Positions 1 to 64,000 of a stretch of 64,000 bases of DNA are shown piece by piece. The stretch comes from an uncultured Acidobacteriota bacterium. Lineage in GTDB: Bacteria > Acidobacteriota > Vicinamibacteria > Vicinamibacterales > Fen-181. Under the pieces are notes generated by a model. The model saw only the letters and a list, made by a program, of their open reading frames with translations, did no database searches and was not told the origin of the DNA. The translations under genes were made by a program, and so were the position numbers. The stretch spans positions 196,326 through 260,325 of the forward strand of contig CAVZMW010000003.1 in the NCBI GenBank assembly GCA_963776495.1, given 5' to 3'. The first letter of the stretch is position 1; each line of letters begins with the position of its first letter.

Positions 1-503
1 TTCTGCACGGCGGCTCGGGCTTCGAGGCGATGCACGCCGACCTGGTCGAACAGGAAATCGAACATGAGCTTGGCGCTCGCGTCGAAGATCCCGGTCCCCC
101 AGAACTGGGACCCGAGCGCGGCTCCCCACTCAGCGGTCTCGAAGCGCGGATTGATCTGGCGAACCTGGAAGATCCCGATCGCGACGTCGTAGCCCTTCGG
201 CACGACGGCGAAGCAGATGTACCGGCCTTCCCGGCGCTCGGCCTGCGCCCACTCGATGAACCGCTCGAAGCCGGCGACGTCCGGCGGCGGGGTCGACATG
301 TAGCGACGCACTTCGGGCGTCGTCAGCATGGCGAACAGCGACGGCGCGTCGGAGCGGCGCACTTCGCGCAGTGTCACGACGCTGTCGGCGAGCTCGGGCA
401 CCTTCGCGGTCCAGTCCGTGTCTCCCTCCGGGCGGAAGGCGCCCGACGAGGGATGGACGATCTGCAACCCGGCCTCCAGCCTGAACGGTAGTTTCGCGCT
501 CAT
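1..503 (-). CDS. GNAT family N-acetyltransferase, RimJ/RimL-like (runs off the window start)
   Basis: Not in the ORF track. Manual translation from ATG 503: MSAKLPFRLE...VTLREVRRSDAPSLFAMLTTPEVRRYM...AEWGAALGSQFWGTGIF...LFDQVGVHRLEARAAVQ, typical of RimJ/RimL GNATs. ATGA overlap with the stop of the upstream protease (500-503). Confidence 0.88.
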   Translation of the reverse strand, partial: MSAKLPFRLEAGLQIVHPSSGAFRPEGDTDWTAKVPELADSVVTLREVRRSDAPSLFAMLTTPEVRRYMSTPPPDVAGFERFIEWAQAERREGRYICFAVVPKGYDVAIGIFQVRQINPRFETAEWGAALGSQFWGTGIFDASAKLMFDFLFDQVGVHRLEARAAVQ

Positions 504-2560
504 CGAATTGCACCCGAGGCAAGCATGTCGTTCACTCCCCACACGATGTTGTTCGACGAGACGCCCCACACGATGTTGGCGGCATCGAGATGTCCCCACA
601 CCGTATTCCCGGGGCCACCGGCCTGCCCCCACGCGACCTGGTCGGGCGACGTGAGGTCGGCGGCGCCGACGAGGTTCACGCCCCAGACGATGTTCACGCC
701 CCAGACAATGTTCACGCCCCAGACAATGTTGACGCCCCAGACGATGTTGTTGCCCCACACGATGTTCGAGCCCCAGACGATGTTCTCGGCCGAGGTGTCA
801 CCCGTGGGCACGCCCCACACGATGTTCTGGGCGTCCGTCCTGTCGACGCCCCACACGATGTTCTGGGCACTCGTCTTCTTGGTGCCCCACACGATGTTCT
901 GGGCGCTCGTCCTGTTGATGCCCCACACGATGTTCTGGGCGCTCGTCTTCTTGGTGCCCCACACGATGTTCTGACCCGAGGAGACGCCCCACACGATGTT
1001 GTTGCCCCAGCAGGGCGAATTGGTGAGCAGCACCGAGCCGGGCATCTGCCAGACGCCCCAGACGATGTTCTGTTCCCACAGCAGCGTCTCGTTGCCGATC
1101 GTCGTGCTCGGCACGGGCACCGGGGAGATCCACGGGCTGCCGTATGGCGTGTCGCTCTCGACCGCGTCGGCCAACTGGATGGCGCCGACCGCGTTCAGCC
1201 CGCCGCCGCCTTCGGTCAGCCGGTCGTATTCAGCGCCTTCGGCGTCGTGAACGGGGAACGCCGAGTACTGGAGGATGGCCTTGATCGTGTTGGCCGACAG
1301 CGCGCCATGGTGGCGGAAACCGTTCGTGCCGGCGGCCTCCATGGCGAGCGCCACCACGCCGGTGGTCACGGCGGTCGCCATGCTGGTGCCGGTCAGGCGC
1401 AGGTAGTGCCCGCCGAGGGATCCGGTCACCTGCAGAGTCGGGTAGCTGGTGTAGAGCGTGCTGCCCACGGCGCCGTTCGACACCAGGCGGTCGCCGGGGG
1501 CCACGATGTCCGGCTTGGCAAAGGCGTCGTACCAGCTCGGTCCGCGCGAACTGAACGGCGCCACCTCGTCGTCGGATCGCACCGACGTGCCCTGCGTGAG
1601 CAGCGCGCCGACCGTGATGGCGGAGGGCGCGTTGCCGGGAGAGGTGATGCCGGCGTAGCCGGGCTGGCCGGTCTCCGGGTTGATGCCGCAGTTGCCGGCG
1701 GCAGCGACGACCACCAGGCCGGCCTGCGTCGCCGCCTCGATGGCCTGGACGAGAGGATCCGACGAAGCGGGCTCGAAAATCGGGTGGCCGAGCGAGAGGT
1801 TGATGATGTCGACGTGCAGCCGCTGCCGGTTCGCGACGATGTACTCGATCGCGGTCACCACGTCGGATGTCCGCCCCTGCCCGTTGGCGTCGAGCACCTT
1901 GAAGATCGTCAGCCGCGCGTCCGGCGCGACGCCGGCGTACTGTCCGCCCGAAAGCGTTCCGTCCCCGGCGATGAGGCCGGCCACGTGCGTGCCGTGGCCG
2001 AAGTCGTCGTAGGGGGCGCCTCTCCGGATGGTCCCGCCGGTCAGGTCGTAGAAGGCCACGACGTTGCCCGCCAGGTCCCTGCTCGGCTGGACGCCGGAGT
2101 CGATGATCGCGATCCCCACGGACTTCCCGGTCGGCGAGCTGGCGTCGAGCCCCAGCGTCTCCCGCAGGAAGCCGGCGGCCGGACCCGGACGGTTCCACGA
2201 GACCCCGCCGGTCGGCGTCACGGTCGCGTCGGAGGAGATTGACAGGACGTCCGGGTTGGCGGCGAGGCCGGTCAGCGCCGTCGACGGCACGTCCAGCGCG
2301 AGGGCGCTAATCGAGGCGTGCTCTCCATGGATGCGATAGCCGCGGCCTTTGAGGCCGTCCATCACGGCGATGCGGGCGCCAGGCGCCGTGCGCACAATCA
2401 CGTGCTGCACGCCGCTTCCGGCGGCTTCCGCTGCCGCGAGAGCCCTGTCGAGTTTCTGGTTTCCGCTCTGCGCGGCAGCCGGGCCTGGAAGCCCCATAAG
2501 ACCAAATGCCACGAGTGCGGTGACGGCGGAGAGAGAGGAGAGGCGTTTCACGCCCGCCAT
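500..2560 (-). CDS. Secreted S8 (subtilisin-like) serine peptidase with C-terminal NIVWG repeat tail; start ATG 2560 or GTG 2551
   Basis: Catalytic motifs IIDSGV, HGTHVAG, AAGN, GTSMAT. Signal peptide MKRLSSLSAVTALVAFGLMGLPGPAAAQ, then a prodomain. The extra 85 N-terminal residues in the ORF track look non-coding. Confidence 0.93.
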   Translation of the reverse strand: MAGVKRLSSLSAVTALVAFGLMGLPGPAAAQSGNQKLDRALAAAEAAGSGVQHVIVRTAPGARIAVMDGLKGRGYRIHGEHASISALALDVPSTALTGLAANPDVLSISSDATVTPTGGVSWNRPGPAAGFLRETLGLDASSPTGKSVGIAIIDSGVQPSRDLAGNVVAFYDLTGGTIRRGAPYDDFGHGTHVAGLIAGDGTLSGGQYAGVAPDARLTIFKVLDANGQGRTSDVVTAIEYIVANRQRLHVDIINLSLGHPIFEPASSDPLVQAIEAATQAGLVVVAAAGNCGINPETGQPGYAGITSPGNAPSAITVGALLTQGTSVRSDDEVAPFSSRGPSWYDAFAKPDIVAPGDRLVSNGAVGSTLYTSYPTLQVTGSLGGHYLRLTGTSMATAVTTGVVALAMEAAGTNGFRHHGALSANTIKAILQYSAFPVHDAEGAEYDRLTEGGGGLNAVGAIQLADAVESDTPYGSPWISPVPVPSTTIGNETLLWEQNIVWGVWQMPGSVLLTNSPCWGNNIVWGVSSGQNIVWGTKKTSAQNIVWGINRTSAQNIVWGTKKTSAQNIVWGVDRTDAQNIVWGVPTGDTSAENIVWGSNIVWGNNIVWGVNIVWGVNIVWGVNIVWGVNLVGAADLTSPDQVAWGQAGGPGNTVWGHLDAANIVWGVSSNNIVWGVNDMLASGAIR
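536..1069 (-). repeat. Coding repeat: 15 NIVWG motifs plus NTVWG and QVAWG, in 12-aa (36 bp) and 6-aa (18 bp) periods
   Basis: Direct read of the protein tail; at DNA level, repeated ccccasacratgtt units on the + strand. Confidence 0.95.
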
Positions 2561-2563
2561 AAG

Positions 2564-2579
2564 AGCAATCCGCCGGCCA
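2564..2579 (-). promoter_or_regulatory. Putative sigma54 (-24/-12) promoter TGGCCGGCGGATTGCT
   Basis: Matches TGGC-N7-TTGCW with exact GG-N10-GC spacing. The predicted +1 near 2553 lies just before GTG 2551. An IHF-like site (2607-2619) and an inverted repeat (2627-2640) lie upstream. Confidence 0.5.
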
Positions 2580-2997
2580 GCCCGGCCAATTGCAGCAAAA
2601 GCCTTGTAAGTTGTTGAACATGATGGCGTTACAAATAACGTCCGGGCGCGGCCCCCCGCCGGTTCGGCTCGATCTTGTGCAGATACTGAACAACGCCCGG
2701 CGGGACCGGGTGGCCGATTCTTCAATTCGACCGTTTTCCCTGATGTTTTTGGCGTTTCGGCGATGTCATATTGCTGGACACGCGGGCGTCCGAACGGTGG
2801 CGCCCGTCGAAACACGCGCCTGAATCGTCAGATCTCTGGCGTTCGGCCGGGCGGGACCGGTACGCTGACGGCCGGGGTTGGCCCCGGTGCTGTTCTGAAT
2901 TGGAACAGACTCGGGAGTCCGGGGTGGGGAGGACAAAGGGGTGGCGCCGACCGACGGCGCAGCCCGGGGACGGCGGTGCCGTCCCCGGGTCGCCAGT

Positions 2998-4047
2998 TCA
3001 GATCGCCCAGCGCAAGAGGACGCCGCCCACGGTGAAGCCGGCTCCTACCGAGGCGAGCATGACGAGGTCGCCCTTCTTCAACCGGCCGTCCTGGACGCAC
3101 TCGTCGAGCGCGAGCGGGATGGTCGCCGCCGTAGTGTTCCCGTACTTCTCGAGATTGATGATGACCTTGGCCGGCTCGATCCCGAGCCGGTCGGCGGCCG
3201 CCGTGATGATCCGCCGGTTGGCCTGGTGCGACACGAACAGCGCGAGATCGCCGGCCGTCAGGCCGTTTCGCTGCAGGATCAGCCGGCTGACCTCCTCGGT
3301 CTTGCGCACCGCGAACTTGAAGACCGCCGAGCCGTCCTGCTTGACGTAGTGCAGGCGCTGGTCCACCGTCTCGCGGGTGGCGGGCCTGAGGCTGCCGCCG
3401 GCGGGCATGTTGAGCGACACGCCGCCGCTGCCGTCGATCTCGTGGGCGAAATCGAGGATCGCGAGGGAGGGGTCCCTCGCCGCGCTCACGACGACGGCGC
3501 CGGCGCCGTCGCCGAACAGCACGCAGGTGGCGCGGTCGGTGTAGTCGATGATGCTCGACATCACGTCGGCGCCGACGACGAGCGCGTGGTCGTGGCGGCC
3601 GGTCGACACGAGCTGGCTCGCGGTGGCCAGCGAGAAGTTGAAGCCGGAGCAGGCGCCGGCCAGGTCGAAGCCCCAGGCGTGGTGGGCGCCGATCTTGTTC
3701 TGGATGAGCGCGGCCGTGCTCGGGAAGAACATGTCCGGCGTCGTCGTCCCGACGATGATGAGGTCGATGTCGTCCGGCGTCAGGCCGGCCTGCGCGATGG
3801 CCTTGAGGGCCGCCTGGGTGCCGAGGTCCGAGGTGGCGACGCCGGGATCGACGACGTGGCGCGTGTGAATGCCCGTGCGCTGCAGGATCCACTCGCTGGT
3901 CGTGTCGACCATCTTCTCGAGGTCGGCGTTGGTCAGCAGGCGGGGCGGCACGTAGGTGGCCAAACTGGTAATCTCGGTGGGCCGCCCGCAGCCCAGTCCC
4001 GAGGGCCGATGGTCCGGAATGAGGGTCTGACCGTCGTCGCTCGCCAC
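2998..4047 (-). CDS. fabH: 3-oxoacyl-ACP synthase III
   Basis: GACSGF (Cys), SHQAN (His) and YGNT (Asn) triad motifs; AAGGAGG RBS before GTG 4047. Confidence 0.95.
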   Translation of the reverse strand: MASDDGQTLIPDHRPSGLGCGRPTEITSLATYVPPRLLTNADLEKMVDTTSEWILQRTGIHTRHVVDPGVATSDLGTQAALKAIAQAGLTPDDIDLIIVGTTTPDMFFPSTAALIQNKIGAHHAWGFDLAGACSGFNFSLATASQLVSTGRHDHALVVGADVMSSIIDYTDRATCVLFGDGAGAVVVSAARDPSLAILDFAHEIDGSGGVSLNMPAGGSLRPATRETVDQRLHYVKQDGSAVFKFAVRKTEEVSRLILQRNGLTAGDLALFVSHQANRRIITAAADRLGIEPAKVIINLEKYGNTTAATIPLALDECVQDGRLKKGDLVMLASVGAGFTVGGVLLRWAI

Positions 4048-4089
4048 TCGTCCTCCTTACGAAAAGGCTCAGGGCTCAAGGCTCGGGGC

Positions 4090-5109
4090 CTACAGCAGTC
4101 TCTGCTCTCTCTCCGGCGCGCGCAGGCCGAAGTAGTCGTACGCCCGCGCCGTCGCCACCCGGCCGCGCGGCGTGCGGTCGAGGAAGCCGATCTGGAGCAG
4201 GTACGGCTCGAAGATGTCCTCGATCGCGTCCTTTTCCTCCGAGATGGCGGCCGCGATCGTGCCGAGGCCCACCGGCCCGCCGCCGAACTTGTCGACGATC
4301 GTGCGCAGCAGCCGGCGGTCGATCTCGTCGAGCCCGTGCTCGTCCACCTCGAGCATCTTCAATCCCGCGATTGCGGCGTCGAGGGTGATCTCGCCGTCGC
4401 CGCGCACCTGCGCGTAGTCGCGCACGCGGCGCAGCAGCCGGTTGGCCACGCGCGGCGTGCCCCGGGACCGGCGCGCGATCTCGTCGGCGGCACGAGGCTC
4501 GATGCTGACGCCGAGCAGGCGGGCCGACCGCCGGACGATCTCCTGCAGGTCCACCTCGCCGTAGAAGTCGAGGCGGTGGACGATGCCGAAGCGGCTGCGC
4601 AGCGGCGAGGTCAGCAGCCCGGCGCGCGTCGTCGATCCGATCAGGGTGAACTTGGGGACCGGCACCTTGATCGACCGCGCGCTCGGCCCCTGCCCGATCA
4701 TGATGTCGAGCTGGTAGTCCTCCATCGCGGGATAGAGGATCTCCTCGATGGTCGGCGACATCCGGTGGATCTCGTCGATGAAGAGCACCTCGCGCTCCTT
4801 GAGGTTGCTCAGCATCGCGGCCAGGTCGCCCGGCTTCTCGAGCACCGGCCCGGAGGTGGACCGCACGGGCACGCCCAGCTCGTTGCCGATGACGTAGGCG
4901 AGCGTGGTCTTGCCGAGGCCTGGCGGGCCGTAGAGCAGCACGTGGTCGAGGGCGTCGCCCCGCTGCTTGGCGGCGGTGATCGACACGACGAGGTTCTCGC
5001 GGATCCGCTCCTGCCCGACGTACTCGTCGAGCGTGCGCGGCCTGAGGCCGGCCTCGAACTGCGTGTCGTCGTCCACGCGGGACGGCGTGATGATCCGGGA
5101 ATCGCTCAT
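4090..5109 (-). CDS. ruvB: Holliday junction branch migration DNA helicase RuvB
   Basis: [43 protein letters not shown] motifs. Confidence 0.98.
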
Positions 5110-5198
5110 TTCAGGCTGCCGGCTGCCGGCTGCCGGCTGATGGCCAGGCCGTCGGTCGTCGGCCGTCGGTCGTCAGCCCGCAGAACCACAGCGGGCCC

Positions 5199-5798
5199 TT
5201 ACCCCATTCGTCTCAGCGCGCTCCTCAGCAGCCGCTCGAAGGTCCGCTCGCCGGCTGCCCCGAGCGCGTCGTCGACGGCCTTCTCCGCAAGAGCGCGATG
5301 ATATCCCAGATTGAGCAGCGCCGAGAGCAGATCGGCGCGAAGCTCGGCCTCGCCAGACGCCGTCCCGACGGCCGCCGCCGCTTCCTCCGCCCACGGCTGT
5401 TTCAGGCGGTCCTTCAGCTCGAGACCGATCCGCTCGGCCGTCTTCCGGCCCACGCCGGGGATCTTGGTGAGGCGGGCGAGGTCGCCCGACTGCACGGCGC
5501 GGACGAGGTCGGCCGGGTCGATCCCGGACAGCACGGCCAGGGCGAGCTTGGGGCCGATGCCGCTGATCGCGATCAGGCGTTCGAACACCAGCTGCTCGAG
5601 CGCGGTCGCGAACCCGAACAGCACGATCGCGTCCTCGCGCACGTGCGTGTGGACGCGCAGCGCCACCTCGCCGCCCGGGTCCGGCAGGTGGTAGAAGGTG
5701 GACAGCGGGACGAGCACCTCGTAGCCCACGCCGCCGACGTCCACCACGAGGCGCGTGGCTTGCTTCTCGACGAGGCGGCCCGTCAGGCGTGCAATCAT
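5199..5798 (-). CDS. ruvA: Holliday junction branch migration protein RuvA
   Basis: MIARLTG start, VGGVGYEV, SGIGPKLA, PGVGRKTAERI. Confidence 0.97.
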   Translation of the reverse strand: MIARLTGRLVEKQATRLVVDVGGVGYEVLVPLSTFYHLPDPGGEVALRVHTHVREDAIVLFGFATALEQLVFERLIAISGIGPKLALAVLSGIDPADLVRAVQSGDLARLTKIPGVGRKTAERIGLELKDRLKQPWAEEAAAAVGTASGEAELRADLLSALLNLGYHRALAEKAVDDALGAAGERTFERLLRSALRRMG

Positions 5799-5886
5799 GT
5801 CGGTTCCGGCTGGCGGCTCGCGACTGGCGGCTGGCGGCCCCGTCGCGCACGACATCGCCGCAAGTCGCAAGCCGCGGGCCGCGAGT

Positions 5887-6429
5887 CTAATCCCGCTTCA
5901 CGTCCCGCCACGACCGCGGCTTCCCGCGCGCCTGGCGCAGCGCATCGGCGACGGCCGGCGGGCCCTGGCTGTGGACGTGGCAGATGGCCACGGCGAGCGC
6001 GTCGGCCGCATCGTGCGGCGTCGGCACCTCGGCCAGGCCCAGGATCATCCGCACCATCTCTCCGACCTGCTGCTTCTCGGCGCGGCCGTAGCCGACAACG
6101 GCCTGCTTGATCTCGGCCGGCGTGTACTCGGCGACGGCGTATCCACCCTCGACGGCCGCCAGCATGGCGACGCCGCGGGCGTGTCCCAGCTTGAGGGCGC
6201 TCCGGACGTTCGCCGCGTAGAAGACGTTCTCGATCGCGACCACCTCGGGCCGGTGTTCGGCCAGCAGGGCGGCCAGGCCCTGGTGGATCCGGAGCAGTTG
6301 TGCGGGAAACCCAAGGCGCGGCGATGTGACGATGGCGCCGCACGTCACGAGACGGTGGCGGCTGCCGTCGGTCTCCACGCACCCGTAGCCGGTGCGCTCG
6401 GAGCCGGGATCGATCCCGAACACCTTCAC
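5887..6429 (-). CDS. ruvC: Crossover junction endodeoxyribonuclease RuvC
   Basis: GIDPGS, AIENVF, YGRAEKQQV, DAADALA. Confidence 0.97.
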   Translation of the reverse strand: MKVFGIDPGSERTGYGCVETDGSRHRLVTCGAIVTSPRLGFPAQLLRIHQGLAALLAEHRPEVVAIENVFYAANVRSALKLGHARGVAMLAAVEGGYAVAEYTPAEIKQAVVGYGRAEKQQVGEMVRMILGLAEVPTPHDAADALAVAICHVHSQGPPAVADALRQARGKPRSWRDVKRD

Positions 6430-7175
6430 GAGAGCGAAGCCTCGATCTCCTTCTCGTCGATGTCCACGTTCGACCAGACGTGCTGGATGTCCTCGTGGTC
6501 CTCGAGCATATCGAGCAGCCTGAGCATCGACTGGGCTTCCTTGCCGGTCAGCGTCACGAATTCGGCCGGCACCATCGCAACCGCCGCGCTCAGAGGCTCG
6601 ACCTCGAGCTTCGTCACCGCTTCGCGCACCGCGTCGTACGCGGCCGGCGCCGTCAGGACTTCCCAGCTGTCGCCGTCGTCCACCATGTCGTCGGCGCCCG
6701 CCTCGAGCACCGCCGCCATCAGGACGTCCTCGGCCACCCTGGTCTTCTCGATGATGATCTGGCCCTTCTTGCTGAACTTGCGGAGGGCGGTGTTGCGGTC
6801 GGCCATCTTGCCGTTGTACTTGTCCAGCAGGTGGCGGAGCTCGCCGACGGTGCGGTTCTTGTTGTCGGTCAGGCCCTCGAGGATGATCGCCGTCCCGCCG
6901 GGGCCGTAGGCCTCGTAGACGACCTCTTCGTAGTTGACGCCGGGTTCCTCGCCGGTGCCGCGCCGGATGGCGCGCTTGATGTTCTCCGCCGGCATGTTGG
7001 CGGCCTTCGCCTCGGCGATGATCGTGCGCAGCCGGGGGTTGGAGTCGGCATCGCCGCCGCCGGCCCGCGCCGCGACGGAAATCTCCTTGATAATCCGCGT
7101 GAAGACGCGCCCGCGCTTGGCATCAGCGGCGCCCTTCTTGTGCTTGATCGTATGCCACTTTGAATGGCCGGACAT
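6426..7175 (-). CDS. yebC: YebC/PmpR family protein
   Basis: MSGHSKWHTIKHKK, YEAYGPGG; usual position upstream of ruvC. Confidence 0.97.
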   Translation of the reverse strand: MSGHSKWHTIKHKKGAADAKRGRVFTRIIKEISVAARAGGGDADSNPRLRTIIAEAKAANMPAENIKRAIRRGTGEEPGVNYEEVVYEAYGPGGTAIILEGLTDNKNRTVGELRHLLDKYNGKMADRNTALRKFSKKGQIIIEKTRVAEDVLMAAVLEAGADDMVDDGDSWEVLTAPAAYDAVREAVTKLEVEPLSAAVAMVPAEFVTLTGKEAQSMLRLLDMLEDHEDIQHVWSNVDIDEKEIEASLS

Positions 7176-7356
7176 GCTGGAACTCCAGTGAAATCAACAG
7201 GAAAATGGAGGGCGAATTGTACCACACCCTCGGCCGCCGACGGTAGCGGGGGCTGCAGGCTGCAGGCTGCAGGCTACAGGCACAGCCGGATCACGCGTGA
7301 CACGGCCCGAAGCCAGAAGCCCGAGGCCTGAAGCCCGAAGCCCGACCTCGGCCGGG

Positions 7357-9804
7357 CTATTTGTTCCACGAAATCTCGAGCGTGCCCCTGAGCTGGCGTC
7401 CCGGAGAGTCGTAGACCTGGCCGAAATCGAGCCGCTGCACGTCGCGCTGCACGGCGCGCCCGTTGGCCCGCCCGGCCAGGTTGAACACCTTCAGACCAAT
7501 GCGGGCCGGCAGCCCGAACGGGAGCTGCACGGCCTTCTCCACCGCGACGTCGAGCGAGACGAAGGTCGGGAACCGCGCGTCGTGGCGCACGCCGACCACG
7601 TCCCAGTTCTCGTCGATGCGCGTGTAGGGGAAGCCGGACCGGATCTCGAGGAACGGCGACGCGGTGATCTGCCAGGGCAGCGAGATGACGCCCCAGGCGA
7701 GGAACCGGTGCGGGACGTCGGCCGCGAGCGGCCCGATGGCGGCCGGCAGCACCTGCGCCGGGGAGCGGTTGCCCGCCACGGTGTTCAGGTCGTTGAGATC
7801 TCCTTCGGTCCGGGACCGGACGTAGGACAGGTAGAACTGCCGCTCGCCGTGGGCCGAGCGGTAGCCGGTCGTCACCTCGAGGCTCCGGGCGCTCGACTCG
7901 CCGTCGCCGGCCAGTCTCAGGTCGCCCGTCGTCGCGTCAACGGCCACGGGGTCGATCGTCCACTCGTGCCGTCCGAGGCGCTGCTGCAGGGCGGCCCTGA
8001 CCATCCAGCCCCCCCTGAGCGTCTGGTCGAGCTGCAGGTCCCACGTGGTGGCCCGCGGGATCGCCAGCGGACCCGCCAGCCGGTTGGTGAACAGCCTCGA
8101 CGAGACGATCGCCAGCCCCGACGGGTCGTAGAGCGTTTCGAGCCGCGCCTGGCGCTGGGTGAAGACGAGCGGGGAGAGCAGCGGCTTGTCGGCCAGCACG
8201 CCGATCCCGGCGGTCAGCTTGGTCGAATTGGGCCGGAGGTCGTAGCTGGCGACGGCCCGCGGCCAGAGCGCCTGACCGCTGGCGGACGTCGTCGCGTCCC
8301 ACCGGGCGCCGAGGCTCACCTTGAACCTGGCGCTTACCGTCCATTCGTCCTGCACGAAGGCCTGCCGCTCGGTCAGCGAGGCGGCCAGAATGCCCGGCCC
8401 GCTGAACTCGTAGCGGCGGGCCAGCGTCCCGTCGCTTCTCAGGTACTCGACCGGCCGGTTCGTCTCGAACGCGGACCCGGTGACATACGCCACCGCGAAC
8501 CCGGCCGTGACCAGGTGTTCACCGTGCCACTTGATGGCCCCTCTCGACCACACGGTGCCGGCCTCGTAGCGTTCGGACTGCTGGTGGCGAGTCCTGAAGT
8601 AGCTCCCGTAGATGCGTTCGTGGGCGACCTCGTAGGGCAGGAGCCCGTCGCTCGTCAGGTCCAATGTCAGGAACCGCGCGTGGAAGTGCGACTCCAGCGT
8701 GGAGTTGGCCCCGAGCGCGACGCGATCGACGAGGGCGAAGCTGACGCCGGTGGTGCCGAGGTCGGGCACCGTGTCGGCGGGCTCGAAGGCCCCGAGCCCG
8801 TAGTGACGGCTCCAGTCGGGCGAGCCGAGCAGCCGCAGGGTGAGGTGGTGCGACCCGTGCGGCTTGATGTCGAGCCGGGTGAACGAGGACCAGCCGTGCC
8901 GGCTGCTGTCCTGCGGCCCGACGATGGTGTTGGTCTGGAACCGCTCGTAGCGGTACTCCACCGACTGCGCCAGCCAGACGCGGCCCCGCACGATCGGTCC
9001 GCTCACCCCGAAGGTCGGCTGCCACGCCTCGACGCCGAAGGTGCCCGCGCCCGAGAGCCTGGGGCGCGGGAAGAGGCCGAGAACGCTGAACGAGTAGCTG
9101 TCGACCGCCGCCCGCGTGTTGACCAGCGTCACGCCGCCGCTCGCCGGCCCCGCGTCGGCGGGGGGCAGCGGCGAGTACACCTGGACGTTGTCGATGGCCG
9201 TGATCGGCAGCGAGAGCCTCGGCTCCCCCGAGAACGGATCGGTCTCGCGCATCTGGTCGAGCAGCACCGTGCCCTGCCACGACCTCGCCCCCGAGACGCT
9301 GATGAGGCCGTCCGGCCCTCGCACGGCCCCGGGCAGCAGCGGCAGGGCCGAGTCGTAACGCAGCCCCGACACGGGCGCCATCTTGATGATCTCGCGGTCC
9401 ACCGTGGCCGGCGCCGTCGGCTCCGTCGTGGTGAACACGCGCGGGGCCTGGGCAACCACCTGCGTCTGCTCGGTGAACCCGCCGAGATTCAGCACCAGGT
9501 CGATCGTGAGCGGTTCGGGACCGACGGTGAGGTTCGGACGGACGGCGGACTCGAAGCCCGACAAGTCGGCCTCCAGCGTGTAGCGCCCGTAGGGCACGTC
9601 GAAGGCGAACCGGCCGACCTCGTCGGTGTGCACCACGAGCGGCGGCTGCGCCTCGTGCGTCAGGGCCACGGTCACGCCGGGCAGCGGCAGGCCGGACGTG
9701 TCCGACACCTTGCCCTCGATGTGGCCGCGGCGCGGCGCCTGCGCGGTCGCCGTGACCTGTGGGCCGAGCAGCAGAACGGCAACGACGAACGCCGCGCGTC
9801 TCAT
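7357..9804 (-). CDS. TonB-dependent-receptor-like outer membrane protein with N-terminal carboxypeptidase-regulatory-like domain
   Basis: Signal peptide, IEGKVSDTSGLPLPGVTV...GRFAF domain, plug-like region, alternating beta-strand pattern, ends EISWNK. Confidence 0.8.
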   Translation of the reverse strand: MRRAAFVVAVLLLGPQVTATAQAPRRGHIEGKVSDTSGLPLPGVTVALTHEAQPPLVVHTDEVGRFAFDVPYGRYTLEADLSGFESAVRPNLTVGPEPLTIDLVLNLGGFTEQTQVVAQAPRVFTTTEPTAPATVDREIIKMAPVSGLRYDSALPLLPGAVRGPDGLISVSGARSWQGTVLLDQMRETDPFSGEPRLSLPITAIDNVQVYSPLPPADAGPASGGVTLVNTRAAVDSYSFSVLGLFPRPRLSGAGTFGVEAWQPTFGVSGPIVRGRVWLAQSVEYRYERFQTNTIVGPQDSSRHGWSSFTRLDIKPHGSHHLTLRLLGSPDWSRHYGLGAFEPADTVPDLGTTGVSFALVDRVALGANSTLESHFHARFLTLDLTSDGLLPYEVAHERIYGSYFRTRHQQSERYEAGTVWSRGAIKWHGEHLVTAGFAVAYVTGSAFETNRPVEYLRSDGTLARRYEFSGPGILAASLTERQAFVQDEWTVSARFKVSLGARWDATTSASGQALWPRAVASYDLRPNSTKLTAGIGVLADKPLLSPLVFTQRQARLETLYDPSGLAIVSSRLFTNRLAGPLAIPRATTWDLQLDQTLRGGWMVRAALQQRLGRHEWTIDPVAVDATTGDLRLAGDGESSARSLEVTTGYRSAHGERQFYLSYVRSRTEGDLNDLNTVAGNRSPAQVLPAAIGPLAADVPHRFLAWGVISLPWQITASPFLEIRSGFPYTRIDENWDVVGVRHDARFPTFVSLDVAVEKAVQLPFGLPARIGLKVFNLAGRANGRAVQRDVQRLDFGQVYDSPGRQLRGTLEISWNK

Positions 9805-9857
9805 GCCGGGGGTCTCCTCGGGAACCTGGCGGAGAGGTGATTATAGGCGCAGTGGCG

Positions 9858-10631
9858 TCATCTGCGCCTCGCCAGCAGCAGCCAGACCTCCGCCCGCAGG
9901 TCCCACGCGCGCCCGCGGTAGTCGCCGAGCACGGCCGTCACGCGGAACCCGGCCTTCTCGACCCGCGCCGCAACCTCGGGCAGAGGCAGCGTCCGGAAGG
10001 TCAGGGAGAACCGGTGCCGCCGGGTTCGCCCGCGCTCGGTCTCGACGTACTCCTGGTCGAAGATCGTCAGCCGTCGGCGGCGGTCCTGCCGCACCGATTC
10101 CACGAGCGTGACGCGGCCGCCCGATTGCCCGAGCTTCCCGCGGAGCCTCGTGCGGCCGCGGTATTCGTCCCACGCCGGCAGGTCGGGCACCAGGTCGATG
10201 CCCAGCGTGGCGCCCCGCTTCAGCACGCGGGCCGCCTCGGCGAGCGTCGTGGCGAGGTCCCGCTCCTTCGTCAGCGACTGGAGGATGCCGTAGGGCGCCA
10301 TCACGGCCGAGAACGACCGGTCGGGGAACGGCAGCTGGCGGATGTCGGCGCGCACCATCTCCGGGCGCTTGGCCCGCGGCAGCCGCCGGGCCCGCTCCCT
10401 CGCGTAGGCCAGCATCGGCTCCGACCGGTCGATGCCGACGACCCGGACGCCGGTGCGCGCGACCGGGATGAGGATCCGGCCGGTCCCGCAGCCCAGCTCG
10501 AGCACCGGGCCGCCTTCCCGCCGGGCGAAGTCCTGCCAGAACCGCACGTCCTTCCGCCCCATGGTCCGCGCGTTCTCCCAGTCGTAGAACCGCGCGTACT
10601 CGTCCCAGCCCTTCCAGCCCTCGGTAGCCAT
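9858..10631 (-). CDS. Class I SAM-dependent methyltransferase
   Basis: VLELGCGTG motif I, GIDRSEPML, ADIRQLPF. Confidence 0.92.
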   Translation of the reverse strand: MATEGWKGWDEYARFYDWENARTMGRKDVRFWQDFARREGGPVLELGCGTGRILIPVARTGVRVVGIDRSEPMLAYARERARRLPRAKRPEMVRADIRQLPFPDRSFSAVMAPYGILQSLTKERDLATTLAEAARVLKRGATLGIDLVPDLPAWDEYRGRTRLRGKLGQSGGRVTLVESVRQDRRRRLTIFDQEYVETERGRTRRHRFSLTFRTLPLPEVAARVEKAGFRVTAVLGDYRGRAWDLRAEVWLLLARRR

Positions 10632-10653
10632 CGGCGAATGATACTATCTGCTC
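10632..10653. promoter_or_regulatory. Overlapping back-to-back -10 boxes for two leaderless divergent genes
   Basis: + strand TACTAT (10642-10647) is 6 nt before ATG 10654; - strand TATCAT (10643-10638) is 6 nt before ATG 10631; no RBS on either side. Confidence 0.65.
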
Positions 10654-11850
10654 ATGTTTTCGGCCTCGCACGATCCGCTCGCGGCCTGGCGCGACGAATT
10701 CCCGATCCTCCACCGCACGGTCTACATGATCAGCAACTCGCTCGGCGCGATGCCGCGCGACGCCGCCCGCTCGCTGGCCGAGTACGCCGACACGTGGGCG
10801 ACCCGGGGCGTGCGGGCGTGGGAGGAGCGCTGGTGGGAGATGGCGCTCGAGGTCGGCAGCGCCGTCGCCGCCATCGTCGGGGCCCCCGCGGGGTCGGTGT
10901 GCATGCACGACAACGTGACGTCGGCGCAGATGGCCGTGCTCTCGTGCCTGAAGCCCGAGGGGCGGCGTCGCACGATCGTCTGCACGGCGGCCGACTTCCC
11001 GTCGGTGATCCACCTCTACCGCGCCCAGGTCCCGCTCGGGTTCGACCTGCGCGTGGTGCCGGCGGGGCCGGACCTGAACGTGGACGAGCAGCGCCTGGTG
11101 GAGGCCATCGACGAGACGACGCTCCTGGTCGCCTTCTCGCACGTGCTCTTCCGGACCTCGTTCATCGTCGATCCGCGGCCGGTGGTGGAGCGCGCGCGCC
11201 AAGTCGGAGCGCTGACGCTGCTCGACGTCTACCAGTCGGCGGGGATCGTCCCGCTGGACCTGACCGGGCTCGGCGTCGACTTCGCGGCCGGCGGCTGTCT
11301 GAAGTGGCTGTGCGGCGGGCCGGGCAACGCGTTCCTCTACGCGCGCCCCGACCTGCTCCGGACGCTCCACCCGCGCTTCACCGGCTGGCTGGCGCTCACC
11401 CGCCCCTTTGCCTTCGACATCGACGAGGGCGAGCTGCGCGAGGACGCGTGTCGCCTGATGAACGGCACGCCGCCCATCCCGGCTTACTACGCCGCGCTGC
11501 CGGGTCTCCGGATCGTCGGCCGGGTTGGCGTGGACCGGATCCGCGAGCAGTCGAAGCGGCTGACGGCGCGCCTGCTCGAGCTGGTGGATCGGCGGGGGTG
11601 GCCGACGCCCACCTCGCGCGACCCGGAGCGGGTGGCGGGCACCGTCGCCATCGACGTCCCCGACGCGCTGCCGGCCTCGCGCGCGCTCAAGGCACGCGAC
11701 GTCCTCATCGACTACCGGCCGAAGGTCGGCATCCGGGTCTCGCCGCATTTCTACAACACGTTCGAGGAGATCGAACGCCTGGTCGACACTCTCGAACACG
11801 TGCTCGCGGAGCGAGCGTTCGGCGAGGCGCCGCCCACGAGGGTCACCTAG
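10654..11850 (+). CDS. kynU: Kynureninase-like class V PLP enzyme
   Basis: YMISNSLG, WATRGVRAW, LLDVYQS, GGCLKWLCGGPG (PLP lysine). Confidence 0.75.
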   Translation: MFSASHDPLAAWRDEFPILHRTVYMISNSLGAMPRDAARSLAEYADTWATRGVRAWEERWWEMALEVGSAVAAIVGAPAGSVCMHDNVTSAQMAVLSCLKPEGRRRTIVCTAADFPSVIHLYRAQVPLGFDLRVVPAGPDLNVDEQRLVEAIDETTLLVAFSHVLFRTSFIVDPRPVVERARQVGALTLLDVYQSAGIVPLDLTGLGVDFAAGGCLKWLCGGPGNAFLYARPDLLRTLHPRFTGWLALTRPFAFDIDEGELREDACRLMNGTPPIPAYYAALPGLRIVGRVGVDRIREQSKRLTARLLELVDRRGWPTPTSRDPERVAGTVAIDVPDALPASRALKARDVLIDYRPKVGIRVSPHFYNTFEEIERLVDTLEHVLAERAFGEAPPTRVT

Positions 11851-11869
11851 CCCCCGCCAGGAGTCCGTC

Positions 11870-13113
11870 ATGAGCACCTTGTGGAATCATCGATACGCCC
11901 AGCGCACGCAGCGGATGACGAGCTCGATCATCCGCGAGCTGCTCAAGTTCACGGCGCAGCCCGACATCATCTCGTTCGCGGGCGGCCTGCCGGGCCCCGA
12001 CCTGTTCCCGGTCGAGGAGGTGAAGGAGGCCGCCGAGGCGGTGCTCGAGACCAAGGGGCGGATCGCCCTGCAGTACAGCACGACGGAGGGCTACCCGCCG
12101 CTGCGCGAGATGATCGTCCGCCACATGGCGCGCTACGGGATCGTGGTGGACATCGACAACGTCCTCATCACCAGCGGCTCCCAGCAGGCGCTCGATCTCA
12201 TCGGGAAGATCCTGATCAACCCGGGCGACAAGCTGCTGATGGAGAACCCGACCTACCTCGGCGCGCTCCAGGCGTTCACGATGTACGGCGCGGAGTTCGC
12301 CACCGTCCCGGCCGACGACGACGGGATGGTGACCAGCCAGCTGGAGGACGCGCTGCGGGCAGGGCCGAAGTTCATCTACGCGCTGCCCAACTTCCAGAAT
12401 CCGACCGGCGTGACCATGCCGCTCCAGCGGCGGCAGGAGCTGATCCGCATCTCGGACCACTACGGCATCCCGATCATCGAGGACGACCCGTACGGGCAGC
12501 TGCGCTACGAGGGCGATCACATCAAGCCGCTCGTCGTCCTCGACGCGGAGTGCCTCGAGTGCGAGCACAACGGGAAGTACACGGGCAACGTGATCTACCT
12601 GAGCACGTTCAGCAAGACGCTGGCGCCCGGCCTGCGCATGGCGTGGATCGCGGCGCCCAAGGACGTCATCAACAAGTTCGTCCAGGCCAAGCAGGGGACC
12701 GACCTGCAGTGCAGCACGTTCGACCAGATGGTGGCGTACGAGGTGGGGCGCGGCGGGTTCATCGACCGGCACGTCCACCGGATCCGCGAGGTCTACGGCC
12801 ATCGCCGGAACGTGATGCTGGCCGCGCTCGAGAAGGCGTTCCCCGACCCGTCGGTGGGCGTGCGATGGACGAGGCCGCAGGGCGGGCTGTTCCTGTGGGC
12901 GACCGTGCCGGAGTGGATGGACACGGCCGACCTGCTGAAGGACGCCGTGAAGGAGAAGGTGGCCTTCGTGCCCGGGGCGCCGTTCTTCCCGGGCGGCGGC
13001 GGCCACAACACCATGCGGCTCAACTTCAGCAACGCGCGCGACGAGCAAATCGAGGAGGGGATCGCGCGCCTCGGGCGGGCCATCATGAAGCGCGTCGACG
13101 CGCGCAAGGTATA

Positions 13114-13114
<1 letters not shown>
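11870..13114 (+). CDS. PLP-dependent class I aminotransferase (2-aminoadipate/kynurenine aminotransferase-like)
   Basis: ISFAGGLP, GSQQALDL, PNFQNPTG, IIEDDPY, STFSKTLAPGLR. Confidence 0.92.
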
Positions 13115-14208
<1,094 letters not shown>

Positions 14209-14211
14209 GGG

Positions 14212-14280
14212 GCAAGGCTCAGGTCTCAAGGCTCAGGGCTCAGGGCTCAGGGCTCAGGGCTCAGGGCTCAGGGCTCAGGG
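14212..14280 (+). repeat. Heptamer tandem repeat (GGCTCAG)n, about 9-10 units
   Basis: Direct read of the DUF362 to AI-2E spacer. Confidence 0.95.
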
Positions 14281-14288
14281 AGACGATC

Positions 14289-15374
14289 ATGACGCAGCCT
14301 CCATCGGCCTTCTACCCGCGCGTCTTCGCGACGGTCACCGCCGCGGTGCTCGGCCTGGCGGTGTTCTGGATCCTGCGGCCGTTCGCCGGCGCCTTGCTGT
14401 GGGCGGCGCTGCTCGCCTTCCTCCTCTTCCCGCTGAACCTGCGGCTTCGCAAGAGGCTTCGCGGCAGGACGAGCGTCGCCGCGCTGCTGCTGACCTTCGC
14501 GGTCGTGCTGATGGTCGTCGTGCCGACGCTCTTGCTCGGCGTGACGTTCGCCACGCAGGCGGCGGCGCTGGCCGGGCACCTGCAGGCCGCCGCGGCCCAG
14601 CACCAGATCCAGAGCGCGGGCGACCTGACGGGACTCCTCGACAGCATTGCGCGGCGGATCGGCGGCTGGCTGCCGGTCCCGGTGGACCAGATTCGCGACT
14701 CGCTGCTCACCGCGGGGGAACAGTTCGCCCGGTCGGCGGTTTCGCTGGGCGGGTCGCTGTTCGCCTCGCTCTTCGGCCTCGTCATGTCCATCGTCATCGC
14801 GCTGTTCGTCCTGTTCTTCTTCCTGCGGGACGGCGAGCTGATGGTGACGCGGGCGATGGTGCTCGTGCCGCTCGACGACCGGCGCAAGTCGCATCTGCTG
14901 CTCCACCTGTCGGAGGTGACGCGCGCCGTGGTCCTCGGGACCATGGTCACGGCGCTCGTCCAGGGCGCGCTGGCCGGCATCGGCTTCGCGCTGGCCGGGG
15001 TGCCGTGGTCGATCGTGTTCGGCGTGCTGACGGTCGGCGCGGCGGTGGTGCCGGTGGTCGGCACGGCCCTGGTCTGGGTGCCCGTCGCCGCCTGGCTGGG
15101 CTTGTCCGGTCACCCGGGGACGGCGCTGTTCGTCCTGATCTGGGGAGCCGCGGTGGTGTCGTCGGCCGACCACGTGGTCCGGCCGCTGTTCATCTCGAGC
15201 CGGGCGAAGATTTCCACGCTGCCGGTGTTCATCGGCCTGCTCGGCGGAATCGCCGCGTTCGGCATGGTCGGGATCTTCCTGGGCCCCGTGGTCATCGCGC
15301 TCGTCCTCGCCCTGCTGGAGTTCGCCGAAGAGGCGCGGACGGAGGCTGCCGCACCGATCTCAACCAATGGCTGA
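14289..15374 (+). CDS. AI-2E (PerM/YdiK-like) family transporter
   Basis: Multiple TM segments; FFFLRDG, GTALVWVP, DHVVRP, GIFLGPV. Confidence 0.92.
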   Translation: MTQPPSAFYPRVFATVTAAVLGLAVFWILRPFAGALLWAALLAFLLFPLNLRLRKRLRGRTSVAALLLTFAVVLMVVVPTLLLGVTFATQAAALAGHLQAAAAQHQIQSAGDLTGLLDSIARRIGGWLPVPVDQIRDSLLTAGEQFARSAVSLGGSLFASLFGLVMSIVIALFVLFFFLRDGELMVTRAMVLVPLDDRRKSHLLLHLSEVTRAVVLGTMVTALVQGALAGIGFALAGVPWSIVFGVLTVGAAVVPVVGTALVWVPVAAWLGLSGHPGTALFVLIWGAAVVSSADHVVRPLFISSRAKISTLPVFIGLLGGIAAFGMVGIFLGPVVIALVLALLEFAEEARTEAAAPISTNG

Positions 15375-15496
15375 CGGCTGATGGCTGACGGCTGACGGCC
15401 CTGATCCGCTGCCGGCTGAACCGCGTCCCGTCTTCCCACCGTGATCCGCTGCCCGCTGGACCCTGACCCGTGAACCCTGAACCCACGTTACTGCCC

Positions 15497-16579
15497 ATGT
15501 CCTTCCTCTCGTCCCTGCCCGGTTCCGTGATCCTTGGCCCCATGGCGAAGGGCTGCAATCTCCCTTACCGCCGGCTGGCGGTCGAGCTTGGCGCGCGCGT
15601 GACCTGCAGCGAGATGGCGCTGGCGCGGCGGCTCAAGCAGAACCGGCGTCCCGAGTACGCCCTGATCCGCCGGGCGCCCGAGGAGACCTGCTTCGGCGTG
15701 CAGCTGGCCGGCAACAAGCCGGAGGAGATGGCGTGGGCCGCGGCGCTGGTCGAAGAGCGCGGCGCGAGTTTCGTGGACGTGAACCTCGGCTGCCCGATCG
15801 ACTACTTCACCAGCAAGGGACTGGGCGCCGCCTTGGCCCGCCAGCCGAAGCGCGTGGCGAAGATCGTCGAGGCGATGCGCCTGGCGGTGAAGGCGATCCC
15901 GGTGACCGTCAAGTTCAGGCTCGGCTGGAAGGACGACCAGCGGAACTACCTCGAGATCGCGCGGGCGGCGGTGGACGGCGGCGCCGGCGCCCTCTTCGTC
16001 CACGGCCGGACGCGCGACGCGCGCTACCGCTTCGCCGCCGACTGGGACGCGATCGGCGAGGTGGCGCGCGCGGTGGCCGTGCCCGTCGTCGGCAACGGCG
16101 ACCTGCTGTTCCCGCACGAGATGGAGGCGGCGCGGGCACGGTCGGGATGCGCGGCCGTGATGGTGTCGCGCGGCGCGCTCATCAAGCCGTGGATCTTCGG
16201 CGAGGCGGCCTCGGGCTACCGCGACATCGCGGCCGAGGAGCGGCTGGCCGTCTACCGGCGATACGTGGCCCTCGCGCTCGAGCACTGGGGGGACCACGAG
16301 CGCGCCCGCGCGCAGGTGGCGGAGTTCACGCGCTGGCACTTCGGGTTCTGGTGCCGCTACGCGCCGCGCCGGCCGGACGGCAGCTGGCCGGGCATGCAGG
16401 AGCGCGAGGACACGAGCTTCGCGCGGACGCCGCTCGAGCAGCTGCTGGCGCGCCAGGACGCGACGGCGCACGCCTGGATCACCGAGCGCCTGCTGGCGGG
16501 CGAAGAGGTGGACCCCGCAGCTGCGCCCGCGCCCTCAGAAGCGGACGAGCAGGGCGCCGATTTCGAAGTGTCAGGGTAG
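15497..16579 (+). CDS. tRNA-dihydrouridine synthase family protein
   Basis: LGPMA, VQLAG, DVNLGCP, TVKFRLG, VHGRT, VVGNGDL. Confidence 0.92.
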   Translation: MSFLSSLPGSVILGPMAKGCNLPYRRLAVELGARVTCSEMALARRLKQNRRPEYALIRRAPEETCFGVQLAGNKPEEMAWAAALVEERGASFVDVNLGCPIDYFTSKGLGAALARQPKRVAKIVEAMRLAVKAIPVTVKFRLGWKDDQRNYLEIARAAVDGGAGALFVHGRTRDARYRFAADWDAIGEVARAVAVPVVGNGDLLFPHEMEAARARSGCAAVMVSRGALIKPWIFGEAASGYRDIAAEERLAVYRRYVALALEHWGDHERARAQVAEFTRWHFGFWCRYAPRRPDGSWPGMQEREDTSFARTPLEQLLARQDATAHAWITERLLAGEEVDPAAAPAPSEADEQGADFEVSG

Positions 16580-16846
16580 CCCTGCCCTGAGCGAGGGCGC
16601 GGAGCGCCAGAGTCGAAGGGCAGGGCCGGCGCGCCGGCCGTTCACTGCCTCGGCGCGGCCACGGCTTCTCCGGGTTCGGCGGTGTCGGTCTTCGCGACTC
16701 GGGACCGGCTGGAGTCGAGGCCTCACTCACGTTTCCGTTAACGGGATCGAGCAGTCCCCGAGCCGGTCGGTCTTCTGGAACGCCCGGTCACACGAACGGC
16801 TTGCGGACGGGGAGGCGGCGGGTCCAACTCCTGCCATCATCGGACC

Positions 16847-17065
16847 GTGGATGAGAAGGTCGTCGGACGCCGGCGGACGGACGGAAACGACCCGGCTGCC
16901 CTCCAGCGCACGCGCGCTGCGGTGCGACGAACGGGGGCACTCGTGCCACGGGGCGTGTACCGGTTCCGGACCTTTGAGGAGGCCGACACGTGGATGACCC
17001 GCATGATCGCGCGTACTCACGTGAGCCGCAACTCGACGACCTCGCCCGACTCGGCCGCGCGCTGA
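16847..17065 (+). CDS. Small hypothetical protein, partner of the downstream nucleotidyltransferase
   Basis: 72 aa with PRGVYRFRTFEEADTW; overlaps the NTase start, as in the 56634/56773 pair. Confidence 0.6.
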   Translation: MDEKVVGRRRTDGNDPAALQRTRAAVRRTGALVPRGVYRFRTFEEADTWMTRMIARTHVSRNSTTSPDSAAR

Positions 17066-17288
17066 ACGCCCACCAGGTCCGCTACGTATCGGGGTCGGCC
17101 TGATGGCCGCCGCCTGCGGCGTGGACTACGCGGAGGCGAGCCGTGACGCGGTGCCGATGGTCTTCGGCGGCGTGGAGATGCCCGTGGCGAGTCCACCGAC
17201 GCTGATGCGGACGAAGAACACCGTCCGGCCCTCGGACGCCGCCGACCGCGGGTTTCTCCAGGCGCTGATCGACGAGTCCTCGCGCTGA
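16990..17288 (+). pseudogene. Internally deleted nucleotidyltransferase
   Basis: N-terminus MDDPHDRAYSREPQLDDLARLGRALNAHQVRYV from GTG 16990 is joined out of frame to the C-terminal segment LMAAACGVDY...LMRTKNTVRPSDAADRGFL; the GG..DxD catalytic core is absent. Confidence 0.65.
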
Positions 17289-17405
17289 GGGCCGCCACGA
17301 GCGACGTCGAGGGGCAGGCGCGCCAGCCGCCGCGCCACTCTGACAAGGCCTGCATTAGCTCGCCGCACCCAAGCAACACCAGCGTTCACTGTCCCCAACG
17401 CGACC

Positions 17406-17525
17406 CGTCCCCCGCCACAGCTCAGAACGCCGGGCTGGAACGGCCTCAACACGGTTCGTCACAATCCGGCGTGGGCTCTCGATCGGAAACGATGCCTGGC
17501 GCGTCGTCCGCAGCCAGTCCCTCGC
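17406..17525. repeat. 120-bp dispersed repeat, copy 1 (copy 2 at 42954-43073)
   Basis: Ungapped hand alignment gives about 104/120 identities. Confidence 0.9.
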
Positions 17526-17782
17526 TGACCGGCTGGCCCAGGTCAAGCGGATCCAGCCGCCCCCCGCATGGAGTTCCTCGTGGGTGCGCAGTTGCCTCGG
17601 CGGGTGGCGTCCGGCTGACGGTACACCGCGATCGGAGGCAGAAACGACGAACATCCTGCGGGACGATCGTCAGAGGAGGCGGTAGATTCTGCGCGGGCCG
17701 TTCAGGGTGAGATGTTGTCTGGGCGCGAATCGTTGGATGCCCGAATGGAATGCCCGTTGCAGTAGCCAAGGTCGGAACGGAC

Positions 17783-18004
17783 ATGAAGAGAACAGCACCC
17801 ACACCGAGCACGCGCGGGAGGGCGAAGCGAGCGACAGGTTGCCCTGAGTTCGACGACGAGAAGCTCACCCCCAGCGAGCAGAACGCCCTCGACCACGACC
17901 TTCGCATCCTGGCGTCGTGGGGCATTCTCGGCTCTCAGCCGGCGAGACCAATCAGGGCTCGGTCGGTTCGCGCAGGCTCCGCTCGGCGGAAGTCCCGCCG
18001 GTGA
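17783..18004 (+). CDS. Small hypothetical protein, possibly antitoxin-like
   Basis: DDEKLTPSEQNALDHDLRILASWG loosely resembles DEALTPAERRAVAIGRRELASG of the 25203 ORF. Confidence 0.3.
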   Translation: MKRTAPTPSTRGRAKRATGCPEFDDEKLTPSEQNALDHDLRILASWGILGSQPARPIRARSVRAGSARRKSRR

Positions 18005-18243
18005 GCCGTCCGCCGCAGTCGGCGAATTCAGCCATTGGCCGGCGCACCGACAAAGCGGACCGTACGTGAGGCACGACCGCATCTCCGCCCCCCGCCTTGG
18101 GTCCGTTGCCAGTCATCAGTCGATCGCGCGGGACAGACTGACCACTGGCCACTATCGAGATGTGTTACCGTTAGCGCCCGGCCGAGGCTGACCGATGCGA
18201 GCGCAGCCGGCCGACATCTCAAAAAGGGGCATCGATACCGGGT

Positions 18244-18851
18244 GTCGTCTCGTCGAGGATTGCCGCAGTCTCACTTTGCGTATGGGCCGTGGCTGCCATC
18301 GCTGGCGCCCAGCAAGGGCCTCCCCCGGTCCCGTCAAGTGTGAGCGGCTTCGTCTTCGCTCCCGAGGTCAGGATCACGAGCGTCGATGGATCGCTCGGAG
18401 AGCTGGCGGGCTGGCACGGCGGCTGGCTGCGGCCGGACGGCGTCTTCCTGGGTGCTGGTGCCTACGCGCTCGTTGGGGCGGCGGCCGCGCGGTCATGTCT
18501 TACGGTGGGTTCGCGGCCGGTTTCGCGGCTCCGGTCAATGACCGGACGCGAATAGGCGTGCGGGGGCTCGTCGGAATCGGCCATGCGACCCTCTGGGTTC
18601 CCCCTCCTCCTTCTTCTGACGGGGATGCTTGCCTGACGAACCCGTTCCTGTGCGACTCCATAATCATCGCTGTCGCGGTAAACCCGTACTTCCTCGTGTT
18701 CGAGCCGCAGGTCACGGCCGAATCGCGTGTCGGCCGCCGTGTGTCGGTTGAAGTCGCGGTTGGTTACCGCGTGGCTGGAAGCGCGAGCGGTTACGAGAGC
18801 CGCCTGAGGGGAGCCTCCGGCAGCGCGGGCGTCAGGCTCGGACCCTTCTGA
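18244..18851 (+). pseudogene. Frameshifted outer-membrane beta-barrel-like protein
   Basis: Signal-like VVSSRIAAVSLCVWAVAAIAGAQQ and beta-strand N-half in the 18289 frame continue as SYGGFAAG...EPQV...VGYR...GSAGVRLGPF in the 18195 frame; one extra G in the G4 run at 18475-18478 restores the frame. Start uncertain. Confidence 0.6.
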
Positions 18852-19154
18852 GACTCGGAGACAGTGGGCGGCATTGGCGGCTCATACCGCATCGCCACTG
18901 CCCCCGAGCCGAACTCCAGCCGGCTCACGAGCTTCAAGTCGATACGCTTCGACCCGGTTCAGGGTGCTCGACACGACCCAAGAGTACGACCGATGGGGCC
19001 GCCTGGCAATCGTCGCCACGGCGGTCTCCCTCCCGTCTGGCAGCCGCGGCGATCTGGCGTCAGCACAGGCGCCAGGCCTGCGGAGATTCCAGCGCGTTCT
19101 CGCGCGTTCCGACCGGCACGTCGCGTGCATTGACGACGATGTACGATGCGAACC

Positions 19155-19721
19155 GTGGCACGGGTCCCGCCGTTCGATCGCCCGGCGACCTACGAGGATT
19201 TCGTCAAGCTCCCCGACAACCTGGTGGCCGAGATCGTGGGCGGGGAGTTGCACGCGTCGCCTCGCCCGGCGCCGCGCCACTCAGTCGCCGAGACGATCCT
19301 CGGTACCTTGATAGCCGGGCCGTTTCATCTCGGTCGCGGGGGCCCCGGCGGATGGTGGGACCTCCAGGAACCCGAACTGCACCTCGCGGCCGACGTCGTC
19401 GTGCCCGACTTCGCCGGCTGGAGGCGGGTCCGCATGCCCGCACCGCCAGAAACGGCTTACATCGACCTGGCGCCCGACTGGGTGTGCGAGATCCTCTCTC
19501 CCTCGACGGCCTCGCTCGACCGAACGCGGAAGCTCGCCATCTACGCGCGCGAGCGAGTCGGTCACGCCTGGCTGGTGGACCCGTTGGCCCGAACGCTCGA
19601 GGTCCTGCGACTCGAGGCCGACCATTGGGCGATCGTGTCCTCGCACGAGGGACGGGAGTCGGTCCGCGCGGAGCCGTTCGCGGCGGTCGAGCTGGGGCTA
19701 TCCGATCTGTGGGTCGATTAA
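19155..19721 (+). CDS. Uma2 family PD-(D/E)XK endonuclease, copy 1 (alt. ATG 19146)
   Basis: ATYEDF, AEIVGGEL, VVPDFAGW, PDWVCEILSPST, WLVDP; TACGAT box 7 nt before GTG. Confidence 0.92.
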   Translation: MARVPPFDRPATYEDFVKLPDNLVAEIVGGELHASPRPAPRHSVAETILGTLIAGPFHLGRGGPGGWWDLQEPELHLAADVVVPDFAGWRRVRMPAPPETAYIDLAPDWVCEILSPSTASLDRTRKLAIYARERVGHAWLVDPLARTLEVLRLEADHWAIVSSHEGRESVRAEPFAAVELGLSDLWVD

Positions 19722-19730
19722 CGACTGGCC

Positions 19731-19857
19731 CCCGATTCCTCAACCCGTTCACCGATTGATCCGCCCGTCTACCGATTGATCCGCCCGTCTACCGATTGAT
19801 CCGCCCGTCTACCGATTGATCCGCCCGTCTACCGATTGATCCGCCCGTCTACCGATT
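19731..19857 (+). repeat. 20-bp tandem satellite, 5 perfect copies of ACCGATTGATCCGCCCGTCT (19751-19850) plus degenerate ends
   Basis: Direct read; no unique spacers. Confidence 0.97.
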
Positions 19858-19875
19858 TCCGAATTCTCACTCCCC

Positions 19876-19917
19876 TTGACAATCGACAGGAGAACGTCTA
19901 GTCTCTTGTCGATTGTC
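19876..19917 (+). promoter_or_regulatory. sigma70 promoter TTGACA-N17-TAGTCT overlapped by a 16-bp-arm inverted repeat (putative PadR operator)
   Basis: -35 at 19876-19881, -10 at 19899-19904; arms GACAATCGACAGGAGA (19878-19893) and TCTCTTGTCGATTGTC (19902-19917) match 15/16. Confidence 0.75.
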
Positions 19918-19929
19918 TGGAGGTAAGCG

Positions 19930-20259
19930 ATGACGGCCGAGAAACGGGAGCTCCTGCAGGGGACGCTCGACCTGCTGGTGCTGAAGACCCTCGCCCTCGA
20001 GCCGATGCACGGCTGGGGCATCTCGCAGCGGATCCAGCAAATCTCGAAGGACGTGCTGTCGGTCACGCAGGGGTCTCTCTACCCCGCCCTCCACCGCCTG
20101 GAGGTGCAGCGGCTCATCGCGTCCGAGATGGGAACCTCCGAGAACAACCGCAAGGCGCGCTTCTACCGGTTGACGGCCGCGGGCCGAAAGCGCCTCGCGG
20201 CCGAGACGGAAAGCTGGGAGCGCCTGTCGCTCGCGGTGGCTCGGATCCTGGAGGCCTAG
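19930..20259 (+). CDS. PadR family regulator, acidobacterial type
   Basis: [41 protein letters not shown]. Confidence 0.95.
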
Positions 20260-20314
20260 GTTCCCGGCGCCGTTCGCGGTCGGGCGCGGTCCCGTTCGTT
20301 GGTCCGAGGTGGCG

Positions 20315-22927
20315 ATGCTGCTCGAACTGCTGGCTCGCATCACGGCACGATTTCAGCGGCGCGACGTCGAACGTGAGGTCGACGCCGAGCTCGCCTTTCA
20401 CCTGGAGATGCAGACCGAGGCGAACCGCGCGCGCGGGATGACGCCCGGCGACGCGCGCCGGGCGGCCCTTCAGTCTCTCGGCGGAGCCGACCAGGTCAAG
20501 GAGGCCGTACGCGACTCACGCGGCACCTGGATCGACTCCGTCTGGCAGGACGTTCGGTACGGCGTCCGTGTTCTTCGCAGCTCGCCCGCATACGCGCTCG
20601 GGGTCATCGTCACGCTCGGCCTCGGCATCGGCGCCACGACGGCCGTGTTCTCGGTCGCCGACGCCGCCGCGCTTCGCCCGCTTCCCTACTCGCGGCCCGA
20701 TCGCCTCTTCGGCATCCACAGCCGATCGACATCCAACGGCCAGGTCTCGATGGGTGTCAGCATCCGCGACTTCCTCGTGTGGCGCGATCACCAGAAGGAC
20801 TTCGGACGAGTCTCGCTGGTCGGCGGCGGGACCTACAACCTCGTCGAAGGCGAGCCCGAGCAACTCAGAGGCTGTGAAGTCACCGGCGACATCTTCGAGA
20901 CACTGGGCGCGAAGCCGCTGCTGGGCCGCGTGTTCGGCCGCGAGCACGAGGTCAGGGGCAACCACTTCGTCGCGGTCATCGGCTACGGGTTCTGGCAGCG
21001 GCGGTTCGGCGGCGACCCGCACATCGTCGGACGGCGGCTGCGCCTCGACGGAGGAGTGTACGAGGTCCTGGGCGTCATGCCGGCCGGATTCACGTTCCCG
21101 CCGAGCGTCCGTCCGTACGATTTGTGGACGCCCTTCTCGTTCGACGCGTCGGCCAGGGAAGACGTGTCACCAGGTCGTAGCGCCGTGCTTCGCTTGAAGG
21201 ACGGCGTGTCCCCGGCACAGGCCGACGCCAGGCTGCAGTCGCTTTCCGGCGGCCTGAAGCAGATCCCGGGCTTTGGCTGGCGGCCCTTTCTGCTGCCGCT
21301 GGACGAGATCGAGGTCGGAGACAGCAAGCGCTGGATGGCGATGCTCCTGGGCGCGGCAGCGTTCGTGCTGCTCATCGCGTGCGCGAACGTGGCCCACCTG
21401 ACGCTGTCCCGCACCTCCGGCCGTGCTCGTGAGCTCGCCGTGCGGCGGGCGCTCGGAGGCGGGCGCCTTCGCCTCGTCCGCCAACTGGCGACCGAGAGTC
21501 TTCTCTTGTCGTCGGTGGCGACCGGGGTCGGCGTCCTGGTGGCGTGGACGGGCGTGCGGATTTTGAGCGCGTCCGCTCCGCGCAGCCTCGCTCGCCTGGC
21601 GGACATTGCCGTCAACGGGCGCGTGCTGGCGTTTGCCGTCGCGGCAGGTCTCGTGACGGGGCTCCTTTCCGCGGTGCTTCCAGCGGTGCGCGGCGCCCGG
21701 GCCGACGTCGTGGGTGGACTCAAGGACGGCGGCCCGCTGGCCACCGGTGGACGCGTCGGGCGCCGCTTCCGGGAGGCGCTGGCCTTCAGCGAGGTGGCCC
21801 TGTCGTTCGTGCTGCTGGCCGGGGCCGCGCTCTTCATCGCGAGCTTCATCCGGCTGATGAGCGTCGAACCTGGTTTCGACGTGCGCAACCTCGTCGTGCT
21901 CGAGGTCGACGTCCCGAAAGACGTGACCGCCGGGGGGCGCAGCCTCGCCGATCTGGAAACGCTGCTCGACCGGGTGCGCCGGACGCGCGGCGTCACGGGT
22001 GCCGGCGTGATCGCGAGCGGCTGGATGTTCGGCGGCGGTCAAATGACCTATCCCGCGCACGAGCCCGGTTCGCCGCGTCCACAGGGCGAAACCGGGTCCA
22101 GCGACCTCACGTGGGTGACTCCAGGCTTCTTCCGTGTCCTGGGTGTTCCACTGGTTCGCGGCCGCGACCTGGACGACCACGATACGATGAGCGCGCCGCC
22201 GGTGATCCTCGTGAACCAGACCGCGGCCCGTCGTCACTGGGGCGGCCTGAATCCGCTGGGCCGACAGCTCGTGGTTCAAGATCGAACCTACGAGGTGGTG
22301 GGCGTCGTCGGCGACATCGCGCAGGTCGGCACCGACGCCGGACCACGCCCGGTGCTCTACATTCCGCTGGCGCAGATGAAGCGCCGGGCGTACGGCTCGT
22401 TCGTCGCGCGTCTCGACGGTCCGGTCAGTGACACGATGGCCGGCATGAGGCGCGCGGTCCACTCCGTCTGGCCGCAGCAGCCGATCTCGAGGGTCGCCAC
22501 GCTCGAAGATGGCATCTGGCGCAGCACGACCACTCGACGCTTCAACACGATCCTGATGGCCGTCTTCGGGATCCTGGCGGTCGTCATCGCCGTCTCGGGG
22601 TTGAACAGCGTCATGACCTGCTCGGTGGGCGAGCGACGTCGCGAGATGGCGATCCGTCTCGCCCTCGGCGCGCGGCGGGACCAGGTGATCAGGACTGTGC
22701 TCGGCCGAAGCGCGCTGATCACGCTGCTCGGCGTCGGGGCGGGCGGCGGAGCGGCGTGGGCGCTCGGCCGCTACGTGGAGAGCTACCTCTTCGAGATTCG
22801 GCCGCACGACCCGCGCGTCCTGGCCGCCGCGGCCCTGCTTCTTGCGCTGCTGGCGATCCTGGCGTGCTGGCCGCCGGCCCGGCGGGCGTCGAACACCGAT
22901 CCGGTGGCGGCGCTCAAGACCGAGTAA
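20315..22927 (+). CDS. ADOP-type duplicated ABC permease (MacB-PCD/FtsX x2) with N-terminal prefix domain
   Basis: EVDAELAFHLEMQ, QDVRYGVRVL, LLIACANVA, RELAVRRALG, RREMAIRLALGA; no ATPase gene adjacent. Confidence 0.92.
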   Translation: MLLELLARITARFQRRDVEREVDAELAFHLEMQTEANRARGMTPGDARRAALQSLGGADQVKEAVRDSRGTWIDSVWQDVRYGVRVLRSSPAYALGVIVTLGLGIGATTAVFSVADAAALRPLPYSRPDRLFGIHSRSTSNGQVSMGVSIRDFLVWRDHQKDFGRVSLVGGGTYNLVEGEPEQLRGCEVTGDIFETLGAKPLLGRVFGREHEVRGNHFVAVIGYGFWQRRFGGDPHIVGRRLRLDGGVYEVLGVMPAGFTFPPSVRPYDLWTPFSFDASAREDVSPGRSAVLRLKDGVSPAQADARLQSLSGGLKQIPGFGWRPFLLPLDEIEVGDSKRWMAMLLGAAAFVLLIACANVAHLTLSRTSGRARELAVRRALGGGRLRLVRQLATESLLLSSVATGVGVLVAWTGVRILSASAPRSLARLADIAVNGRVLAFAVAAGLVTGLLSAVLPAVRGARADVVGGLKDGGPLATGGRVGRRFREALAFSEVALSFVLLAGAALFIASFIRLMSVEPGFDVRNLVVLEVDVPKDVTAGGRSLADLETLLDRVRRTRGVTGAGVIASGWMFGGGQMTYPAHEPGSPRPQGETGSSDLTWVTPGFFRVLGVPLVRGRDLDDHDTMSAPPVILVNQTAARRHWGGLNPLGRQLVVQDRTYEVVGVVGDIAQVGTDAGPRPVLYIPLAQMKRRAYGSFVARLDGPVSDTMAGMRRAVHSVWPQQPISRVATLEDGIWRSTTTRRFNTILMAVFGILAVVIAVSGLNSVMTCSVGERRREMAIRLALGARRDQVIRTVLGRSALITLLGVGAGGGAAWALGRYVESYLFEIRPHDPRVLAAAALLLALLAILACWPPARRASNTDPVAALKTE

Positions 22928-23056
22928 CCGGAGGAGGGCCCGTCCTCCGTTTCCTCGACCCGGCCACCGACTTCGCAGTGCGAGCGTCGACCGGCTGGGC
23001 GGCCCCGATGCAAACGCGTCGCCAGGGCCGGGCGCTTCGCTCGCGAGCCGCTCCGT

Positions 23057-23098
23057 CCCTCGACCTTGCTCGGGAAGCCCTGAGCGCCAGTCGAAGGG
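23057..23098. repeat. REP-like palindromic element; relatives at 16584-16620 and 43093-43133
   Basis: The reverse complement CCCTTCGACTGGCGCTCAGGGCTTCCCGAGCAAGGTCGAGGG aligns with CCCTTCGACTCGCTCAGGGCCGCCCCGAGTCATGCCGAGGG at 43093. Confidence 0.65.
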
Positions 23099-23420
23099 CG
23101 CAGGCCGGGAAAGCCTCCTCGCGGTGCCTCGGTTTCCGGATCTCTCCGTCCGGCTGGCGCTATCCGCGCTCGATCGACCGCACGCGCTTCGCCGGGGAAA
23201 CGCGAGGCACGCGCTCGCCGGCCTCCGCTCGCCAAAGATCTGGCGAGCTACGGCCAGGCCGCGCCGAAGCTGCGCATCACACGATCCTGCGCAGCGGAGG
23301 CGGGTCGCTTTCCGTGTCGTGGCTGGACGGCCTGCTCCGAAGGCTCGCTCGCGACGCATCCCGTCCCTGTCGCCGCCACCTCCATCGTGGCCTCGTGTTC
23401 AGCCGACCACTGTTCCCGTC

Positions 23421-23800
23421 CTCCGATTCCTCTCGCCGTCCTCCGATTGATCTGTCCGTCTTCCGATTGATCTGTCCGTCTTCCGATTGATCTGCCCGTC
23501 TTCCGATTGAAATGCCCGTCTTCCGATTGATCTGCCCGTCTTCCGATTGATCTGCCCGTCTTCCGATTGATCTGTCCGTCCTCCGATTGATCCGCCCGTC
23601 CTCCGATTGATCCGCCCGTCCTCCGATTGATCCGCCCGTCCTCCGATTGATCCGCCCGTCCTCCGATTGATCCGCCCGTCCCCCGATTGATCCGCCCGTC
23701 CTCCGATTGATCCGCCCGTCCTCCGATTGATCCGCCCGTCCTCCGATTGATCCGCCCGTCCCCCGATTGATCCGCCCGTCCCCCAATTGTCGGTTCCGTC
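23421..23800 (+). repeat. 20-bp tandem satellite, 17 copies (23441-23780) of YYCCGATTGATCYGYCCGTC plus degenerate ends
   Basis: Direct read; same core unit and orientation as the array at 19751. Confidence 0.97.
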
Positions 23801-23806
23801 CCCCGG

Positions 23807-24937
23807 TCAGAGCCAGCGTCGCTTCCAAAACCACGCGACCATCCCCAGCGCCGTGACGACGCAGATCCCCCAGAAGACGGGGTAGCCCCACACCCATCCG
23901 ATCTCGGGGAAGTACTTGAAGTTCATGCCGTAGACGCCCGCGAGGAAGGTCAACGGGATGAAGATGGTGCCGATGATGGTCAGCACCTTCATGACCTCGT
24001 TGAGCCGCTGGCTCATCGCGCTCATGTAGGTCTCGGTGAGGCCCGTCGCCATTTCGCGGTAGGTCTCGACGATGTCGATGATCTGCACCGTGTGGTCGTA
24101 CACGTCGCGCATGTAGGTGCGGGTCGCGTCGCTCATGCACGCGTGCGGCTCGCGCTGCAGGGCGCTGATCACCTCCCGCATCGGCCACACCGCCCGGCGC
24201 AGCAGCAGGAGTTCGCGCTTGAGCGTGTGGATGTCCTGGATGGCGGCCGGCGTCGGCCGCTGCAGCACCTCGACCTCGGCGTCCTCCAGACGGTCGCCGT
24301 AGAGCTCGAGGATCGGGAAGCAGTGGTCCACGATCGCGTCGAGCAGGGAGTGGACCAGGAAGCTGGCGTCGTTGGCCCGGAGCCGCGACCCCGGCGTCCT
24401 GGCGCGCTGGCGGATCCCGTCCCAGACGTCGCCGCGGCTCTCCTGGAAGGTGAGCACGGTGCGGCGCCCGAGGAAGATGCTGATCTGCTCGCTGCGCAGG
24501 TGGCCGTCGGCGAGTTCGAGCATGCGCGCGATGATGAACAGCCGCGCCTGGAGCTCGCCGTCGTCCTCGTACGGCTCGACCTTCGGCCGATGGGTGACGT
24601 GGAGGAGGTCCTCGATGGCCAGGGGGTGCAGGTGGTACTTCTCGGCCAGCCTGCCGATGGCTTGCGGGTCGCTGAGACCGTCCACGTTGATCCAGCGCAC
24701 CGTGGCCCACTCGGGACGATGACCGGCGAGGAACGCGTCGAGATCCGTCACCTCCAGCACCTGGGACTGATGGGGCCCGTAGTCGATGCAGGTGATCGAG
24801 ACCGGCTCCTGCGTGCCCGGCATGCGCGCGAGCTCCGACAATTCGATCCCGGCGACGGCTCCGGGCTTCGACCGCTTGCGCAGCCGCGGCACGCCGAAAT
24901 GCGGCCGCGTCGGTTTCGGGTTTGCCCTCGTGGTCAT
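23807..24937 (-). CDS. corA: Magnesium/cobalt transporter CorA
   Basis: WINVDGL, HPLAIED, EQISIFLG, DVYDH, GVYGMNF signature. Confidence 0.96.
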   Translation of the reverse strand: MTTRANPKPTRPHFGVPRLRKRSKPGAVAGIELSELARMPGTQEPVSITCIDYGPHQSQVLEVTDLDAFLAGHRPEWATVRWINVDGLSDPQAIGRLAEKYHLHPLAIEDLLHVTHRPKVEPYEDDGELQARLFIIARMLELADGHLRSEQISIFLGRRTVLTFQESRGDVWDGIRQRARTPGSRLRANDASFLVHSLLDAIVDHCFPILELYGDRLEDAEVEVLQRPTPAAIQDIHTLKRELLLLRRAVWPMREVISALQREPHACMSDATRTYMRDVYDHTVQIIDIVETYREMATGLTETYMSAMSQRLNEVMKVLTIIGTIFIPLTFLAGVYGMNFKYFPEIGWVWGYPVFWGICVVTALGMVAWFWKRRWL

Positions 24938-25202
24938 CGCGTTCGCGCCTCCGCCGCGCTGGAACGCCGGTAGTATACCCTCCGGCCTCCAGTGATCGGC
25001 ACCGCCGACCGGCCCGCCGGTTCGCGACCCGCGGCGCAACCTCGCCATCCAGATGCCCGAAGTGCGTCGCAAGTGCCGCCGCCAGGCACCCAGCTCCCGT
25101 AGCCGTGTCTGCCGCGCGCCCTGACTGGTCCGGTGAGTTCTTTCGACATTCCCCGCTTCCCCGCCTGGAACGGCACGTACATCGACGATGCTAGAATGCG
25201 TT

Positions 25203-25436
25203 ATGCCTCGAACACGAACCGCTCAGGCGCCAGACACGACCAGAGTCAAGCGCGGTGCGGGTCGCCGGCCGCCCGCGGACGAGGCCCTCACTCCAGCCGA
25301 GCGGCGCGCCGTCGCCATCGGCCGTCGCGAGCTGGCCTCCGGCGACTTCGTGACGGTGGAGCGGCTGTGCCGTGAATTGGAAGGTCCGCCTCGCCCGGAG
25401 CGCGGCGCGCGCCGTTCACGGAGCGCCTCCCGCTGA
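25203..25436 (+). CDS. Putative antitoxin of a type II TA pair
   Basis: Small ORF overlapping the RelE-like gene; extended -10 TG-C-TAGAAT 5 nt before the ATG. Confidence 0.6.
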   Translation: MPRTRTAQAPDTTRVKRGAGRRPPADEALTPAERRAVAIGRRELASGDFVTVERLCRELEGPPRPERGARRSRSASR

Positions 25437-25629
25437 CAGGATGCGTCTGCTCACAGCCCTGCTGGGCATGGAACAGGACCCGTTCTCCGGAGCCATACGC
25501 CAACTCCACGGCCAGCCCTACCCATGGCGCCGACGTGTTGGCGCCTGGCGGATTCTGTTCTCTGTTGACCGCGCTGCCCGAGTAGTCAGCGTCGCCGCCA
25601 TCGTCCGCCGGACCACCACCACTTATTGA
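25372..25629 (+). CDS. RelE/ParE family toxin
   Basis: 85 aa; WKVRLARSA...WRRRVGAWRILFSVD...VVSVAAIVRR, a typical RelE/ParE pattern. Confidence 0.85.
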   Translation: MNWKVRLARSAARAVHGAPPADRMRLLTALLGMEQDPFSGAIRQLHGQPYPWRRRVGAWRILFSVDRAARVVSVAAIVRRTTTTY

Positions 25630-25767
25630 GCCGCCTCTCGGAGCCTCGCCGCACGATTTGGCTGTGGTCGAGCTTACGAGCTACGATGGCGCGCGCGGGT
25701 AGTCGGTCGGCCTGTTTTCCGCACGGCGCGCACCTCGGGACGTGGCGACGCCGGCGCGGGAGGTTCC

Positions 25768-27865
25768 ATGAGCATCATCCTTCATCGAGGTCCGGTCCTG
25801 GCGGCGCTGGTCGCCGCGGTCATCGGCACCGGGGCGGCCATCGAGGCCCGGAAGCCGGCCCCGCCGGCGGCTGCGCCGGTTCCGCCGCTCGCGGCCGCCT
25901 ATCGTTCTCCGCAGGAGGTCAACGCGGCGCTTCTCGCCATCAACAAGGCCAACCCCGCGCAGACGGCGCTGCACCGGATCGCCACGAGCCCCGGCGGCGT
26001 CGAACTGATGGTGCTCGAGATCGGCCCCGAGGCGGGCAAGACCGCCCGCCGAGTGCCCGCCGTCTTCGTGGTGGCCAACCTCGAGGGGGTGCTGCCTCTC
26101 TCCACAGAGGGGGCGCTCGCGCTCGCCGACCGCTTGATCTCCAGCCCCGCCGCGGCGAAGAACCTCACGTGGTTCATCCTGCCGAACGGCAACCCCGACG
26201 CCGCCTCCCGGTACTTCCGGAAGCCGCTCGTCGCCGACGAGCGGAACGGGAGCAAGTGGAACGACGACATGGACGACCAGACCGACGAGGACGGGCCGGA
26301 CGACCTCGACGGCAACGGTCTCATCACCGAGATGCGGGTGAAGGATCCCGCCGGCGAGTGGATCCCGGTGGAGGGCGAGCCGCGCCTCATGCGCAAGGCC
26401 GATCCCGCGAAGGGCGAAAAGGGCCTCTACAAGCTCTACTCCGAGGGGATCGACAACGACGGTGACGGCGAGTACAACGAGGACCCGCCCGGCGGCACCA
26501 ACATCAGCATCACGTTCCCGCACCTCTTTCATCCCTGGACCTCCACCGGCGGCCGGTGGCCGGGCAGCGAGCCCGAGACGTTCGGGATCATGAAATTCGC
26601 GATGGACCACCCCGAGATCGCGATGACCTTCGCGTTCGGGTCCACGAACATGTGTCTGCAGCCGCCGGCCGGCGGGCGCCAGGGCAGCTTCGACGCCACC
26701 GCCATCAAGATCCCCGAGCGCATCGCGCCGCGCCTGGGCGCCGACCCGAACCGCACGTACTCCATGAAGGAGATCGTCGAGATGGTCCGGCCGCTCGCGC
26801 CGCCGGGATTCGAGATCACCGAGGGGGTCATCGCGTCGTTCCTCGGCCTCGGCGCGGTGGTGAACCCGCTCGACGACGACCTCAAGTTCTACAAGGAGCT
26901 GTCGGACCAGTACAAGGAGTTCCTCAAGACGGCCAAGCTGGACGCGAAGCGGCTCGATCCGGCGCAGCCGAAGGACGGATCGTTCGAGCTGTGGTCTGTA
27001 CTACCAGCTCGGCGTACCCGTGTTCTCGATGGATCTCTGGACGCTGCCCGACGTGAAAGCCGACGACAAGGAGAAGTCTGGCATCACGTTGGAGTCGCTC
27101 GAGGCGATGGCGCCCGACGCGTTCGTGGCGCTCGGCGAGCCGAAGATCGCGGCGTTCCTGAAGGAGATCGGCGCGCCCGACTCGATCAAGCCCGCGATGC
27201 TCGTCGAGGGCGTCAAGTCCGGCAAGATGACGCCGAAGCAGATGGCGGGGATGCTCAAGCAGATGCCGAAGCCGAAGGACTCGTCGGGCGCGGACCCGAA
27301 GCAGAAGGCGCTGCTGGCCTTCAGCGACAAAGATCTGCAGGGCAAGGGCTACGTGAACTGGGCCCCGTTCAAGCATCCCCAGCTCGGAGACGTCGAGATC
27401 GGCGGGATGGTGCCGTTCGCCGACACGACGCCGCCCGCCTCGATGGTCAAGCCCCTGCTCGACGGCCAGCTGCCGTGGGTGCTGAAGCTGGCCGAGAAGC
27501 TGCCGCGCCTCAAGATCCTGAAGAGCGAGGCGCAGGCGAAGGGCGCCGGCGTCTACGCGCTCACGTTGTGGGTCGAGAACGCCGGCTACCTGCCGTTCCC
27601 GACCGCCATGGGCCGGAAGAACCTGCACGTGCCGCCGGCCATCGTGCTGCTCGGCGGAAAGGGCGGCGCGAAGGACGTCACCTTCCTCTCAGGCCGCACC
27701 CGCACGACCATCGACGCGATTGACGGCGGCCGGAGCGCGAAGCTCGAGTGGCTCGTGCAGGTCGCGCCGACGAAGACCGGGATCGACGTCGCGGTCGAGT
27801 CGGCCAACGCGGGGGGTGACACCGGGCGGATCAACCTGGGCGGCGGGCAAGGAGGTGCGAAATGA
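25768..27865 (+). pseudogene. M14-fold metallocarboxypeptidase homologue, single frameshift near 26995-26998, zinc ligands degenerate
   Basis: ORFs 25768 and 27020 join as FELWS/YYQLGVPVFSMDLW if one base is removed (about 698 aa); co-linear with the downstream paralogue. May be a sequencing error rather than a true pseudogene. Confidence 0.75.
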
Positions 27866-29703
27866 GCGCGCGTCACGGGATCGGCACACTCACGCTGGCG
27901 GCGCTCGTCGCCGCCTCCTCGCTGCTCCTCGAGGCCTCGCCGCAGCGGGCCAGGCCCGTCGCGAAGCCCGCAAACGATCCGCAGGCCGCGGCACCGGCGA
28001 CCCAGTCGCAGCCCATCACCGTCCCCCTCAGGTTCGACCGCTACTACACCTACGAGCAGGTCGGCGAGGCGCTGCGGGCGCTGCACGCCGCCTACCCGCA
28101 GTTGACGACGCTCGACGTCGTCGGGAAGAGCGAGGAGGGGCGCGACATCTGGGCGATGACGGTGAACAACCCGAAGACCGGCGCCGCGCTCGACAAGCCG
28201 GGCGTCTACGCCGACGGCAACATCCACGGCAACGAGATCCAGGCGAGCGAGGTCTGCCTGGCGCTGCTCAACCGGCTGCTGACCGGCTACGGGCAGAACG
28301 AGGAGATCACGAGGCTGGTGGACCGCAACGCCTACTACGTGATCCCGACGGTCAACGTCGACGGCCGCTACCACTTCTTCCACGACCCGAACGATCCCAA
28401 CTCGAGCCGGAGCATCCGGATCCCGAAAGACGACGACCGCGACGGGCTGGTTGACGAGGACCCGCCCGACGATCTCGACGGGGACGGCAACATCTGCATG
28501 ATGCGGAAGAAGGACCCGTTCGGCCAATACAAGACCGACCCCGAGGATCCGCGGCTGATGGTGCGCGTCAAGCCGGGCGAGAAGGGCGAGTGGACGATCC
28601 TCGGCGAGGAAGGGATCGACAACGACGGCGACGGGAAGCTGAACGAGGACGGCGAGGGCTACGTGGACGGGAACCGGAACTGGGGCATCGACTGGGCGCC
28701 GCCCTACGTGCAGTCCGGGTCGGGCGACTACCCGTTCGAGGCGGCGGGCATGCGCGCCATCGCGAAGTTCCTCATGGATCGCCCGAACATCATCGTCGTC
28801 TTCGCCTTCCACAACAACGGCGGGATGTACCTCCGCGGACCGAGCACGAAGGCCGAGGAGCCGATGAATCCGTCCGACGTCGGCGTCTACGATCTGCTCG
28901 GCAAGAACTTCGAGAAGATCGTGCCCGGGTACCGCTACCTGGTGTCGTGGAAGGACCTCTACCCGACCTACGGGGACTTCACCGACTTCACCGACAACAT
29001 GATCGGGTCCTACAGCTTCACCGGCGAGCTGTTCGTCACCGAGTCGGAAACCTATCGGCCGCCGCCCAAGCCGGGTGCCACCGTGGCGCCGGCCGCGGAC
29101 ATCATGGACATGATGGACGCTGTCAACGACCAGGAGCGGGAGCGCCTGAAATTCAACGACAACGTGGCGCAGGGCGACCTCTACAAGCCGTGGAAGCCAT
29201 TCAAGCATCCGCAGTTCGGCGACATCGAGATCGGCGGCTGGGTGAAGATGAGCTCGCGGCTGCCGCACCCGTTCATGCTGAACGACCTGGTGCATCGCAA
29301 CGCGTCGGCCGTCCTGTTCGCGGCCGCCCAGACGCCGGTCATCTCGCTCGACGTGCTGACGCCGGTGAAGGCCGGCGCGGACCTCTACAAGGTTCGCGTC
29401 CGGGTGATCAACGGGGGCTCGATCCCCTCGCTGAGTTACAACGCGGTGCAGCGCAAGCTCCACCCGCAGGACATGCTGAAGGTGTCGGGCCCGGCGGTGA
29501 AGGTGGTGGCCGGCGGACGCGTCTCCGGCGTGCCGATCGAAACCGCCGCCTACAAGGCAAGACGCCCGGAGCTGCAGTTCCTCCAGGTGCCCGGCGACGG
29601 CAAGCTCGAATTCGAGTTCCTGGTGTCCGGCAAGGGCGAGCTGACCATCGCCTACCAGTCGCTCAAGGCGGGGAAGACCGCCAGGACGGTAGTCCTGCAG
29701 TAG
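27862..29703 (+). CDS. Secreted M14 family zinc carboxypeptidase with DxDxDG Ca-binding loops
   Basis: GNIHGNE (HxxE), NVDGR, FAFHNNGG, GELF; ATGA overlap with the upstream gene. Confidence 0.92.
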   Translation: MSARHGIGTLTLAALVAASSLLLEASPQRARPVAKPANDPQAAAPATQSQPITVPLRFDRYYTYEQVGEALRALHAAYPQLTTLDVVGKSEEGRDIWAMTVNNPKTGAALDKPGVYADGNIHGNEIQASEVCLALLNRLLTGYGQNEEITRLVDRNAYYVIPTVNVDGRYHFFHDPNDPNSSRSIRIPKDDDRDGLVDEDPPDDLDGDGNICMMRKKDPFGQYKTDPEDPRLMVRVKPGEKGEWTILGEEGIDNDGDGKLNEDGEGYVDGNRNWGIDWAPPYVQSGSGDYPFEAAGMRAIAKFLMDRPNIIVVFAFHNNGGMYLRGPSTKAEEPMNPSDVGVYDLLGKNFEKIVPGYRYLVSWKDLYPTYGDFTDFTDNMIGSYSFTGELFVTESETYRPPPKPGATVAPAADIMDMMDAVNDQERERLKFNDNVAQGDLYKPWKPFKHPQFGDIEIGGWVKMSSRLPHPFMLNDLVHRNASAVLFAAAQTPVISLDVLTPVKAGADLYKVRVRVINGGSIPSLSYNAVQRKLHPQDMLKVSGPAVKVVAGGRVSGVPIETAAYKARRPELQFLQVPGDGKLEFEFLVSGKGELTIAYQSLKAGKTARTVVLQ

Positions 29704-29715
29704 CGGGCGGGCGCT

Positions 29716-31206
29716 TCACTTTCCGGCCGGCGCCAGTCGCTTCAACCCGTCGCGAACGGCGGATTCGAGCGTGAACCCGTACGAGCCCGAGAAGCCGACG
29801 ATGCGCTCGCGGACGATCCCCTCGCCGTCGAGCACCAGGGTCGTGGGAATGGGCCGCACGCCAAACAGCCTGGCGATCCGCCCGCTGCCGTCCAGCGAGT
29901 GGTGCCACGTCATCTTCTCGTCGGCGATCGCGGCGCGCCAGGCGGCGGCGTCGGTGTCGATGCTGACGCTCAGCAGGACCACCGGCTGCGCCGCGTACTT
30001 CTTCTGGATACCCCGCAGAAACGCGACTGTCGAGCGGCACGGGCCGCACCAGCTGGCCCAGAAGTCGATCACGACGACGTTCCCGCGCAGGCTCTCGAGG
30101 TCGAAGTGCAGCCCCTCGCGTGTCACGAGGCTGAAGTCGGGCGCGAAGTTCTCGCGCGCCCGGCGCGGGTTGGCGATCATCCGCTCCGCGTCCTTCGCGG
30201 CGGCGCCCTCCGGCGCGGCGGCGAGGTACCCGCGCAGTTGTTCGATGCCCGCGGCGGCGTCGCCCGCCTTGAGCAGTACCATCCCGAGGTTGTAGCGGGC
30301 CATCTGGAAGCCGGGGTCGAGTTCGAGCGTCGCGCCGAATTCTCGCGCCGCCGCTTTCAGGTCGTCCGCGCCGGGCGGCTGCTTCTCGCTGGCCCGCGAG
30401 AAGAGCGCAACCCCCTTGGTGTTGTGCGCGACCGCCTTCTCGCCGGCGGACGCCGCGCACTCGATGGTCTTGTCGCACGCCTCGAGCACGCTCTTGTAGG
30501 CGTTCAGGCCATCGTAGGCCTGCGCGAGCCCGAGGTAGCCGCGAGCGGTCGGGTTTTCCTTGCCGAGCGCCTTCTTGAAGACCTTGACGGCGTCGTCGTA
30601 CTGCCGCATGCGGAGCAGGGCGAAGGCTTCTTCCATCGCGGGGCTCAACGGTGCGGCCGACGCCGACTCGGGGCCGGCCTCCCCTCCACCCGAGGGCGGC
30701 GCGGCGGACGGCAGGGCTCCCGCGGCGGACACGACGGTGAAGTCGAACACCTTCGTGGCGCGGTCGCCCGTCAGCCGGTTCACGGCTTCCACGCGGAGCG
30801 TGCACACCCCAGGCGAAGTCCGCGCGGGCAAGGTGAACGTCCGCCAGACCCCCCAGTTGGTCGATTGCGTCGGCTCGTTGAACTCGGCCGTCTGGTCGTA
30901 GAGGCTGCGGCCCTCGGCGGTGGCGACCTGGAGGTGGAACATGAGGTCCACCCGCCCCTGGCGCGGCGTGCCATACGTCTCGACGTAGAGCCAGACACGG
31001 TCACCGGCCAGGAACTGCGTCTTGACGACGAAGGTGCCCCAGCCGCGCACCTCGGAGGCCGTCGTCACCCTCCCGAAGCGGACCGTGCCCGTGGACGGAG
31101 GGCCGGAATCTCTCTGCTGCCCGTCCGCCTCGATGACGTCTCCGGCGGGCCAGAGCACTGCGAGCGTCAAGACCGCCAGCGCAGCCAGCCATCGCGCTCG
31201 TCCCAT
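29716..31206 (-). CDS. Exported protein with TPR repeats and a C-terminal TlpA-like thioredoxin domain
   Basis: Signal peptide, TPR-like helices (ARYNLGMVLLKAG), APDFSL...VVVIDFWASWCGPC...IPTTLVLDGEG. Confidence 0.88.
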   Translation of the reverse strand: MGRARWLAALAVLTLAVLWPAGDVIEADGQQRDSGPPSTGTVRFGRVTTASEVRGWGTFVVKTQFLAGDRVWLYVETYGTPRQGRVDLMFHLQVATAEGRSLYDQTAEFNEPTQSTNWGVWRTFTLPARTSPGVCTLRVEAVNRLTGDRATKVFDFTVVSAAGALPSAAPPSGGGEAGPESASAAPLSPAMEEAFALLRMRQYDDAVKVFKKALGKENPTARGYLGLAQAYDGLNAYKSVLEACDKTIECAASAGEKAVAHNTKGVALFSRASEKQPPGADDLKAAAREFGATLELDPGFQMARYNLGMVLLKAGDAAAGIEQLRGYLAAAPEGAAAKDAERMIANPRRARENFAPDFSLVTREGLHFDLESLRGNVVVIDFWASWCGPCRSTVAFLRGIQKKYAAQPVVLLSVSIDTDAAAWRAAIADEKMTWHHSLDGSGRIARLFGVRPIPTTLVLDGEGIVRERIVGFSGSYGFTLESAVRDGLKRLAPAGK

Positions 31207-31335
31207 TTGCAGCCTCCTCGGATCGATCCCGCGAGTTCCGGACCGCACGGGGAGAGTCTAACCCCATGCGCGCCCAGGGCGATCTGACGAATCGTCATGA
31301 AGGCGTTACGCCGGCCGGGCTCCAGCCCAGCCAAG

Positions 31336-31378
31336 GCCGTCGGGTTCTATAATGGACGTCGTTCCGCGCAGGTCCACT
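31336..31378 (+). promoter_or_regulatory. Conserved promoter/leader block with TATAAT (31348-31353); second copy at 35145-35187
   Basis: 22/23 identical core GCCGYCGGGTTCTATAATGGACG, about 36/43 overall. Confidence 0.7.
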
Positions 31379-31396
31379 CAAACCGGAGGCGAACCC

Positions 31397-31612
31397 ATGA
31401 TCTACATCTTCGGCAAGGACACCTGACCGTACACCCTGGCCGCCCGTGAGGAGTACGGCAGGCGGCGCGTGGAGTTCGAGTACCTCAACGTCAAGAAGGA
31501 CCGGGCGGCGTTGGAGCGCATGCTCGCCTTGACCGACGGACGCCGCGACGTGCCCGTGATCGTCGACGGCGCCAAGGTCACGATCGGATTCGGGGGCTCT
31601 TGAGGGGTCTGA
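31397..31612 (+). CDS. Glutaredoxin-like selenoprotein with two in-frame UGA codons (Uxx-star type), 71 aa
   Basis: Not in the ORF track. GGAGG RBS; MIYIFGKDT-U-PYTLAAREEY...RRDVPVIVDGAKVTIGFGGS-U-GV-stop. UGA codons at 31424 (CPYx active-site position) and 31601; hairpins follow both (31427-31458, 31606-31640). Confidence 0.88.
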
Positions 31613-31701
31613 CCGGGCTGCCGGGCGCAGCCCGCAGACCGCTGGGCGCGGCGCGTGACGCCTCGCTCGCATCCGGCTCGGCACTCGAGGGCGGCGGCAC
31701 C

Positions 31702-34389
<2,688 letters not shown>

Positions 34390-34397
34390 GGGGGCGA

Positions 34398-34413
34398 ACG
34401 CATTATAATGCGT
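34398..34413. promoter_or_regulatory. Perfect 16-bp palindrome ACGCATTATAATGCGT giving TATAAT on both strands
   Basis: Lies between the divergent kinase and peroxiredoxin genes. Confidence 0.65.
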
Positions 34414-34468
34414 CCCTCATCTCCACATCCGAATCTCGTCTCAAGGTCCCAGGAACTTGAGGAGCGGC

Positions 34469-35041
34469 ATGTTGTACCTCTTGCTGACGGCAGCCATTCT
34501 CGCCGGCACGCCGGCGGGCGTCCCCATCCCGGCGGCCGCGGGGCCGGCCGGGCCAGTCTCGCTCGAGCCGGGCGACCCGGCGCCCCCATTCACGCTCAAG
34601 GGCTCGGACGGGCGGACGTACCGGCTCCAGGACTTCCGCGGCAAGCGGGCGGTTGTCCTCGCGTGGTTCGCCAAGGCGTCTTCAGCTGGTTGAACGGCAG
34701 AATGCCAGTCGCTCCGTGTGAGCGGCGACTCGATTCGAGCATTCGACGTCGTGCACTTCGCGGCGAGCACCGACAAGCCGGAGGACCTCACGGCGTTCGC
34801 CCAGAAGATCGGCGCAGACTACCCACTGCTCGGCGACCCGACCAAGGAGGTCGCGAAGGCGTACGGAGTCGTCCAGGACGGCCAGGCGTACGCCGTCCGG
34901 TGGACCTTCTACATCGGGATCGACGGGAAGATCCTCTACGTCGACAAGGCCGTCAGTGCCGCCAACGCCGGCAGGGACATCGCCCAACGACTCGGGGAGT
35001 TGGGCGTCGCACGAAGGGCCGCACCCAGAGTGTCGAAGTAG
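34469..35041 (+). CDS. Selenocysteine-containing AhpC/TSA (BCP/PrxQ-like) peroxiredoxin
   Basis: ORFs 34457-34693 and 34718-35041 are one frame separated by TGA 34691-34693 at the peroxidatic position (FAKASSAG-U-TAEC); hairpin at 34707-34730; GAGGAG RBS before ATG 34469. Confidence 0.88.
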
Positions 35042-35232
35042 CCCACCGCCGCACGTCGGACCGCGCGCCCACTTGTCCGCCACTCCCCTGTTCGGACACC
35101 ACCTTGATGTCGCCGGCCTCCATCTGCGCCCTGGCACGCTCGACGCCGCCGGGTTCTATAATGGACGCGGCTCCCCGCAGTTCCGCTTGAGTGTGATTGG
35201 GAAGCTGTCATGAGAACATCCAGCGTCGTCCC

Positions 35233-35907
35233 ATGATCGAACTGACCGGCGTCAGCAAGCAGTTCGACGGGAAGCGGCGGGTCACCGCGCTCTCGGCGGT
35301 CGACCTCGCGGTCGGCCGGGGCGAGCTGGTGTCGATCGTCGGGCCGTCGGGGTCCGGGAAGTCGACGCTCCTCAACCTGATCGGCGGCCTGGATCGACCG
35401 ACGACCGGCGAGATCCGTATCGACGGCCAGCGGCTCGGCGGCCTGTCGGACGACCAGCTGACGCTCATCCGCCGCGACAAGCTCGGGTTCATCTTCCAGT
35501 TCTTCAACCTGCTCCCGTCGCTCACGTGCCTGGAGAATGTCGCGCTGCCGCTCCATCTTCGGGGATGGCCCCGGCGAAAGGCGGTGGCGCGGGCGCGTGA
35601 ACTGCTGGAGTTGGTCCAACTGGCGCCGCGCCTCGAGCACACCCCCGACGAACTCTCCGGAGGCGAGCGCCAGCGAACGGCCATCGCCAGGGCGCTCGCG
35701 GTCTACCCGCCGATCCTGCTGGCCGACGAACCGACCGGCAACCTCGATACCGGCACCGGCGCCGAGATCCTCGACCTCATCCGGGATCTCCACGGGCGCC
35801 TCGGCGCCACGGTCCTCATCGTGACGCACGACCTCGCCGTGGCCCGCAGCTGCCCGCGCACGCTCACCATCCGCGACGGCCGGGTGGTCGGGGACGAACG
35901 CCGATGA
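35233..35907 (+). CDS. ABC transporter ATP-binding protein (LolD/MacB-like)
   Basis: GPSGSGKS, LSGGERQR, LLADEPTGNLD. Confidence 0.95.
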   Translation: MIELTGVSKQFDGKRRVTALSAVDLAVGRGELVSIVGPSGSGKSTLLNLIGGLDRPTTGEIRIDGQRLGGLSDDQLTLIRRDKLGFIFQFFNLLPSLTCLENVALPLHLRGWPRRKAVARARELLELVQLAPRLEHTPDELSGGERQRTAIARALAVYPPILLADEPTGNLDTGTGAEILDLIRDLHGRLGATVLIVTHDLAVARSCPRTLTIRDGRVVGDERR

Positions 35908-38456
35908 TCCTGCTCAGGCTGATCAGCTGGCCGTACACCCGCAAGCACATCCTCCGGACCCTCCTGACCACGGCGGGCATCGTCCTCGGCGTCGGCGTGT
36001 TCGTCGGGATGCACACCGCGAACCAGTCGGTCCTCTACGCGCTCCACGAGACGGTGGACCGGATCGCCGGCACGACCCAGTTGCAGGTCACGGCGGGCGA
36101 GAGCGGGTTCGACGAGGGCGTGCTCGAGCGGGTGCAGGACGTGCCTGAGGTCCGGGTCGCGGTCCCGGTCATCGAGGCCGTCGTGGACACCGAGCTGCCG
36201 GGCCAGGGCAGCGTGATGATCCTGGCCGTGGACATGACGGGCGACGGATCCTTGCGCGACTACGCGCTCGAGAGCGGCGACGAGCCGATCGTGGACGACC
36301 CGCTGGTCTTCCTGGCGCAGCCCGATTCGCTGATCGTGACGCGGGAGTTCGCCCTGCAGAACCACCTGCAGACGGGCAGCGTCGTCCCGATGCGGACGAT
36401 GGAGGGGCCGAAGCGGTTCGTCGTCCGCGGGATCATGAAGTCGAGCGGCCTGGCGAAGGCCTTCGGCGGCAATCTCGCGATCATGGACGTCTACGCCGCC
36501 CAGAAGGTGTTCGGGCGGGGACGCAAGTTCGACCGGATCGACCTGGCGGTCCGCGAGGGCTACTCGATCGAGCAGTGCCGCGCCGCGCTCGAGAAGACGC
36601 TGGGGCCCGGCTTCGAGGTCGAGACGCCGGCCAGCCGCGGTCAGCAGTTCGACTCGGTGCTCCGCGTCTACTCGGTGACGGTGAACATCACGAGCCTGTT
36701 CGCGCTCTTCATCGGGATGTTCATCATCTACAACTCGTTTGCGATCGCGGTGACGCAGCGCCGGGCGGAGATCGGAATCCTCAGGGCGCTGGGCGCGACG
36801 CGCCGGCAGATCCGCGGGTTGTTCCTGGCCGAGAGCGCCGTCGCGGGCCTGGTCGGCTCGACGCTCGGCCTCGGGTTCGGCTACCTGCTGGCGAGGGGGA
36901 CGGCCGGCTACGTCGGGCAGATGCTCCAGGGGATTTCGGGTGTCGCGCAACGGGTCGAGGAGGTCGCCACCGACCCCAGGCTGATGGGGCTCGCCGTCGT
37001 GATGGGCGTCGTGACCAGCATGGTGGCGGCGTTCGTCCCGGCACGAAACGCGGCGCGCGTCGATCCGGTGCAGGCGCTGCAGAAGGGGCGCTACCAGGTG
37101 CTGTCGGCCGGCGAGAACCGCGCGCGCCTCGTGGTGGCCCTCGCGTTCGCGGCGGTCTCGGCCGGATGCCTGGTGGCCGGCACCGGCGATCTCGCCTTCT
37201 ACGCCGGCTTCGTCCTCGCCATGGCCGCCGCGCTGCTCCTGACGCCGGCGCTGGCGCTGTGGCTCACGCGCGGCCTCCGGCCGCTGCTCGGCTGGCTGTG
37301 GCCGGTCGAGGGCGCGCTGGCGGCCGACAGTCTGATCCAGGCGCCCCGGCGGACGTCGGCCACGGTGTCGGCGCTGATGCTCTCGCTGAGCATGACGATC
37401 GGCCTCGGCGGAATCTCGAAGGCCAGCTACGAGTCGATCACCGACTGGATGGGCACGGCCCTCAACCCGGACCTGTTCGTCACCGCGTCGCCCACGCTGA
37501 CCAGCCGCAGCTTCCTGTTCCCCGCCGCCCTCGGGCCGACGATCGAGCAGGTAGACGGCGTGGAGCAGGTGCAGAGCGTCCGCACGCCGCGCATCCGGTT
37601 CCGCGGCACGCCGGTGCTGCTCATCGCGGTCGAGATCCAGAAGTGGGCGGCCCGCGCCGGCCGGAGGCCCATGGAGGGCCGGCCCGACGAGGCGTACCGG
37701 CTGGCCGCCGAGGGCCGGGGGACGATCCTGTCGCAGAACCTGGCGTCGATGAAGGGCCTCCACGTCGGCGATGCCATCGACATCCCTACCCCGACCGGCC
37801 CGCTCCGTCTCCCCGTCGTCGGGATCATCGAGGACTGGTCCGACCAGCAGGGCTCGATCTTCCTCGACCGCAGCGTCTACCGGAAGTGGTGGAACGACGA
37901 CCGCGTCAACACCTTCCGCGTCTACCTGCGCAAGGGCGCGTCGCTCGCCGGCGTCCGCCAGACGATCCTCACGCGGCTGTCGGCCAACCGCCGACTGTTC
38001 GTGCTCACCAACGAGGAGGTCCGGAGCTACATCACCGGCCTGACCGACCAGTGGCTCGCCCTCTCGTACTCGCAGATCGCGGTGGCGGTGCTCGTGGCCG
38101 TGCTGGGCATCATGAACACGCTGACCGTCTCGATCATGGACCGCCGCCGGGAGCTGGGCGTGCTCCAGGCGGTCGGCGCGCGGCGGCGGCAGATCCGCTA
38201 CACGATCTGGATGGAGGCCTTGAGCATCGGCTTCGTCGGCCTCGTGCTCGGCCTCGGTCTCGGCGCCATCAACCTGCATTACGTGCTGGACATGACGCAC
38301 CGCGACATCAGCGGCATGCTGATGCCCTACCGCTTCCCGACCGGGATCGCGCTGATGCTCGTCCCCGTCATCTTCTGCGCGGCGCTGGTGGCCGCGCTGT
38401 GGCCGGCCGAGTCGGCCGTGCGCGGCTCGCTCGTCCAGGCGCTGGAGTACGAATGA
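35904..38456 (+). CDS. FtsX-like duplicated ABC permease
   Basis: QRRAEIGILRALGA and RRRELGVLQAVGA; ATGA overlap with the ATPase gene. Confidence 0.92.
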   Translation: MILLRLISWPYTRKHILRTLLTTAGIVLGVGVFVGMHTANQSVLYALHETVDRIAGTTQLQVTAGESGFDEGVLERVQDVPEVRVAVPVIEAVVDTELPGQGSVMILAVDMTGDGSLRDYALESGDEPIVDDPLVFLAQPDSLIVTREFALQNHLQTGSVVPMRTMEGPKRFVVRGIMKSSGLAKAFGGNLAIMDVYAAQKVFGRGRKFDRIDLAVREGYSIEQCRAALEKTLGPGFEVETPASRGQQFDSVLRVYSVTVNITSLFALFIGMFIIYNSFAIAVTQRRAEIGILRALGATRRQIRGLFLAESAVAGLVGSTLGLGFGYLLARGTAGYVGQMLQGISGVAQRVEEVATDPRLMGLAVVMGVVTSMVAAFVPARNAARVDPVQALQKGRYQVLSAGENRARLVVALAFAAVSAGCLVAGTGDLAFYAGFVLAMAAALLLTPALALWLTRGLRPLLGWLWPVEGALAADSLIQAPRRTSATVSALMLSLSMTIGLGGISKASYESITDWMGTALNPDLFVTASPTLTSRSFLFPAALGPTIEQVDGVEQVQSVRTPRIRFRGTPVLLIAVEIQKWAARAGRRPMEGRPDEAYRLAAEGRGTILSQNLASMKGLHVGDAIDIPTPTGPLRLPVVGIIEDWSDQQGSIFLDRSVYRKWWNDDRVNTFRVYLRKGASLAGVRQTILTRLSANRRLFVLTNEEVRSYITGLTDQWLALSYSQIAVAVLVAVLGIMNTLTVSIMDRRRELGVLQAVGARRRQIRYTIWMEALSIGFVGLVLGLGLGAINLHYVLDMTHRDISGMLMPYRFPTGIALMLVPVIFCAALVAALWPAESAVRGSLVQALEYE

Positions 38457-38530
38457 GGGGCCAGGATTCTTGCCGGCTTCCGGCTCTCGGCTCTCGACTT
38501 TCGGCCGAGTCGCGCCTGACAGGGCGGCTG

Positions 38531-39295
38531 ATGTTCCTGCTGGTGCCGCTTGCGGCGGCGCTGATCGCCCTCGCGCCGGCCCCGTCGTTCGGGCAGGAGG
38601 CCCGGCGGATCATGGAGGAGGCGCAGAAGCGCACCCGCGCCTCATCCGAGCACTACGAGGGGACGCTGCAGGTGTTCGACGCGAAGGGGAAGATCAGCGA
38701 CAAGCGGTGGACGTTCGACCGCCTGGGCTCCCACGGGTCGAGCCGGTCGGTCCTCCGGTTCACCGCGCCGCCCGAGGTCAAGGGCGTCGCGCTGCTGGTC
38801 GTGAACCACCCGGAGCGGGCGTCGGACCAGTGGATGTGGACGCCGGCCATCGGGCGAGACCGGCGCGTGGCGCTCCAGGATCGGTCGCAGCGGTTCTTCG
38901 GCACCGACTTCAGCTTCGAGGACCTGGAGGAGCGCGACGTCGATCAGTACGACTACTCGATGGACGGCGAGGACACGCTTGGCGGGGCCGCCTGCTGGCG
39001 GATCGTCGCGAAGCCGCGCTCGACCAAGGTGTCGCAGTACACCCAGTCGCGCGTGTGGGTGCGAAAGGACAACTACGCCTACCAGCAGGTCGAGAGCTAC
39101 ATCAAGTCCCAGGTCGTCCGGATCCTGAAGTACAGCGACATCCAGAACGTGCAGGGGATCTGGTCCGGCCGAACGCTCGAGATGACCGACCTTCGCCGGA
39201 AGAGCCGGACGGTGCTGAAGCTCGACGCGCTGAAGTACAACGTGCCGATGAAGGAAGAGGACTTTACCTTGCAGGGGCTCCGCCGAGACCAATGA
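38531..39295 (+). CDS. LolA-like outer membrane lipoprotein-sorting family protein
   Basis: Signal peptide; LRFTAPPEVKGVALL, DQWMWTPA, FFGTDFSFEDL. Confidence 0.85.
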   Translation: MFLLVPLAAALIALAPAPSFGQEARRIMEEAQKRTRASSEHYEGTLQVFDAKGKISDKRWTFDRLGSHGSSRSVLRFTAPPEVKGVALLVVNHPERASDQWMWTPAIGRDRRVALQDRSQRFFGTDFSFEDLEERDVDQYDYSMDGEDTLGGAACWRIVAKPRSTKVSQYTQSRVWVRKDNYAYQQVESYIKSQVVRILKYSDIQNVQGIWSGRTLEMTDLRRKSRTVLKLDALKYNVPMKEEDFTLQGLRRDQ

Positions 39296-40572
39296 GGGCG
39301 CCGAGGGCCGTGCCAGCGTGGGTCCTGGTGATGATGGCGGCGGCGCTGTCTTCCTCCGCCCAGCAGACCAGCCAGCGAGGCTTCCTCGAAGCGACGGGTC
39401 TCGTCTATCCCCTCGAGTCGCGCTCCGGCGACGGGCGGTGGGTTGGCGAAGTCCTGTTCCGACAGGAGGCGTCGTGGCGGCCGGCGCAGTGGCTGTCGCT
39501 CGCCGGGACGTTCGACGCGCGGGCGGCCACCACCGACTGGGTGGAAAAGAGCTGGTCGATCGACTGGAGCGACCGCGGGCTGAAGCGGCCCGCACTCGCC
39601 GTCAGGAGGCTGAGCGTCGCGGCCCACCGGGGCGGCCTCACCTTCGAAGCCGGCAAGCAGTTCGTGCGGTGGGGCAAGGCGGATGTGCTCAATCCCACCG
39701 ATCGCTTCGCGCCGCGCGACCTGCTCGAGGTCGTCGACAACGACGTCCTCGCGGTCACGGCCGCGCGGCTCACCTACGAACGCGGCGCCGACACCCTCGA
39801 CCTGGTCGTCTCCCCTCGCCTGACGCCGAGCCGCCTTCCGCTGGCCGGGGATCGCTGGTTCCCGTCGGTCGCCGCGGTGGCGCCACCCGGAAGCCTGCCG
39901 CCCGGCGCCTCCGGCTGGCCGGTCGTCGTCGTGGGGTCGGAGTTCCCGACGAGGCCCCAGGCCGGCATCCGCTGGAACCATGTCGGATCGGGATTCGAGT
40001 ATTCGCTCTCCGCCTACGACGGGTTCAACAACCTCCCGAACAGCCAGGTGAGCGTGAACCCGGTCGCGCTCCGGTTCGAGGTGACTCGCACCTACCCGAC
40101 GATGCGGATGGTCGGCGGCGACATGGCCTGGCCTCTCCGCTGGTTCACCCTGAAAGGCGAGGCCGGCTACTTCTGGACGACGAACCCGGCGACCGACGAC
40201 TACGGGATCTACGTCGTCCAGCTCGAGCGGCAGGTCGCGGAGTGGACGATCGTCGGCGGCTACGCGGGCGAGTTCGTGACCGTGACGCGGTCGGCGCTGC
40301 CGGCGCAGTTCACGGCCTTCGACCGCGGACTCGCGAAGACGTTCCTGGGACGCGCATCGTACACGATCGACGTGAACCGGAGCCTCGCCTTCGAGGGCGC
40401 CGTCCGCCAGAACGGCCGGGGCTTCTACGTCAAGGCCGAGTGCTCGCAGGCCTTCGGCCAGCACTGGCGCGCGAGCGTCAGGGCCGACGTGATCGGCGGT
40501 GCGCTCGACGACTTCCTGGGGCAGTACCGCCGAAACTCCTCGGCCCGCCTCGTTCTCCGTTACAGCTACTGA
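39292..40572 (+). CDS. Putative outer-membrane beta-barrel protein (DUF1302-like position)
   Basis: Signal peptide; GKQFVRWGKADVLNPTD; ends LRYSY; ATGA overlap. Confidence 0.75.
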   Translation: MRAPRAVPAWVLVMMAAALSSSAQQTSQRGFLEATGLVYPLESRSGDGRWVGEVLFRQEASWRPAQWLSLAGTFDARAATTDWVEKSWSIDWSDRGLKRPALAVRRLSVAAHRGGLTFEAGKQFVRWGKADVLNPTDRFAPRDLLEVVDNDVLAVTAARLTYERGADTLDLVVSPRLTPSRLPLAGDRWFPSVAAVAPPGSLPPGASGWPVVVVGSEFPTRPQAGIRWNHVGSGFEYSLSAYDGFNNLPNSQVSVNPVALRFEVTRTYPTMRMVGGDMAWPLRWFTLKGEAGYFWTTNPATDDYGIYVVQLERQVAEWTIVGGYAGEFVTVTRSALPAQFTAFDRGLAKTFLGRASYTIDVNRSLAFEGAVRQNGRGFYVKAECSQAFGQHWRASVRADVIGGALDDFLGQYRRNSSARLVLRYSY

Positions 40573-40574
40573 AC

Positions 40575-40709
40575 GCCGGGGCTGAAGCCCCGGCCTACGT
40601 GTTGGTCACCGACGGCCGACGACCGACGGCTGACGGCGGCGCCCCGCGAGGTGGCTCAAGGCTCAGGGCGCCGGCGTTCTCACCGGTAGGGCAAGGCTTC
40701 AGCCTTGCC
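40575..40709. repeat. Inverted pair of GTAG-type REP-like hairpins (40575-40598 minus, 40686-40709 plus)
   Basis: GTAGGCCGGGGCTTCAGCCCCGGC and GTAGGGCAAGGCTTCAGCCTTGCC: GTAG foot, 8-bp stem, TTCA loop. Confidence 0.75.
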
Positions 40710-40740
40710 GAGCGGCTCGCCGCCACAGCCTTGGCCAAGA

Positions 40741-40920
40741 ATGCCCGATCTCCACCGCTGCTGGAGCAAGGACGCCGACTGCAGGGCCGCCTGCGACGCC
40801 CTCGGCGAAGAGTTCGACCTCGCTCGTGCGCTGATCGAGGCCCGGAGTGGGGCGGAGCTGTCGCAGTCGCAGCTGGCCAGGAGGATGAAGACGTCGCAGT
40901 CCAATATCGCACGCGCGTCG
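40741..40920 (+). pseudogene. Truncated paralogue of the downstream XRE antitoxin
   Basis: DLHRCWSKDADCRAACDALGEEFDLARALIEARSGAELSQSQLARRMKTSQSNIAR aligns with the 41450 protein, then diverges. Confidence 0.8.
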
Positions 40921-41126
40921 ATCCCTGGGCCCTACGCCTCGAGCCGGCCCGGCGAGCGACCGTCCTTGAATTGAGCGGGCCTGGGAAAGTGGTGAGCCGC
41001 CTCTTCACGGGTTGGAACCAGTTGAACGGGTGGTTGCGGCAGGTCGAGGCGCTGCGACGAGCGGCGTGAACCAGGGACCGGCCGTGTCCTGTCGATGCCG
41101 ATACCATATCTGGTATTATGGTCACG

Positions 41127-41453
41127 ATGCCGTGGAGCGTCGAGACTCTGAACGAGACGGTCGATGCCGAGCTGGCAGAGCTGCCGCCGGACGTGCGGGC
41201 GCGACTCGTGCGGATCGCCGAACTGATCGCATCCGTCGGCTTGCCGAACGTCAAGGAGCCGCACGTTCGCCACATCCGAGGTCCGTTGTGGGAAATTCGG
41301 CTCAAGGGGAAGGCCGGCGTTGCTCGCGCTCTCTACGTGACCGCGAGAGTGCAGCGGGTCGTCATCCTGCGGGCTTTCGTCAAGAAGACCGAGAAGACGC
41401 CCGCGGGCGAGATCGACGTGGCCTTGGAGAGGGCCAAGGAACTGAAGCCATGA
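41127..41453 (+). CDS. RelE/HigB-like (Gp49-like) toxin
   Basis: PHVRHIRGPLWEIRLKG...RALYVT...VILRAFVKKTEKTP; TATTAT 7 nt before the ATG; inverted repeat ATACCA-TATC-TGGTAT at 41101-41116. Confidence 0.88.
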   Translation: MPWSVETLNETVDAELAELPPDVRARLVRIAELIASVGLPNVKEPHVRHIRGPLWEIRLKGKAGVARALYVTARVQRVVILRAFVKKTEKTPAGEIDVALERAKELKP

Positions 41454-41737
41454 CGAAGATCAGCGAACTCCATCGTCGCTGGAGCAACACCGCCGAGTAC
41501 AAGCATGCCTACGACGCACTCGAAGAGGAGTTCGACCTCGCGCGAACACTGATCGAGGCGCGGACGGGAGCCGGCCTGTCGCAGGCGCAGTTGGCGCGCC
41601 GTATGAAGACGTCGCAGTCCTACATCGCTCGCCTCGAGGGTGGGAAGGTGCGTCCGTCGACCAGCGCTCTCGAGCGATTCGCCCAGGCTACCCGGACCCG
41701 CCTGCGGATCGTCTTCGAGCCGAACGCGGCGGGCTGA
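41450..41737 (+). CDS. XRE/HigA-like HTH antitoxin
   Basis: GLSQAQLARRMKTSQSYIARLEGGKVRPS; ATGA overlap with the toxin. Confidence 0.9.
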   Translation: MTKISELHRRWSNTAEYKHAYDALEEEFDLARTLIEARTGAGLSQAQLARRMKTSQSYIARLEGGKVRPSTSALERFAQATRTRLRIVFEPNAAG

Positions 41738-42237
41738 GTGAGCGTCAACGACCGAGAGGCCGTACAAACGGCGAGGGCCCCCTGGTCATCCCAGTCCACC
41801 CTCATCCGTTGAGGGGCGCAACGGACGCTGTTGCCCCGACCTCAGGTCAGCCAACGCGTCTTCCACCGTCAGTCTCCGGCGGTCGAGGAGCGCCAGGCTG
41901 TGCTGTGAGCCAAGGGGGGCACGAGAGGGGGAACACCGGCTGAAGCGCAGTGTCCCCCCTCCGGTCAGCCGGTCCGATTGCAGCGGCGGTCTCCGCACGC
42001 ACAACGCCGACGCCCGTGCGGCCGGCTGCTTGTCGAGACAATCGGCAACATCAGCGGCTTCCGACTGCCTGTGGGTGCAGGGCAGTGAACATAACCGCCC
42101 GTTCTCAAACGTCGGCTACTGGGATTCGGGGCCGCGCCAGCCGCCGCGCCTTCCCGGCGGCACCGGCGCGGCCGCGGCCCGCGTGGCCAGCTTTGGTCGC
42201 CACTCCGGTTGCGCAGTCCCTACGAGGTCCTCGGGAA

Positions 42238-42837
42238 TCAGGGATTAATGAGGCACTGAGAGTCGGGCCGCGTCTTTGTAGCGAGCACCTTCCCCGAATC
42301 ACTCTCCACGCTTACCGCAAAGCAGAATGACCGCGTGGACGTGGGGACTCTGTCGAAGGACGTGCCTCCGACTGCGAGCACGAGTTCACTGCCTTTCCAA
42401 GACACGAATCTGGGAAGGTAGAATTCGATCTTCCTTCCATCGCCTGGTTGTCTCCCCAGGACTGATCGTATCGTTCTATCCGTATCCCCTTCCGTTCTCT
42501 TTCCCTCACGGGAGTACAGACACACCTCATACTGGTCGGCGGTCGCTTCATCGATAACCAGAATCCGATGGCTGTCGCCGCTCCACAGCGCCTGCGCTGC
42601 TCTCGTCAAGGTAAAGAGGTCCCACTGCCTTCCGTCAGAGAGCCTGCGAACGACCACAGGTGAGTGATTCTCTTCGTCGGTGAGGATCGGATGAACCTCA
42701 ATTTGGAACCGTCCGTCAGGGGATTTCACCGTCGCGCCCTCGCTCCAATGAAGGAACACCGGGCGATCCAGCGGTTGGGCCGCTAGCGCGATAACACCTG
42801 TAATGACAACGACAAGTGGTCGTCTCGTGTTCTTCAT
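42238..42837 (-). CDS. Hypothetical exported protein, visibly lower GC
   Basis: 199-aa ORF with N-terminal hydrophobic segment; more AT-rich than its surroundings. Confidence 0.6.
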   Translation of the reverse strand: MKNTRRPLVVVITGVIALAAQPLDRPVFLHWSEGATVKSPDGRFQIEVHPILTDEENHSPVVVRRLSDGRQWDLFTLTRAAQALWSGDSHRILVIDEATADQYEVCLYSREGKRTEGDTDRTIRSVLGRQPGDGRKIEFYLPRFVSWKGSELVLAVGGTSFDRVPTSTRSFCFAVSVESDSGKVLATKTRPDSQCLINP

Positions 42838-42953
42838 TTCACCACCGCTATCCAGCAGGGCAACCCGCGCCTGAGGCGGCCGGAAAGCTAATCACTACTG
42901 GCATGTTCTGTATCCCGGAAGGAACGCAAGCGTCAACTGCCGCCGAGCCCACG

Positions 42954-43073
42954 CGTCCCCCGACACGGCGCAGACGGCCGGGCCGGAACGTCCTCAACAC
43001 GGTTCGTCGTCACCCGGCGTGGGCTCTCGATCGCAGACGATGCCTGGCCCGTCGTCCGGGGCCAGTCCCTCGC
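42954..43073. repeat. 120-bp dispersed repeat, copy 2
   Basis: About 87% identical to 17406-17525 by hand alignment. Confidence 0.9.
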
Positions 43074-43177
43074 CATCGACCGCGATGAGCGGCCCTTCGA
43101 CTCGCTCAGGGCCGCCCCGAGTCATGCCGAGGGGCGGCCGCAATCGGTAGCGGCCCAGGCGCTCGAGACGGTGACGG

Positions 43178-43347
43178 TGGTCCGCCAGCCAGCCACAGCG
43201 CAGGTACGCGCGGAACCTCCCCCTCCACGAACCGTGGCAGCCCCTGCCACCACGCAGTCCCGCCGACTGCAGGCGGAACGTCTCGAGGTCGTCGCGCACC
43301 ACCCGGTACAGCGCACTCTGACCGGGACGGCGAGACCGGTACGAATC
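43178..43347 (-). mobile_element. Degenerate IS91-family-like transposase N-terminal (zinc-binding domain) remnant
   Basis: Frameshifted peptide YRSRRPGQSALYRVVRDDLETF / GLPRFVEGE / FRAYLRCGWLA resembles the recalled IS91-like N-terminal pattern YxRRRPExxxLYxVV...LPxFVxxEFxxYLxCG. Confidence 0.65.
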
Positions 43348-43546
43348 CGAATCGCGGCCCCTCGTCTTCTTGGAGATCCGGACCCGTTGTCAACCAGGCA
43401 GTCGTGGCCACCGCGCTCCCCCTCCCGACTGGCAGGCACGGCGATCTGGCGTCAGCACTGCCGCCCGGCCTGCGGAGATTCCGGCGAGTTCAGGCGCGTT
43501 CCGGCCGGCACGCGGCGTGCACGGACGACGATGTACAATGCGAGCC

Positions 43547-44113
43547 GTGGCACGGGTCCCGCCGTTCGATCGACCGGCGACCTATGACGATCTCGTCAAG
43601 CTCCCCGACAACCTGGTAGCCGAGATCGTGGACGGGGAACTGCACGCCTCCCCGCGGCCGGCGCCCCGCCATGCGGTGGCCGAGACGGCTGTCGGCATGC
43701 TGCTCGGCAATCCGTTCCATTTCGGTCGCGGCGGTCCTGGCGGCTGGTGGATTCTCGCAGAACCGGAGCTTCATCTCGGGTCCGACGTCCTCGTTCCCGA
43801 CTACGCGGGCTGGCGCCGAACTCGCATGCCCTCGATTCCAGATAAGGCCTACTTCGAGCTGGCGCCCGACTGGCTATGCGAGGTCATCTCGCCCTCGACG
43901 GCCTCGCTCGATCGCACGCGGAAGCTCGCCGCGTACGCGCGAGCGGGGGTGCCTCACGTCTGGCTGGTCGATCCGCTGGCGCGGACGCTCGAAGTGCTCC
44001 GCCTCGAAGCGGGCCGCTGGACCATCGTGGCCTCGCACGCGGGAAACGAGACGGTCCGCGCCGAGCCGTTCGGCGAGGTCGAGCTGGCGCTCGCGGATCT
44101 CTGGGTGGACTGA
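43547..44113 (+). CDS. Uma2 family endonuclease, copy 2 (alt. ATG 43538)
   Basis: Close paralogue of 19155-19721; TACAAT 7 nt before GTG. Confidence 0.92.
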   Translation: MARVPPFDRPATYDDLVKLPDNLVAEIVDGELHASPRPAPRHAVAETAVGMLLGNPFHFGRGGPGGWWILAEPELHLGSDVLVPDYAGWRRTRMPSIPDKAYFELAPDWLCEVISPSTASLDRTRKLAAYARAGVPHVWLVDPLARTLEVLRLEAGRWTIVASHAGNETVRAEPFGEVELALADLWVD

Positions 44114-44261
44114 CAGGCCCATGGCCCGAGGCTCAGGGCTCATGCCCGGAGGCTCAAGGCTCAGGGCCAGCCCGCTGTAGGCCGCGGTACGAGGATCCAA
44201 TCAGATAGCGCAGGGCTTCGGCCTGCACGGGGCGCGCCGAGAGAAGTCCGGGCCTGGGAGG

Positions 44262-44290
44262 TTGCATTTTAGAAGTGTCACTTCTATTAT
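44262..44290 (+). promoter_or_regulatory. sigma70 promoter TTGCAT-N17-TATTAT with palindrome TAGAAGTG-T-CACTTCTA (44270-44286)
   Basis: -10 is 6 nt before ATG 44297 (leaderless); the operator-like palindrome lies in the spacer. Confidence 0.7.
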
Positions 44291-44296
44291 GCACAG

Positions 44297-45478
44297 ATGG
44301 TCACCCGCCGGTTCGCCGCGTCGCTCCACCGCCTGCTGCGCCGGTTCCCGGTCGTCACCGTACTCGGCCCGCGCCAGTCGGGGAAAACCACCTTCGTCCG
44401 CGCGGCGCTGCCCGGCTGGACCTATCTCGATCTCGAGCGCCCGTCCGACCTGGTGCCCCTTCAGTCCGACCCCGAGGCGAGGCTCGACCAGATCGGCGAC
44501 CGCGTCCTGCTCGACGAAGCGCAGCAGGCTCCCGAGGTGTTTCCGATTCTCCGCGGCATCATCGACCGCCAGCGCGGCCGGACCGGCCGGTTCGTCCTGC
44601 TCGGGTCCGCGTCGCCATCGCTCGTCCGGGGGATCTCCGAGTCGCTCGCGGGACGCACGGCGTTCCTCGACCTGCCACCCTTTCGCTGGGACGAAGTGAG
44701 GGGGCGGCCCGCCACCGGCGGCCTGTCGAGCCTCTGGCTGCGGGGCGGGTTTCCGCGCACCTTCCTCGCGGCCGACGCAACGGCCCGGAGGGAATGGTTC
44801 GACGCCTACTCCCGCGCCTTCATCGAGCGCGACTTGCCGGCCCTCGGGATCGACGTTTCGGCCGCGCAGATGCGTCGGCTGATGGCCATGCTCGCGCACG
44901 CCAACGGCGGCCTGTGGAACGCGTCGCAGCTCGCCGCCTCGCTAGGCGTCAGCTATCACACCGTCAACCGATACGTGGACATCCTCGAGCAGACCTTCCT
45001 CGTGCGCAAGCTCTCTCCGTATTTCCGGAACCTGGGGAAGCGCCTCGTGCGCAGCCCAAAGGTGTACTTCCGCGACACGGGGCTGCTGCACTTCTTCGCG
45101 GGCGTGAAAACAGAGGCTGACCTCGACGTGCACCCGGGCCGTGGCGCCAGCTGGGAGGCCTTCGTCATCGACCAGGCCATCTCGGCCTTTCGGCGGATCG
45201 ATCCCGCCGCCGAGCCGTGGTTCTGGCGCACCGCGCGAGGTGTCGAGGTCGATCTGCTGGTCGAGACGGGGGGCCGGTTGATCCCGTTCGAGATCAAGTT
45301 GCACAGCGCGCCGCGCGCCGACGCCGCGGCGGGGCTCCGGGCCTGCATGGCCGACCTCGGGATCGACCGCGGCTATGTGGTGTATCCGGGTCGCGACCGG
45401 TACTCAATGGGCGGCGGGGTCAGCGTCCTCCCGGCCGAGCAACTGCTGGCAGATCCTTCGAAGGTCTCGAAGCTCTGA
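44297..45478 (+). CDS. AAA_14 ATPase with DUF4143-like C-terminal domain
   Basis: GPRQSGKT, LLDEAQ, LLGSAS, KRLVRSPKVYFRDTGL, EVDLL...EIK. Confidence 0.9.
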   Translation: MVTRRFAASLHRLLRRFPVVTVLGPRQSGKTTFVRAALPGWTYLDLERPSDLVPLQSDPEARLDQIGDRVLLDEAQQAPEVFPILRGIIDRQRGRTGRFVLLGSASPSLVRGISESLAGRTAFLDLPPFRWDEVRGRPATGGLSSLWLRGGFPRTFLAADATARREWFDAYSRAFIERDLPALGIDVSAAQMRRLMAMLAHANGGLWNASQLAASLGVSYHTVNRYVDILEQTFLVRKLSPYFRNLGKRLVRSPKVYFRDTGLLHFFAGVKTEADLDVHPGRGASWEAFVIDQAISAFRRIDPAAEPWFWRTARGVEVDLLVETGGRLIPFEIKLHSAPRADAAAGLRACMADLGIDRGYVVYPGRDRYSMGGGVSVLPAEQLLADPSKVSKL

Positions 45479-45649
45479 CGTCGCTCCCACGACCTGGACT
45501 GCGGCCTCAGTCACCGGCCTTGCTGGCGCCGCAACCGGCTGCCGCGGAGTCGCTCCCGCGCCACGCGTCGCCGACCTTCGCCCCGCAGGTCCGTCTTAAT
45601 GCCCCAGGACTGTCGTGCAGGGCGTAGAATCCCACGCAAGGAGCGTCCC

Positions 45650-48190
45650 GTGACCCGGCCACTTGTCATCGAGCGTCACGTGGCCGACCTTCGGTGGGCC
45701 GTCAGGTCCCTGCGCCGCGCGCCCGCCTCGTCAGCCGTCGCGGTCCTCTCGCTGGCGCTCGGCATCGGCGCCAACACCGCCATCTTCTCGATGATCAACA
45801 CGCTGCTCCTGCGGACGCTCCCCGTCCCGTCGCCGCAGGAACTGCGGTTCGTGATGCAGCGTCCCGGCGACCGGCTCTCGTGGAACTACCCCGACTACCT
45901 GGCCTTCCGGGACGGCACCGCCGTTCCCCTGGCCGCCGCCTCGGGCGTGCAGCCGATCGGCGTGCAGGCATCGGAGAGCGCCACGGAGGTCGCCGAACTG
46001 GCGCCGAACCAGTTCGTCTCGGGCAACTACTTCGCCGTCATGGGGGTCACGCCGGAAGTTGGCCGGCTCTTTGGTGCCGCCGACGACCGCCAACTGGGGG
46101 CCGCACCCTACGCGGTCGTCGGGTACGACTACTGGCGCGCGCGCTTCGCGGGCGATCCGCGGGTCGTGGGCCGGACGATCCGCGTCAACGGCTATCCGCT
46201 CACGATCGTCGGCGTGGTCCGGCGCGGGTTCCGGGGAACCGACCCCACGAGATCGCCCGCCCTCTACGTGCCGATCGCGATGCACTCCGAGGTGAACCGC
46301 GTCCCGGCCGGAGTCTGGAACACGCGCCACTACTGGTGGATCCGCACCATCGGACGCGTGCCGGCCGGTGCGAACATCCCGTCGCTCGAGACGCGCCTCA
46401 CCAACATCGCCCGCGCGCAGGACGAGGCCGAGCGGCGCCAGGACCCGCGAACGGGCGCGCGCGGCAAGGCGGTGACCGTCGCGCTGATGCCGGGCGCGAG
46501 CGGTTACACCTATTCGCGCGGCATCCTCGAGAAGCCGCTGCTGGTCCTGATGGCCATGGTGGGGCTGGTGCTCCTCATCGCGTGCGCCAACGTCGCCAAC
46601 GTCCTGCTGGCGCGCGGGGCCGGGCGGGGGCGGGAGCTGGCGATTCGCATGGCGATGGGCGCCGGGCGCGGCCGGATCGCGTCGCAGCTCCTGACCGAAA
46701 GCCTGGTGATGTCGCTGGCCGGAGGCGTGGGCGGGATCCTGCTGGCCTGGTTCGGCGGCGGCGCCCTGCTCGCCCGGTTCGTTCCGCAGGCGGGATCGAC
46801 CCCGGTTGAGATCGACCTGGCTCCCGACCTGGCCGTGCTGGCCTTCACCACCGCGGTCGCCGTGGGGACCGGCATACTCGCGGGGCTCGCCCCGGCCTTC
46901 CAGGCATCCCGGTTCGTGCTCGTTCCGGCGCTGAAGACCGACACGGCCGGCGCGTCACGCGCGCTCGGGCGGCGGCTGCTGGTCGTCGGTCAGGTCGCGT
47001 TGTCGCTGCTGCTCGTCATCGGCGCGGCGCTCTTCGCGCGCAGTCTCGCGAATCTCGAGAGCCTCGACCCCGGCTTCGAGCGCGATCGCCTGGTCATCGC
47101 GTCCGCCAATCCGGAGAGTCTCGGCTACAAGGGGCAGCGGCTGCGCGACTTCTTCGAGCGGCTGCGCCAAGGTGTCGAACGTGTACCCGGGGTCAGGTCC
47201 GCCAGCCTCGCGGTCATCTCGCCCCTCGATGGCACGCGATGGAACGGTGACTTCGCAGTCGAAGGTGATAAGTCGCAGCAGGCCGACGAGCGGGTGGTCG
47301 ATTTCAACTCGGTGGGCCCACGCTTCTTCGAGACCATGGGCATCCCGGTGGTGGTCGGACGCGAGTTCCTGCCCGAGGACAGCCCGGCCGTCGTCCCCGA
47401 TCCGCGCGAACGCCCCTCGCGCGAACCCGTGCCCGAACTGCCGGGCCCGCGGCGCGCGATCGTCAACGAGAGCTTCGCCCGGAAATACCTCCCTGGCGGG
47501 AGTCCACTCGGCCGCCGCGTCTCGATGACCGAGACGTTCGACGCGGCCCGCGCCTACGAGGTCGTTGGTGTCGTCCGGGACGTGAGGTACTTCGGACTCA
47601 GAGAGAACCCCGAACCCATGGTCTACGTCCCGGTCTGGCGTGGCCTGACGTCGTCGCTGACGCTGGCCATACGGACGCGCGGGAGGGTCGCCGGCCTCGG
47701 CCAGTCGATTCGTTCGGTCCTGGCCGGCATCGACGTCGCCGTTCCGCTGCGGGACCTCGAGACGGGCGAAGAGCAGATCGACAGCGACATCGTCCAGGAC
47801 AGGCTCGTGGCCACGCTCGCCACCCTGTTCGGCGGACTGGCGCTCCTGCTCGCGGCCATCGGCCTCTACGGCGTGCTCGCGTACCTTGCCGCCCGCCGCA
47901 CCCGCGAAATCGGGATTCGCCTGGCGCTCGGCGCCGGCCGGTCGAGCGTTTTGTGGCTCGTGACGCGGGATGCGGTCGCGATGGTGGGAGTCGGGGCGGT
48001 GGTCGGCCTCGGGGCGGCCGTGGGCGCCGCGCGGCTCGTGGGGAGCCTGCTGTTCGGCCTCGACGCGCACGATCCGATGACGGCGGCCGTCGCGACGCTC
48101 GTGCTGCTGGCGGCCGCCGCGCTCGCCGTGCTCGTGCCCGCGCGCCGCGCGATGGCGATCGAACCCAGCCAGGCCCTGCGGGACGAGTGA
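45650..48190 (+). CDS. ADOP-type duplicated ABC permease, no adjacent PadR
   Basis: AAGGAG RBS before GTG 45650; SLALGIGANTAIFS, LLIACANVAN, RTREIGIRLALGA. Confidence 0.92.
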   Translation: MTRPLVIERHVADLRWAVRSLRRAPASSAVAVLSLALGIGANTAIFSMINTLLLRTLPVPSPQELRFVMQRPGDRLSWNYPDYLAFRDGTAVPLAAASGVQPIGVQASESATEVAELAPNQFVSGNYFAVMGVTPEVGRLFGAADDRQLGAAPYAVVGYDYWRARFAGDPRVVGRTIRVNGYPLTIVGVVRRGFRGTDPTRSPALYVPIAMHSEVNRVPAGVWNTRHYWWIRTIGRVPAGANIPSLETRLTNIARAQDEAERRQDPRTGARGKAVTVALMPGASGYTYSRGILEKPLLVLMAMVGLVLLIACANVANVLLARGAGRGRELAIRMAMGAGRGRIASQLLTESLVMSLAGGVGGILLAWFGGGALLARFVPQAGSTPVEIDLAPDLAVLAFTTAVAVGTGILAGLAPAFQASRFVLVPALKTDTAGASRALGRRLLVVGQVALSLLLVIGAALFARSLANLESLDPGFERDRLVIASANPESLGYKGQRLRDFFERLRQGVERVPGVRSASLAVISPLDGTRWNGDFAVEGDKSQQADERVVDFNSVGPRFFETMGIPVVVGREFLPEDSPAVVPDPRERPSREPVPELPGPRRAIVNESFARKYLPGGSPLGRRVSMTETFDAARAYEVVGVVRDVRYFGLRENPEPMVYVPVWRGLTSSLTLAIRTRGRVAGLGQSIRSVLAGIDVAVPLRDLETGEEQIDSDIVQDRLVATLATLFGGLALLLAAIGLYGVLAYLAARRTREIGIRLALGAGRSSVLWLVTRDAVAMVGVGAVVGLGAAVGAARLVGSLLFGLDAHDPMTAAVATLVLLAAAALAVLVPARRAMAIEPSQALRDE

Positions 48191-48206
48191 GGGACGACGC
48201 GCGGGG

Positions 48207-48725
48207 TCACTCTTTCTTCGGCAGGCGCGGCACGACGAACTCGTCCATCAAGCGGAGGAGCTTTTCGCGGTTCGTCGCGCGGTAGACGGCGTAGTCCTGC
48301 GCGATGCCGGCGTCGGGCCGGAACAGCAGGATGTAGGCTTCAAGCAGGCCCGCGTCCCGGATCCGGATCAGCCCGGCGAGTTCCGGGTCCATGTCCTTCT
48401 CGCCGCCGCCCTGCTTGTCGTCGCGCTCGCGCGCCACCACGTCGGCCACGGTCCCGAGCGCCTCGGCCTCTTCCTTCAAGGTGTGGCGATAGGCCGCCTC
48501 GTTCGGGAACTGCTGCTTGAACTTCTCCCGCTGCCACTGGAGGCGCACGCCTGCGTAGAGCAGCGAGGCTGCCGCGGCGCCGCCCTTCTTGCCAAGAGCA
48601 TCGGGAGTGATGGTGATCGCCGCCTTGCGGTCGGCGTCACCGGGGGCGGGCGGTTGCGCCGAAACGGAGGCCGCTACGACGACCGCGAAGAAGAGGCCGA
48701 GAAGGGCGGGAGGGAGTCGTCGCAT
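48207..48725 (-). CDS. Hypothetical exported protein
   Basis: Signal peptide MRRLPPALLGLFFAVVVAASVSA; GC3-rich codon usage. Confidence 0.7.
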   Translation of the reverse strand: MRRLPPALLGLFFAVVVAASVSAQPPAPGDADRKAAITITPDALGKKGGAAAASLLYAGVRLQWQREKFKQQFPNEAAYRHTLKEEAEALGTVADVVARERDDKQGGGEKDMDPELAGLIRIRDAGLLEAYILLFRPDAGIAQDYAVYRATNREKLLRLMDEFVVPRLPKKE

Positions 48726-48769
48726 GCGGATACCCTCGCAGCAATGGACGCCGAACGGCCGGCCGGAGT

Positions 48770-48899
48770 TCCAGGCGGGCCGCCGGCCGGGGTCATCATG
48801 CTTCGATTGCCGACGCCGCAGTCCGCGCCACCTTGGTCGGTCCGCGCGGAGCCGTTCGACGAGGTCGAACGGGAACTCTCGGACCTCTGGGTGGACTGA
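48770..48899 (+). pseudogene. Uma2 remnant: upstream-like sequence joined to the last ~20 codons
   Basis: SVRAEPFDEVERELSDLWVD-stop matches the C-termini of both intact copies. Confidence 0.7.
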
Positions 48900-48927
48900 C
48901 GGGGCCATGCGCCCCACCCCGATGCCG

Positions 48928-49170
48928 TCAGGGCCGGAAGATCGCCAGCGCGCGCCTGATGACTTCCGCCAGGAAGAGGCCGGCGACACCGGCGACCATG
49001 GCCGACTCGACGAGGCGCGAACGAAACGGCGCCGCCGGTCCGGGGGCCGGCCGTTCGAGCGCCTGGTGACACCGCTCGCGGATCCGGTCCGCGCGCCCGC
49101 GGTTCACGTCGAGCGCCCGAAGCCGGTTCAGCTCCAGCATGGGTCGATCCTCCCCCGCCCGCTCCATCAC
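48928..49170 (-). CDS. Small single-TM protein, putative anti-sigma factor
   Basis: GTGA overlap with the ECF sigma stop; C-terminal hydrophobic helix. Confidence 0.6.
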   Translation of the reverse strand: MMERAGEDRPMLELNRLRALDVNRGRADRIRERCHQALERPAPGPAAPFRSRLVESAMVAGVAGLFLAEVIRRALAIFRP

Positions 49171-49754
49171 GGCGTGCCTCCCTTGTCGTCACGCGCGTCG
49201 TCGAGGTCCGACATGCCGATCATCTCCGACAGGAGCGCCCTGCCCCGCGCGAGCCGCTGGCGCATCGCCTCGGGCGCGATGCCGCACACGCCGGCCGCCT
49301 CGGTCGGCGTCAGCCCTTCGAGCCCGACGAGCACCAGCGCCTCGCGGGTGTGGGCCGGCAGCGCGGCAAGCGCCCGCTCGACCCGCCGCTCCAACTCGCC
49401 GGCGGCCGCCTCCTCGAACGGCGACGGCAGCTCCCGGGCCGCCGGCCAGAAATTGGGCAGGGCCGCGTCGAATTTCTCCTCCACCATGCGGGACCGGCAG
49501 TGGCTCCAGAACAAGTTGCGCGCGACGGTGAACAGCCAGGGCGCGAGCCGGGTGTCGGGGCGCAGCTCCGGGGCGCTCGCGACGACGCGCAGCCAGGTTT
49601 CCTCGAGCAGGTCCTCGGCCACGTCGCGGCGACGACAGGACCTGAGGAGAAAGCTGAACAGCCTGGCCCGGTACGCCTCGTACACCGCGTCGAACGAGGC
49701 GCCGCTGCGTCGCCGAAGCCCGTCAACGAGGGCGAGCTCGGTGTCCCGGTCCAT
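49167..49754 (-). CDS. ECF RNA polymerase sigma factor
   Basis: AEDLLEETW, PWLFTVARN, region 4 HTH (GLTPTEAAGVCG...RQRLARGR). Confidence 0.93.
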   Translation of the reverse strand: MDRDTELALVDGLRRRSGASFDAVYEAYRARLFSFLLRSCRRRDVAEDLLEETWLRVVASAPELRPDTRLAPWLFTVARNLFWSHCRSRMVEEKFDAALPNFWPAARELPSPFEEAAAGELERRVERALAALPAHTREALVLVGLEGLTPTEAAGVCGIAPEAMRQRLARGRALLSEMIGMSDLDDARDDKGGTP

Positions 49755-49763
49755 GTCCGTAAG

Positions 49764-49818
49764 AACGCGCCGCGGCGGCGAGCGTGACGGATGTCACGCT
49801 GCCCGCCTACCGCCCGTT
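49764..49818. promoter_or_regulatory. Back-to-back ECF-type promoters GTCAC-N16/17-CGTT
   Basis: Minus: GTCAC 49788-49784, CGTT 49767-49764. Plus: GTCAC 49793-49797, CGTT 49815-49818. Confidence 0.6.
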
Positions 49819-49853
49819 GTACTCAGTAGACACCGGGCGAACGGAGGTGGAGC

Positions 49854-50186
49854 ATGGTTGGCATCTACTTGATGGGATTCGTCATCCTGGTGAGCGGCGT
49901 CGGCGTGCTCGGGACGGCCATCGCGTACGCGTACCGCCCCACCGAGCGGACGTTGATGCTGCTGCGGCCGCTGACGCTGGCCGCGATCTTCGCGTCGATC
50001 TGCAGTTTCTCGGGCGGCCTGGTGGCGGTCCTCAGGGGTGCCGGAGCCACTCCCGCATGGAACGCGCACAACGTGGGGCTCGCGCTGATGGGGCTTTCCG
50101 AGTGCGTCGTCCCGATCTTCGTCGCCTTCGGGTTCCTCGCGGTGGCCTGGCTGCTCGTGACCCTCGGCCTGCGCCGCCAGGTCTGA
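49854..50186 (+). CDS. Small 3-TM membrane protein
   Basis: GGAGG RBS; three hydrophobic segments. Confidence 0.65.
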   Translation: MVGIYLMGFVILVSGVGVLGTAIAYAYRPTERTLMLLRPLTLAAIFASICSFSGGLVAVLRGAGATPAWNAHNVGLALMGLSECVVPIFVAFGFLAVAWLLVTLGLRRQV

Positions 50187-50191
50187 ACCGC

Positions 50192-50734
50192 CTACTTCTT
50201 GCCGGCGCCGGCGACCGACACGAGGCTGTTCGCCGACACGCCGTAGTGCACGAACAGCTCGACCCACTCGAGGTCGGTCCTCGCCTTCAGCGTCGAGAGC
50301 AGGCTCATCAGCTCGGACGGCGTGCGGGCCACCACCTCGTACACGTTCGGCTCGACGATCTTCCTGAGGCCGGGGCACGTCGCCGGCCCCATGTCGGCAG
50401 GGAGCGCGTCGCCCCTGGGCTGGAACGTGATCTCACCGGTGACGAACCCCTGCGCCCCGATCGTGTGGTTGTAGACGACGCCGAGCGAGCGCGGTCCGAG
50501 CACGGCGGCGACGTCGGCGGAAGCCAGCCGCTGGATCACGCTCCTCCCGTTCGGCGCCAGCTCGGGTGAGGCGCGAACGGTCGGGAAGATCTCGAGTGCC
50601 TGTCCGCGGTCTTCCACCACCATCGTCGGATCGACGACCGGCTGGCTCGCCCTCGGGGCGACGGGCAACTGCGCCCGTGCCGGGCCGGCGCCGCACGCGA
50701 GCGTCAACGCGAGGACGAATGCGAAGCGTCTCAT
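50192..50734 (-). CDS. Exported hypothetical protein, candidate external chaperone of the upstream protease
   Basis: Signal peptide; RBS in the 24-bp gap after the protease stop. Confidence 0.7.
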   Translation of the reverse strand: MRRFAFVLALTLACGAGPARAQLPVAPRASQPVVDPTMVVEDRGQALEIFPTVRASPELAPNGRSVIQRLASADVAAVLGPRSLGVVYNHTIGAQGFVTGEITFQPRGDALPADMGPATCPGLRKIVEPNVYEVVARTPSELMSLLSTLKARTDLEWVELFVHYGVSANSLVSVAGAGKK

Positions 50735-50758
50735 CGGCCCTTCCCTCCTGCCCGGCCT

Positions 50759-52828
50759 CTACCGGCCGCTGAAGCCAATCACCTGCGGCTGCGTCGTCGA
50801 GAGGACGGTCGGCCCGGAACAGAAGTTGAAATACGTGACCGTCCAGGTGCCGTTGAGCGGTTCACCGTAGAAGGCGTTGGACAGGATCCGGAATCCGATC
50901 GCCGACGTCTGCAGGAACCCGTTGCCCGCGTGCAGCACGATCGACCTGGTGCCGGACGGCGACACGACCTCGATCTGGTTGCACTGGATCGCCTGGGTCT
51001 GGCCGATGTTCGGGAAGAGGACCACGTGCTCGACGGTGGTGAACGGCTCCGACACGTTCGCGAGCATCGAGAGCCCGGCCGATGACAGGGCCGGCACGGT
51101 CATTCCCTGGACCGAGGGCCAGTAGTAGTTGCTCGACTCCCGGATCGCCGGCAGCGTCGCCGTGTAGGTCTTCGCCATCGCGACCGCGGCCGCCGCGTCG
51201 ACGGCGCCGAACCCGTACCAGTTCGAGAACCAGAAGCCGGCCGCGTTCTTCACCCATCCCTGGTCGAGGGTGATCGTCTTCCCGGGCAGGATGGCGCCCG
51301 TCGAGACGGGCCCGCGGCTGGCGTCGACCTTCCGGGCGGTCTTCGCGAGGATGTACTTGACGTCGCGCCACCCGAGATTCGGGTTCGCCTCCAGCATGAG
51401 CGCGATGGTGCCGCTCGTGCTCGGCGCCGCGGAGCTGGTGCCGTTCATGACCGCCGTGTACTGGCAGTTGGCGGCGAGCGGGTTGAGGCCGCGGTTGTCG
51501 AGCGCGTTGCGCGGCTGCGGGTAGTTGGTGTTGGCGCAGCCGCCCCGGTTCGTCGTGACGATCGCCGGCTTGAAGACGTTCGGGTTGGTGCTCGAGACGA
51601 AGCCGGAATCGAACCCGTATTCGCCCCCCGGCGCCGACACCCACAGCGCCGACCCGGCCGACGAGTAGCTCGCCTTGACCCCGTCGGCATTGATCGCGCC
51701 GACGATCACCGGCGTGTAGCCGCCCAGCCGCGTGTCGTACATGGGATCGCCGCAGCTGACGCCGTACGTGTTCGCGAGCGTGCAGGCGCCCGTGCCCGGG
51801 AGGCTCTCCCAGTCCAGGTAGTCGTTGCCGGCGGCGTTCACCAGCACCGCCCCGAGTCCGCCGCGCAGCGTCTGCAGGTTGGCCTGGACCGCGGTCAGCG
51901 AACTGTCCTGCGGCGGCAGGACGGGCGCGGCGTTCGTGATGTCGAAGCTCGCGTTGAAGATCGCGTTGTCGGCGGACGCGGTCATGCCCCCCATCGCCAT
52001 CGCGTAGTTGGCGACGGTGAAGTTGTCGGCCAGCAGGTTGTACCCGCGCAACCGCGCGTTGTAGGCGATGCCGCGCCCTCCCTTGCCGTTGAAGGCCACC
52101 GCGGCGACGATCCCGGCGACCGCCGTACCGTGGTCGAACCCGATGTCGCTCGTGGCGCGCGTCGGGTCGCTCGTGCCGGTCGTGAAGTTGTAGGAGTGCG
52201 CGAGGTCGACGTTCGCCGCGAGATCTTCGTGCGCCGCCTCGAGGCCGCTGTCCACCACGGCCACTTTCACGCCCTGGCCCGAGTACCCCGCCGCCCACGC
52301 GCCGGCCACGTTCAAGTCGTTCCCGGCCACCGGCAGCGTGGAGGAGAAGGCCGACCTGCCCGCGTTCTGGAGATGCCACTGGTAGCCGACCAGCGGGTCG
52401 CCCTGCAGCCGCACCGTCACCAGTTCGCTGGCGGACGATCCGCCGTTCGACACGTTGACCGAAAACGAATCGGTGGTCGGGGTGACCAGCCCCGCGACCG
52501 AGTAGGTGAACACGCCGGTCGAGGCGTTGAGCGTCACGGTGCCGACCGTCGGCGCGCCCGCGACCGCGTACGTCAGCGTCCGCCCCTGGGGGTCGGACGC
52601 CGACACGGTGCCGGACACGCTGGACGTGGAGATCCCGATGAGGTTCAGGGTGACCGAGATCGGCTGGACGATGGGCGGGCTGGTGCCGGCCGAGCCGGAG
52701 CCGCCACCGCACGCCGCGAGCGCCAGCGACACGGCTGCACACGCGGTCAGGGCGGCAAGACGGCGCCTCCCGAAACGCAGCCGACCGCCGTCATGTTGTC
52801 TTGGGGGGAAATCCGCCGCCAACCTCAT
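50759..52828 (-). CDS. Kexin-like S8 serine protease (Aeromonas ASP-like), lipoprotein with Ig/cadherin-like and P-like domains; start uncertain
   Basis: Lipobox LAAC; YQWHLQN, VVDSGL, HGTAVAG, AAGND, MNGTSSAAP, YGFGAVDA. Confidence 0.9.
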   Translation of the reverse strand: MRLAADFPPRQHDGGRLRFGRRRLAALTACAAVSLALAACGGGSGSAGTSPPIVQPISVTLNLIGISTSSVSGTVSASDPQGRTLTYAVAGAPTVGTVTLNASTGVFTYSVAGLVTPTTDSFSVNVSNGGSSASELVTVRLQGDPLVGYQWHLQNAGRSAFSSTLPVAGNDLNVAGAWAAGYSGQGVKVAVVDSGLEAAHEDLAANVDLAHSYNFTTGTSDPTRATSDIGFDHGTAVAGIVAAVAFNGKGGRGIAYNARLRGYNLLADNFTVANYAMAMGGMTASADNAIFNASFDITNAAPVLPPQDSSLTAVQANLQTLRGGLGAVLVNAAGNDYLDWESLPGTGACTLANTYGVSCGDPMYDTRLGGYTPVIVGAINADGVKASYSSAGSALWVSAPGGEYGFDSGFVSSTNPNVFKPAIVTTNRGGCANTNYPQPRNALDNRGLNPLAANCQYTAVMNGTSSAAPSTSGTIALMLEANPNLGWRDVKYILAKTARKVDASRGPVSTGAILPGKTITLDQGWVKNAAGFWFSNWYGFGAVDAAAAVAMAKTYTATLPAIRESSNYYWPSVQGMTVPALSSAGLSMLANVSEPFTTVEHVVLFPNIGQTQAIQCNQIEVVSPSGTRSIVLHAGNGFLQTSAIGFRILSNAFYGEPLNGTWTVTYFNFCSGPTVLSTTQPQVIGFSGR

Positions 52829-53073
52829 CGCCGGGCCTCCGTCGGCCGAACACAGAACGCGACCCGGCTCCGAGGATGGCCACGGGGAAGCCCCTCTCCC
52901 GGACGGCACCGCCGCTGGTCGCCCAGAGGCTTGCTGGATCTGGTATCGGACGGCGACGCATCAATCGATAGTCGTGGGCGCGCTGAGGCGTGCGCGCGCC
53001 CGGCCCGCTCAGCCGTTCAAGAAGTCCGCGAACCCGCCCGCGGAAGCGGTTGTCGAGTACGGCGATGAACCCC

Positions 53074-53101
53074 TTGACGATATAGCGTACCGTGCTATAG
53101 T
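53074..53101 (+). promoter_or_regulatory. sigma70 promoter TTGACG-N16-TATAGT with inverted repeat TATAGC-N7-GCTATA (53081-53099)
   Basis: Directly upstream of the second padR. Confidence 0.65.
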
Positions 53102-53128
53102 GCGGGGCGATCGTTCCGAAGGTGTTCA

Positions 53129-53494
53129 ATGCCTCATGAAGACGTCGCGACCTTCCTCCCGCTCTCCCCTGCGGTCTTTCACGTCATGGTGTCGCTGGCC
53201 GACGGCTCTCGTCATGGCTACGCCATTATCAAGGACGTCGCCGAACGGACCGGCGGGGCCGAGCGCCTGGGCGCCGGCACGCTCTACGCCATCATCAAGC
53301 GCCTGCTCGCTGACGACCTCATCACGGAAATACCCTCGACTGAGCACGACGAGTGCGGGGACCAGCGTCGCCGGTACTACAGGCTTACTTCGCTCGGCCG
53401 CAGAGTGGCGACCGCCGAAGCGAAACGGCTGGAACGCGCGGTCGCATCAGCGCGCTCGTCCCGCTTGCTCCCAACGCCGAACCCAGCTCACTGA
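53129..53494 (+). CDS. PadR family regulator
   Basis: HGYAIIKDV, GTLYAIIKRL, RRYYRLTSLGR. Confidence 0.93.
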   Translation: MPHEDVATFLPLSPAVFHVMVSLADGSRHGYAIIKDVAERTGGAERLGAGTLYAIIKRLLADDLITEIPSTEHDECGDQRRRYYRLTSLGRRVATAEAKRLERAVASARSSRLLPTPNPAH

Positions 53495-53503
53495 GGGACC
53501 ATC

Positions 53504-56257
53504 ATGCCTGCCGCAGAACGGCGCGGGCCGTCCGGTGTACGGCGCTTCTATCGCGCGCTCTTGCGCCTGCTTCCGTTCGAGTTCCGGGCGGAGTTCGGGC
53601 AAGACATGGAGCAGGCGTTCTCGGACGAACAGGAAGACGTCCTGACGCGTCGGAAGCGCACGCAGGTTCTCGGCTTCTGGCTCCGCACGCTCGTCGATTT
53701 CGCCCGCACGGCGCCTCGTGAACAGTGGGACATCCTGCGTCAGGACCTGCGAGCTGGCGCGAGACTGCTCGCCCGCAGCCCCGGCTTTGCGATAACCGCC
53801 ATCCTGACGCTGGCCCTCGGCATCGGTGGCAGCACGAGCATCTTCTCGGTTGTCTATGCCGTTGTGCTGCGTCCGCTCGCCTTCCCGCAATCCGAGCGCG
53901 TGGTCGATGTGGGATGGGGAAGCGCGGAACAGGCGGGTGGCGCACCCGCGGTCCTCCGTCCGGTATCGCTCTCCGCTCTTCAGGCCTTGCGGGAGAGATG
54001 CAAGTCGTTCGACGTGATCGCCGCGACGCAGCACGACTCTCTCTCGTCGGATCGAGGCGCGCTGTACGTGCGATTGCCCGACTCCGAGCTGAGTGGTGTC
54101 GGACCGGGTTTCGTCCCGCCGATGATGGCCTCCGCCTCGTTCTTCAAGCTGCTTGGCGTCTCGGCCGTGCTCGGCCGCCTGCCCGACGAACGCGACGAAC
54201 AGCCCGGAGCCACTCCGGTCGCGGTCCTCAGCTACAGCACCTGGACGTCCGTATACGGCCGGGACGCGAAGGTGATTGGCCGGACGCTCGTCCGGCATCT
54301 CGCCCACGATCGTCGGAAGTCGGTGACGATCGTGGGTGTGCTCGCAGCAGGCGCCTTGAAGGGCCTGGGGTGGGATGGACCCGAAGTGTCCGCGGTGGCC
54401 TCGCTCGACGCCGACACGATGCGCGACGGGACCGGACGCGACATTTCCTCGTTGTACGTCTACGCCCGGCTTGCGCCGGGCGTCTCTGTCGGCGCAGCCC
54501 GCGCGGAACTCGCCACGCTCACGCCGCGCCTCGCGCCTTCGCCGCCGAAGACGGCCGCGAACATCACGGCATCGCTGCGCGCCAATCTGCTTCGCGACGA
54601 ACGCGTCGGCCGGGTCCGGGCGCCATTGGTCTTGTTTCTCTGGGCGGTCCTGGGGCTGCTGCTCGTGGCCTGCGTGAACGTCAGCAGCCTGGTGCTCGCG
54701 CGCACGATCTCCCGGCGCCACGAGTTCGCGGCCCGCTTTGCTCTCGGCGCACGGCCGTTTCGCGTGGCCCGCCAACTGCTCACCGAGAGCGCGATTCTCT
54801 CGGCGTCCGGCGGCATCACGGGACTTGCGCTGGCGTGGGCCGGCTGGCGGGCGTTCATGGCCATCAGCCCGTCGATGCCGCGGTTGAACGACTCGGGAAT
54901 TGGGATGCCCGCCCTGCTGTTCGCACTGGCAGCGGTCCTCCTGGCCACGTGCGTGTCCGCGCTGGTGCCCGCATGGCTGTCGTCGCGGCGAGCCGTCGCG
55001 GACGGACTGCGGCGCGCCGGCGGCGCGCATGCAGCCGCAACCGGGTTCTCCAGGCCGCTCGCCCTGCTGGCAGCAGCCGAAGTCGCAACCGTGCTGGTGC
55101 TGCTTGCGGGAACCGGACTTCTCGTCAACAGCTTCGCCCGTCTCGTCGCATCCGATCTGGGATTTGACGCCCGGTCGATCGTGATGGTCACAATCACACA
55201 TAACCTGCCAGACGAAGGAACATCGCGACAGGCGCCCGGTGGCAACGAGCAGCACACGGTGGCGGTGCTGTCCGCGCGCCAGCGCAAGGCCGCTGCCATC
55301 GGCGACGAGATCACGCAGCGAATTGCGGCAATCCCTGGTGTCGCGGCGGTCGCCCTCACGGGCGACGATCCGTTCGGACTGCCGTGCCGCTACTCCGACG
55401 CCCGGATTGAAGACGCCGACCCACCCGTCGATGCGGACCGGCGAGTCGCCAGTCCAGCCGCCCTCGATGCCCTTGGCCTGCGCGTGATCAGCGGTCGCTG
55501 GTTCGGCCGTGACGATCGCGAGGGCATGCCGCTGGTAGCTGTCGTCAACGAGACGATGGCCAAGAGGCTCTGGAACGCGCGCAGTGCAGTCGGAGGGCGG
55601 TTCCTCGAGGGTCGCCTGACCAGGCGGGTCGTCGGCGTTGTCGGCGACGTTCATAACTTCGGTGCGCGCCGACACGCCGCGCCCGCGTTCTACATCCCGA
55701 CGTCGCAGGCATATCCGGATCCGGTGATGCTGGTCGTGCGCAAGCGGCCCGGCGCAATCGGAGTGGGCAACCTCGTGGCCGCGGAACTCGCGAAGATCGG
55801 AAACCGAATCGAGGCAGGAGCTCCGCGTCAGCTCGAGAACATCTGGTGGAGGCAGCTTTCAGACGCCAGGTTCCTCGCGCTGGTCGTTTCCGTGTTCAGC
55901 CTGATCGCACTGGCCATCGCAGTGGTCGGCGTGCACGGGGTGCTGCGCTTCTCCGTGGCCCAACGAACGCGCGAGATGGGAATTCGCAAGGCGCTTGGCG
56001 CCACCGACGCCGACCTCGTGACGCTCGTCATCGGTCAGGCGCTCCGGTTCACCCTGCCGGCCTGTCTGGTCGGGCTTGTGGCCGCCTGGGCGGCGGGGCC
56101 CGCCATTCGCTCGCTGCTATTCGGTGTCACCCCGACCGATCCGCTGACGATGGTGATCGCCGTCGTGCTTCTCGTCGCGGCTGTCGTCGTTGCGGCTTAT
56201 TTTCCCGCGCGGCGCGCGAGCGCCGTCGATCCGTCGCTGTCGCTCAAGTGCGAATAG
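53504..56257 (+). CDS. ADOP-type duplicated ABC permease
   Basis: FYRALLRLLPFEFRAEFG prefix, QDLRAGARLL, LLVACVNV, RTREMGIRKALGA. Confidence 0.9.
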   Translation: MPAAERRGPSGVRRFYRALLRLLPFEFRAEFGQDMEQAFSDEQEDVLTRRKRTQVLGFWLRTLVDFARTAPREQWDILRQDLRAGARLLARSPGFAITAILTLALGIGGSTSIFSVVYAVVLRPLAFPQSERVVDVGWGSAEQAGGAPAVLRPVSLSALQALRERCKSFDVIAATQHDSLSSDRGALYVRLPDSELSGVGPGFVPPMMASASFFKLLGVSAVLGRLPDERDEQPGATPVAVLSYSTWTSVYGRDAKVIGRTLVRHLAHDRRKSVTIVGVLAAGALKGLGWDGPEVSAVASLDADTMRDGTGRDISSLYVYARLAPGVSVGAARAELATLTPRLAPSPPKTAANITASLRANLLRDERVGRVRAPLVLFLWAVLGLLLVACVNVSSLVLARTISRRHEFAARFALGARPFRVARQLLTESAILSASGGITGLALAWAGWRAFMAISPSMPRLNDSGIGMPALLFALAAVLLATCVSALVPAWLSSRRAVADGLRRAGGAHAAATGFSRPLALLAAAEVATVLVLLAGTGLLVNSFARLVASDLGFDARSIVMVTITHNLPDEGTSRQAPGGNEQHTVAVLSARQRKAAAIGDEITQRIAAIPGVAAVALTGDDPFGLPCRYSDARIEDADPPVDADRRVASPAALDALGLRVISGRWFGRDDREGMPLVAVVNETMAKRLWNARSAVGGRFLEGRLTRRVVGVVGDVHNFGARRHAAPAFYIPTSQAYPDPVMLVVRKRPGAIGVGNLVAAELAKIGNRIEAGAPRQLENIWWRQLSDARFLALVVSVFSLIALAIAVVGVHGVLRFSVAQRTREMGIRKALGATDADLVTLVIGQALRFTLPACLVGLVAAWAAGPAIRSLLFGVTPTDPLTMVIAVVLLVAAVVVAAYFPARRASAVDPSLSLKCE

Positions 56258-56344
56258 CGTGCGGCCGACGGCGCTGCCACTTTCGATCGCGTACTTCCCC
56301 GCCTCGGTGGCGCGCACGAAGCTCGCCACGTCGTCGTGACTCTG

Positions 56345-56447
56345 CGACGACGTACAAGGCGTGCCGTGGCACGGGTTCCGTCGTTCGATCGCCGGGTGAT
56401 CGTCTCCTCGCACGAAGGACAGGAGACCGTCCGGGCCGTGCCGTTCG
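56345..56447 (+). pseudogene. Uma2 remnant with in-frame core deletion
   Basis: VARVPSFDR is fused directly to VIVSSHEGQETVRAVPF; the -10 has decayed to TACAAG. Confidence 0.75.
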
Positions 56448-56633
56448 TGACTCCGGCAGGGCGACCCGTTAGGGTCGCCGGTGGCTCCGCGGCCGAGAGA
56501 GAACAGGTTCGAGTCCGCTGTCCGCAAGGCGCGCGACTCTTCTTCGAGAGGGAATCTGTTCACCTGGCCGGGTCGACGCGGTCAAACAGGGCGAACCGGA
56601 TCGCGGCGCTGGTCGGCGGCGTATACTGGCGGC

Positions 56634-56831
56634 ATGGAATTCCGACTCCAGCGGGTCCTGCGGGTGACCAGCGCCGCAGCGCACGCGGCCGGAACCGAGG
56701 GCCGGGACTACTGGCGTTCGAGGCCTGTCGAGGAACGCCTGGCCGCTGTAGAGTTCCTGCGGAGACAGCACGATGGAGCTCGCGCGAGACTTCGACGAGT
56801 TCTTCGGCTCGTTGATCGCCCACAGCGTTGA
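56634..56831 (+). CDS. Small hypothetical protein, partner of the nucleotidyltransferase
   Basis: TATACT 6 nt before ATG 56634; DYWRSRPVEERLAAVEFLRRQ; overlaps the NTase by 59 nt. Confidence 0.7.
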   Translation: MEFRLQRVLRVTSAAAHAAGTEGRDYWRSRPVEERLAAVEFLRRQHDGARARLRRVLRLVDRPQR

Positions 56832-57219
56832 CTTCCTGGTCATCGGCGCATACGCCCTGGCCTACCACGGTGCGCCCCGCTTCACGGGCGACATCGACGT
56901 CTTCGTCCGCCCGAGCAAGGACAACGCGTCACACCTCCTCGAAGCCTTGGCCACATTCGGTTTTCCGACCGGGGACCTTCGGCCGGAGGATCTGACCAAT
57001 CCGGACCGCATCCTGCAGATGGGAGTCGAACCGGTCCAGATCCACGTGATGAATGCGATCAGCGGTGTGTCATGGGATGAGGCGTGGGCTGGCCGGCAGA
57101 CCGGGCGGTGCGGCTCCCACGACCTGCCGTTCATCGGACGACGCGAGTTCGTCAAGAACAAGCGCGCGTCCGGCCGGCTGAAGGACCTCGCCGACATCGA
57201 AGCACTCGACGATCAGTGA
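56773..57219 (+). CDS. Minimal Pol-beta-fold nucleotidyltransferase family protein
   Basis: LVIGAYAL...RFTGDIDVFV, KRASGRLKDLADIEAL. Confidence 0.88.
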   Translation: MELARDFDEFFGSLIAHSVDFLVIGAYALAYHGAPRFTGDIDVFVRPSKDNASHLLEALATFGFPTGDLRPEDLTNPDRILQMGVEPVQIHVMNAISGVSWDEAWAGRQTGRCGSHDLPFIGRREFVKNKRASGRLKDLADIEALDDQ

Positions 57220-57286
57220 ACCTCCAGTTCTCACACGCCGGCGACCGGCGTAAGGCGCAGGGCGTAAGGCGCGGGCCCTCCGCCCC

Positions 57287-60200
57287 CTACTCGCTCACCA
57301 CGGTCGGCTGCGCCTGGGGAACCGTCCGACCGCGCGACGCCAGCCACGTCTGCAGCTGCGCCATGTAGGTGAAGAAGACAGGCGTGAGATAGAGCGTCAC
57401 GATCTGCGAGAACATCAACCCGCCGACGACGACCAGGCCGAGCGGGCGCCTGGCGTCTCCACCCGCCCCGAATCCCACCGCGATCGGCACCGCGCCCAGG
57501 GCCGCGGCCATCGTGGTCATCATGATCGGGCGGAACCGGATCAGGCACCCCGAGTAGATCGCCTCCTCGGGCGATTGCCCTTCCCGCTCGGCTTCCAGCG
57601 CGAAGTCGATCTGCATGATGGCGTTCTTCTCCACGATGCCGATCAGCATGATCATGCCGACAAACGCGTAGATGTTCAGATCCATGCGGAACAGGATCAG
57701 GGTGAGGAGGGCGCCGAAGGCGGCCGACGGCAGGCCCGAGAGAATCGTCAGCGGGTGGATGTAGCTCTCGTACAGGATGCCGAGCACGATGTAGACGACG
57801 AGCACGGCGATGATCAGCAGGACGGCGAGGTTCGAGAGCGCGCCCTGGAACGCGGCCGCCGCGCCCTGGAACTGACCCGTCACGCCGTCGGGCACGGTGT
57901 CTTTCGTCACCTGCGCCACCCGGCTCAGCGCGTCGCCGAGCGAGGCGCCCCGCGCCAGCCCGAACGACACCGTGACGGCCGGCAACTGGCCGTAGTGGTT
58001 CACGGTTTGCGGGCCGACCTGCTGCGTCAGCTTCGCCAGCGTGTCGAGCGGCACCACCGGGCTGTTCGCCCCGCTGCCCTTGAAGTAGAGCATCGAGAGG
58101 GCGCTCGGGTCCTGCTGGAACTCCGGGGCGAGCTCGAGCAGGACCTTGTACTCGTTGACCGACCCGTAGATGGTCGAGACCCACCGCGGCCCGTACGCGT
58201 CGTAGAACGCGCTCTCGATCTGGTTCGCGGTCACGCCGAGCGCCGCGGCCTTGTCGCGGTCGATCTCGACGCCGACCTGCGGGCTGGTGATCTGCAGGTC
58301 GCTCGTCACGTCCTGAAGGCCGGGGAGCGCCGCCAGCGCCGACTGCAGCTTGCGGGCGGCCGCGTACAGCGCCGGCTTGTCCGGCGACTGCATCGAGAAC
58401 TGGTACAGGCTCTTGCTGACCTGGGCGCCGATGCGGACGGTCGGGGGATTCTGCATGAAGACGCGCATGCCGGGGATCTTCTCGACCTGCGGCCGCAGCT
58501 CTTCCATGACCTCGTCCACCGAGAGGCTCCGCGCGTCCCGCGGCTTGAGCGTGACCACGATCTGCCCCAGGTTCGGTCCGCCCAGGGTCATCGAGGCGCT
58601 GCCGCCGATGGTCGACACCAGCCCCTCGACGTTGGGGTCGCGCCTGATGACGTTGGCCACCTCGTCCTGGTACTCGACCAGCTTGCCGTAGGCGGTGCCC
58701 TGCGCGGCCTCGGTGACGACGGCGATCTGGGAGGCGTCCTGGTCCGGGATGAAGCCCTTGGGCACGACGAGGAAGAGGACGCCGGTCGTGAGGAGCATCA
58801 CGACGAAGGTGACCATCGTCGCCGCGCGGTGCCGCATGACGACCCGCAGCGATCGGCCGTAGGCATCGCGCCACGCGGTGAAGGCGCGCTCGGTGACCTC
58901 GTAGAACCCCGAGCGGCCGCCGCCCTGGCGGCGCGGGCGCGGCTTCCTCAGGAAGCGGCTGCAGAGCATCGGCGTCAGGGTCACCGACACCACGCCCGAG
59001 ATGAGAATCGCGACGCAGATGGTGACCGAGAACTCGCGGAACAGCCGGCCGAGCACGCCGCCCATGAAGAGCACGGGAATGAACACGGCCGCCAGCGACA
59101 GCGTCATCGACACGATCGTGAAGCCGATCTCGCGGGAGCCGACAAACGCCGCCTCGAGCGGCTCCTGGCCCATCTCGACGTGCCGGAAGATGTTCTCGAG
59201 CATCACGATCGCGTCGTCCACGACGAAGCCGACCGAGAGGATGAGCGCCATCATCGACAGGTTGTCGAGGCTGTAGTTCAGGAAGTACATCGCCGAAAAC
59301 GTGCCGATGATCGAGAACGGCAGCGCGAGGCTCGGGATCGCCGTCGCCCAGGCGTTGCGCAGGAACACGAAGATCACCAGGATCACGAGCCCCAGCGTCA
59401 GCCCCATCGTGAACTGCACGTCGTGGAACGACTCGCGGATCGAGTTGGCGCGGTCGTACAGCGTGTCCATGTGCACGCTGGCGGGCAGCTCGGCGCGCAG
59501 CCTCGGCAGCAGCGCCTTCACGGCATCGGAGACCGCGATCGTGTTGGTCCCCGGCTGGCGCTGGATGCCGAGCGTGATGGCGCTCTGCCGGCCGTCGGCG
59601 GTGTAGTACCACGACCCCGTGCGCTGATCCTCGACCCCGTCCACGATGGCGCCGAGCTGCTCGAGCCGCACGGGCGAACCGTTCCGGTACGAGATGATCT
59701 GGTTCCGGAACTCGTCGGCGTTCATCAGCTGTCCGCTCGCCTGCAGGGTGAACACCTGGTGCGGGCCGATGATCGAGCCGGTCGGCACGTTGACGTTCCA
59801 GTTCCGGAGCGCCGCCTCGACCTCGTTGATGCCGATCTGGCGGGCGGCGAGCGCGTGCGGATCGATCTGCGCGTGCATCGCGTACTTCTGGCCGCCCAGC
59901 ACCTGCACCTGCGCGACGCCGGAGACCTGCGAGATCCGCTGCGCGATCCGCGTCTCGGCGTATTCGTCGAGCGTCCACGGCGGCAGCGTCGTCGAGGTGA
60001 CGACCAGGTACAGGATCGGCTGGTCGGCCGGGTTGACCTTGGTGAAGACCGGCGGCGTCGGCATGCCCTGCGGCAGCATGCGCGAGGCCTGCGTGATGGC
60101 GCCCTGCACGTCCACCGCGGCGCCGTCCAGGCTGCGGTCCAGCGCGAACTCGAGCGTGATCTGCGTCGAGCCGAGCGAGTTCACCGAGGTCATCTGCTCG

Positions 60201-60430
60201 AGGCCGGAGATCGTCGAGAACTGGTTCTCGAGCGGCGTCGCCACCGACGCGCCCATCGTCTCCGGGTTGGCGCCGGGCAGCTGCGCCGTGACGAGCAGCG
60301 TCGGGAAGTCCACGTTCGGCAGGTCGCTGACCGGCAGCCCCCGATACGCCACCATGCCGAACAGGGTGATCGCGGCCATGAGCAGGCTGGTCGCAATCGG
60401 CCGCTTGATGAAGCCTTCAGAGATGTTCAC
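57287..60430 (-). CDS. RND efflux permease (MdtB/MdtC-like), second subunit
   Basis: FIKRPIAT, VVDDAIVMLENI, GIVEKNAI, RFRPIMMTT. Confidence 0.95.
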   Translation of the reverse strand: MNISEGFIKRPIATSLLMAAITLFGMVAYRGLPVSDLPNVDFPTLLVTAQLPGANPETMGASVATPLENQFSTISGLEQMTSVNSLGSTQITLEFALDRSLDGAAVDVQGAITQASRMLPQGMPTPPVFTKVNPADQPILYLVVTSTTLPPWTLDEYAETRIAQRISQVSGVAQVQVLGGQKYAMHAQIDPHALAARQIGINEVEAALRNWNVNVPTGSIIGPHQVFTLQASGQLMNADEFRNQIISYRNGSPVRLEQLGAIVDGVEDQRTGSWYYTADGRQSAITLGIQRQPGTNTIAVSDAVKALLPRLRAELPASVHMDTLYDRANSIRESFHDVQFTMGLTLGLVILVIFVFLRNAWATAIPSLALPFSIIGTFSAMYFLNYSLDNLSMMALILSVGFVVDDAIVMLENIFRHVEMGQEPLEAAFVGSREIGFTIVSMTLSLAAVFIPVLFMGGVLGRLFREFSVTICVAILISGVVSVTLTPMLCSRFLRKPRPRRQGGGRSGFYEVTERAFTAWRDAYGRSLRVVMRHRAATMVTFVVMLLTTGVLFLVVPKGFIPDQDASQIAVVTEAAQGTAYGKLVEYQDEVANVIRRDPNVEGLVSTIGGSASMTLGGPNLGQIVVTLKPRDARSLSVDEVMEELRPQVEKIPGMRVFMQNPPTVRIGAQVSKSLYQFSMQSPDKPALYAAARKLQSALAALPGLQDVTSDLQITSPQVGVEIDRDKAAALGVTANQIESAFYDAYGPRWVSTIYGSVNEYKVLLELAPEFQQDPSALSMLYFKGSGANSPVVPLDTLAKLTQQVGPQTVNHYGQLPAVTVSFGLARGASLGDALSRVAQVTKDTVPDGVTGQFQGAAAAFQGALSNLAVLLIIAVLVVYIVLGILYESYIHPLTILSGLPSAAFGALLTLILFRMDLNIYAFVGMIMLIGIVEKNAIMQIDFALEAEREGQSPEEAIYSGCLIRFRPIMMTTMAAALGAVPIAVGFGAGGDARRPLGLVVVGGLMFSQIVTLYLTPVFFTYMAQLQTWLASRGRTVPQAQPTVVSE

Positions 60431-60438
60431 GGGGCCCC

Positions 60439-63400
60439 TTACTCAGTCGTCCCGGCGGCTCCGGCCGCCTGGATTCTGCTCGTTTTGACCCACGTCGCCA
60501 TGTAGGTGTAGACGACCGGCGTGAGATAGAGCGTGATGATCTGCGAGACGATCAGGCCGCCGACCACGGCGATGCCCAGCGGCCGCCGCGCCTCGCCGCC
60601 GGCGCCGAACCCCAGCGCGATCGGCAGCGCCCCGAGCAGCGTGGCCATGGTCGTCATCATGATCGGACGGAACCGGACGATGCAGCCCTGGTAGATCGCG
60701 TCAATGGGGGCGAGGTCCTGCTGGCGCTCGGCGTCGAGCGCGAAGTCGATCTGCATGATCGCGTTCTTCATGACCAGGCCGATGAGCAGGATCAGGCCCA
60801 CGTAGGAGTAGATGTTCAGCTCGTTGCCGGTCACCCACAGCGTCAGGAGGCCGCCAAGGGCCGCCGAGGGGAGGCCGGAGAGAATCGTGATCGGGTGGAT
60901 GTAGCTCTCGTAGAGCATCCCGAGGACGATGTAGACGACGCCGATGGCGATGAAGAACAGGACGTTGAGGTTGGCCAGCGACGCCTGGAACACCTTCGCC
61001 GACCCCTGGAAGTTGGTCGTCACCGTGGCCGGCAGGACCTGGCGCGAGACCCGGTTGATCTGATCGATCGCCGAGCCCAGCGAGACGCCCGGCTTGAGCG
61101 CGAACGAGATGCTCACGGCCGGCAGCTGCCCGTAGTGGTTGACGCTCTGCGGCCCGACGTCCTCCTTGATGTCCATCACCTCTTCGAGCGGGACCAGCGC
61201 GCCCTGCGGCGTCCTGAAGGAGATCTTCTTCAGCGACTCGGGCCGCTCCTGGTATTTCGGATCCAGCTCCAGCAGCACGCGGTACTGGGTCCGGTCGCCG
61301 TAGATCGTGCCCGCCAGCTGCTGGCCGAACCCGTTGGAGAGCGTCTGCGTGATCTGCGTCGCGTTCAGGCCGACGGCGGCCGCCTTGTCGCGGTTGATGG
61401 TCATGTTGACGCGCGGACTCTTGATCTCCATGTTGTCCGACACGTCCTGGATCGCGGGCAGGTCGGCCATGGCCGCTTCGAGCCGCGGCGTCCAGTAGAA
61501 GAGCTGCTCGTAGTCGAGGCTCTGGACCGTGACGTTGTAGCTGCTGTTGCCCCGGAAGCCGCCGATCTGGAGCGACGCCGGCACGCTGACGAAGGCGCGG
61601 AATCCCGGGAAGCGCCCGAGCGGTCCCCGGAGCTGCTGCGCGATCTGCTGCGCCGTCAGCTTCCGCGTGGCGCGGGGGCTCAGCTGGATGGTGAACCCGC
61701 CGCCGTAACCGCCGCCGCTCACGTTGGCCATCTGCGCGACGACATACGGGTTCGCCCGGATGATGTCGGCGATCCGCTGGACGTATCCGACCTGCTCGTA
61801 GAACGAGGTCCCCTGTGCCGACTGGAGGTTGACGCTCAGCGTGTCGTTGTCGGTGTCGGGGATGAATCCCTTCGGCACCAGTCCGAACACTTCCACGGTG
61901 GCGACGAGCACGGCCGCGAACGCGGCGAGCACCGCGAGGCGGTGCCGCAGGATGACCCTCAGGCTCCGCCCGTACGCCGACCGCAGCCGGTCGAACCCGC
62001 GGTCCATCAACGCCGCGAACCCGCGCTTGACCAGGACCACGCGCAGGAAGCGGCTGCAGAGCATCGGCGTGAGCGTGATCGAGACGACGCCCGAGATGAG
62101 CACCGTGCTCGTGATGGTGACCGCGAACTCGCGGAACAGCCGGCCGAGGATGCCCCCCATGAAGAGGAGCGGGATGAACACCGCCGACAGCGAGGCGGTC
62201 ATCGTCACGATCGTGAAGGCGATCTCCTTGGAGCCCGCGAGCGCAGCTGCCAGCGGCGACTCGCCGGCCTCCATGTGACGCACGGCGTTCTCGAGCATCA
62301 CGATCGCGTCGTCCACGACGAACCCGACAGAGAGGATGACCGCCATCATCGACAGGTTGTCGAGGCTGTAGTGCAGCATCTGCATCACGGCGAAGCTGCC
62401 CAGGATCGAGAACGGGAGCGCCAGCGCCGGGATGAGCGTCGCCGAGGTGTTGTGCAGGAAGAGATAGATGACGCCGACCACCAGGATGAGCGTGACGAAC
62501 AGCGTCATCCGGATGTCGGCGAACGCCGCGCGGATGTTCACCGAGCGATCCTGGCGGATCACGATGTGCACCGACGGCGGCAACTGGGCCTGGAGGCCTG
62601 GCAGCACGGCGCGGACGGCGTCGGCGACCTCGATGACGTTCGTGCCTGGCTGTTTCAGGACGTCGAGGGTGATGGACCGCTGGTAGGCGTTCTTCGTGAT
62701 GTACCACGCCCGCTGCGTGACGACCTGGACGCTGTCGATGACGTTGGCCACCTGGTTGAGCCGCACGGCCCGCCCGTCGCGGTAGGCGACGACAATCTGC
62801 GCGAATTCCGCGGCGTCGTTGAGCTGCCCTTTGGCCGCGATGGTATAGGTGGACAGCGGACCGAACAGCTGCCCGGTGGGCTGCGTGACGTTCCAGTTCC
62901 CGAGCGCCGTGCTGACTTCGTTGAGCCCGAGCCTCTGCGCCTGCAGCCGGTCGGGATCGACCTGGACGCGCACGGCGTACTTGGCGGCGCCTTGCACGTT
63001 GACCTGGGCGACGCCGCTCACCGTGGAGATGCGCGGGGCGAGAATGTCCTCCGCGTACTCGTCGACCTGCGTCATGTCGAGGGTGTCGGACGTCAGGTTG
63101 ATCGAGAGGATCGGCTGGTCGGCCGGATTCTGCTTGCGGAACGAGGGCGGGGCCGTCAGGGTGGCCGGCAGCAGCGGCATCGCGGCCGAGATGGCGGTCT
63201 GCACGTCGGTGATCGCGCTGTCGATGTTGCGGTTCAGGTCGAACGTCAGCGTGACCGAGCTGCTGCCGGTGCCGCTGCGCGAGGTCATCTCGTCGACGCC
63301 CGCGATCGTCGTGAACTGTCGTTCGAGCGGGCTGGCGACCGACGCCGCCATGGTGGCCGGATCGCCGCCGGGCAGGCTGGCGTTCACGCTGATCGTGGGA

Positions 63401-63525
63401 TACTCCACCGTCGGCAGGTCGCTGATCGGCAGCCCGAGGTACGCCACCACCCCGAACAAGGCGATCGCCGCCATCAGCAGACTGGTGGCAATCGGGCGCC
63501 TGATGAACGTTTCGGAGATGTTCAC
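60439..63525 (-). CDS. RND efflux permease (MdtB/MdtC-like), first subunit
   Basis: FIRRPIAT, VVDDAIVMLEN, GLVMKNAI, RFRPIMMTT. Confidence 0.95.
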   Translation of the reverse strand: MNISETFIRRPIATSLLMAAIALFGVVAYLGLPISDLPTVEYPTISVNASLPGGDPATMAASVASPLERQFTTIAGVDEMTSRSGTGSSSVTLTFDLNRNIDSAITDVQTAISAAMPLLPATLTAPPSFRKQNPADQPILSINLTSDTLDMTQVDEYAEDILAPRISTVSGVAQVNVQGAAKYAVRVQVDPDRLQAQRLGLNEVSTALGNWNVTQPTGQLFGPLSTYTIAAKGQLNDAAEFAQIVVAYRDGRAVRLNQVANVIDSVQVVTQRAWYITKNAYQRSITLDVLKQPGTNVIEVADAVRAVLPGLQAQLPPSVHIVIRQDRSVNIRAAFADIRMTLFVTLILVVGVIYLFLHNTSATLIPALALPFSILGSFAVMQMLHYSLDNLSMMAVILSVGFVVDDAIVMLENAVRHMEAGESPLAAALAGSKEIAFTIVTMTASLSAVFIPLLFMGGILGRLFREFAVTITSTVLISGVVSITLTPMLCSRFLRVVLVKRGFAALMDRGFDRLRSAYGRSLRVILRHRLAVLAAFAAVLVATVEVFGLVPKGFIPDTDNDTLSVNLQSAQGTSFYEQVGYVQRIADIIRANPYVVAQMANVSGGGYGGGFTIQLSPRATRKLTAQQIAQQLRGPLGRFPGFRAFVSVPASLQIGGFRGNSSYNVTVQSLDYEQLFYWTPRLEAAMADLPAIQDVSDNMEIKSPRVNMTINRDKAAAVGLNATQITQTLSNGFGQQLAGTIYGDRTQYRVLLELDPKYQERPESLKKISFRTPQGALVPLEEVMDIKEDVGPQSVNHYGQLPAVSISFALKPGVSLGSAIDQINRVSRQVLPATVTTNFQGSAKVFQASLANLNVLFFIAIGVVYIVLGMLYESYIHPITILSGLPSAALGGLLTLWVTGNELNIYSYVGLILLIGLVMKNAIMQIDFALDAERQQDLAPIDAIYQGCIVRFRPIMMTTMATLLGALPIALGFGAGGEARRPLGIAVVGGLIVSQIITLYLTPVVYTYMATWVKTSRIQAAGAAGTTE

Positions 63526-63531
63526 GGCGAC

Positions 63532-64000
63532 CTACTGCCCGCCCTGCCTGCCCTGTCCGCCCTGGCCGCTCCGCCCGTTGCCGGTCTGGCCCTGACCGCC
63601 ACCCTGGCCGCGCCCCCCCCGGCCGCGGCCGCCTCGACCTCCGGCGCCGCCGGTGGCCCGGCCGGCGCTGTCGGTGGCCTGGATGCGCGTCCCTTGCTCC
63701 AGGCGCAGCTGCCCCTCCGTGACGATCCGCTCGCCGGGGGTGAGCCCCTTGCCGATCACGACGGTTTCGCCGATCCGTTGGGCGACGGTGACGGGACGCA
63801 TGTCCACGGTGGAGTCCTGCTTCACGACGAAGACGAACTGACCGTCCTGGCCGGTCTGAACGGCCTGGCTCGGAACGACCGTCGCGTTGGCCAGCGTGGT
63901 CAGTCGCAGGGTGACGCGGGTGAACTGCCCGGGCCACAACCGGAGATCGGTGTTCGGGAACGTCGCCTTGAGCTTGATCGTGTCGGAGGCCTGATCGACC
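63532..64000 (-). CDS. RND periplasmic adaptor (MdtA-like), C-terminal part
   Basis: LWPGQF, VPSQAVQTG, GLTPGERIVTEGQ; Gly/Arg/Gln-rich tail; runs off the window end. Confidence 0.92.
   Translation of the reverse strand, partial: VDQASDTIKLKATFPNTDLRLWPGQFTRVTLRLTTLANATVVPSQAVQTGQDGQFVFVVKQDSTVDMRPVTVAQRIGETVVIGKGLTPGERIVTEGQLRLEQGTRIQATDSAGRATGGAGGRGGRGRGGRGQGGGQGQTGNGRSGQGGQGRQGGQ

Follow-up and report, generated by a model that had tools for sequence, protein, structure and literature searches.

A secreted Vicinamibacterales subtilase with an NIVWG-repeat tail and its conserved GNAT neighbour

The two genes considered here lie at the start of the window (the whole 64-kb stretch of DNA that was analysed) and are both read from the minus strand (Table 1). 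One encodes a secreted protease of the subtilase family (S8) whose C-terminal tail is built on repeats of the motif NIVWG. The other encodes an acetyltransferase of the RimJ/RimL-type GNAT group. The first-pass annotation had recognised an intact secreted S8 protease that overlaps such a GNAT by the bases ATGA, and both identifications and the overlap held up; the assignment to the minus strand and the incompleteness of the GNAT in the window are corrections made here. As read from the open reading frame, the protease starts with ATG at 2558-2560 and stops with TGA at 500-502. The context past the window edge was taken from an orthologous locus of 78% identity, where the pair is surrounded by housekeeping genes, with ruvCAB and fabH upstream and queA, tilS and ftsH downstream. 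The promoter of the protease gene is placed in the intergenic region by inference only, since the scan of positions 1-3100 gave no match to the sigma-70 consensus; the promoter and terminator scan of that interval returned nothing usable.

Table 1. Features of the protease-GNAT locus, with positions in the window
Feature	Position	Strand	Basis or remark
RimJ/RimL-type GNAT gene (Acetyltransf_3), first 167 of 221 codons	1..503	-	Cut by window edge
ATGA overlap	500..503	-	Protease TGA stop shares bases with GNAT ATG
Pre-pro-subtilase (S8) gene with C-terminal NIVWG-repeat tail	500..2560	-	Complete, 686 aa; ORF, translation, Pfam
Repeat array, aa 498-675	536..1069	-	15 exact NIVWG motifs; motif count and family consensus
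Conserved tail start, aa 471-520	1001..1150	-	Holds first NIVWG; predicted short beta strands
Peptidase_S8 catalytic domain, aa 145-438	1247..2128	-	Pfam, invariant columns, structure matches
Catalytic S393	1382-1384	-	
Catalytic H189	1994-1996	-	
Catalytic D154	2099-2101	-	
N-terminal propeptide (I9-like alpha/beta fold), ~aa 31-130	2171..2470	-	AlphaFold2, Foldseek
Putative Sec-type signal peptide, aa 1-30 (MAGVKR, hydrophobic core, AAA/QS)	2471..2560	-	Read from sequence
Intergenic region of 437 bp, presumed promoter	2561..2997	-	Between fabH and protease gene; inference
fabH	2998-4047	-	Adjoins intergenic region 5' of protease gene

The protease is a secreted pre-pro-subtilase of a large subfamily specific to the Vicinamibacterales (Acidobacteriota). 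Its catalytic domain matches Pfam Peptidase_S8 (PF00082) with an E-value of 1.2e-47 and 163.1 bits against a gathering cutoff of 21.8, and has the Asp-His-Ser order of the family, with DSG, HGTH and GTSMA motifs and an oxyanion Asn. The triad residues and N290, the oxyanion residue, are invariant in a 60-sequence alignment. AlphaFold2, run on the full-length protein with a 60-sequence alignment, gave a subtilisin fold with an N-terminal propeptide at pLDDT >90 across most of aa 40-470; pLDDT is <50 for aa 1-31. The propeptide has confident elements at aa 39-115, and its top Foldseek matches are the pro-forms of Tk-SP and Tk-subtilisin. Against pro-Tk-SP the Foldseek E-value is 6e-29, and 3afg (Tk-SP) is the closest solved structure. 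Membership of an anti-phage S8 system (IetS/IteS) was considered and rejected: membership calls for a full-length match and the partner IetA, and the protease scores 70 bits against a cutoff of 900. The PADLOC matches cover the S8 domain only, and the GNAT has none.

The GNAT fragment in the window matches Pfam Acetyltransf_3 (PF13302; E 2.6e-21, 77.2 bits against a cutoff of 25.4). Over its 167 aa the fragment shows 100% identity to P0283, a database protein of 221 aa in which the domain is complete and scores 86.2 bits against the same cutoff. Its acetyl-CoA motif, QFWGTG, conforms to the pattern Q/R-x-x-G-x-G/A; all of 27 sequences have G136, and W135 and G138 reach at least 90% conservation among them. 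An N-terminal extension of ~40 aa is also conserved, with W31 and P36 invariant. The nearest solved relatives are TTHA1799 and proteins of the RimJ/RimL family (E ~1e-10), and no NCBIfam equivalog matched. The GNAT has no signal peptide, whereas the protease has one as read from its sequence, in line with the caution of the first-pass annotation about their separate compartments.

The tail of the protease is 189 aa long and contains exactly 15 NIVWG motifs. This count and the order of the spacers (TKKTSAQ, INRTSAQ, TKKTSAQ, VDRTDAQ, VPTGDTSAE, then six spacers of 1 aa) agree with the earlier description. The array includes units of 12 aa (four), 14 aa (one) and 6 aa (a run of them), together with a non-repeat element (VNLVGAADLTSPDQVAWGQAGGPGNTVWG); degenerate copies (NLVG, QVAWG and NTVWG) stand beside the exact ones. 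At the DNA level, Tandem Repeats Finder reports arrays at 668-785 (18 bp x 6.6) and 812-973 (36/72 bp). The 15 cores use four distinct DNA versions, a codon variation that reflects codon bias only. The motif N[IVL][IVL]W[GSA] does not occur in the other five reading frames anywhere in the window.

Homologues of the protease number in the thousands, and 5-21 copies of (D/E)NIVWG(T/N/S) are present in thousands of S8 proteases from Vicinamibacterales; 106 of the 120 top homologues have at least eight. A genome scan confirmed at least 551 relatives, and the 79 loci kept from it are nearly all labelled Acidobacteriota or Vicinamibacterales. Family arrays span 190-330 aa. Their commonest unit is a 10-residue N-I-V-W-G-T-phi-D-G-D in which nine of ten positions are constrained: position 7 is hydrophobic in 73% of units, with D, G/D and D/E in the positions after it. 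Two clusters of repeat period are seen, at 6 and at 10-13, and spacers range from 0 to ~9 residues, with a composition of 26% Asp and 0.4% Lys. Conserved non-repeat landmarks stand at the N-terminal end and in the middle of the array, the N-terminal one in 90 of 106 homologue tails. A search with the tail alone against 1.84 billion representatives gave 418 matches. A catalytic-motif pattern was applied to the best 150 of these and Pfam to 10. Among the best 150, long matches carry the triad and many short ones begin inside the S8 domain; the only non-S8 Pfam domains among the 10 were Ice_binding and a partial GNAT. In these searches the NIVWG tail is confined essentially to S8 proteases and is conserved throughout the subfamily.

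The start of the tail (aa 471-520) is modelled well, as short beta strands: pLDDT is 81-95 there for the full-length protein and 76-92 for the tail alone, the latter built with a 107-sequence alignment. For most of the array pLDDT is <50 in both AlphaFold2 models, so no array fold is demonstrated. Pfam and NCBIfam scans of the tail alone gave nothing meaningful, a PDB sequence search with it gave no match at E up to 10, and searches of full-text literature for NIVWG-type repeats returned only irrelevant acronyms. The first-pass annotation had offered a beta-solenoid as an alternative to a cassette of peptide cores; the solenoid fits better, and the low pLDDT of the array leaves it short of proof. 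Because the spacers are position-specific, the landmarks are conserved and the array is essentially limited to S8 proteases, we prefer to read the tail as a structural repeat, which is probably solenoid-like and possibly Ca2+-binding. The Ca2+ idea is not directly transferable to the protein in the window, because its spacers are basic or polar (TKKTSAQ-like) or of 1 aa, without the acidic D-G-D turn. We reject an outer-membrane beta-barrel of the autotransporter kind, because strand length here is just 4-6 residues and certain runs lack loops.

In aqualysin-type subtilases of Gram-negative bacteria a C-terminal pro-domain aids outer-membrane passage or folding and is then removed. The NIVWG tail could be a pro-domain or secretion helper of this sort, later removed and degraded, in a diderm host whose protease has a Sec signal only and no recognised sorting signal; the restriction of the tail to S8 proteases and the predicted packing of its start beside the catalytic domain, as confident beta structure, are consistent with this. 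Arrays of 190-330 aa, with 5-21 copies and fast change in copy number, would however be out of the ordinary for a pro-domain that acts like a chaperone. The strands are not long enough to cross a membrane, and nothing in Pfam, NCBIfam or PDB links the tail to known C-terminal pro-sequences or to the barrels of autotransporters. We consider this role unlikely.

The first-pass annotation had put the array forward as a possible cassette of peptide cores. The tail would then be a multi-core precursor from which the protease releases Trp peptides (NIVWG with or without flanks) that the GNAT acetylates. Conservation of the 5-7-residue core is extreme, from repeat to repeat and between proteins whose catalytic domains share only 40-50% identity; copy number varies from 5 to 21, the dedicated GNAT is syntenic, AlphaFold2 does not fold the array, and enzyme-fused multi-core precursors are known elsewhere (plant BURP-domain burpitides and fungal borosins). 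The cassette is nevertheless hard to reconcile with other features of the family. Spacers of 0 to ~9 residues carry no conserved cleavage or recognition sequence on either side of the cores; they are conserved by position and in a structural pattern, and the landmarks of the array are fixed. The neighbourhood has no conserved exporter, second tailoring enzyme or immunity gene, and the protease scores 53 bits against a cutoff of 421 with the PatA/PatG model TIGR03895. Since Lys makes up only 0.4% of spacer residues, core and spacers hold next to no free amine to acetylate before cleavage, and N-terminal acetylation would have to follow it; cleavage would be extracellular, where an acetyl-CoA-dependent GNAT with no signal peptide cannot act. 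A RiPP reading of the locus is thus weakly supported, and binding or anchoring seems a more likely role for the tail than peptide production. We find it very doubtful that the GNAT acetylates peptides released from the tail, and equally so a variant in which the exported protease cuts its own tail into short Trp peptides (e.g. xNIVWGx) acting as signal or antimicrobial while the GNAT modifies the not yet exported precursor or deals with peptide taken back into the cell. If that variant were true, bacteria would have in these two genes a minimal system for peptide production, with enzyme and precursor fused.

The S8 and GNAT genes belong together as a conserved module of two. Synteny of the GNAT, whose absence the first-pass annotation would have taken as a refutation, is found in homologues: the gene follows 69 of 90 repeat-bearing S8 genes, and an S8 tail lies directly upstream of 46 of 50 GNAT genes found independently in metagenomes. 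The pair is seen in at least four genomic contexts, and tandem S8-GNAT-S8-GNAT arrays indicate its duplication as a unit. The two genes overlap or stand short gaps apart (24 of 145 related GNAT genes, for the most part those of the closest orthologues, have an NTGA overlap), and in one database protein the tail reads through into the GNAT. Only the GNAT is conserved beside the protease gene, the other neighbours being housekeeping or locus-variable. Could a housekeeping RimJ-like enzyme simply happen to sit downstream in this lineage? The housekeeping neighbours in the orthologous context would suit such an accident, as would the 21 of 90 repeat-bearing S8 genes with no GNAT after them and a GNAT that is more conserved than the protease, with no co-diversification. 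In a mirror-tree test the distances among S8 proteins hardly track those among GNATs (Pearson 0.24, Spearman 0.01), which gives no support for a co-evolving physical pair. An accident does not account for recurrence of the pair in unrelated contexts and as a duplicated unit, for the metagenome count, for the overlaps and short gaps or for the read-through protein, and we judge a meaningless adjacency improbable.

The explanation we favour, at a probability of roughly 55%, is a subtilase with an extracellular, non-catalytic NIVWG-repeat domain and a dedicated cytoplasmic GNAT partner. By analogy with other subtilases, the propeptide would chaperone folding after export and then be cleaved off. 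The NIVWG array would take up an extracellular fold, long and beta-rich like a solenoid or roll, in which each unit contributes one short strand (N-I-V-W), with a ladder of Asn, a stack of aliphatic and Trp residues and a turn at Gly; the acidic D-G-D turn of most family members could bind Ca2+. Such a module may have no catalytic role and instead act in binding, anchoring or assembly, keeping the protease attached to a polymeric surface, which could be the cell's own envelope or exopolymer or an insoluble substrate; the copy number of the repeats would drift through slippage. The GNAT would be a dedicated cytoplasmic partner whose gene shares a transcript with that of the protease, with translational coupling of the two in this clade. 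With low confidence, and by analogy with the acyltransferases of RTX proteins, we suggest that it may act on the protease precursor before export; alternatively, it could acetylate imported degradation products. N-alpha-acetylation of the precursor is disfavoured because signal-peptide N-termini vary. A binding-domain model alone leaves the tight linkage to the GNAT unexplained.

The repeat domain is undescribed, being absent from Pfam, NCBIfam, PDB and searchable literature, and a structure of the tail could reveal a beta-repeat fold or a binding module that is new. If the tail merely anchors, the result is a useful annotation and no surprise. The almost obligate link between a secreted protease and a cytoplasmic acetyltransferase, and the duplication of the pair as a unit, are likewise uncharacterised, and a literature search on the combination of subtilase, GNAT and RiPP found nothing relevant. 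The substrate of the GNAT could reveal modification of a secreted protease before export, or a link between extracellular proteolysis and cytoplasmic acetylation. The Vicinamibacterales are abundant soil bacteria, and these S8 genes number thousands in public data, with several paralogues in single loci.

Among known systems, subtilases of the Tk-SP (Thermococcus; beta-jelly roll, 3afg) and fervidolysin (1r6v) type match aa 31-470 best in both sequence and fold, and likewise join a pre-pro S8 protease to a C-terminal beta-rich domain. The C-terminal domain here differs from theirs in being a short-period Trp/Asn array without a sequence match or a confident structure match, and we know of no partner GNAT for subtilases of that type.

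In its short period, and in the presumed hydrophobic strand and Gly/Asp turn of each unit, the array resembles the RTX beta-roll and the hexapeptide beta-helix; Asn, aliphatic and aromatic ladders, and acidic turns in most family members, would likewise be shared with beta-solenoids and beta-rolls. RTX proteins are modified by a dedicated acyltransferase before export. Their repeat (GGxGxDxUx) is not seen here: there is no Pfam HemolysinCabind match, no T1SS genes lie nearby and the signal is of the Sec type. Nor is there a Pfam Hexapep match, at E up to 0.1, to the left-handed hexapeptide helix ([LIV]-[GAED]-x2-[STAV]-x), in which a small aliphatic residue is expected where Trp stands here. 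The period of 6 or 10-13 with an invariant Trp compares with 9 for the RTX nonapeptide and 6x3 for the hexapeptide helix.

Multi-core RiPP precursors (the cyanobactin PatE with PatA/PatG, burpitides and borosins) share the many motif copies and the involvement of an S8 protease, and an N-acetylating GNAT is sometimes found in RiPP clusters, e.g. those of microviridin and goadsporin. Unlike these systems, the locus has no conserved recognition or cleavage flanks and no exporter or cyclase; its motif lies inside a structured 10-residue repeat, and enzyme and substrate would be in different compartments. The protease falls far below the TIGR03895 cutoff and so outside the PatA/PatG family of RiPP-maturation S8 proteases. 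The GNAT is like the RimJ/RimL N-alpha-acetyltransferases in its full-length Acetyltransf_3 match, its acetyl-CoA motif and its solved relatives; it differs from them in the extra N-terminal extension, and in its genomic link, which is with a secreted protease and not with ribosomal genes.

The NIVWG tail characterises a whole family and is not a cassette confined to the window gene. A protein search with the protease gave 5988 significant matches, and 106 of the best 120 carry at least eight motif copies after the catalytic domain (range 5-21), with the consensus (D/E)NIVWG(T/N/S). A scan of species-representative genomes gave at least 551 confirmed relatives; the 79 loci kept from these are labelled nearly all Acidobacteriota or Vicinamibacterales, and wherever one of their ORFs has at least three motifs, it is an S8 gene or a frameshifted fragment of such a gene. 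Searched without a profile against 1.84 billion representative proteins, the tail alone found just 418 matches. Among the best 150 of these, screened by catalytic-motif pattern (10 of them also by Pfam), long proteins have the S8 triad, many short ones start inside the S8 domain, and the only non-S8 Pfam domains are Ice_binding and a partial GNAT. In the database protein P0195, an Ice_binding (PF11999) beta-solenoid domain lies between an S8 remnant and the NIVWG repeats; P0156, either a fusion or a read-through, is encoded by one ORF that joins the S8 domain, the tail and the beginning of an Acetyltransf_3 domain. Three typically acidobacterial loci (L039, L062 and L049; RuvB 71-78% identical, FabH 71-72%) carry the MAG labels Bifidobacteriaceae or Betaproteobacteria; these and the Planctomycetes label of protein P0005 are probably binning errors.

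The window protein has exactly 15 NIVWG motifs (aa 498 to 675), with the spacers that the first-pass annotation gave, and degenerate copies NLVG, QVAWG and NTVWG. Arrays of 18 bp and 36/72 bp underlie the tail (Tandem Repeats Finder), and no NIVWG-type motif occurs in the other five reading frames across the 64 kb. Two long plus-strand ORFs show PHTMF or HAPDDV repeats; they were ruled out as genes, being reverse-complement shadows of the repeat array in high-GC DNA. Long units number four in the window protein versus two in its 78%-identical orthologue (L001), a difference typical of repeat slippage.

Motif-to-motif distances in the family cluster at 6, 10, 11, 12 and 13 residues. In the commonest unit, of 10 residues (n=279), the five positions after NIVWG hold, in order, T in 80%, a hydrophobic residue in 73%, D in 49%, G or D in 77% and D or E in 88%, and the unit is therefore N-I-V-W-G-T-phi-D-G-D; units of 11-13 residues follow the same logic. 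Across all spacers Asp makes up 26% of residues and Lys 0.4%. The spacers are not free. The window's clade is atypical, with TKKTSAQ-type or 1-residue spacers in place of acidic turns. An N-terminal non-repeat landmark is common to 90 of 106 family tails, and about half of the 106 have a mid-array W-x-x-R-[LIV]-[LIV]-G element (WGVNLVG in the window protein). The window protein ends in ASGAIR, many family members in GGGF, GGGL or GGIF and others in short basic sequences (RR, KR, GR); such endings could serve as an as yet unrecognised signal for sorting or processing.

Ladders of Asn, stacks of aliphatic and aromatic residues, and turns that bind Ca2+ mark beta-solenoids. The invariant Asn, two aliphatics, aromatic residue, Gly turn and acidic Gly-containing turn of the repeat would match these hallmarks. 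In AlphaFold2 models the first ~50 residues of the tail, including the first NIVWG, form confident short beta strands adjoining the catalytic domain; the array itself has pLDDT <50 in both runs.

The first-pass annotation had proposed that the tail is a source of short peptides, cut out by the protease and acetylated by the GNAT. Very strong core conservation, variable copy number, a dedicated GNAT and the lack of a confident predicted fold for the array are in its favour. However, no conserved cleavage or recognition motif lies beside the cores, some cores directly adjoin one another, the spacers are position-constrained as in a structural repeat, and the array contains fixed landmarks. The neighbourhood shows no conserved exporter, second tailoring enzyme or immunity gene, and the model of the cyanobactin proteases PatA/PatG scores far under its cutoff. 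Chemistry and topology are also mismatched: with essentially no lysine, acetylation would require a new N-terminus from cleavage, and the exported zymogen cleaves outside the cell while the acetyl-CoA-dependent GNAT has no signal peptide. The proposal is thus very unlikely; the evidence backs another interpretation better than this most exciting one.

We favour, at roughly 55%, a secreted subtilase with an extracellular beta-repeat tail for binding, anchoring or assembly, and a cytoplasmic GNAT partner. Sec export would be followed by propeptide-assisted folding and autoprocessing, which are established subtilase biology. The array would then fold outside the cell into an elongated module that may bind or anchor the enzyme on a polymeric surface, or mediate assembly. 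The GNAT, produced together with the protease, may act on the precursor before export, towards which we lean weakly; imported products are the main alternative. A variant of this reading, in which the tail is a removable C-terminal pro-domain, is rather unlikely.

Features of the window
Feature	Position	Strand	Remark
GNAT	ATGA overlap with protease stop at 500-503	minus	ORF leaves window at codon 167
S8 protease ORF	ATG 2558-2560, TGA 500-502	minus	686 codons
Predicted Sec signal peptide	start of protease		MAGVKR, hydrophobic core, AAA/QS; read from sequence
Rejected ORF	525-974	plus	array shadow
Rejected ORF	590-2242	plus	array shadow
fabH	2998-4047	minus	housekeeping block directly upstream of protease
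ruvB	4090-5109	minus	same block
ruvA	5199-5870	minus	same block
ruvC	5887-6429	minus	same block
ORF at position of YebC-like gene in related loci	6426-7175	minus	end of block 2998-7175
tRNA-Ser(TGA), 92 nt	11630-11721	minus	ARAGORN prediction

Protease and GNAT form a genuine module. The GNAT fragment matches Acetyltransf_3 (Pfam, E 2.6e-21), and a 221-aa protein (P0283) that is 100% identical to it across 167 residues contains the whole domain (86 bits, cutoff 25). Among solved structures its nearest relatives are TTHA1799 and members annotated as RimJ/RimL family (E ~1e-10), in agreement with the type first assigned. The ATGA overlap is present as described, and 24 of 145 GNAT genes, most of them close orthologues, have a 4-base NTGA overlap. 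Of the 90 repeat-bearing S8 genes in the 79 genome loci whose contig leaves room downstream, 69 are followed by a same-strand GNAT, which nearly always starts within ~50 nt of the S8 stop; conversely, an S8/NIVWG tail lies directly upstream of the GNAT at 46 of 50 metagenome loci whose upstream sequence is 300 nt or longer. S8-GNAT-S8-GNAT arrangements are frequent. Because the association is seen from both anchors and the pair is duplicated as a unit, an accidental linkage is improbable. Conservation is higher in the GNAT than in the protease (mean distance 0.40 vs 0.50; within-locus paralogue identity 66-91% vs 39-75%), and their distance matrices show hardly any correlation (Pearson 0.24, Spearman 0.01); the GNAT's recognition target is therefore conserved, not co-diversifying.

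The pair stands between ruvCAB-fabH and queA (the context of the window), behind ABC-permease genes, close to a BioA-like aminotransferase, or by itself. The window's housekeeping order precedes it in ~30 related loci, and in L001 it is followed by queA, a deoxyhypusine-synthase-like gene, tilS and ftsH. Two ABC-permease genes precede the tandem arrangement in L019, L022, L023, L031, L034, L070 and L074, one confirmed as BPD_transp_1 (Pfam); if their sequence-based DppB/DppC-like (peptide-type) label is correct, they hint at a link to peptide uptake. Where S8-NIVWG paralogues have no GNAT, a membrane PAS-GGDEF-EAL protein (~800-900 aa, c-di-GMP signalling) is usually next instead (L028, L036, L037, L048, L053, L059, L066-L069), and is a second recurrent neighbour. 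The metagenome contig SXGQ01439263.1 (L134) has a fabH-like gene and a GNAT whose upstream ~900 nt contain neither an S8 gene nor a NIVWG motif; its lineage may have lost the protease gene. Elsewhere in the window, the predicted tRNA-Ser lies inside long ORFs and so may be a false positive; no RNA family reaches Rfam gathering thresholds anywhere in the window.

The module is a solid, widespread and testable puzzle in an abundant soil lineage, undescribed in profile and structure libraries and the searchable literature. The array has no match in Pfam, NCBIfam or the PDB, and neither these nor the searchable literature describe the repeat family of the tail. The protease is intact and predicted to be secreted, as first proposed. 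Its stop-to-stop frame reaches back to 2815; a typical Sec signal peptide, kept in L001, immediately follows the ATG at 2560 and makes that codon the better start. Peptidase_S8 spans aa 145-438 (Pfam, E 1.2e-47), D154, H189, N290 and S393 are invariant among 60 aligned sequences, and aa 40-520, including an I9-like propeptide, are mostly predicted at pLDDT >90 with short low-confidence loops (AlphaFold2). By structure and sequence the top matches are pro-forms of Tk-SP (3afg) and Tk-subtilisin, and the catalytic part, an ordinary pre-pro-subtilase, adds one more member to a known family.

Follow-up and report, generated by a model that had tools for sequence, protein, structure and literature searches.

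Decayed ISCR-like insertion sequences beside Uma2 genes at two look-alike loci of an uncultured Acidobacteriota bacterium

Elements of the IS91/ISCR superfamily are mobilized by HUH rolling-circle transposases, for which a GTTC/CTTG-type target without target duplication is expected, and one-ended transposition is known for IS91, IS1294 and ISCR. Their ends are expected to carry subterminal palindromes and to lack terminal inverted repeats. In the complex class 1 integrons formed with ISCR1, capture comes first and homologous recombination via a shared segment second. The Uma2 family is expanded in some phyla and was reportedly placed in PD-(D/E)XK by remote homology in an earlier study; our literature search found no paper joining Uma2 with IS91. 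Members of the IS91 family have two unlike ends, terIS preceding tnpA and oriIS following it, and their rolling-circle, one-ended transposition carries along DNA beside terIS (PMC13181058).

Within the 64,000 nucleotides of Acidobacteriota DNA analyzed here (the window), sensitive blastn of each of two loci, A and B, against the whole window aligned 17371-17525 with 42919-43073 (155 bp, 82% identity, E 1e-35), a shared block containing the 120-bp core repeat of a first-pass annotation, and 19002-19731 with 43394-44120 (730 bp, 80% identity, E 1e-179). The spacer separating the two blocks measures 1476 bp in locus A and 320 bp in locus B, and blastn thereby bears out the earlier description of two loci alike at both ends, in equal order and orientation. 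Judged by sequence comparison, both loci are worn-down copies of an insertion sequence (IS) of the IS91/ISCR rolling-circle type, a known kind of element.

The intact element, found in relatives (bearing L numbers below), is ~1.9 kb long. A left tip carrying the motif TGGCAC-N5-CTGCA comes first, a transposase gene of ~544 aa and ~130 nt of 3' untranslated sequence follow, and a terminal unit of ~115 nt comes last; TGGCAC-N5-NTGC is conserved in all seven IS copies with a left tip that were scanned. The L007 transposase contains the Y2_Tnp (PF04986, 1e-21) and Zn_Tnp_IS91 (PF14319, 4e-19) domains, as do IS91, IS801 and IS1294, matches ISCR_clade_Ia over its full length (E 2e-101), and carries the invariant HxH at 221-223 and Y362; these Pfam and NCBIfam domains uphold the earlier assignment of the relics to IS91/ISCR rolling-circle elements. 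The closest named relative is ISCR2 (38% identity over 88% of the length of the intact relative's transposase), and a Zn-binding N-terminus, the HxH motif, the invariant Tyr and a conserved 3' end region are features shared with ISCR. The element differs from IS91 in having no orf121, and the first Tyr position of the Y2 pair appears to be Arg when the alignment is read against what we take to be the IS91 motif. The scores are 340 bits for ISCR_clade_Ia against a cut-off of 925 and 93 bits for transpos_IS91 against 125, and by these profiles the element is placed in the IS91/ISCR superfamily, outside every curated subfamily tested (NCBIfam IS91 and ISCR clade Ia). It is further unlike ISCR in its hosts, which are soil Acidobacteriota-like genomes rather than plasmids of Proteobacteria, and in adjoining a Uma2 gene rather than resistance genes, the window copies being dead relics. 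The first-pass annotation had the transposase divergent from Uma2, and exactly this head-to-head layout is intact in L007, L097 and the P0123 contig; L094 also has the pair, its tnp truncated by the contig end, and in L095 the Uma2 partner is down to 62 nt.

At the ends of the element, the left boundary was mapped to CAGCTCTCG... in L007, L095 and L094, and the right boundary has two candidates. One is a CTGT or CTTG junction ~125 nt past the stop codon, the other the far side of the ~115-nt unit, which is found 240-310 nt downstream of tnp in L007, L088, L008, L009, L021 and L042. Some ~85 nt past the stop, a stretch containing CTTCC bears a loose resemblance to the ISCR2 oriIS ...TTCTTCCTATACG. 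The end alignments, inspected by eye, gave no inverted repeats between the ends, and one hairpin in the ~115-nt unit has weak covariation. Four unit copies in L007 are flanked by TGCC, TCGC, TGGT and GTCC, and from these flanks and the alternative junction, the ends that were compared, neither a GTTC/CTTG target nor an oriIS/terIS tetranucleotide could be fixed. A search for a clean empty site found none: L092 is itself a relic, in which a tnp 3' piece of 71 bp is joined to an L007-type junction, and L090 differs from locus B by 2.8 kb of mixed content. L007, L097, L092 and L095 represent one orthologous site.

In locus B, the 120-bp repeat and the IS91-like remnant are parts of one minus-strand transposase pseudogene that retains aa 41-100, 350-372 and 527-584, with two frameshifts and two large deletions, its pieces being collinear with the intact IS by tblastn, a protein profile and a DNA profile of the IS. 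The whole interval from the repeat to the block upstream of Uma2-B belongs to this one gene. The 5' part (43181-43373, minus strand; IS profile 22-215, E 3e-41), which has lost the left tip of the IS and with it the promoter by deletion, encodes aa ~41-100 (SDSYRSRRPGQSALYRVVRDDLETF...YLRCGWLA) with two compensating frameshifts. The intact relative's transposase matches 43350-43183 in tblastn (75% over 56 aa, E 1e-18), the transposase protein profile gives E 1e-17 and the ISCR_clade_Ia match is weak; with these values and that of the DNA profile, the remnant first reported at 43178-43347 is genuine. A middle piece (43132-43184, minus strand; IS profile 962-1014, E 2e-8), also found by tblastn and the protein profile, corresponds to aa 350-372 (DHRHRLERLGRYRLRPP) and retains the invariant Tyr. 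The 3' part (42915-43093, minus strand; IS profile 1500-1678, E 2e-28; tblastn E 6e-8) holds the transposase C-terminus, the stop codon and 3' untranslated sequence and contains the repeat at 42954-43073; the tblastn match for aa 527-584, at 43146-42997, reaches farther upstream than this part and overlaps with the middle piece. Next comes a foreign insert (42151-42914, minus strand) that splits IS positions 1678 and 1709, spaced 30 nt in intact copies. Its GC is low (59% against 69% for the window; GC3 0.63), and its 199-aa ORF (42238-42837) has a hydrophobic segment at the N-terminus and homologues that are at most 69% identical, those named coming from Terracidiphilus. The terminal ~115-nt unit of the oriIS side (42036-42150, minus strand; IS profile 1709-1824, E 4e-13; unit profile E 6e-24) follows, oriented as the locus B tnp relic would lead one to expect. 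With only fragments left and the catalytic HUH part lost by deletion, the copies in the window are relics and not working members of the family.

In locus A the sole surviving part of the IS is a 3' piece, 1.6 kb from Uma2-A (17313-17528, minus strand; IS profile 1517-1729, E 7e-30; tblastn aa 560-584), that also aligned with L007, L088, L095 and L097. It comprises the last ~25 transposase codons (17523-17449, ...EGLAADDAPGIVSDREPTPDCDEPC), the stop codon (17448-17446) and a 3' untranslated stretch running to the CTTGTCAGAGTGGCGC motif, and the repeat at 17406-17525 lies inside it. By tblastn, alignment and IS profile, the 120-bp repeat is the last 25-35 transposase codons, the stop codon and 3' untranslated sequence on the minus strand, which contradicts its earlier interpretation as an element terminus.

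Beyond relic A lies a 632-bp stretch (17529-18160; GC 66%) with a small ORF at 17750-18004 (plus strand), left of the break in synteny with L005; it has no relative in any fetched locus by blastn or tblastx and no Pfam or NCBIfam match. The chromosomal neighbors of Uma2-A follow at 18161-18952, a stretch sharing 91% identity with positions 4942-5734 of L005, a region with a called 205-aa ORF and RibD_C gene. They comprise a frameshifted, putative outer-membrane barrel gene (18195-18851, plus strand) and, from a gene of RibD_C type, a 3' remnant (18791-18937, minus strand). The barrel pseudogene of the first-pass annotation is plausible, with halves in two frames on the plus strand, a product ending in Phe and a single 205-aa ORF in L005; it has no match to any Pfam barrel family. 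Synteny with L005, which is without an IS relic, extends over 18161-25652, and the interior of locus A, apart from the 632 bp at 17529-18160, is native chromosome. The proposal that this interior had been swapped for cargo fails on the same synteny, and the only cargo-like piece is the low-GC 199-aa ORF of locus B, which has the transposase relic on one side and the terminal unit on the other.

Both Uma2 genes are intact and encode putative nucleases of the PD-(D/E)XK type, each of 191 aa: Uma2-A at 19146-19721 (plus strand; PF05685 E 1e-22) and Uma2-B at 43538-44113 (plus strand; PF05685 E 3e-26). Their matches to the Uma2/DUF820 family are well above cut-off (80.7 and 92.5 bits against 27, covering positions 2-166 and 5-171 of 172), and several copies and fragments of this family occur in the one 64-kb window. 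Two of the fragments, detected by blastn at 48836-48943 and 56324-56447, had not been listed before. The window genes belong to a tight subfamily of at least 7990 proteins, the best 120 of which are mostly ~191 aa long and 69-88% identical. Uma2-A is 88% identical to its L005 orthologue with a dN/dS of 0.26, and dN/dS for Uma2-B is 0.13-0.14, values (0.13-0.26) indicative of purifying selection. The ~150-bp block assigned earlier to the element proved to be the upstream region of Uma2 itself, as it occurs also in the IS-free orthologue L005: by alignment, that of Uma2-A (19002-19145, plus strand) is the whole divergent RibD_C/Uma2 intergenic stretch, and that of Uma2-B (43394-43537, plus strand) was delimited by sliding identity, global and junction alignment and motif scan. 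Candidate promoters with sigma54-type -24/-12 motifs, matched to the consensus only, lie in both, GGCACGTCGCGTGCA at 19115-19129, 31 nt before the Uma2-A ATG, and GGCACGCGGCGTGCA at 43507-43521. The motif is fixed at this position in the subfamily, GGCACG-N4-NTGCA standing 31 nt before the ATG in ten of ten Uma2 loci examined, and a scan of the window gave no occurrence outside Uma2 upstream regions.

One claim of the explanation we favor is that Uma2 is probably a resident neighbor of the element and not its cargo, because IS-Uma2 junctions differ, A and B have IS-free orthologues, 80 IS loci are without Uma2, and the Uma2 genes are under purifying selection. The stretch between IS tip and Uma2 is unalignable among B, L094 and L007, forming three types, each of which is common to IS-free Uma2 loci. 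L090 and L091 are syntenic with window positions 35220-40582, 43425-44187 and 45568-48201 and have no IS relic. Uma2 is absent from all 80 related IS loci, among them 58 with upstream sequence of 800 bp or more, and in L088, of the same clade and also without Uma2, the IS adjoins a gene that, read by eye, is OmpA/Pal-like. The earlier view that the element family carries Uma2 finds no support in these comparisons. No shared boundary was found past Uma2: the A-B likeness ends ~10 nt after the stop codon, and that between B and L007 consists there of heptamer repeats only. A composite transposon with Uma2 was considered, but the copies compared have neither common boundaries that enclose tnp and Uma2 nor homologous DNA between the two genes.

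We consider it reasonably probable that decayed ISCR-like IS copies lie head-to-head with resident Uma2 genes and that recombination between paralogues made the A-B likeness. The element would have transposed by rolling circle, landing 145-190 bp upstream of distinct Uma2 paralogues at least three times, and would later have decayed through deletions sparing its 3' part, L092 holding a relic of like kind. The 82% and 85% likeness of the A and B ends would stem from one recombination episode between paralogous IS/Uma2 loci rather than from a cargo-swapping transposon present in two copies.

Locus B is a mosaic. Its Uma2 upstream region belongs to the A/L005 type, aligning with that of A at 85% identity without indels, and differs from the one found in B's own orthologues. 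The 5' end of the coding sequence is common to all types, and from ~43650 onward the identity amounts to 92-98% with L090/L094 and 67-80% with A, 43% of synonymous sites differing between the Uma2 genes of A and B. With an A-type block, yet the coding sequence and gene neighborhood of L090/L094, B is a recombinant, the type switch lying between ~43505 and ~43650 by sliding identity. An orphan copy of the L090 post-Uma2 sequence is present at 40635-40710, without Uma2. Soil metagenome contigs, which may be assembly chimeras, match B from 43506 onward and differ upstream. A donor, with the IS directly beside an A-type block, was not found within the 64-kb window of the ~2-Mb contig. Divergence between A and B is similar in the relic (18%) and the block (15%), which also fits a unit of IS, block and Uma2 5' end copied whole, as proposed in the first-pass annotation.

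That proposal, in which a composite rolling-circle transposon acquired Uma2 by one-ended read-through past its left end, replication proceeding from the oriIS side through tnp, and A and B are two copies whose interiors were replaced later, gains from this similar divergence, from the recurrence of the IS/Uma2 pair in several contigs and from the position of Uma2 upstream of tnp, the side on which IS91-type read-through captures DNA. We nevertheless regard it as unlikely, given the three unrelated types of DNA between IS tip and Uma2, each common to IS-free Uma2 loci, the missing outer boundary beyond Uma2, the syntenic chromosome inside locus A and the 80 related elements without Uma2.

Similarly improbable is a route as in ISCR1 complex class 1 integrons, by which an A-type read-through product (the IS with the Uma2 5' region) recombined with the resident Uma2-B via the conserved promoter and 5' coding sequence, leaving the IS and A-type block before an L090-type gene. 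Locus B is like those integrons in that an IS with a foreign-type flank is joined to a resident gene via a conserved stretch, it is precisely such a mosaic, the orphan copy looks as if a second Uma2 had once stood there, and the soil contigs differ upstream of 43506 as this route would have it. However, locus B is without an integron, a duplicated shared segment flanking the IS or any sign of a circular intermediate, it lacks the duplicate Uma2 that a circle integrating by single crossover predicts, the donor arrangement was not seen and the metagenome contigs may be chimeric. Ordinary gene conversion between paralogues would yield an identical mosaic and explains it equally well.

The pairing of IS and Uma2 recurs in equal orientation and at a similar distance, the promoter-like motifs being separated by 175 bp in L007 and by 177 bp in L094. 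Such recurrence at equal orientation and similar distance is not explained by plain random insertion and counts against the paralogue-recombination explanation that we favor, whose genomic context also derives from a handful of contigs, some of them picked by way of Uma2. The recurrence would be expected if the element preferred a site beside Uma2 or stayed active only there, either because an enhancer-dependent, sigma54-type tnp promoter borrows activator sites of the divergent Uma2 promoter or because a recombination hot spot coincides with the upstream edge of Uma2. Consistent with such coupling are the junctions, of which at least three are distinct in sequence and equal in orientation (positions -145, -186 and -190 relative to the ATG), the left-tip motif in seven IS copies and the Uma2 motif in ten loci, with a spacing of 175-190 bp, and, in both L007 and L092, variable gene arrays that stop at the edge in question. 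We judge it very unlikely, however, as the motifs are consensus matches only, L088 and 80 other loci place the family elsewhere, and the sample is small, a handful of contigs partly selected via Uma2.

Highly speculative, finally, is the idea of an ISCR-like element with a sigma54-type promoter in its left tip that is active only ~180 bp from another such promoter. If it were true, sigma54-type activation would explain the repeated head-to-head pairing with Uma2, and the ~115-nt units might build arrays ending at the Uma2 edge, an integron-like arrangement with a rolling-circle enzyme.

Compared with the full window by sensitive blastn, loci A and B share two blocks, collinear and in identical orientation: a 155-bp pair (17371-17525 and 42919-43073, 82% identity, E 1e-35), within which lies the 120-bp core of the first-pass annotation (17406-17525 and 42954-43073), and a 730-bp pair (19002-19731 and 43394-44120, 80% identity, E 1e-179). 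The description of two loci that keep both shared ends in the same order and orientation thus holds, with 1476 bp (A) or 320 bp (B) between the blocks, in a window of 69% G+C. Both Uma2 genes, Uma2-A (19146-19721, +) and Uma2-B (43538-44113, +), are intact, each encoding 191 aa (PF05685).

The nature of the repeat emerged by following the closest Uma2 homologues to their contigs, one of which, L007, carries, divergent from Uma2, an intact transposase gene (tnp) of 584 aa that encodes Zn_Tnp_IS91 and Y2_Tnp domains; the true start is probably residue 41, judging from 25 aligned relatives. All tblastn matches of this transposase in the window lie on the minus strand: residues 45-100 at 43350-43183 (75% identity, E 1e-18), 350-372 at 43185-43117, 527-584 at 43146-42997, and, in locus A, 560-584 at 17523-17449. 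A DNA profile of the insertion sequence (IS), built from four intact elements, placed the relic pieces collinearly with the intact IS, namely IS positions 22-215 at 43373-43181, 962-1014 at 43184-43132, 1500-1678 at 43093-42915 and 1709-1824 at 42150-42036 in locus B, and positions 1517-1729 at 17528-17313 in locus A. The repeat is thus the last 25-35 codons of tnp, with its stop codon and a 3' untranslated stretch. In locus B, the repeat and the "IS91-like remnant" are parts of one pseudogene, which has two large deletions and two compensating frameshifts and has lost the left tip with its putative promoter. The IS91-like relic and its element family were therefore correctly recognized at first pass (tblastn E 1e-18, collinear profile pieces), while the reading of repeat and block as two transposon ends is replaced by one in which the former is the 3' end of tnp and the latter the upstream region of Uma2.

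This identity comes from the intact relative and not from family libraries, as the translated relic frames gave no Pfam match and only a weak ISCR match in NCBIfam (E 0.0085). No further transposase remnants turned up in the window when all six frames were searched with a protein profile. A possible remnant of the transposase N-terminus beside the block in locus A was discarded: 68 of 2000 shuffles reached its local alignment score, and the stretch is more plausibly the end of a RibD_C gene. A structured RNA was likewise considered for the repeat and dropped in favor of a coding-gene remnant with untranslated region, as neither the window nor L007 matched any Rfam family and the repeat folded no better than its shuffles (z -1.3 to +0.4). 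The repeat 20-mer CCGGCGTGGGCTCTCGATCG gave four chance matches without extended likeness among species-representative reference genomes, a set that does not include the source genome.

The L007 transposase (Y2_Tnp, 1e-21; Zn_Tnp_IS91, 4e-19) aligns over its full length with the NCBIfam model "ISCR element clade Ia" (2e-101, 340 bits, far below the cut-off of 925) and scores 93 bits against the IS91 model (cut-off 125). Among plasmids, ISCR2 is its closest named relative (38% identical across 88% of the query). At E <= 1e-10 the family comprises 5042 protein clusters; source names, given for few of them, are Vicinamibacterales, Acidobacteria or, once, a Euryarchaeota MAG. Comparison of L007 with the relative loci L088, L089 and L009 bounds the element at ~1.9 kb, the kept features being a left tip with the motif TGGCAC-N5-NTGC, a 3' stretch and a terminal unit of ~115 nt. 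This unit also occurs 240-310 nt past tnp in the more distant L008, L009, L021 and L042. It also stands solo, three times each in L007 and L092, in L042, and at one site of the window (42036-42150). Candidates for the right end of the IS are the outer edge of this unit and a CTGT/CTTG junction ~125 nt past the stop codon, at which three solo units and relic A (17313-17528, minus strand) break. A CTTCC stretch just inside that junction faintly resembles the ISCR2 oriIS; homology of the IS 3' region with it was rejected, the resemblance being short and the alignment not significant. The IS 3' region contains a palindromic, GC-rich element of REP-like type (...GGGCCGCC...CGAGGGGC...), which also stands beside both window relics (17262-17335 and 43082-43141); L007 has it at 6448-6502, 7948-8002 and 8228-8282, and it lies, too, in the C-terminal coding part of the L007 transposase, where it adds ~23 residues.

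In IS91, terIS lies upstream and oriIS downstream of tnpA, and read-through at terIS carries along DNA upstream of tnpA (PMC13181058). Uma2 stands on this upstream side, and the arrangement predicted for an intact element, with tnp divergent from Uma2, is indeed present in relatives, for example at L007 and L097. An IS of this clade diverges from Uma2 in six places: locus B, L007, L097, L095, L094 and the contig P0123. L097 is the orthologue of the L007 site; L095 is a heavily deleted L007-type site with Uma2 down to 62 nt, and was rejected as an independent context; L094 was reached via Uma2-B and its tnp is cut by the contig end; and the P0123 pairing is known from gene calls only. Among the six places, the junction takes at least three distinct sequences, lying at -186 (L007), -190 (L094) and about -145 (locus B) from the ATG of Uma2.

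GGCACG-N4-NTGCA precedes the ATG by exactly 31 nt at each of the ten Uma2 loci examined; it lies at 19115-19129 and 43507-43521 and nowhere else in the window, and is also present in L005, L006, L007, L090-L094 and L097. The IS-tip motif TGGCAC-N5-NTGC was found in each of the seven IS copies with a left tip scanned. The two motifs are 175 bp (L007) or 177 bp (L094) apart, with unrelated DNA in between. Both fit the sigma54 -24/-12 consensus, a pattern match by which we take them to be putative promoters. Among otherwise unrelated Uma2 loci, likeness begins abruptly at the sigma54-type motif (19113-19115 in A). The pairing of IS and Uma2 does not look random.

The first-pass annotation had read the two loci as relics of a rolling-circle element family carrying Uma2 as a divergent passenger, a proposal that fares poorly. 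A metagenome scan with the single L007 transposase as query found no relative; with an alignment as query it found relatives, and none of 80 loci with related transposases (43-72% identical) has Uma2 within its flanks, at least 800 bp of upstream sequence being present in 58 of them. L088, whose transposase belongs to the same clade as that of L007 (82% identical in the multiple alignment, 80% by BLASTP), lacks Uma2 at the locus; by our reading of the sequence by eye, its IS adjoins, and follows, an OmpA/Pal-like gene. L089 and L096 also lack Uma2 at their loci. Three unrelated types of DNA separate the IS tip from Uma2, each shared with Uma2 loci lacking the IS: the L007 type with L092 and L093 (L092 having an IS relic at the junction), the L094 type with L090 and L091, and the B type with locus A and L005. 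Synteny with the window covers 35220-40582, 43425-44187, 45568-48201 and 48903-50191 for L090 and L091, and 18161-25652 for L005; the IS profile detected no relic in any of the three. Uma2, a member of a very large putative nuclease family, has dN/dS of 0.13-0.26, indicating purifying selection, and its subfamily numbers at least 7990 proteins, the best 120 of which are mostly ~191 aa. Together, the evidence says that Uma2 would not be part of the element.

L092 was also considered as the empty site of the L007 insertion and rejected, as the IS profile shows a 71-bp tnp 3' piece fused exactly where L007 has the IS tip. L092 thereby illustrates the origin of such relics, the 3' end of tnp being the part that tends to persist.

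The proposal that interiors were swapped for cargo likewise fails for locus A, where 18161-18952 is 91% identical to the chromosome of L005 (4942-5734). Beside Uma2, L005 has a 205-aa ORF and a RibD_C gene, of which locus A retains a frameshift-split counterpart and the last ~45 codons, respectively; the interior genes of A are thus native neighbors rather than captured ones. Relic A lies to the left of the break in L005 synteny, with 632 bp in between that match nothing in the fetched loci, and may be the trace of an IS once 1.6 kb from Uma2-A. Two short ORFs just left of it (16847-17065 and 17103-17288) have coding-like third-position G+C and no family match, and could be a single broken gene split over two frames. 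The only cargo-like piece of the two loci is in B, a 764-bp insert of 59% G+C between IS positions 1678 and 1709, a 30-nt interval in intact copies; its 199-aa ORF has homologues of at most 69% identity, the named ones from Terracidiphilus.

The conserved block is the entire RibD_C/Uma2 divergent intergenic region of the A/L005 type. Locus B is a mosaic, in that 43398-43500 shares 87% identity with A and 82% with L005 and is unalignable with L090 and L094, and the sequence from about 43650 is 92-98% identical to L090/L094 and 67-80% to A. Because the A and B blocks are 85% identical without an indel, as against a 43% difference at synonymous sites of the two Uma2 genes, the upstream region of B was gained by recombination from an A-type copy, at a time roughly that of the 18% divergence of the IS relics. 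The IS may have come along with the A-type block, by homologous recombination of a read-through product (the route proposed for ISCR1), or ordinary gene conversion between paralogous loci may have moved the block.

Two sets of observations hint at the route of transfer, neither decisive. A copy of the sequence following Uma2 in L090 (10610-10686) stands at 40635-40710, right after the upstream 426-aa gene and without Uma2, and contigs from soil and wetland (runs X2 and X3) match Uma2-B from 43506 with 2 differences in 182 nt, their upstream sequence being unlike both the A and the L090 type; this may be a third allele or an assembly chimera. A hairpin motif, ATCAGATAGCGCAGGGCTTC, precedes Uma2 in L090 (9841-9863) and follows Uma2-B in the window (44197-44219); it was rejected as a shared boundary motif, one window copy plus L090/L091 being too few. 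Such displaced L090-type flanks may point to an earlier rearrangement or to loss of a second copy of Uma2. Public reads, limited to thin soil, wetland and peat contigs, yielded no relic-free allele and no transcripts.

Two Uma2 fragments absent from the first-pass list each follow a permease gene: a 3' end with a B-type tail (48836-48943), and an internally deleted copy joining promoter motif and 5' end to the 3' end (56324-56447). In the window, L005, L006 and L090, large permease genes of the FtsX/MacB type stand in between the Uma2 copies. A 20-bp unit, CCGATTGATCCGCCCGTCTA, is repeated in tandem between Uma2-A and a PadR-like gene (19740-19857, ~6 copies) and after an FtsX/MacB-type permease gene (23335-23865, ~26 copies), and recurs in L005 (10291-10404) and L007 (2549-2668). 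Heptamer repeats (GGCTCAG/GGCTCAA) occur at 44115-44167 and 14187-14295 and directly follow the Uma2 stop in L007, L090 and L094, with GGCGTAN repeats in L095 (~130-220); the likeness of B and L007 beyond Uma2 is due to these tandem repeats. Within 2.84 kb present in window B and absent from L090 lie genes for a Gp49/HigB-like toxin (PF05973, 3e-24) and an HTH antitoxin (HTH_31, 5e-13) at 41118-41737, with the remains of a second copy, 73% identical, immediately upstream (40702-40914). Between Uma2-B and a permease gene, 44188-45567 holds an AAA_14/DUF4143 ATPase gene (44297-45478), replaced by 56 bp in L090. L007 (2773-8035) and L092 (5652-8251) contain arrays of differing gene sets interspersed with the ~115-nt IS terminal units, flanked by an amidohydrolase gene on one side and Uma2-guaA on the other; some ORFs of the L007 array open with motifs like the Rhs core end (YVRNNPLRLIDPNGL, RNNPLRYVDPAG) and may therefore represent orphan toxin tips.

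We are highly confident of the identity of the parts, that is, of the IS relics, the Uma2 genes and their neighbors, and consider it fairly probable that their history is one of decayed ISCR-like insertion sequences beside resident, recombining Uma2 paralogues. For annotation, the window gains two dead ISCR-like IS copies, two live Uma2 genes with putative promoters, one horizontally acquired ORF and a set of native neighbors. If the pairing of IS and Uma2 reflects targeting or shared regulation, it would provide a handle on both; if it reflects history and recombination only, it is ordinary genome decay. ISCR-type rolling-circle elements are best known as spreaders of drug-resistance genes on plasmids of Proteobacteria, and the 5042 transposase clusters indicate that they also form a large, diverse branch in soil Acidobacteriota-like genomes.

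Follow-up and report, generated by a model that had tools for sequence, protein, structure and literature searches.

What are the two arrays of 20-bp repeats that lie on either side of a padR-permease operon in this genome, and is their position linked to a function of the operon, to its mobility, or to neither? In the window, which denotes the whole 64-kb stretch of DNA analysed here, the two minisatellite arrays are related to each other and have a common orientation. Tandem Repeats Finder placed array 1 at 19751-19857 (period 20, 5.3 copies, 100% matches) and array 2 at 23415-23789 (period 20, 18.8 copies, 94% matches). With up to three mismatches allowed, the 18-nt core CCGATTGATCCGCCCGTC has 22 matches in the window, of which five are upstream and 17 downstream, always on the + strand and at a spacing of exactly 20 bp within the arrays; 0.23 matches are expected from shuffled sequence, and 22 were reached in none of 100 shuffles. 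Both methods thus confirmed five perfect upstream units and 17 downstream units with one core and one orientation, as an earlier note on this DNA had described them. The count of 17-18 units in array 2 is that assembled in this genome.

Array 1 occupies 19725-19864 of the + strand, with units from 19745. A leader of the CCGATTCCTC type is followed by a single variant unit, by five perfect copies of CCGTCTACCGATTGATCCGC, and, as the tail, by the incomplete unit CCGATTTCCGAAT. Array 2 (23416-23795, + strand) consists of the leader CCGATTCCTC, 17 core units, and the degenerate tail CCAATTGTCGGTT. Its core units are seven of the GATCTG type followed by ten of the GATCCGC type: the unit sequence is CCGTCTTCCGATTGATCTG(T/C) at 23456-23575 and CCGTCC(T/C)CCGATTGATCCGC at 23576-23775. 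The polarity claimed for the long array is therefore real, with the change of unit type at 23576. The final eight units are an exact 80-bp (four-unit) duplication, and the 18-nt core of the right-hand block is identical to that of the array 1 block. In both arrays, the CCGTCC-N-CCGATT half of the unit is kept and the other half is variable. The degenerate leader with which each array was said to begin was found at 19733-19742 and 23423-23432, and each array starts just 3' of a stop codon. The ends of array 2 are complementary over 7 nt alone (23401-23407 and approximately 23789-23795). It should be mentioned that a third, degenerate pair of units (CCGTCCTCCGTTTCCTCGAC and CCGGCCACCGACTTCGCAGT; 22936-22975, + strand), directly 3' of the permease stop codon, had been overlooked in the earlier note. 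At this end, next to the permease gene, the downstream repeat tract is conserved: in the related genomes L214 and L215, the units that come first behind the permease gene are homologous to this pair. The remaining 60 kb of the window holds no further copy of the family.

Array 1 begins a few bases past the stop codon of a Uma2-family gene (putative restriction endonuclease; 19146-19721, + strand; Pfam PF05685, E 1.2e-22), whose synteny is kept in L214 and L215. On its other side lies the padR promoter (19877-19917, + strand), with the -35 box TTGACA at 19877-19882 and a weak -10 box TAGTCT at 19900-19905. The left array was described as abutting this -35 box, which is approximately correct: TTGACA begins at 19877, a short way past the last partial unit, the end of which is at 19857. 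The junction between array 1 and the -35 box is conserved among the relatives. The promoter is overlapped by an inverted repeat, GACAATCGACAGGAGA / TCTCTTGTCGATTGTC (16 nt, 94% complementary), which is likely to function as the PadR operator. This inverted repeat is conserved in L214, L215, L216, and L224, and in the paralogue L225 it has the form TCGACAGG...CCTGTCGA. The operon itself comprises padR (19930-20259, + strand; a PadR-family regulator of 109 aa; PF03551, E 4.8e-20) and the gene for an ADOP-type duplicated MacB/FtsX permease (20309-22927, + strand; 872 aa; PF12704 and PF02687, two stretches each), the orthologues of which in L214 and L215 are 87-91% identical. A gene for a CorA magnesium transporter (23807-24937, - strand; PF01544, E 1.4e-69) is convergent with the permease gene.

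The CorA stop codon is the right limit of array 2 and also the point at which synteny with the sister species (locus L133) breaks. L133 (CorA 87% identical in amino acids, approximately 90% in nucleotides) aligns with 29704-23806 and 17289-16666 of the window, and between these flanks it has 4.3 kb of unrelated genes. The variable island of the window (17290-23805), which holds decayed genes, Uma2, array 1, padR, the permease gene, the S block described below, and array 2, is also present in L214 and L215.

The same repeat family was found at the same two intergenic sites, Uma2-padR and permease-CorA, in three independent assemblies (L214, L215, and L224). This establishes the orthology of the arrays and, together with the array pieces in a soil metatranscriptome described below, rules out an assembly artefact as the source of the family. 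The arrays of these relatives are short, with 2-5 units, and their dominant unit variants differ from those of the window. The upstream/downstream numbers are 5/17 in the window, 4/3 in L214, and about 2 plus 5 decayed/4 in L215. The upstream array of L214 (1270-1357) contains four units of ACCCGTCCATCGATTGACAN, whereas that of L224 contains CCTC-type units, though PadR and the promoter are identical in these two genomes. A bacterial intergenic minisatellite, or VNTR, is defined by a tandem, non-coding unit of 10-100 bp whose copy number differs between close relatives, and the arrays conform to this. Copy number and dominant unit vary, whereas the gene-proximal leader and tail sequences are conserved in L214, L215, and L224. 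The common origin of the two arrays, which the earlier note had proposed, is supported by the leader units that they share and by the conservation of position-specific leaders in the relatives. On sequence comparison, the arrays are ancestral, vertically inherited, and rapidly turning over, because the relatives have them at the same two sites with only 2-5 units and with other dominant variants. The perfect blocks and the exact 80-bp duplication in the window show that expansion in place was recent.

The two tracts also exchange sequence. Alignment with L215 delimits a non-repeat insert of approximately 450 bp among decayed units, the S block (22966-23415, + strand). It contains nested inverted repeats and two insertions specific to the window (approximately 23054-23098 and 23217-23303); its core (23099-23216) is 97.5% identical to that of L215 and folds as a single long hairpin. 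In the window, the S block follows the permease gene, in L215 it precedes padR, and in both it lies inside decayed units. Its identity between the two genomes is 89.4% over 341 aligned positions, and that of the operon is 89.75%. This side switch, with an identity equal to that of the operon, indicates homologous exchange between the two arrays, 3.6 kb apart, although differential loss of an ancestral duplicate could also account for it. Unit types have likewise been swapped between the two sides: L224 has downstream-type units upstream of padR. The S block does not seem to be an independently mobile repeat, as its homology to L215 fades into the decayed units and has no sharp termini. No other copy was found in the window or among 231 loci, L215 being the single match.

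These observations are probably best explained by a single lineage-specific minisatellite between genes that was inherited with the operon, that is present as two paralogous arrays, and whose two tracts exchange sequence. A periodic tract of 2-5 units would have been present in both gaps already in the ancestor from which at least four related Vicinamibacterales-like genomes from soil descend. Such tracts would lengthen and shorten by one or several units through replication slippage or unequal sister-strand exchange, and in the genome of the window these processes may have led to five perfect units upstream and 17 downstream. Sequence would also pass between the two tracts, through gene conversion or homologous recombination. 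This exchange might have kept both alike and moved the block of approximately 450 bp across the operon. What counts against this explanation is the persistence of the family at two sites over four lineages, which is unexpected for useless bacterial DNA. The persistence of CCGTCC-N-CCGATT in decayed units, together with the identical unit in the sister species at L004, described below, could reflect selection, for example on a binding site, instead of neutral turnover.

The transcript offers the alternative that survives best, though it is an unlikely one as a full account. In this reading, the arrays are 3'-end elements: the repeat RNA, as the tail of the Uma2 or permease transcript, would load Rho, so that transcription would end or be insulated ahead of the padR promoter and ahead of a collision with the transcript of CorA, and copy number would tune the efficiency. 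The sense RNA of the arrays is C-rich (C/G 2.13-2.25; 2.13 for array 2), and the arrays are the longest tracts of C>G in the 64-kb window. The + strand RNA of array 2 is less structured than all of 100 shuffles (z +4.58). Therefore, the sequence features of a rut site are present, namely C>G and unstructured RNA of at least 70-80 nt located 3' of a stop codon. Both arrays and the L004 array start within approximately 10-15 nt of a stop codon, with the gene on the C-rich strand. No intrinsic terminator was found in either intergenic gap, including that between the convergent permease and CorA genes. Perfect array pieces of 41-50 nt occur in a soil metatranscriptome, as a few short matches in unstranded contigs for which DNA carry-over is possible. 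A Rho-loading or insulating tract in the sense transcript is a possible cis effect of the arrays, and the most plausible one. However, a rut site requires neither a conserved 13-nt half-unit nor an exact period, 2-5 units suffice in the relatives, and arrays elsewhere in this genome and in its relatives differ in composition, including some with G-rich sense strands. One of these is the heptamer array 3' of a second Uma2 paralogue, the sense strand of which is G-rich, so that the rut-like reading is not general. The arrays matched no known RNA family.

It is somewhat more doubtful that the direct arrays serve as portable homology, a recombinase-independent translocatable unit by which the cassette loops out and reinserts, in another register or another array, or is amplified. 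The earlier note had suggested that the arrays could drive excision or amplification; recombination between them is supported, whereas the cassette was not found in an excised, empty, or amplified state. The S block did change sides, and L224 has downstream-type units upstream of padR. However, gene conversion or differential loss is enough to account for the side switch, and excision is not needed. In the window, L214, and L215 alike, the cassette occupies one conserved Uma2-CorA site, its vicinity holds no recombinase gene, and the empty Uma2-array-CorA site was found at 0 of 80 CorA loci. Thus, the varied sites, empty sites, and recombinase of a mobile cassette are all lacking at the padR-permease locus. 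In addition, the boundary of the island relative to L133 is 17290 and not array 1. No joint of a cassette deletion or circle was found in the Logan soil metagenome contigs, which are short and shallow and give low power. One of these contigs, in X1, runs from the permease end straight into the array (22937 to 23594), which would fit a relative that lacks the S block.

The distribution of the family bears on the same reading. Exact-core scans of 185,579 species genomes gave 35 loci with the 18-nt core, which is close to the rough chance estimate of approximately 17 loci in random sequence, and more at high GC; a true array is present only in L004. A two-core pattern in the same genomes mostly matched an unrelated palindromic element of Ktedonobacteraceae, and a metagenome scan for the units gave one unrelated two-unit match. 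L004, a locus of the sister species, has a single array, with an identical unit (20/20), at a non-orthologous junction of convergent genes, and the padR-permease operon is absent from this species. A neighbouring array in the L004 region appeared inverted, but the folding of the region was no better than that of shuffles (z 0.67) and no inverted repeats were found. This 'empty' array might be a landing place for a cassette. As to the claim that the arrays are tied to cassette boundaries, the array elsewhere in the sister species, which is without the operon, and the two other permease paralogues of the window, which have no arrays, speak against it. L216 carries an independent cassette lineage (permease 65% identical) bracketed by an unrelated 195-bp direct repeat and an 18-bp array. 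If same-family tracts flanking an operon act as recombinase-free 'handles', so that the cassette flips register, duplicates, drops out, or lands elsewhere, both the side switch of the S block and the unrelated but bracketed L216 cassette would be explained; this broader form is about as doubtful. A C-rich repeat RNA acting as a Rho-loading pad tuned by copy number would be compatible with it.

That the units are phased sites for PadR, or for a nucleoid- or partition-type protein that coats the flanks and loops or insulates the operon, is improbable. Even decayed units keep the CCGTCC-N-CCGATT half-unit, in strict phase at 20 bp, the identical unit occurs at another locus in the sister species, and array 1 stops one unit 5' of the -35 box in all relatives. 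However, the unit variants turn over fast between strains with identical PadR. Decoy or operator sites for PadR are rejected because the operator core, TCGACAGG ... CYTGTCGA as defined from 6 loci, is missing from the units, and they resemble the operator no more than shuffles do (for the main units of the window, 705-716 of 2000 shuffles were as good). Arrays of the iteron, partition, or nucleoid-protein type, the other proposal of the earlier note, are not borne out by the neighbours, which are only Uma2, PadR, the MacB/FtsX permease, and CorA, with padR as the sole DNA-binding gene nearby. Direct repeats of 17-22 bp, as in plasmid iterons, are present, but the Rep gene and the AT-rich origin are not: the array region has 69% GC and no AT-rich stretch. 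Partition centromeres of the parS/parC/sopC type were likewise rejected, as neither parA/parB nor parM/parR is found among the flanking ORFs, and the arrays showed no similarity to plasmid, phage, or viral contigs.

The remaining candidates fail at once: the units are head to tail without unique spacers and so are not CRISPR, as previously noted, the ORFs that cross the arrays coincide in part with real genes and gave no Pfam match, the 20-nt period, not a multiple of three, means that the arrays cannot be coding, and array 2 folds less well than shuffles on either strand, which excludes a foldback or hairpin element. The arrays are thus not replication, partition, CRISPR, or PadR sites, nor are they the ends of a currently mobile cassette.

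As intergenic minisatellites, the arrays can be compared with several known systems. Long simple-sequence repeats of bacteria and the STRR heptamers of cyanobacteria, with units of 5-11 nt, are hypervariable, intergenic, and lineage-specific, and often lie right after genes. The present arrays resemble these, and the heptamer arrays of their own clade, in being hypervariable, intergenic, lineage-specific, and near gene ends; they differ in their 20-nt unit, in having no inverted partner or hairpin, and in their orthologously conserved position. With plasmid iterons and partition centromeres (sopC, parC) they share direct repeats of approximately 20 bp, roughly two helical turns, but they are chromosomal and GC-rich, without a Rep/Par gene, an AT-rich unwinding region, or a plasmid or phage match. 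Like rut regions, their RNA is C-rich, G-poor, unstructured, longer than 80 nt, and 3' of a stop codon; rut sites are not known to consist of tandem repeats of a conserved unit, and the likeness is one of sequence. BrickBuilt of Porphyromonas gingivalis is a 23-nt minisatellite/MITE with terminal inverted repeats and promoters, dispersed in 19 copies per genome (Klein et al. 2015, PMC4596501). It is likewise a spacer-less, strictly intergenic tandem of approximately 20 nt with leader and tail subunits, variable copy number, and a species-restricted distribution (PMC4596501), whereas the present arrays have end complementarity of just 7 nt and are known as two linked copies in 64 kb and one locus in the sister genome. 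The tandem direct repeats of Borgs are A-enriched and pervasive, with an independent origin at every site (Schoelmerich et al. 2022, bioRxiv 10.1101/2022.05.18.492195), and those between genes have been proposed to act as regulatory RNA (bioRxiv 10.1101/2022.05.18.492195). Perfect tandem units, partial flanking units, fast evolution, recent formation, and strand composition bias are common to both, but the present arrays are C-rich, low in copy number, and built from one ancestral unit common to two sites. At present, they are a well-documented yet ordinary kind of bacterial repeat.

The locus is a tractable case in which one family, at two linked sites and in four related genomes, displays expansion, concerted evolution, and exchange between arrays. 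If the arrays are terminators, insulators, or substrates of rearrangement, they would bear on the organisation of transcription units in abundant, little-studied soil bacteria and on the expansion of their padR-permease gene families, which are very large. Tandem arrays that evolve fast appear to occupy many of the gaps between genes in Vicinamibacterales-like soil Acidobacteria. Many arrays of 7-8 nt are present in the window and its relatives, and the relatives have many unrelated intergenic arrays at comparable sites, such as (TCTTCTA)n directly after CorA in L137.

The arrays on either side of the padR-permease operon are real, well-conserved paralogous 20-bp minisatellites that recombine with each other; both would have expanded by slippage. 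According to Pfam, the genes in this region are Uma2 (19146-19721, + strand), PadR (19930-20259, +), a duplicated MacB/FtsX (ADOP-type) permease (20309-22927, +) and CorA (23807-24937, −). Tandem Repeats Finder placed array 1, upstream of the operon, at 19751-19857 (period 20, 5.3 copies, 100% matches) and array 2, downstream, at 23415-23789 (period 20, 18.8 copies, 94% matches). With at most three mismatches, the 18-nt core CCGATTGATCCGCCCGTC was matched 22 times in the window (five upstream and 17 downstream; chance expectation from shuffles, 0.23). All the matches are on the + strand, spaced exactly 20 bp.

Array 1 opens with the leader CTGGCCCCCGATTCCTCAAC and a variant unit; five perfect copies of CCGTCTACCGATTGATCCGC come next, and the tail CCGTCTACCGATTTCCGAAT stops 19 nt short of the −35 hexamer. 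In the padR promoter, TTGACA and a 16-nt inverted repeat (19878-19917) overlap. Array 2 begins with the leader CCGTCCTCCGATTCCTCTCG, followed by seven units of the GATCTG type and ten of the GATCCGC type, the last eight of which are an exact 80-bp duplication; its tail, CCGTCCCCCAATTGTCGGTT, adjoins the CorA stop codon. Two extra degenerate units lie at 22936-22975, immediately past the permease stop codon. Direct reading, Tandem Repeats Finder, the core scan and setting of the units in register agreed with every descriptive statement of the earlier note on these arrays. A hairpin across the permease stop codon (22921-22957; CGGAGGAGGG / CCGTCCTCCG, 18-nt arms, 83% complementary) uses the first repeat unit, has TTT after it and might act as a weak terminator.

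Permease orthologues with 87% and 91% identity are present on the metagenome contigs L214 and L215, both in the gene order Uma2-padR-permease-CorA. A third relative, L224, shares an identical PadR with L214. These three loci, from independent assemblies, carry same-family units at 20-bp phase in both intergenic gaps, by which an assembly artefact is ruled out. L214 has four ACCCGTCCATCGATTGACAN units upstream, and the upstream units of L224 are of the CCTC type. Downstream there are three units in L214 and four in L215. The gene-proximal unit is kept across the genomes, and the expanded unit is different in each. Comparison of 43 distinct units showed that CCGTCC-N-CCGATT is conserved and the remaining half is free. 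The shared family in both gaps, the kept gene-proximal units and the differing expanded units indicate that the tracts at both sites are ancestral, passed on vertically and quickly turning over.

The gap between the permease and array 2 contains a non-repeat stretch of about 450 bp (22966-23415), hereafter the S block. In L215, the S block is located between Uma2 and padR, with decayed units on either side; its identity to the window is 89.4% over 341 aligned positions (89.75% for the operon), and the homology grades into unit-like sequence without sharp termini. L214 lacks the S block altogether, and no further copy was found in the window or among the 231 loci compared. The upstream and downstream cores are identical to each other in this genome; upstream of padR, L224 carries units of the downstream type; and L214 and L224 have different upstream tracts with identical promoters. 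Taken with the side switch of the S block, these features show that the two direct tracts have repeatedly recombined or undergone conversion with each other. A duplicate S block in the ancestor, lost from different sides in different lineages, might also account for the side switch. The earlier suggestion that direct flanking arrays could drive excision or amplification of the operon is thus only partly supported: recombination between the tracts holds at the evolutionary scale, through the S block and the exchange of units.

The core of the S block (23099-23216) shows 97.5% identity with L215, versus approximately 90% for the adjacent coding DNA. Its predicted fold is a single long, imperfect hairpin, with an MFE frequency of 0.30 for the + strand and z −2.0 for the − strand. 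Soil metatranscriptome contigs contain matches of 35-41 nt to this core (23141-23181), and its depth is elevated in one soil metagenome. The core may represent a structured RNA or the centre of a palindromic repeat. When the region 19000-24500 was examined in the metagenome run X1, a contig was found in which 22937 is joined straight to 23594, so that the S block between the permease end and the array is missing. This would be expected if a relative whose downstream gap is of the L214/L215 type occurs in the same sample.

The closest relative of the CorA protein (87% amino acid identity) is at L133, a locus of a sister-species MAG. L133 aligns at approximately 90% nucleotide identity with 29704-23806 and 17289-16666 of the window, and has 4.3 kb of different genes between the two aligned parts. 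Therefore, 17290-23805 is a variable island. The end of array 2 coincides exactly with this synteny break; the left border of the island does not coincide with array 1. A close homologue of the permease was not found in the sister genome. The operon occupies one and the same site in three genomes, and at none of the 80 CorA loci checked is Uma2, padR or the permease present; none of them is an empty Uma2-array-CorA site either. Permease orthologues at 73-76% identity have a convergent gene 33 nt downstream and no array, and arrays are also absent from two other permease paralogues in the window. These observations speak against the arrays as general cassette boundaries. Some general tendency of arrays to surround padR-permease operons is favored by L216, an independent padR-permease cassette with different neighbours. 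Its permease orthologue (65%) lies between two copies of a 195-bp direct repeat that is unrelated to the arrays (84.6% identity between copies; L216:710-1000 and L216:4085-4500), and thirteen 18-bp units (GCACCCCCGGCACCTGTG) lengthen the downstream copy. This 195-bp repeat begins with (GTGCTGGAG)n, an approximate reverse complement of the unit GCACCCCCGGCACCTGTG.

The exact core occurs at 35 loci in GTDB (one genome per species), which is close to chance: a rough estimate is about 17 for random sequence of that size, and more at high GC. The sole true array among them is at L004, in the same Acidobacteriota MAG as L133; it has six units, some 20/20 identical, between an amidohydrolase gene and an unrelated secreted-protein gene. 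No additional unit is present in the remainder of the 64-kb window, and nothing relevant was found in the metagenome, viral, plasmid and phage collections scanned. Matches to a two-core pattern were mainly an unrelated palindromic element in Ktedonobacteraceae. This element, built on GCCGATTGATCG-N8-GCCGATTGATCGG, has dozens of copies in Ktedonobacteraceae and other Chloroflexota MAGs (L036-L114, e.g. L060:1905-1990), often in inverted pairs behind a conserved GTAGG, and looks REP- or MITE-like. A Binatia MAG has at least two tandem 20-bp units with 16 nt (CACCGATTGATCCGCC) in common with the window unit (L097:7957-7996, in a truncated locus), and a Qipengyuania genome has two copies of CCGATTGATCTTGCCCGTGG (L052:1943-1982). 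These likenesses may reflect chance or a wider motif.

Array 1, array 2 and the L004 array each begin a few bases past the stop codon of a gene (+ strand for arrays 1 and 2). The sense-strand C/G ratio is 2.13-2.25, in the longest such tracts of the window, and all 100 shuffles were more structured than the sense RNA (z +4.58). Neither array strand folds into a hairpin, and neither intergenic gap has an intrinsic terminator. This position and composition would be the signature of a Rho-loading region, a signature rather than proof; other arrays in this genome are without it. Perfect array pieces of 41-50 nt occur in a soil metatranscriptome, which is unstranded and may include DNA carry-over. 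Binding of PadR to the units seems unlikely, because the operator conserved at six padR loci, TCGACAGG...CYTGTCGA, is absent from them and the unit-operator alignment scores were equalled by 35% of shuffles. The analogy to iterons or partition sites fails, since rep and par genes are missing, an AT-rich origin is absent and plasmids show no similar sequence.

Tandem repeats in intergenic DNA are a known class in bacteria, and this pair is a new member of it. Among described systems, the nearest is BrickBuilt, a minisatellite of P. gingivalis (PMC4596501). Intergenic DNA in this acidobacterial clade is rich in repeats, and the arrays are in keeping with that. In the sister species, a gap between convergent genes (L004:4868-5198) contains four different tandem arrays in series: 20-bp GCCAATCGG type (four copies), 20-bp CCGATTGATC type (six), 8-bp TCGCAAAA (five) and 7-bp ACTTCTT (six). 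A dispersed intergenic element of approximately 95 bp, with 74-85% identity, is common to this genome (42034-42132) and the sister species (L004:1180-1277, 2781-2873 and 4764-4859; L133:14365-14441), and one L004 copy immediately precedes the repeat arrays. A second Uma2 paralogue (77% amino acid identity; 43538-44168) has a tandem array directly 3', composed of GGCTCAG-type heptamers with a G-rich sense strand, and a permease paralogue lies downstream of this gene at 45599-48190.

Follow-up and report, generated by a model that had tools for sequence, protein, structure and literature searches.

The stretch carries a selenoperoxiredoxin gene with a gene for a membrane Ser/Thr kinase directly beside it, and comparison of the sequences of many loci identifies these two as a conserved, self-contained two-gene module. 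They lie within 5.3 kb (positions 29716-35041 of the window, the whole 64-kb stretch of DNA that was analysed), a segment holding three thioredoxin-fold genes, two of them encoding selenoproteins, in addition to the kinase. A sequence-only reading had described this segment as one redox island. All of the sequence features that it stated were confirmed in the letters; Pfam domains were found in all three of its thioredoxin-fold ORFs, and both of its selenoprotein calls, a glutaredoxin-like protein (Grx) and a peroxiredoxin (Prx), were right. The island as a unit is a chance local arrangement, in which only Prx and the adjacent kinase travel together, and the segment is likely to be best explained as four separate transcription units, not a single redox operon. 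The features are as follows.

29716-31248, minus strand: TPR and TlpA/ResA-like thioredoxin protein, predicted to be exported or anchored, 510 aa (Pfam)
31336-31378, plus strand: putative promoter/leader block of the Grx gene, TATAAT at 31348-31353 (repeated core)
31397-31612, plus strand: glutaredoxin-like selenoprotein of UXX-star family 1, 71 aa (NF041114, translation)
31424-31466, plus strand: first UGA of the Grx gene (31424-31426) and downstream hairpin (31439-31466), read as SECIS 1 (fold)
31601-31640, plus strand: second UGA (31601-31603), GGG GTC, stop TGA (31610-31612) and hairpin (31606-31640), read as SECIS 2 (fold)
31702-34389, minus strand: transmembrane Hanks-type Ser/Thr kinase, 895 aa (Pfam Pkinase and PD40)
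34398-34413, not assigned to a strand: 16-nt perfect palindrome ACGCATTATAATGCGT with two overlapping -10 hexamers (sequence)
34469-35041, plus strand: BCP/PrxQ-type selenoperoxiredoxin, predicted to be exported, 190 aa (Pfam, translation, model)
34691-34726, plus strand: UGA (34691-34693, Sec75) and SECIS hairpin (34708-34726, GUCGCUC-CGUGU-GAGCGGC) of the Prx gene
35145-35187, plus strand: near copy of the block at 31336-31378, with TATAAT at 35157-35162, before the ABC operon (repeated core)
35197 onward: MacB-type ABC operon (Pfam ABC_tran, MacB_PCD, FtsX)

The pairing of the two genes was followed through related Prx loci. The metagenome loci used here and below are the best 80 of 569, and they are mutually related and without taxonomy, so that the counts are not counts of independent events. 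Within a Prx clade of 40 rows (SH-aLRT support 99), the kinase was found divergently upstream of Prx in 32 of 34 informative loci, as compared with 0 of 27 outside the clade. The two exceptions were L042, in which a propeller-domain match lies convergently downstream of Prx, and L078, a contig where the N-terminal part of Prx has given way to an unrelated gene. A convergent downstream propeller-domain match was also present in L055, whose upstream region was too short for scoring. When 18 long loci were compared, the kinase and Prx were the sole common genes, and a search for a third conserved gene in the kinase-Prx loci found none. The pairwise identities of Prx and of the kinase correlate (r = 0.62 over 171 pairs), and the two genes are still found together where Prx identity has fallen to about 57% and kinase-domain identity to about 51%, in differing genomic surroundings. 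Position 68 of Prx marks the clade, its Pro being replaced in 40/40 members and kept in 46/47 other sequences. The tie between Prx and the kinase that had been proposed from this one locus is supported, since their genes stay paired in many diverged loci. This conserved adjacency shows a coupling of the kinase and Prx, whatever its mechanism, and the module points to an undescribed envelope stress module. A literature search on the kinase-Prx pairing found nothing relevant.

It could be argued that the adjacency is inherited baggage, i.e., that a compact divergent promoter region has been passed on as one piece while the two proteins have no functional interaction. All kinase-linked Prx sequences belong to one clade, and therefore the association may have arisen once; in addition, no residue for an interaction was identified, the propeller Cys is missing from some orthologues, and these genomes have very many PD40 kinases, with a paralogue 6 kb off in L001. 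We consider this explanation unlikely, however, because the pair is kept over the divergence given above with no other shared gene, the genes remain adjacent in L042 and L055 although their orientation has changed, and the loss of Pro68 is an active-site change specific to the clade.

The region between the two genes was compared in the same manner. The double-TATAAT palindrome, which had been noticed as a site shared by both genes, is present and perfect and recurs in relatives. Its -10 hexamers are located at 34404-34409 on the plus strand for Prx and at 34407-34402 on the minus strand for the kinase, the latter sitting 12 nt ahead of the kinase ATG. In the 64 kb, TATAAT occurs 6 times against 0.41 expected. 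The palindrome core GCATTATAATGC is kept in L001. Of 30 distinct intergenic regions between the kinase and Prx, 9 contain ATTATAAT and 24 have a TATAAT on the kinase strand, in most cases 8-15 nt away from the start of the kinase gene. A scan for sigma-70 -35/-10 pairs from 29600 to 35300 gave zero sites; the TATAAT boxes have no recognisable -35, and promoter function is therefore proposed from the -10 boxes alone. The kinase and Prx would be read divergently out of a very short intergenic region. In this lineage, the two -10 hexamers overlap within the palindrome, and the mRNA of the kinase would be nearly leaderless. Such overlapping boxes may couple the expression of the two genes. The putative leader blocks before the Grx gene and before the ABC operon share a 16-nt core, GGTTCTATAATGGACG, which has exactly 2 copies in the window against 0.09 expected, and both blocks (31336-31378 and 35145-35187) were aligned with L002.

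The Prx ORF, read through TGA 34691, matched Pfam AhpC-TSA (PF00578) with 96.7 bits. In-frame TGAs in this gene and in the Grx gene might be genuine stops, pseudogene lesions or sequencing errors, as the ORFs are split by gene callers, which break the Prx gene at its UGA. The peroxidatic codon of Prx, however, is TGA in 73 of 87 sequences, from many samples, and a Cys codon (TGC/TGT) in the remaining 14, the metagenome loci again being the best 80 of 569. Moreover, the frames are intact downstream of the TGAs, the hairpins of both the Prx and the Grx genes covary, and a curated NCBIfam selenoprotein model matches Grx. The reading of the TGAs as stops, lesions or errors is effectively refuted by this comparison, and with it the possibility, left by the sequence-only reading, that TGA 34691 is a sequencing error.

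The Prx hairpin begins 15 nt past the UGA, and 98.4% of its cells are paired among 62 distinct Sec sequences. Three pairs show compensatory change, with 15 cells altered on both sides; one G-C pair is changed to A-U in 11 sequences and unpaired in none. None of 500 shuffles reached as high a covariation score, and the hairpin is degraded in the Cys forms. Taken singly, the sequences of the SECIS regions folded with energies no better than those of shuffles (z = 0.76 and 0.03); the support for the SECIS elements comes from comparative data. In a scan of the whole window against Rfam, zero matches reached the gathering threshold, a curated SECIS or tRNA included, and the tRNA content of the window is tRNA-Ser(UGA) alone. 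A search for RNA sequencing runs with this sequence returned DNA metagenomes only, none of which matched more than 12% of the sampled words.

The Sec-peroxiredoxin call was correct as to the protein, and its start was corrected to ATG 34469, the conserved start, with GAGGAG 5 nt upstream. TTG 34457 was rejected as a start, since L001 and L002 have TCG there. The active site reads A68-x3-S72-x2-U75 with C79 and R144, and the U-T-A-E-C site described earlier appears in the translation as G-U-T-A-E-C. The catalytic set of S72 (Thr in most relatives), U75 and R144 is complete, and T76, R144 and the resolving C79 are invariant in the family; the Pro of the P-x-x-x-T-x-x-C motif is absent, its place being taken by Ala68. 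In the AlphaFold model (pLDDT 90.2), a helix spans residues 73-84 with U75 at its start. The best Foldseek matches of this model were Bcp1, AhpE and BcpB, with target-normalised TM-scores of 0.84-0.89 for Bcp1 and AhpE, and the Prx fold is confirmed at the level of the model. The protein stayed under the curated equivalog cutoffs, with 68.8 bits against 140 for NF006960 (BCP), 25.6 against 270 for NF040737 (PrxU) and 16.6 against 298 for NF045827 (Prx-SUH). The earlier observation of a hydrophobic N-terminus followed by a Pro/Ala-rich part holds for residues 1-13 and 14-34, respectively, and the export suggested from it agrees with the N-termini of the family, which are signal peptides or lipoboxes. 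The N-terminus of the window's own Prx has no positive charge, unlike those of most family members. From these sequence features, we infer export and peroxidase chemistry for Prx.

Among the known selenocysteine peroxiredoxins, which a review lists as the class 'Prx, TxxU' (PMC13188914), PrxU of Eubacterium acidaminophilum is alike in having Sec for the peroxidatic Cys, the T/S-x-x-U motif and the AhpC/TSA fold. The window Prx is neither PrxU nor Prx-SUH and, in the model, has a BCP/AhpE-like monomer-type fold; it also differs from the known Sec peroxiredoxins in its predicted export, its U-x-x-x-C arrangement, the loss of the motif Pro and the pairing of its gene with a kinase. The best sequence and structure matches are BCP/PrxQ and AhpE proteins (Sulfolobus Bcp1, 3drn; M. 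tuberculosis AhpE, 1xvw), in which the catalytic residue likewise opens helix alpha-2 and the Arg is conserved. In contrast to these, the window Prx, at 27-29% identity and below the NCBIfam BCP cutoff, has its resolving Cys at i+4 rather than i+5, Sec for Cys, Ala for Pro and a predicted signal peptide. Once exported, Prx would react with peroxide through Sec75 at the N-terminus of helix alpha-2, the selenenic acid formed on Sec75 would be resolved by the invariant Cys79 (U-x-x-x-C), and the enzyme would then be regenerated by an unlinked periplasmic thiol reductant.

The kinase gene matched Pfam Pkinase with 166.7 bits, together with PD40 repeats, and all of the Hanks motifs are present (GEGGMG19, ALK39, HRD132 and DFG152). 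One transmembrane helix (residues 308-330), with RRRR just before it, gives a predicted layout of a cytoplasmic kinase domain, the membrane helix and an extracytoplasmic TolB-like PD40 propeller, and the propeller part matches TolB structures. The kinase shares 50% identity over its full length with its orthologue in L015, compared with 31% for a paralogue. As a single-pass protein, it would put its propeller in the same compartment as Prx, and the two proteins may act jointly in envelope oxidative-stress sensing or defence. A more specific proposal, which we hold only as a tentative and rather improbable one, is that the kinase and the selenoperoxiredoxin are a two-protein envelope sensor of peroxide or redox state, with Prx as the fast peroxide receptor and the propeller as the reader of its state. 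The propeller would sense the redox state of Prx by binding or by thiol/selenol exchange, leading to Ser/Thr phosphorylation in the cytoplasm, and the face-to-face overlapping -10 boxes would set the ratio of kinase to Prx. If true, this would be a bacterial counterpart of the eukaryotic peroxiredoxin relays, built from selenium and a Hanks kinase.

In such relays, of which yeast Orp1-Yap1 and Prx2-STAT3 are examples, a peroxidase senses peroxide on behalf of a signalling protein. In the propeller here, unlike in these, no relay cysteine is conserved. Of the 12 full-length orthologues, just 9 have Cys435 and two lack any outside Cys, and for this reason a relay by way of a conserved cysteine in the propeller was rejected as a general mechanism. 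PknB/PASTA represents the bacterial Hanks kinases whose sensor domain is extracytoplasmic; it is single-pass with an outside sensor, as the window kinase is predicted to be, but the sensor here is a TolB-like propeller, not PASTA. To our knowledge, no ligand or partner has been described for the PD40 kinase class. Having a fixed partner in Prx offers a definite and testable way into what one PD40 kinase senses.

The second selenoprotein gene, as judged from its sequence, belongs to the known UXX-star selenoprotein family 1 and is typical of it. The Sec-glutaredoxin call was correct, with the gene now placed at 31397-31612 and a second Sec added at TGA 31601, three codons ahead of the true stop (TGA 31610-31612). 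Reading through TGA 31424 gives an ORF that matches Pfam Glutaredoxin, and the protein scored 114.2 bits with NF041114 (cutoff 72) and 96.6 bits with the subfamily model NF041212 (cutoff 66). Several of its 304 homologues bear the name 'UXX-star (seleno)protein family 1'. The two Sec residues are U10, in UPYT, and U69, in U-G-V-stop. The N-terminal U/C-x-x-T motif is UPYT here and CPYT in most relatives, and the first codon is also TGA in L004-L006, where JGI gene calls give W. In the same review, the family appears as 'distant Grx-like protein 1', of UxxT type with 2 Sec, and metal binding or unknown substrates are suggested for it (PMC13188914). The gene is like the family in UPYT, U-G-V-stop, the two Sec and a length of about 70 aa, and nothing essential differs, close relatives often having CPYT at the first position.

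Each Sec of the Grx mRNA would be decoded through its own hairpin. In SECIS 1, pairing of the inner stem is kept via one-sided changes (CGUG/UACG vs CGUG/CAUG), and the hairpin is gone in the more distant Cys forms L009-L011. For SECIS 2 (31606-31640), with a fold energy of -33.4 kcal/mol, the arrangement TGA-NNN-GTN-stop followed by a hairpin was found in 9/9 Grx loci examined, with compensatory changes in the stem across them (GCUGCC/GGCAGC vs GCCGCC/GGCGGC). In the protein collection searched, no called gene matched the window's own Grx. The protein is probably cytoplasmic, because it has no hydrophobic segment.

The third thioredoxin-fold gene encodes a protein with matches to Pfam Redoxin, AhpC-TSA and Thioredoxin_8 and to TPR families, a WCGPC site without Sec, and a single N-terminal hydrophobic segment (residues 20-42) preceded by an Arg-rich stretch. 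Its best NCBIfam match was ResA-like, under the cutoff of that model. From its sequence, it is predicted to be an exported thioredoxin that uses Cys only, and its gene shows no conserved association with those around it.

The sequence-only reading had joined the three proteins into one selenium-based electron relay, in which Grx or the TlpA-like protein reduces Prx, organised as a redox island. The three genes do lie within 5.3 kb, the TlpA-like protein and Prx both look exported, and there is a biochemical precedent in the ScsB-TlpA-PprX pathway of Caulobacter crescentus, in which an exported peroxiredoxin is reduced by a periplasmic thioredoxin-like protein (PMC3322552); the window likewise encodes an exported-looking TlpA-like protein 3 kb from Prx. 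Against this, the co-location is not conserved, Grx being apart from Prx, TlpA and the kinase in five relatives; none of these three was present within 6-10 kb of the Grx gene in the contexts L004-L007 and L009-L012, and Grx and Prx are on different large contigs in a relative's assembly. The Caulobacter pathway lacks genomic support in the Prx loci examined, since a TlpA/TPR or Grx homologue occurred in 0 of the 86 other Prx loci (the metagenome loci being the best 80 of 569), no DsbD/ScsB gene was among the neighbour genes examined, and a search beside either Prx clade found no conserved thioredoxin or DsbD reductant. The window Prx also differs from that system in being a selenoprotein and kinase-paired. 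A relay from Grx to Prx is topologically unlikely, because Grx looks cytoplasmic and Prx exported. Each gene has its own TATAAT box. We therefore regard the relay as very unlikely.

With the four separate transcription units that we favour, the present order can be explained by the kinase-Prx module having come to separate the Grx gene from the ABC operon. The surroundings of the Grx gene in relatives are a def/ThiI neighbourhood, and once (L007) it lies directly before an ABC operon orthologous to that at 35197.

As both selenoproteins are of known kinds, their description is chiefly an annotation correction, and the new point is the kinase-Prx module, in which a clade of predicted exported Sec-Prx is almost always back-to-back with a TolB-propeller membrane kinase. 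Since the codon is UGA in 73 of the 87 family members, which are found in databases only as fragments, protein databases may underestimate the envelope use of selenium in aerobic soil bacteria. The kinase-linked Sec-Prx clade is common in soil and sediment metagenomes.

The segment between 29716 and 35041 contains four genes, as found by listing open reading frames with and without read-through of TGA and by comparison with Pfam and NCBIfam:

29716-31248, (-): TPR and TlpA/ResA-like thioredoxin, 510 aa, WCGPC
31397-31612, (+): glutaredoxin-like predicted selenoprotein (Grx), 71 aa, two selenocysteines (Sec)
31702-34389, (-): Hanks-type kinase, 895 aa, with intact GEGGMG, ALK, HRD and DFG
34469-35041, (+): AhpC/TSA peroxiredoxin (Prx), 190 aa, with TGA 34691 at the peroxidatic position

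The coordinates and sequence statements of the sequence-only reading were correct. One correction concerns the start of Prx, which is the conserved ATG 34469, with GAGGAG 5 nt upstream, and not TTG 34457; two relatives, L001 (84%) and L002 (94%, the closest), have TCG at the latter. The 16-nt palindrome reported at 34398-34413 is present, and the window has six copies of TATAAT where 0.41 would be expected. The kinase has one TM helix (308-330), with RRRR just before it, and about 560 residues of PD40 repeats matching TolB structures. The TlpA/ResA-like protein has a single hydrophobic segment at the N-terminus, behind an Arg-rich stretch.

Protein searches with Prx returned mainly full-length Cys forms (50-66% identity), along with two C-terminal fragments of 107 aa (84-94%) and a single JGI product that reads W at this position. 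In the DNA underlying these fragments and this product the equivalent codon is TGA; the databases show chiefly Cys forms because gene callers split the Sec forms. Scanning metagenomes with the family alignment added 80 loci, the best 80 of 569 matches. With these included, the peroxidatic codon is TGA in 73 of 87 family sequences and TGC or TGT in 14. A 7-bp hairpin, GUC(G/A)CUC, loop CGUGA/U and GAG(C/U)GGC, begins 15 nt past the UGA and is near-invariant among the Sec forms. Over 62 distinct sequences, 98.4% of cells were paired and three pairs showed compensatory change (G-C to A-U in 11 sequences, 0 unpaired); the covariation score was equalled by 0 of 500 shuffles. In the Cys forms the codons of this region drift and the hairpin is lost. 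A sequencing error at TGA 34691, which would have refuted the earlier proposal, and a pseudogene are therefore both excluded by the recurrent TGA or Cys codon, the covarying hairpin and its loss in Cys forms. Judged from codon and hairpin, Prx is a selenoprotein.

In the AlphaFold model of Prx (pLDDT 90.2), residues 1-30 come out disordered and residue 75 lies at the beginning of helix 73-84. The top Foldseek matches were Bcp1, AhpE and BcpB, in agreement with sequence comparison against solved structures; none of the curated NCBIfam selenoprotein and BCP models reached its cutoff with Prx. T76, C79 and R144 are invariant across the family. The suggestion that Prx is exported gains from the signal peptide or lipobox of nearly all family members and from the hydrophobic N-terminus of the window protein; the absence of positive charge from that N-terminus counts against it. 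The kinase-linked Prx of loci L055, L062, L068, L072, L075 and L076 have lipobox-like N-termini (e.g. LLAIAGC, AAGLSC) in place of a plain signal peptide, which suggests putative membrane-tethered forms.

In the Prx tree, every kinase-linked sequence fell into one clade (40 rows, SH-aLRT 99). Among loci with enough upstream sequence, mostly from the best 80 of 569 metagenome matches, the kinase lies divergently upstream in 32/34 inside the clade and 0/27 outside, which supports the proposed tie between the two genes. One exception, L042, has a propeller-domain match of the kinase convergent and downstream of Prx; in the other, L078, the contig has an unrelated gene where the Prx N-terminus should be. 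L055 has the layout of L042 and was left unscored, its upstream sequence being too short. The window kinase is 50% identical over its full length to that of locus L015, versus 31% to a paralogue, and by this comparison the Prx-linked kinases are orthologues. Kinase and Prx are the only genes common to 18 long loci, and their pairwise identities correlate with r = 0.62. In 40/40 clade members Ala, Ser, Thr or Val stands in place of the Pro of P-x-x-x-T-x-x-C, and 46/47 others keep this Pro; in this alignment its loss is the clade's one diagnostic change. The literature searched contained no description of the pairing or of an exported Pro-less Sec-Prx clade, and such a clade, hard-wired to a TolB-propeller kinase, appears new to that literature. 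This tie is the interesting part of the stretch; the selenoproteins themselves are of known kinds.

The sister groups outside the clade (metagenome loci L028-L093) keep the active-site Pro, are mostly selenoproteins (35 TGA, 12 Cys) and have neither the kinase nor another conserved neighbour. In L001 (5583-9672) gene calling splits the Prx-linked kinase into two ORFs, 452 aa of kinase and 318 aa of PD40, and just past them lies a reverse transcriptase of group II intron type (RVT_1 and GIIM); the kinase may be disrupted there, with Sec-Prx intact.

Kinase and Prx are for the most part separated by 47-97 nt. Of 30 distinct intergenic regions, 24 have a TATAAT on the kinase strand, usually 8-15 nt ahead of the kinase start, a spacing implying that the kinase mRNA would be leaderless or near-leaderless. 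The palindromic ATTATAAT, a -10 box both ways, occurs in 9 of the 30, including the window, L001 and locus L016. No -35 elements were recognised by a sigma-70 -35/-10 scan of 29600-35300. A search of sequencing runs for the stretch matched DNA runs only.

From the invariant residues and general peroxiredoxin knowledge, we infer a peroxidase chemistry in which Sec75 would be converted to selenenic acid and then bond to Cys79 as a selenenylsulfide; an external reductant would reduce this bond. No reductant gene lies next to Prx in either Prx clade; with the ScsB-TlpA-PprX pathway of Caulobacter (PMC3322552) taken as model, reduction of TlpA/DsbD type is plausible. Conserved adjacency and shared topology lead us to infer that Prx and kinase are functionally coupled. 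A relay by way of propeller cysteines was rejected as a general mechanism, because Cys435 is present in just 9 of 12 full-length kinase orthologues.

With TGA read through, the 71-aa Grx product scored 114 bits (cutoff 72) against NF041114, 'UXX-star selenoprotein family 1', the name its database relatives also bear; a 2026 review (PMC13188914) gives UxxT and two Sec for this family. The gene ends in TGA-NNN-GTN-stop in 9/9 loci examined, and a hairpin whose stem covaries over the nine lies immediately 3' of the stop (31606-31640 in the window). The score, TGA layout and hairpin bear out the Sec-glutaredoxin call, and on these features Grx belongs to a known selenoprotein family with two Sec. 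The first UGA (UPYT) is also found in loci L004-L006, where the JGI reading is W. Many truncated database entries begin past codon 10, which points to further putative Sec forms at that position. On the JGI contigs L004-L006 and L008, gene calls P0123 and P0002 have W at Sec positions because TGA was taken as a sense codon on short contigs; such products are a convenient marker of hidden selenoproteins in that collection.

In relative L007 (~80% identity), Grx lies between def and an ABC operon orthologous to the window's MacB-type operon from 35197 onward. Def also precedes Grx in L004-L006, and in loci L009-L012 Grx has different housekeeping surroundings. No Prx, TlpA or kinase gene is near Grx in L004-L007 or L009-L012; the assembly containing L007 has Prx and kinase on a separate 1.08-Mb contig. 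A TlpA/TPR or Grx homologue was found at 0/86 other Prx loci (metagenome part, the best 80 of 569). The proposed three-gene redox island thus did not hold in relatives. The Grx protein has no hydrophobic segment and therefore would not share a compartment with exported Prx; with co-location also unconserved, a selenium relay from Grx or TlpA to Prx is not supported.

Unlike in L007, the kinase-Prx module sits between Grx and the ABC operon in the window. It is flanked by near-identical copies of a ~43-bp promoter/leader block, at 31336-31378 before Grx and 35145-35187 before the ABC operon, two unrelated transcription units. The window has exactly two copies of the block core, GGTTCTATAATGGACG. 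The ABC-side copy is conserved in L002, which has the Prx-ABC junction in common with the window.

An Rfam scan of the whole window at the gathering threshold gave zero matches, tRNA included; ARAGORN called a 92-nt tRNA-Ser(UGA) at 11630-11721(-). Two tandem M14 carboxypeptidase-like genes lie from 25768-27865 onward, and the first apparently shifts frame near 27000. ORF 25768-27723 has the N-terminus of Peptidase_M14, and the overlapping ORF 27020-27865 has a C-terminus resembling the next gene (27862-29703); the cause is a frameshift or a misassembly.
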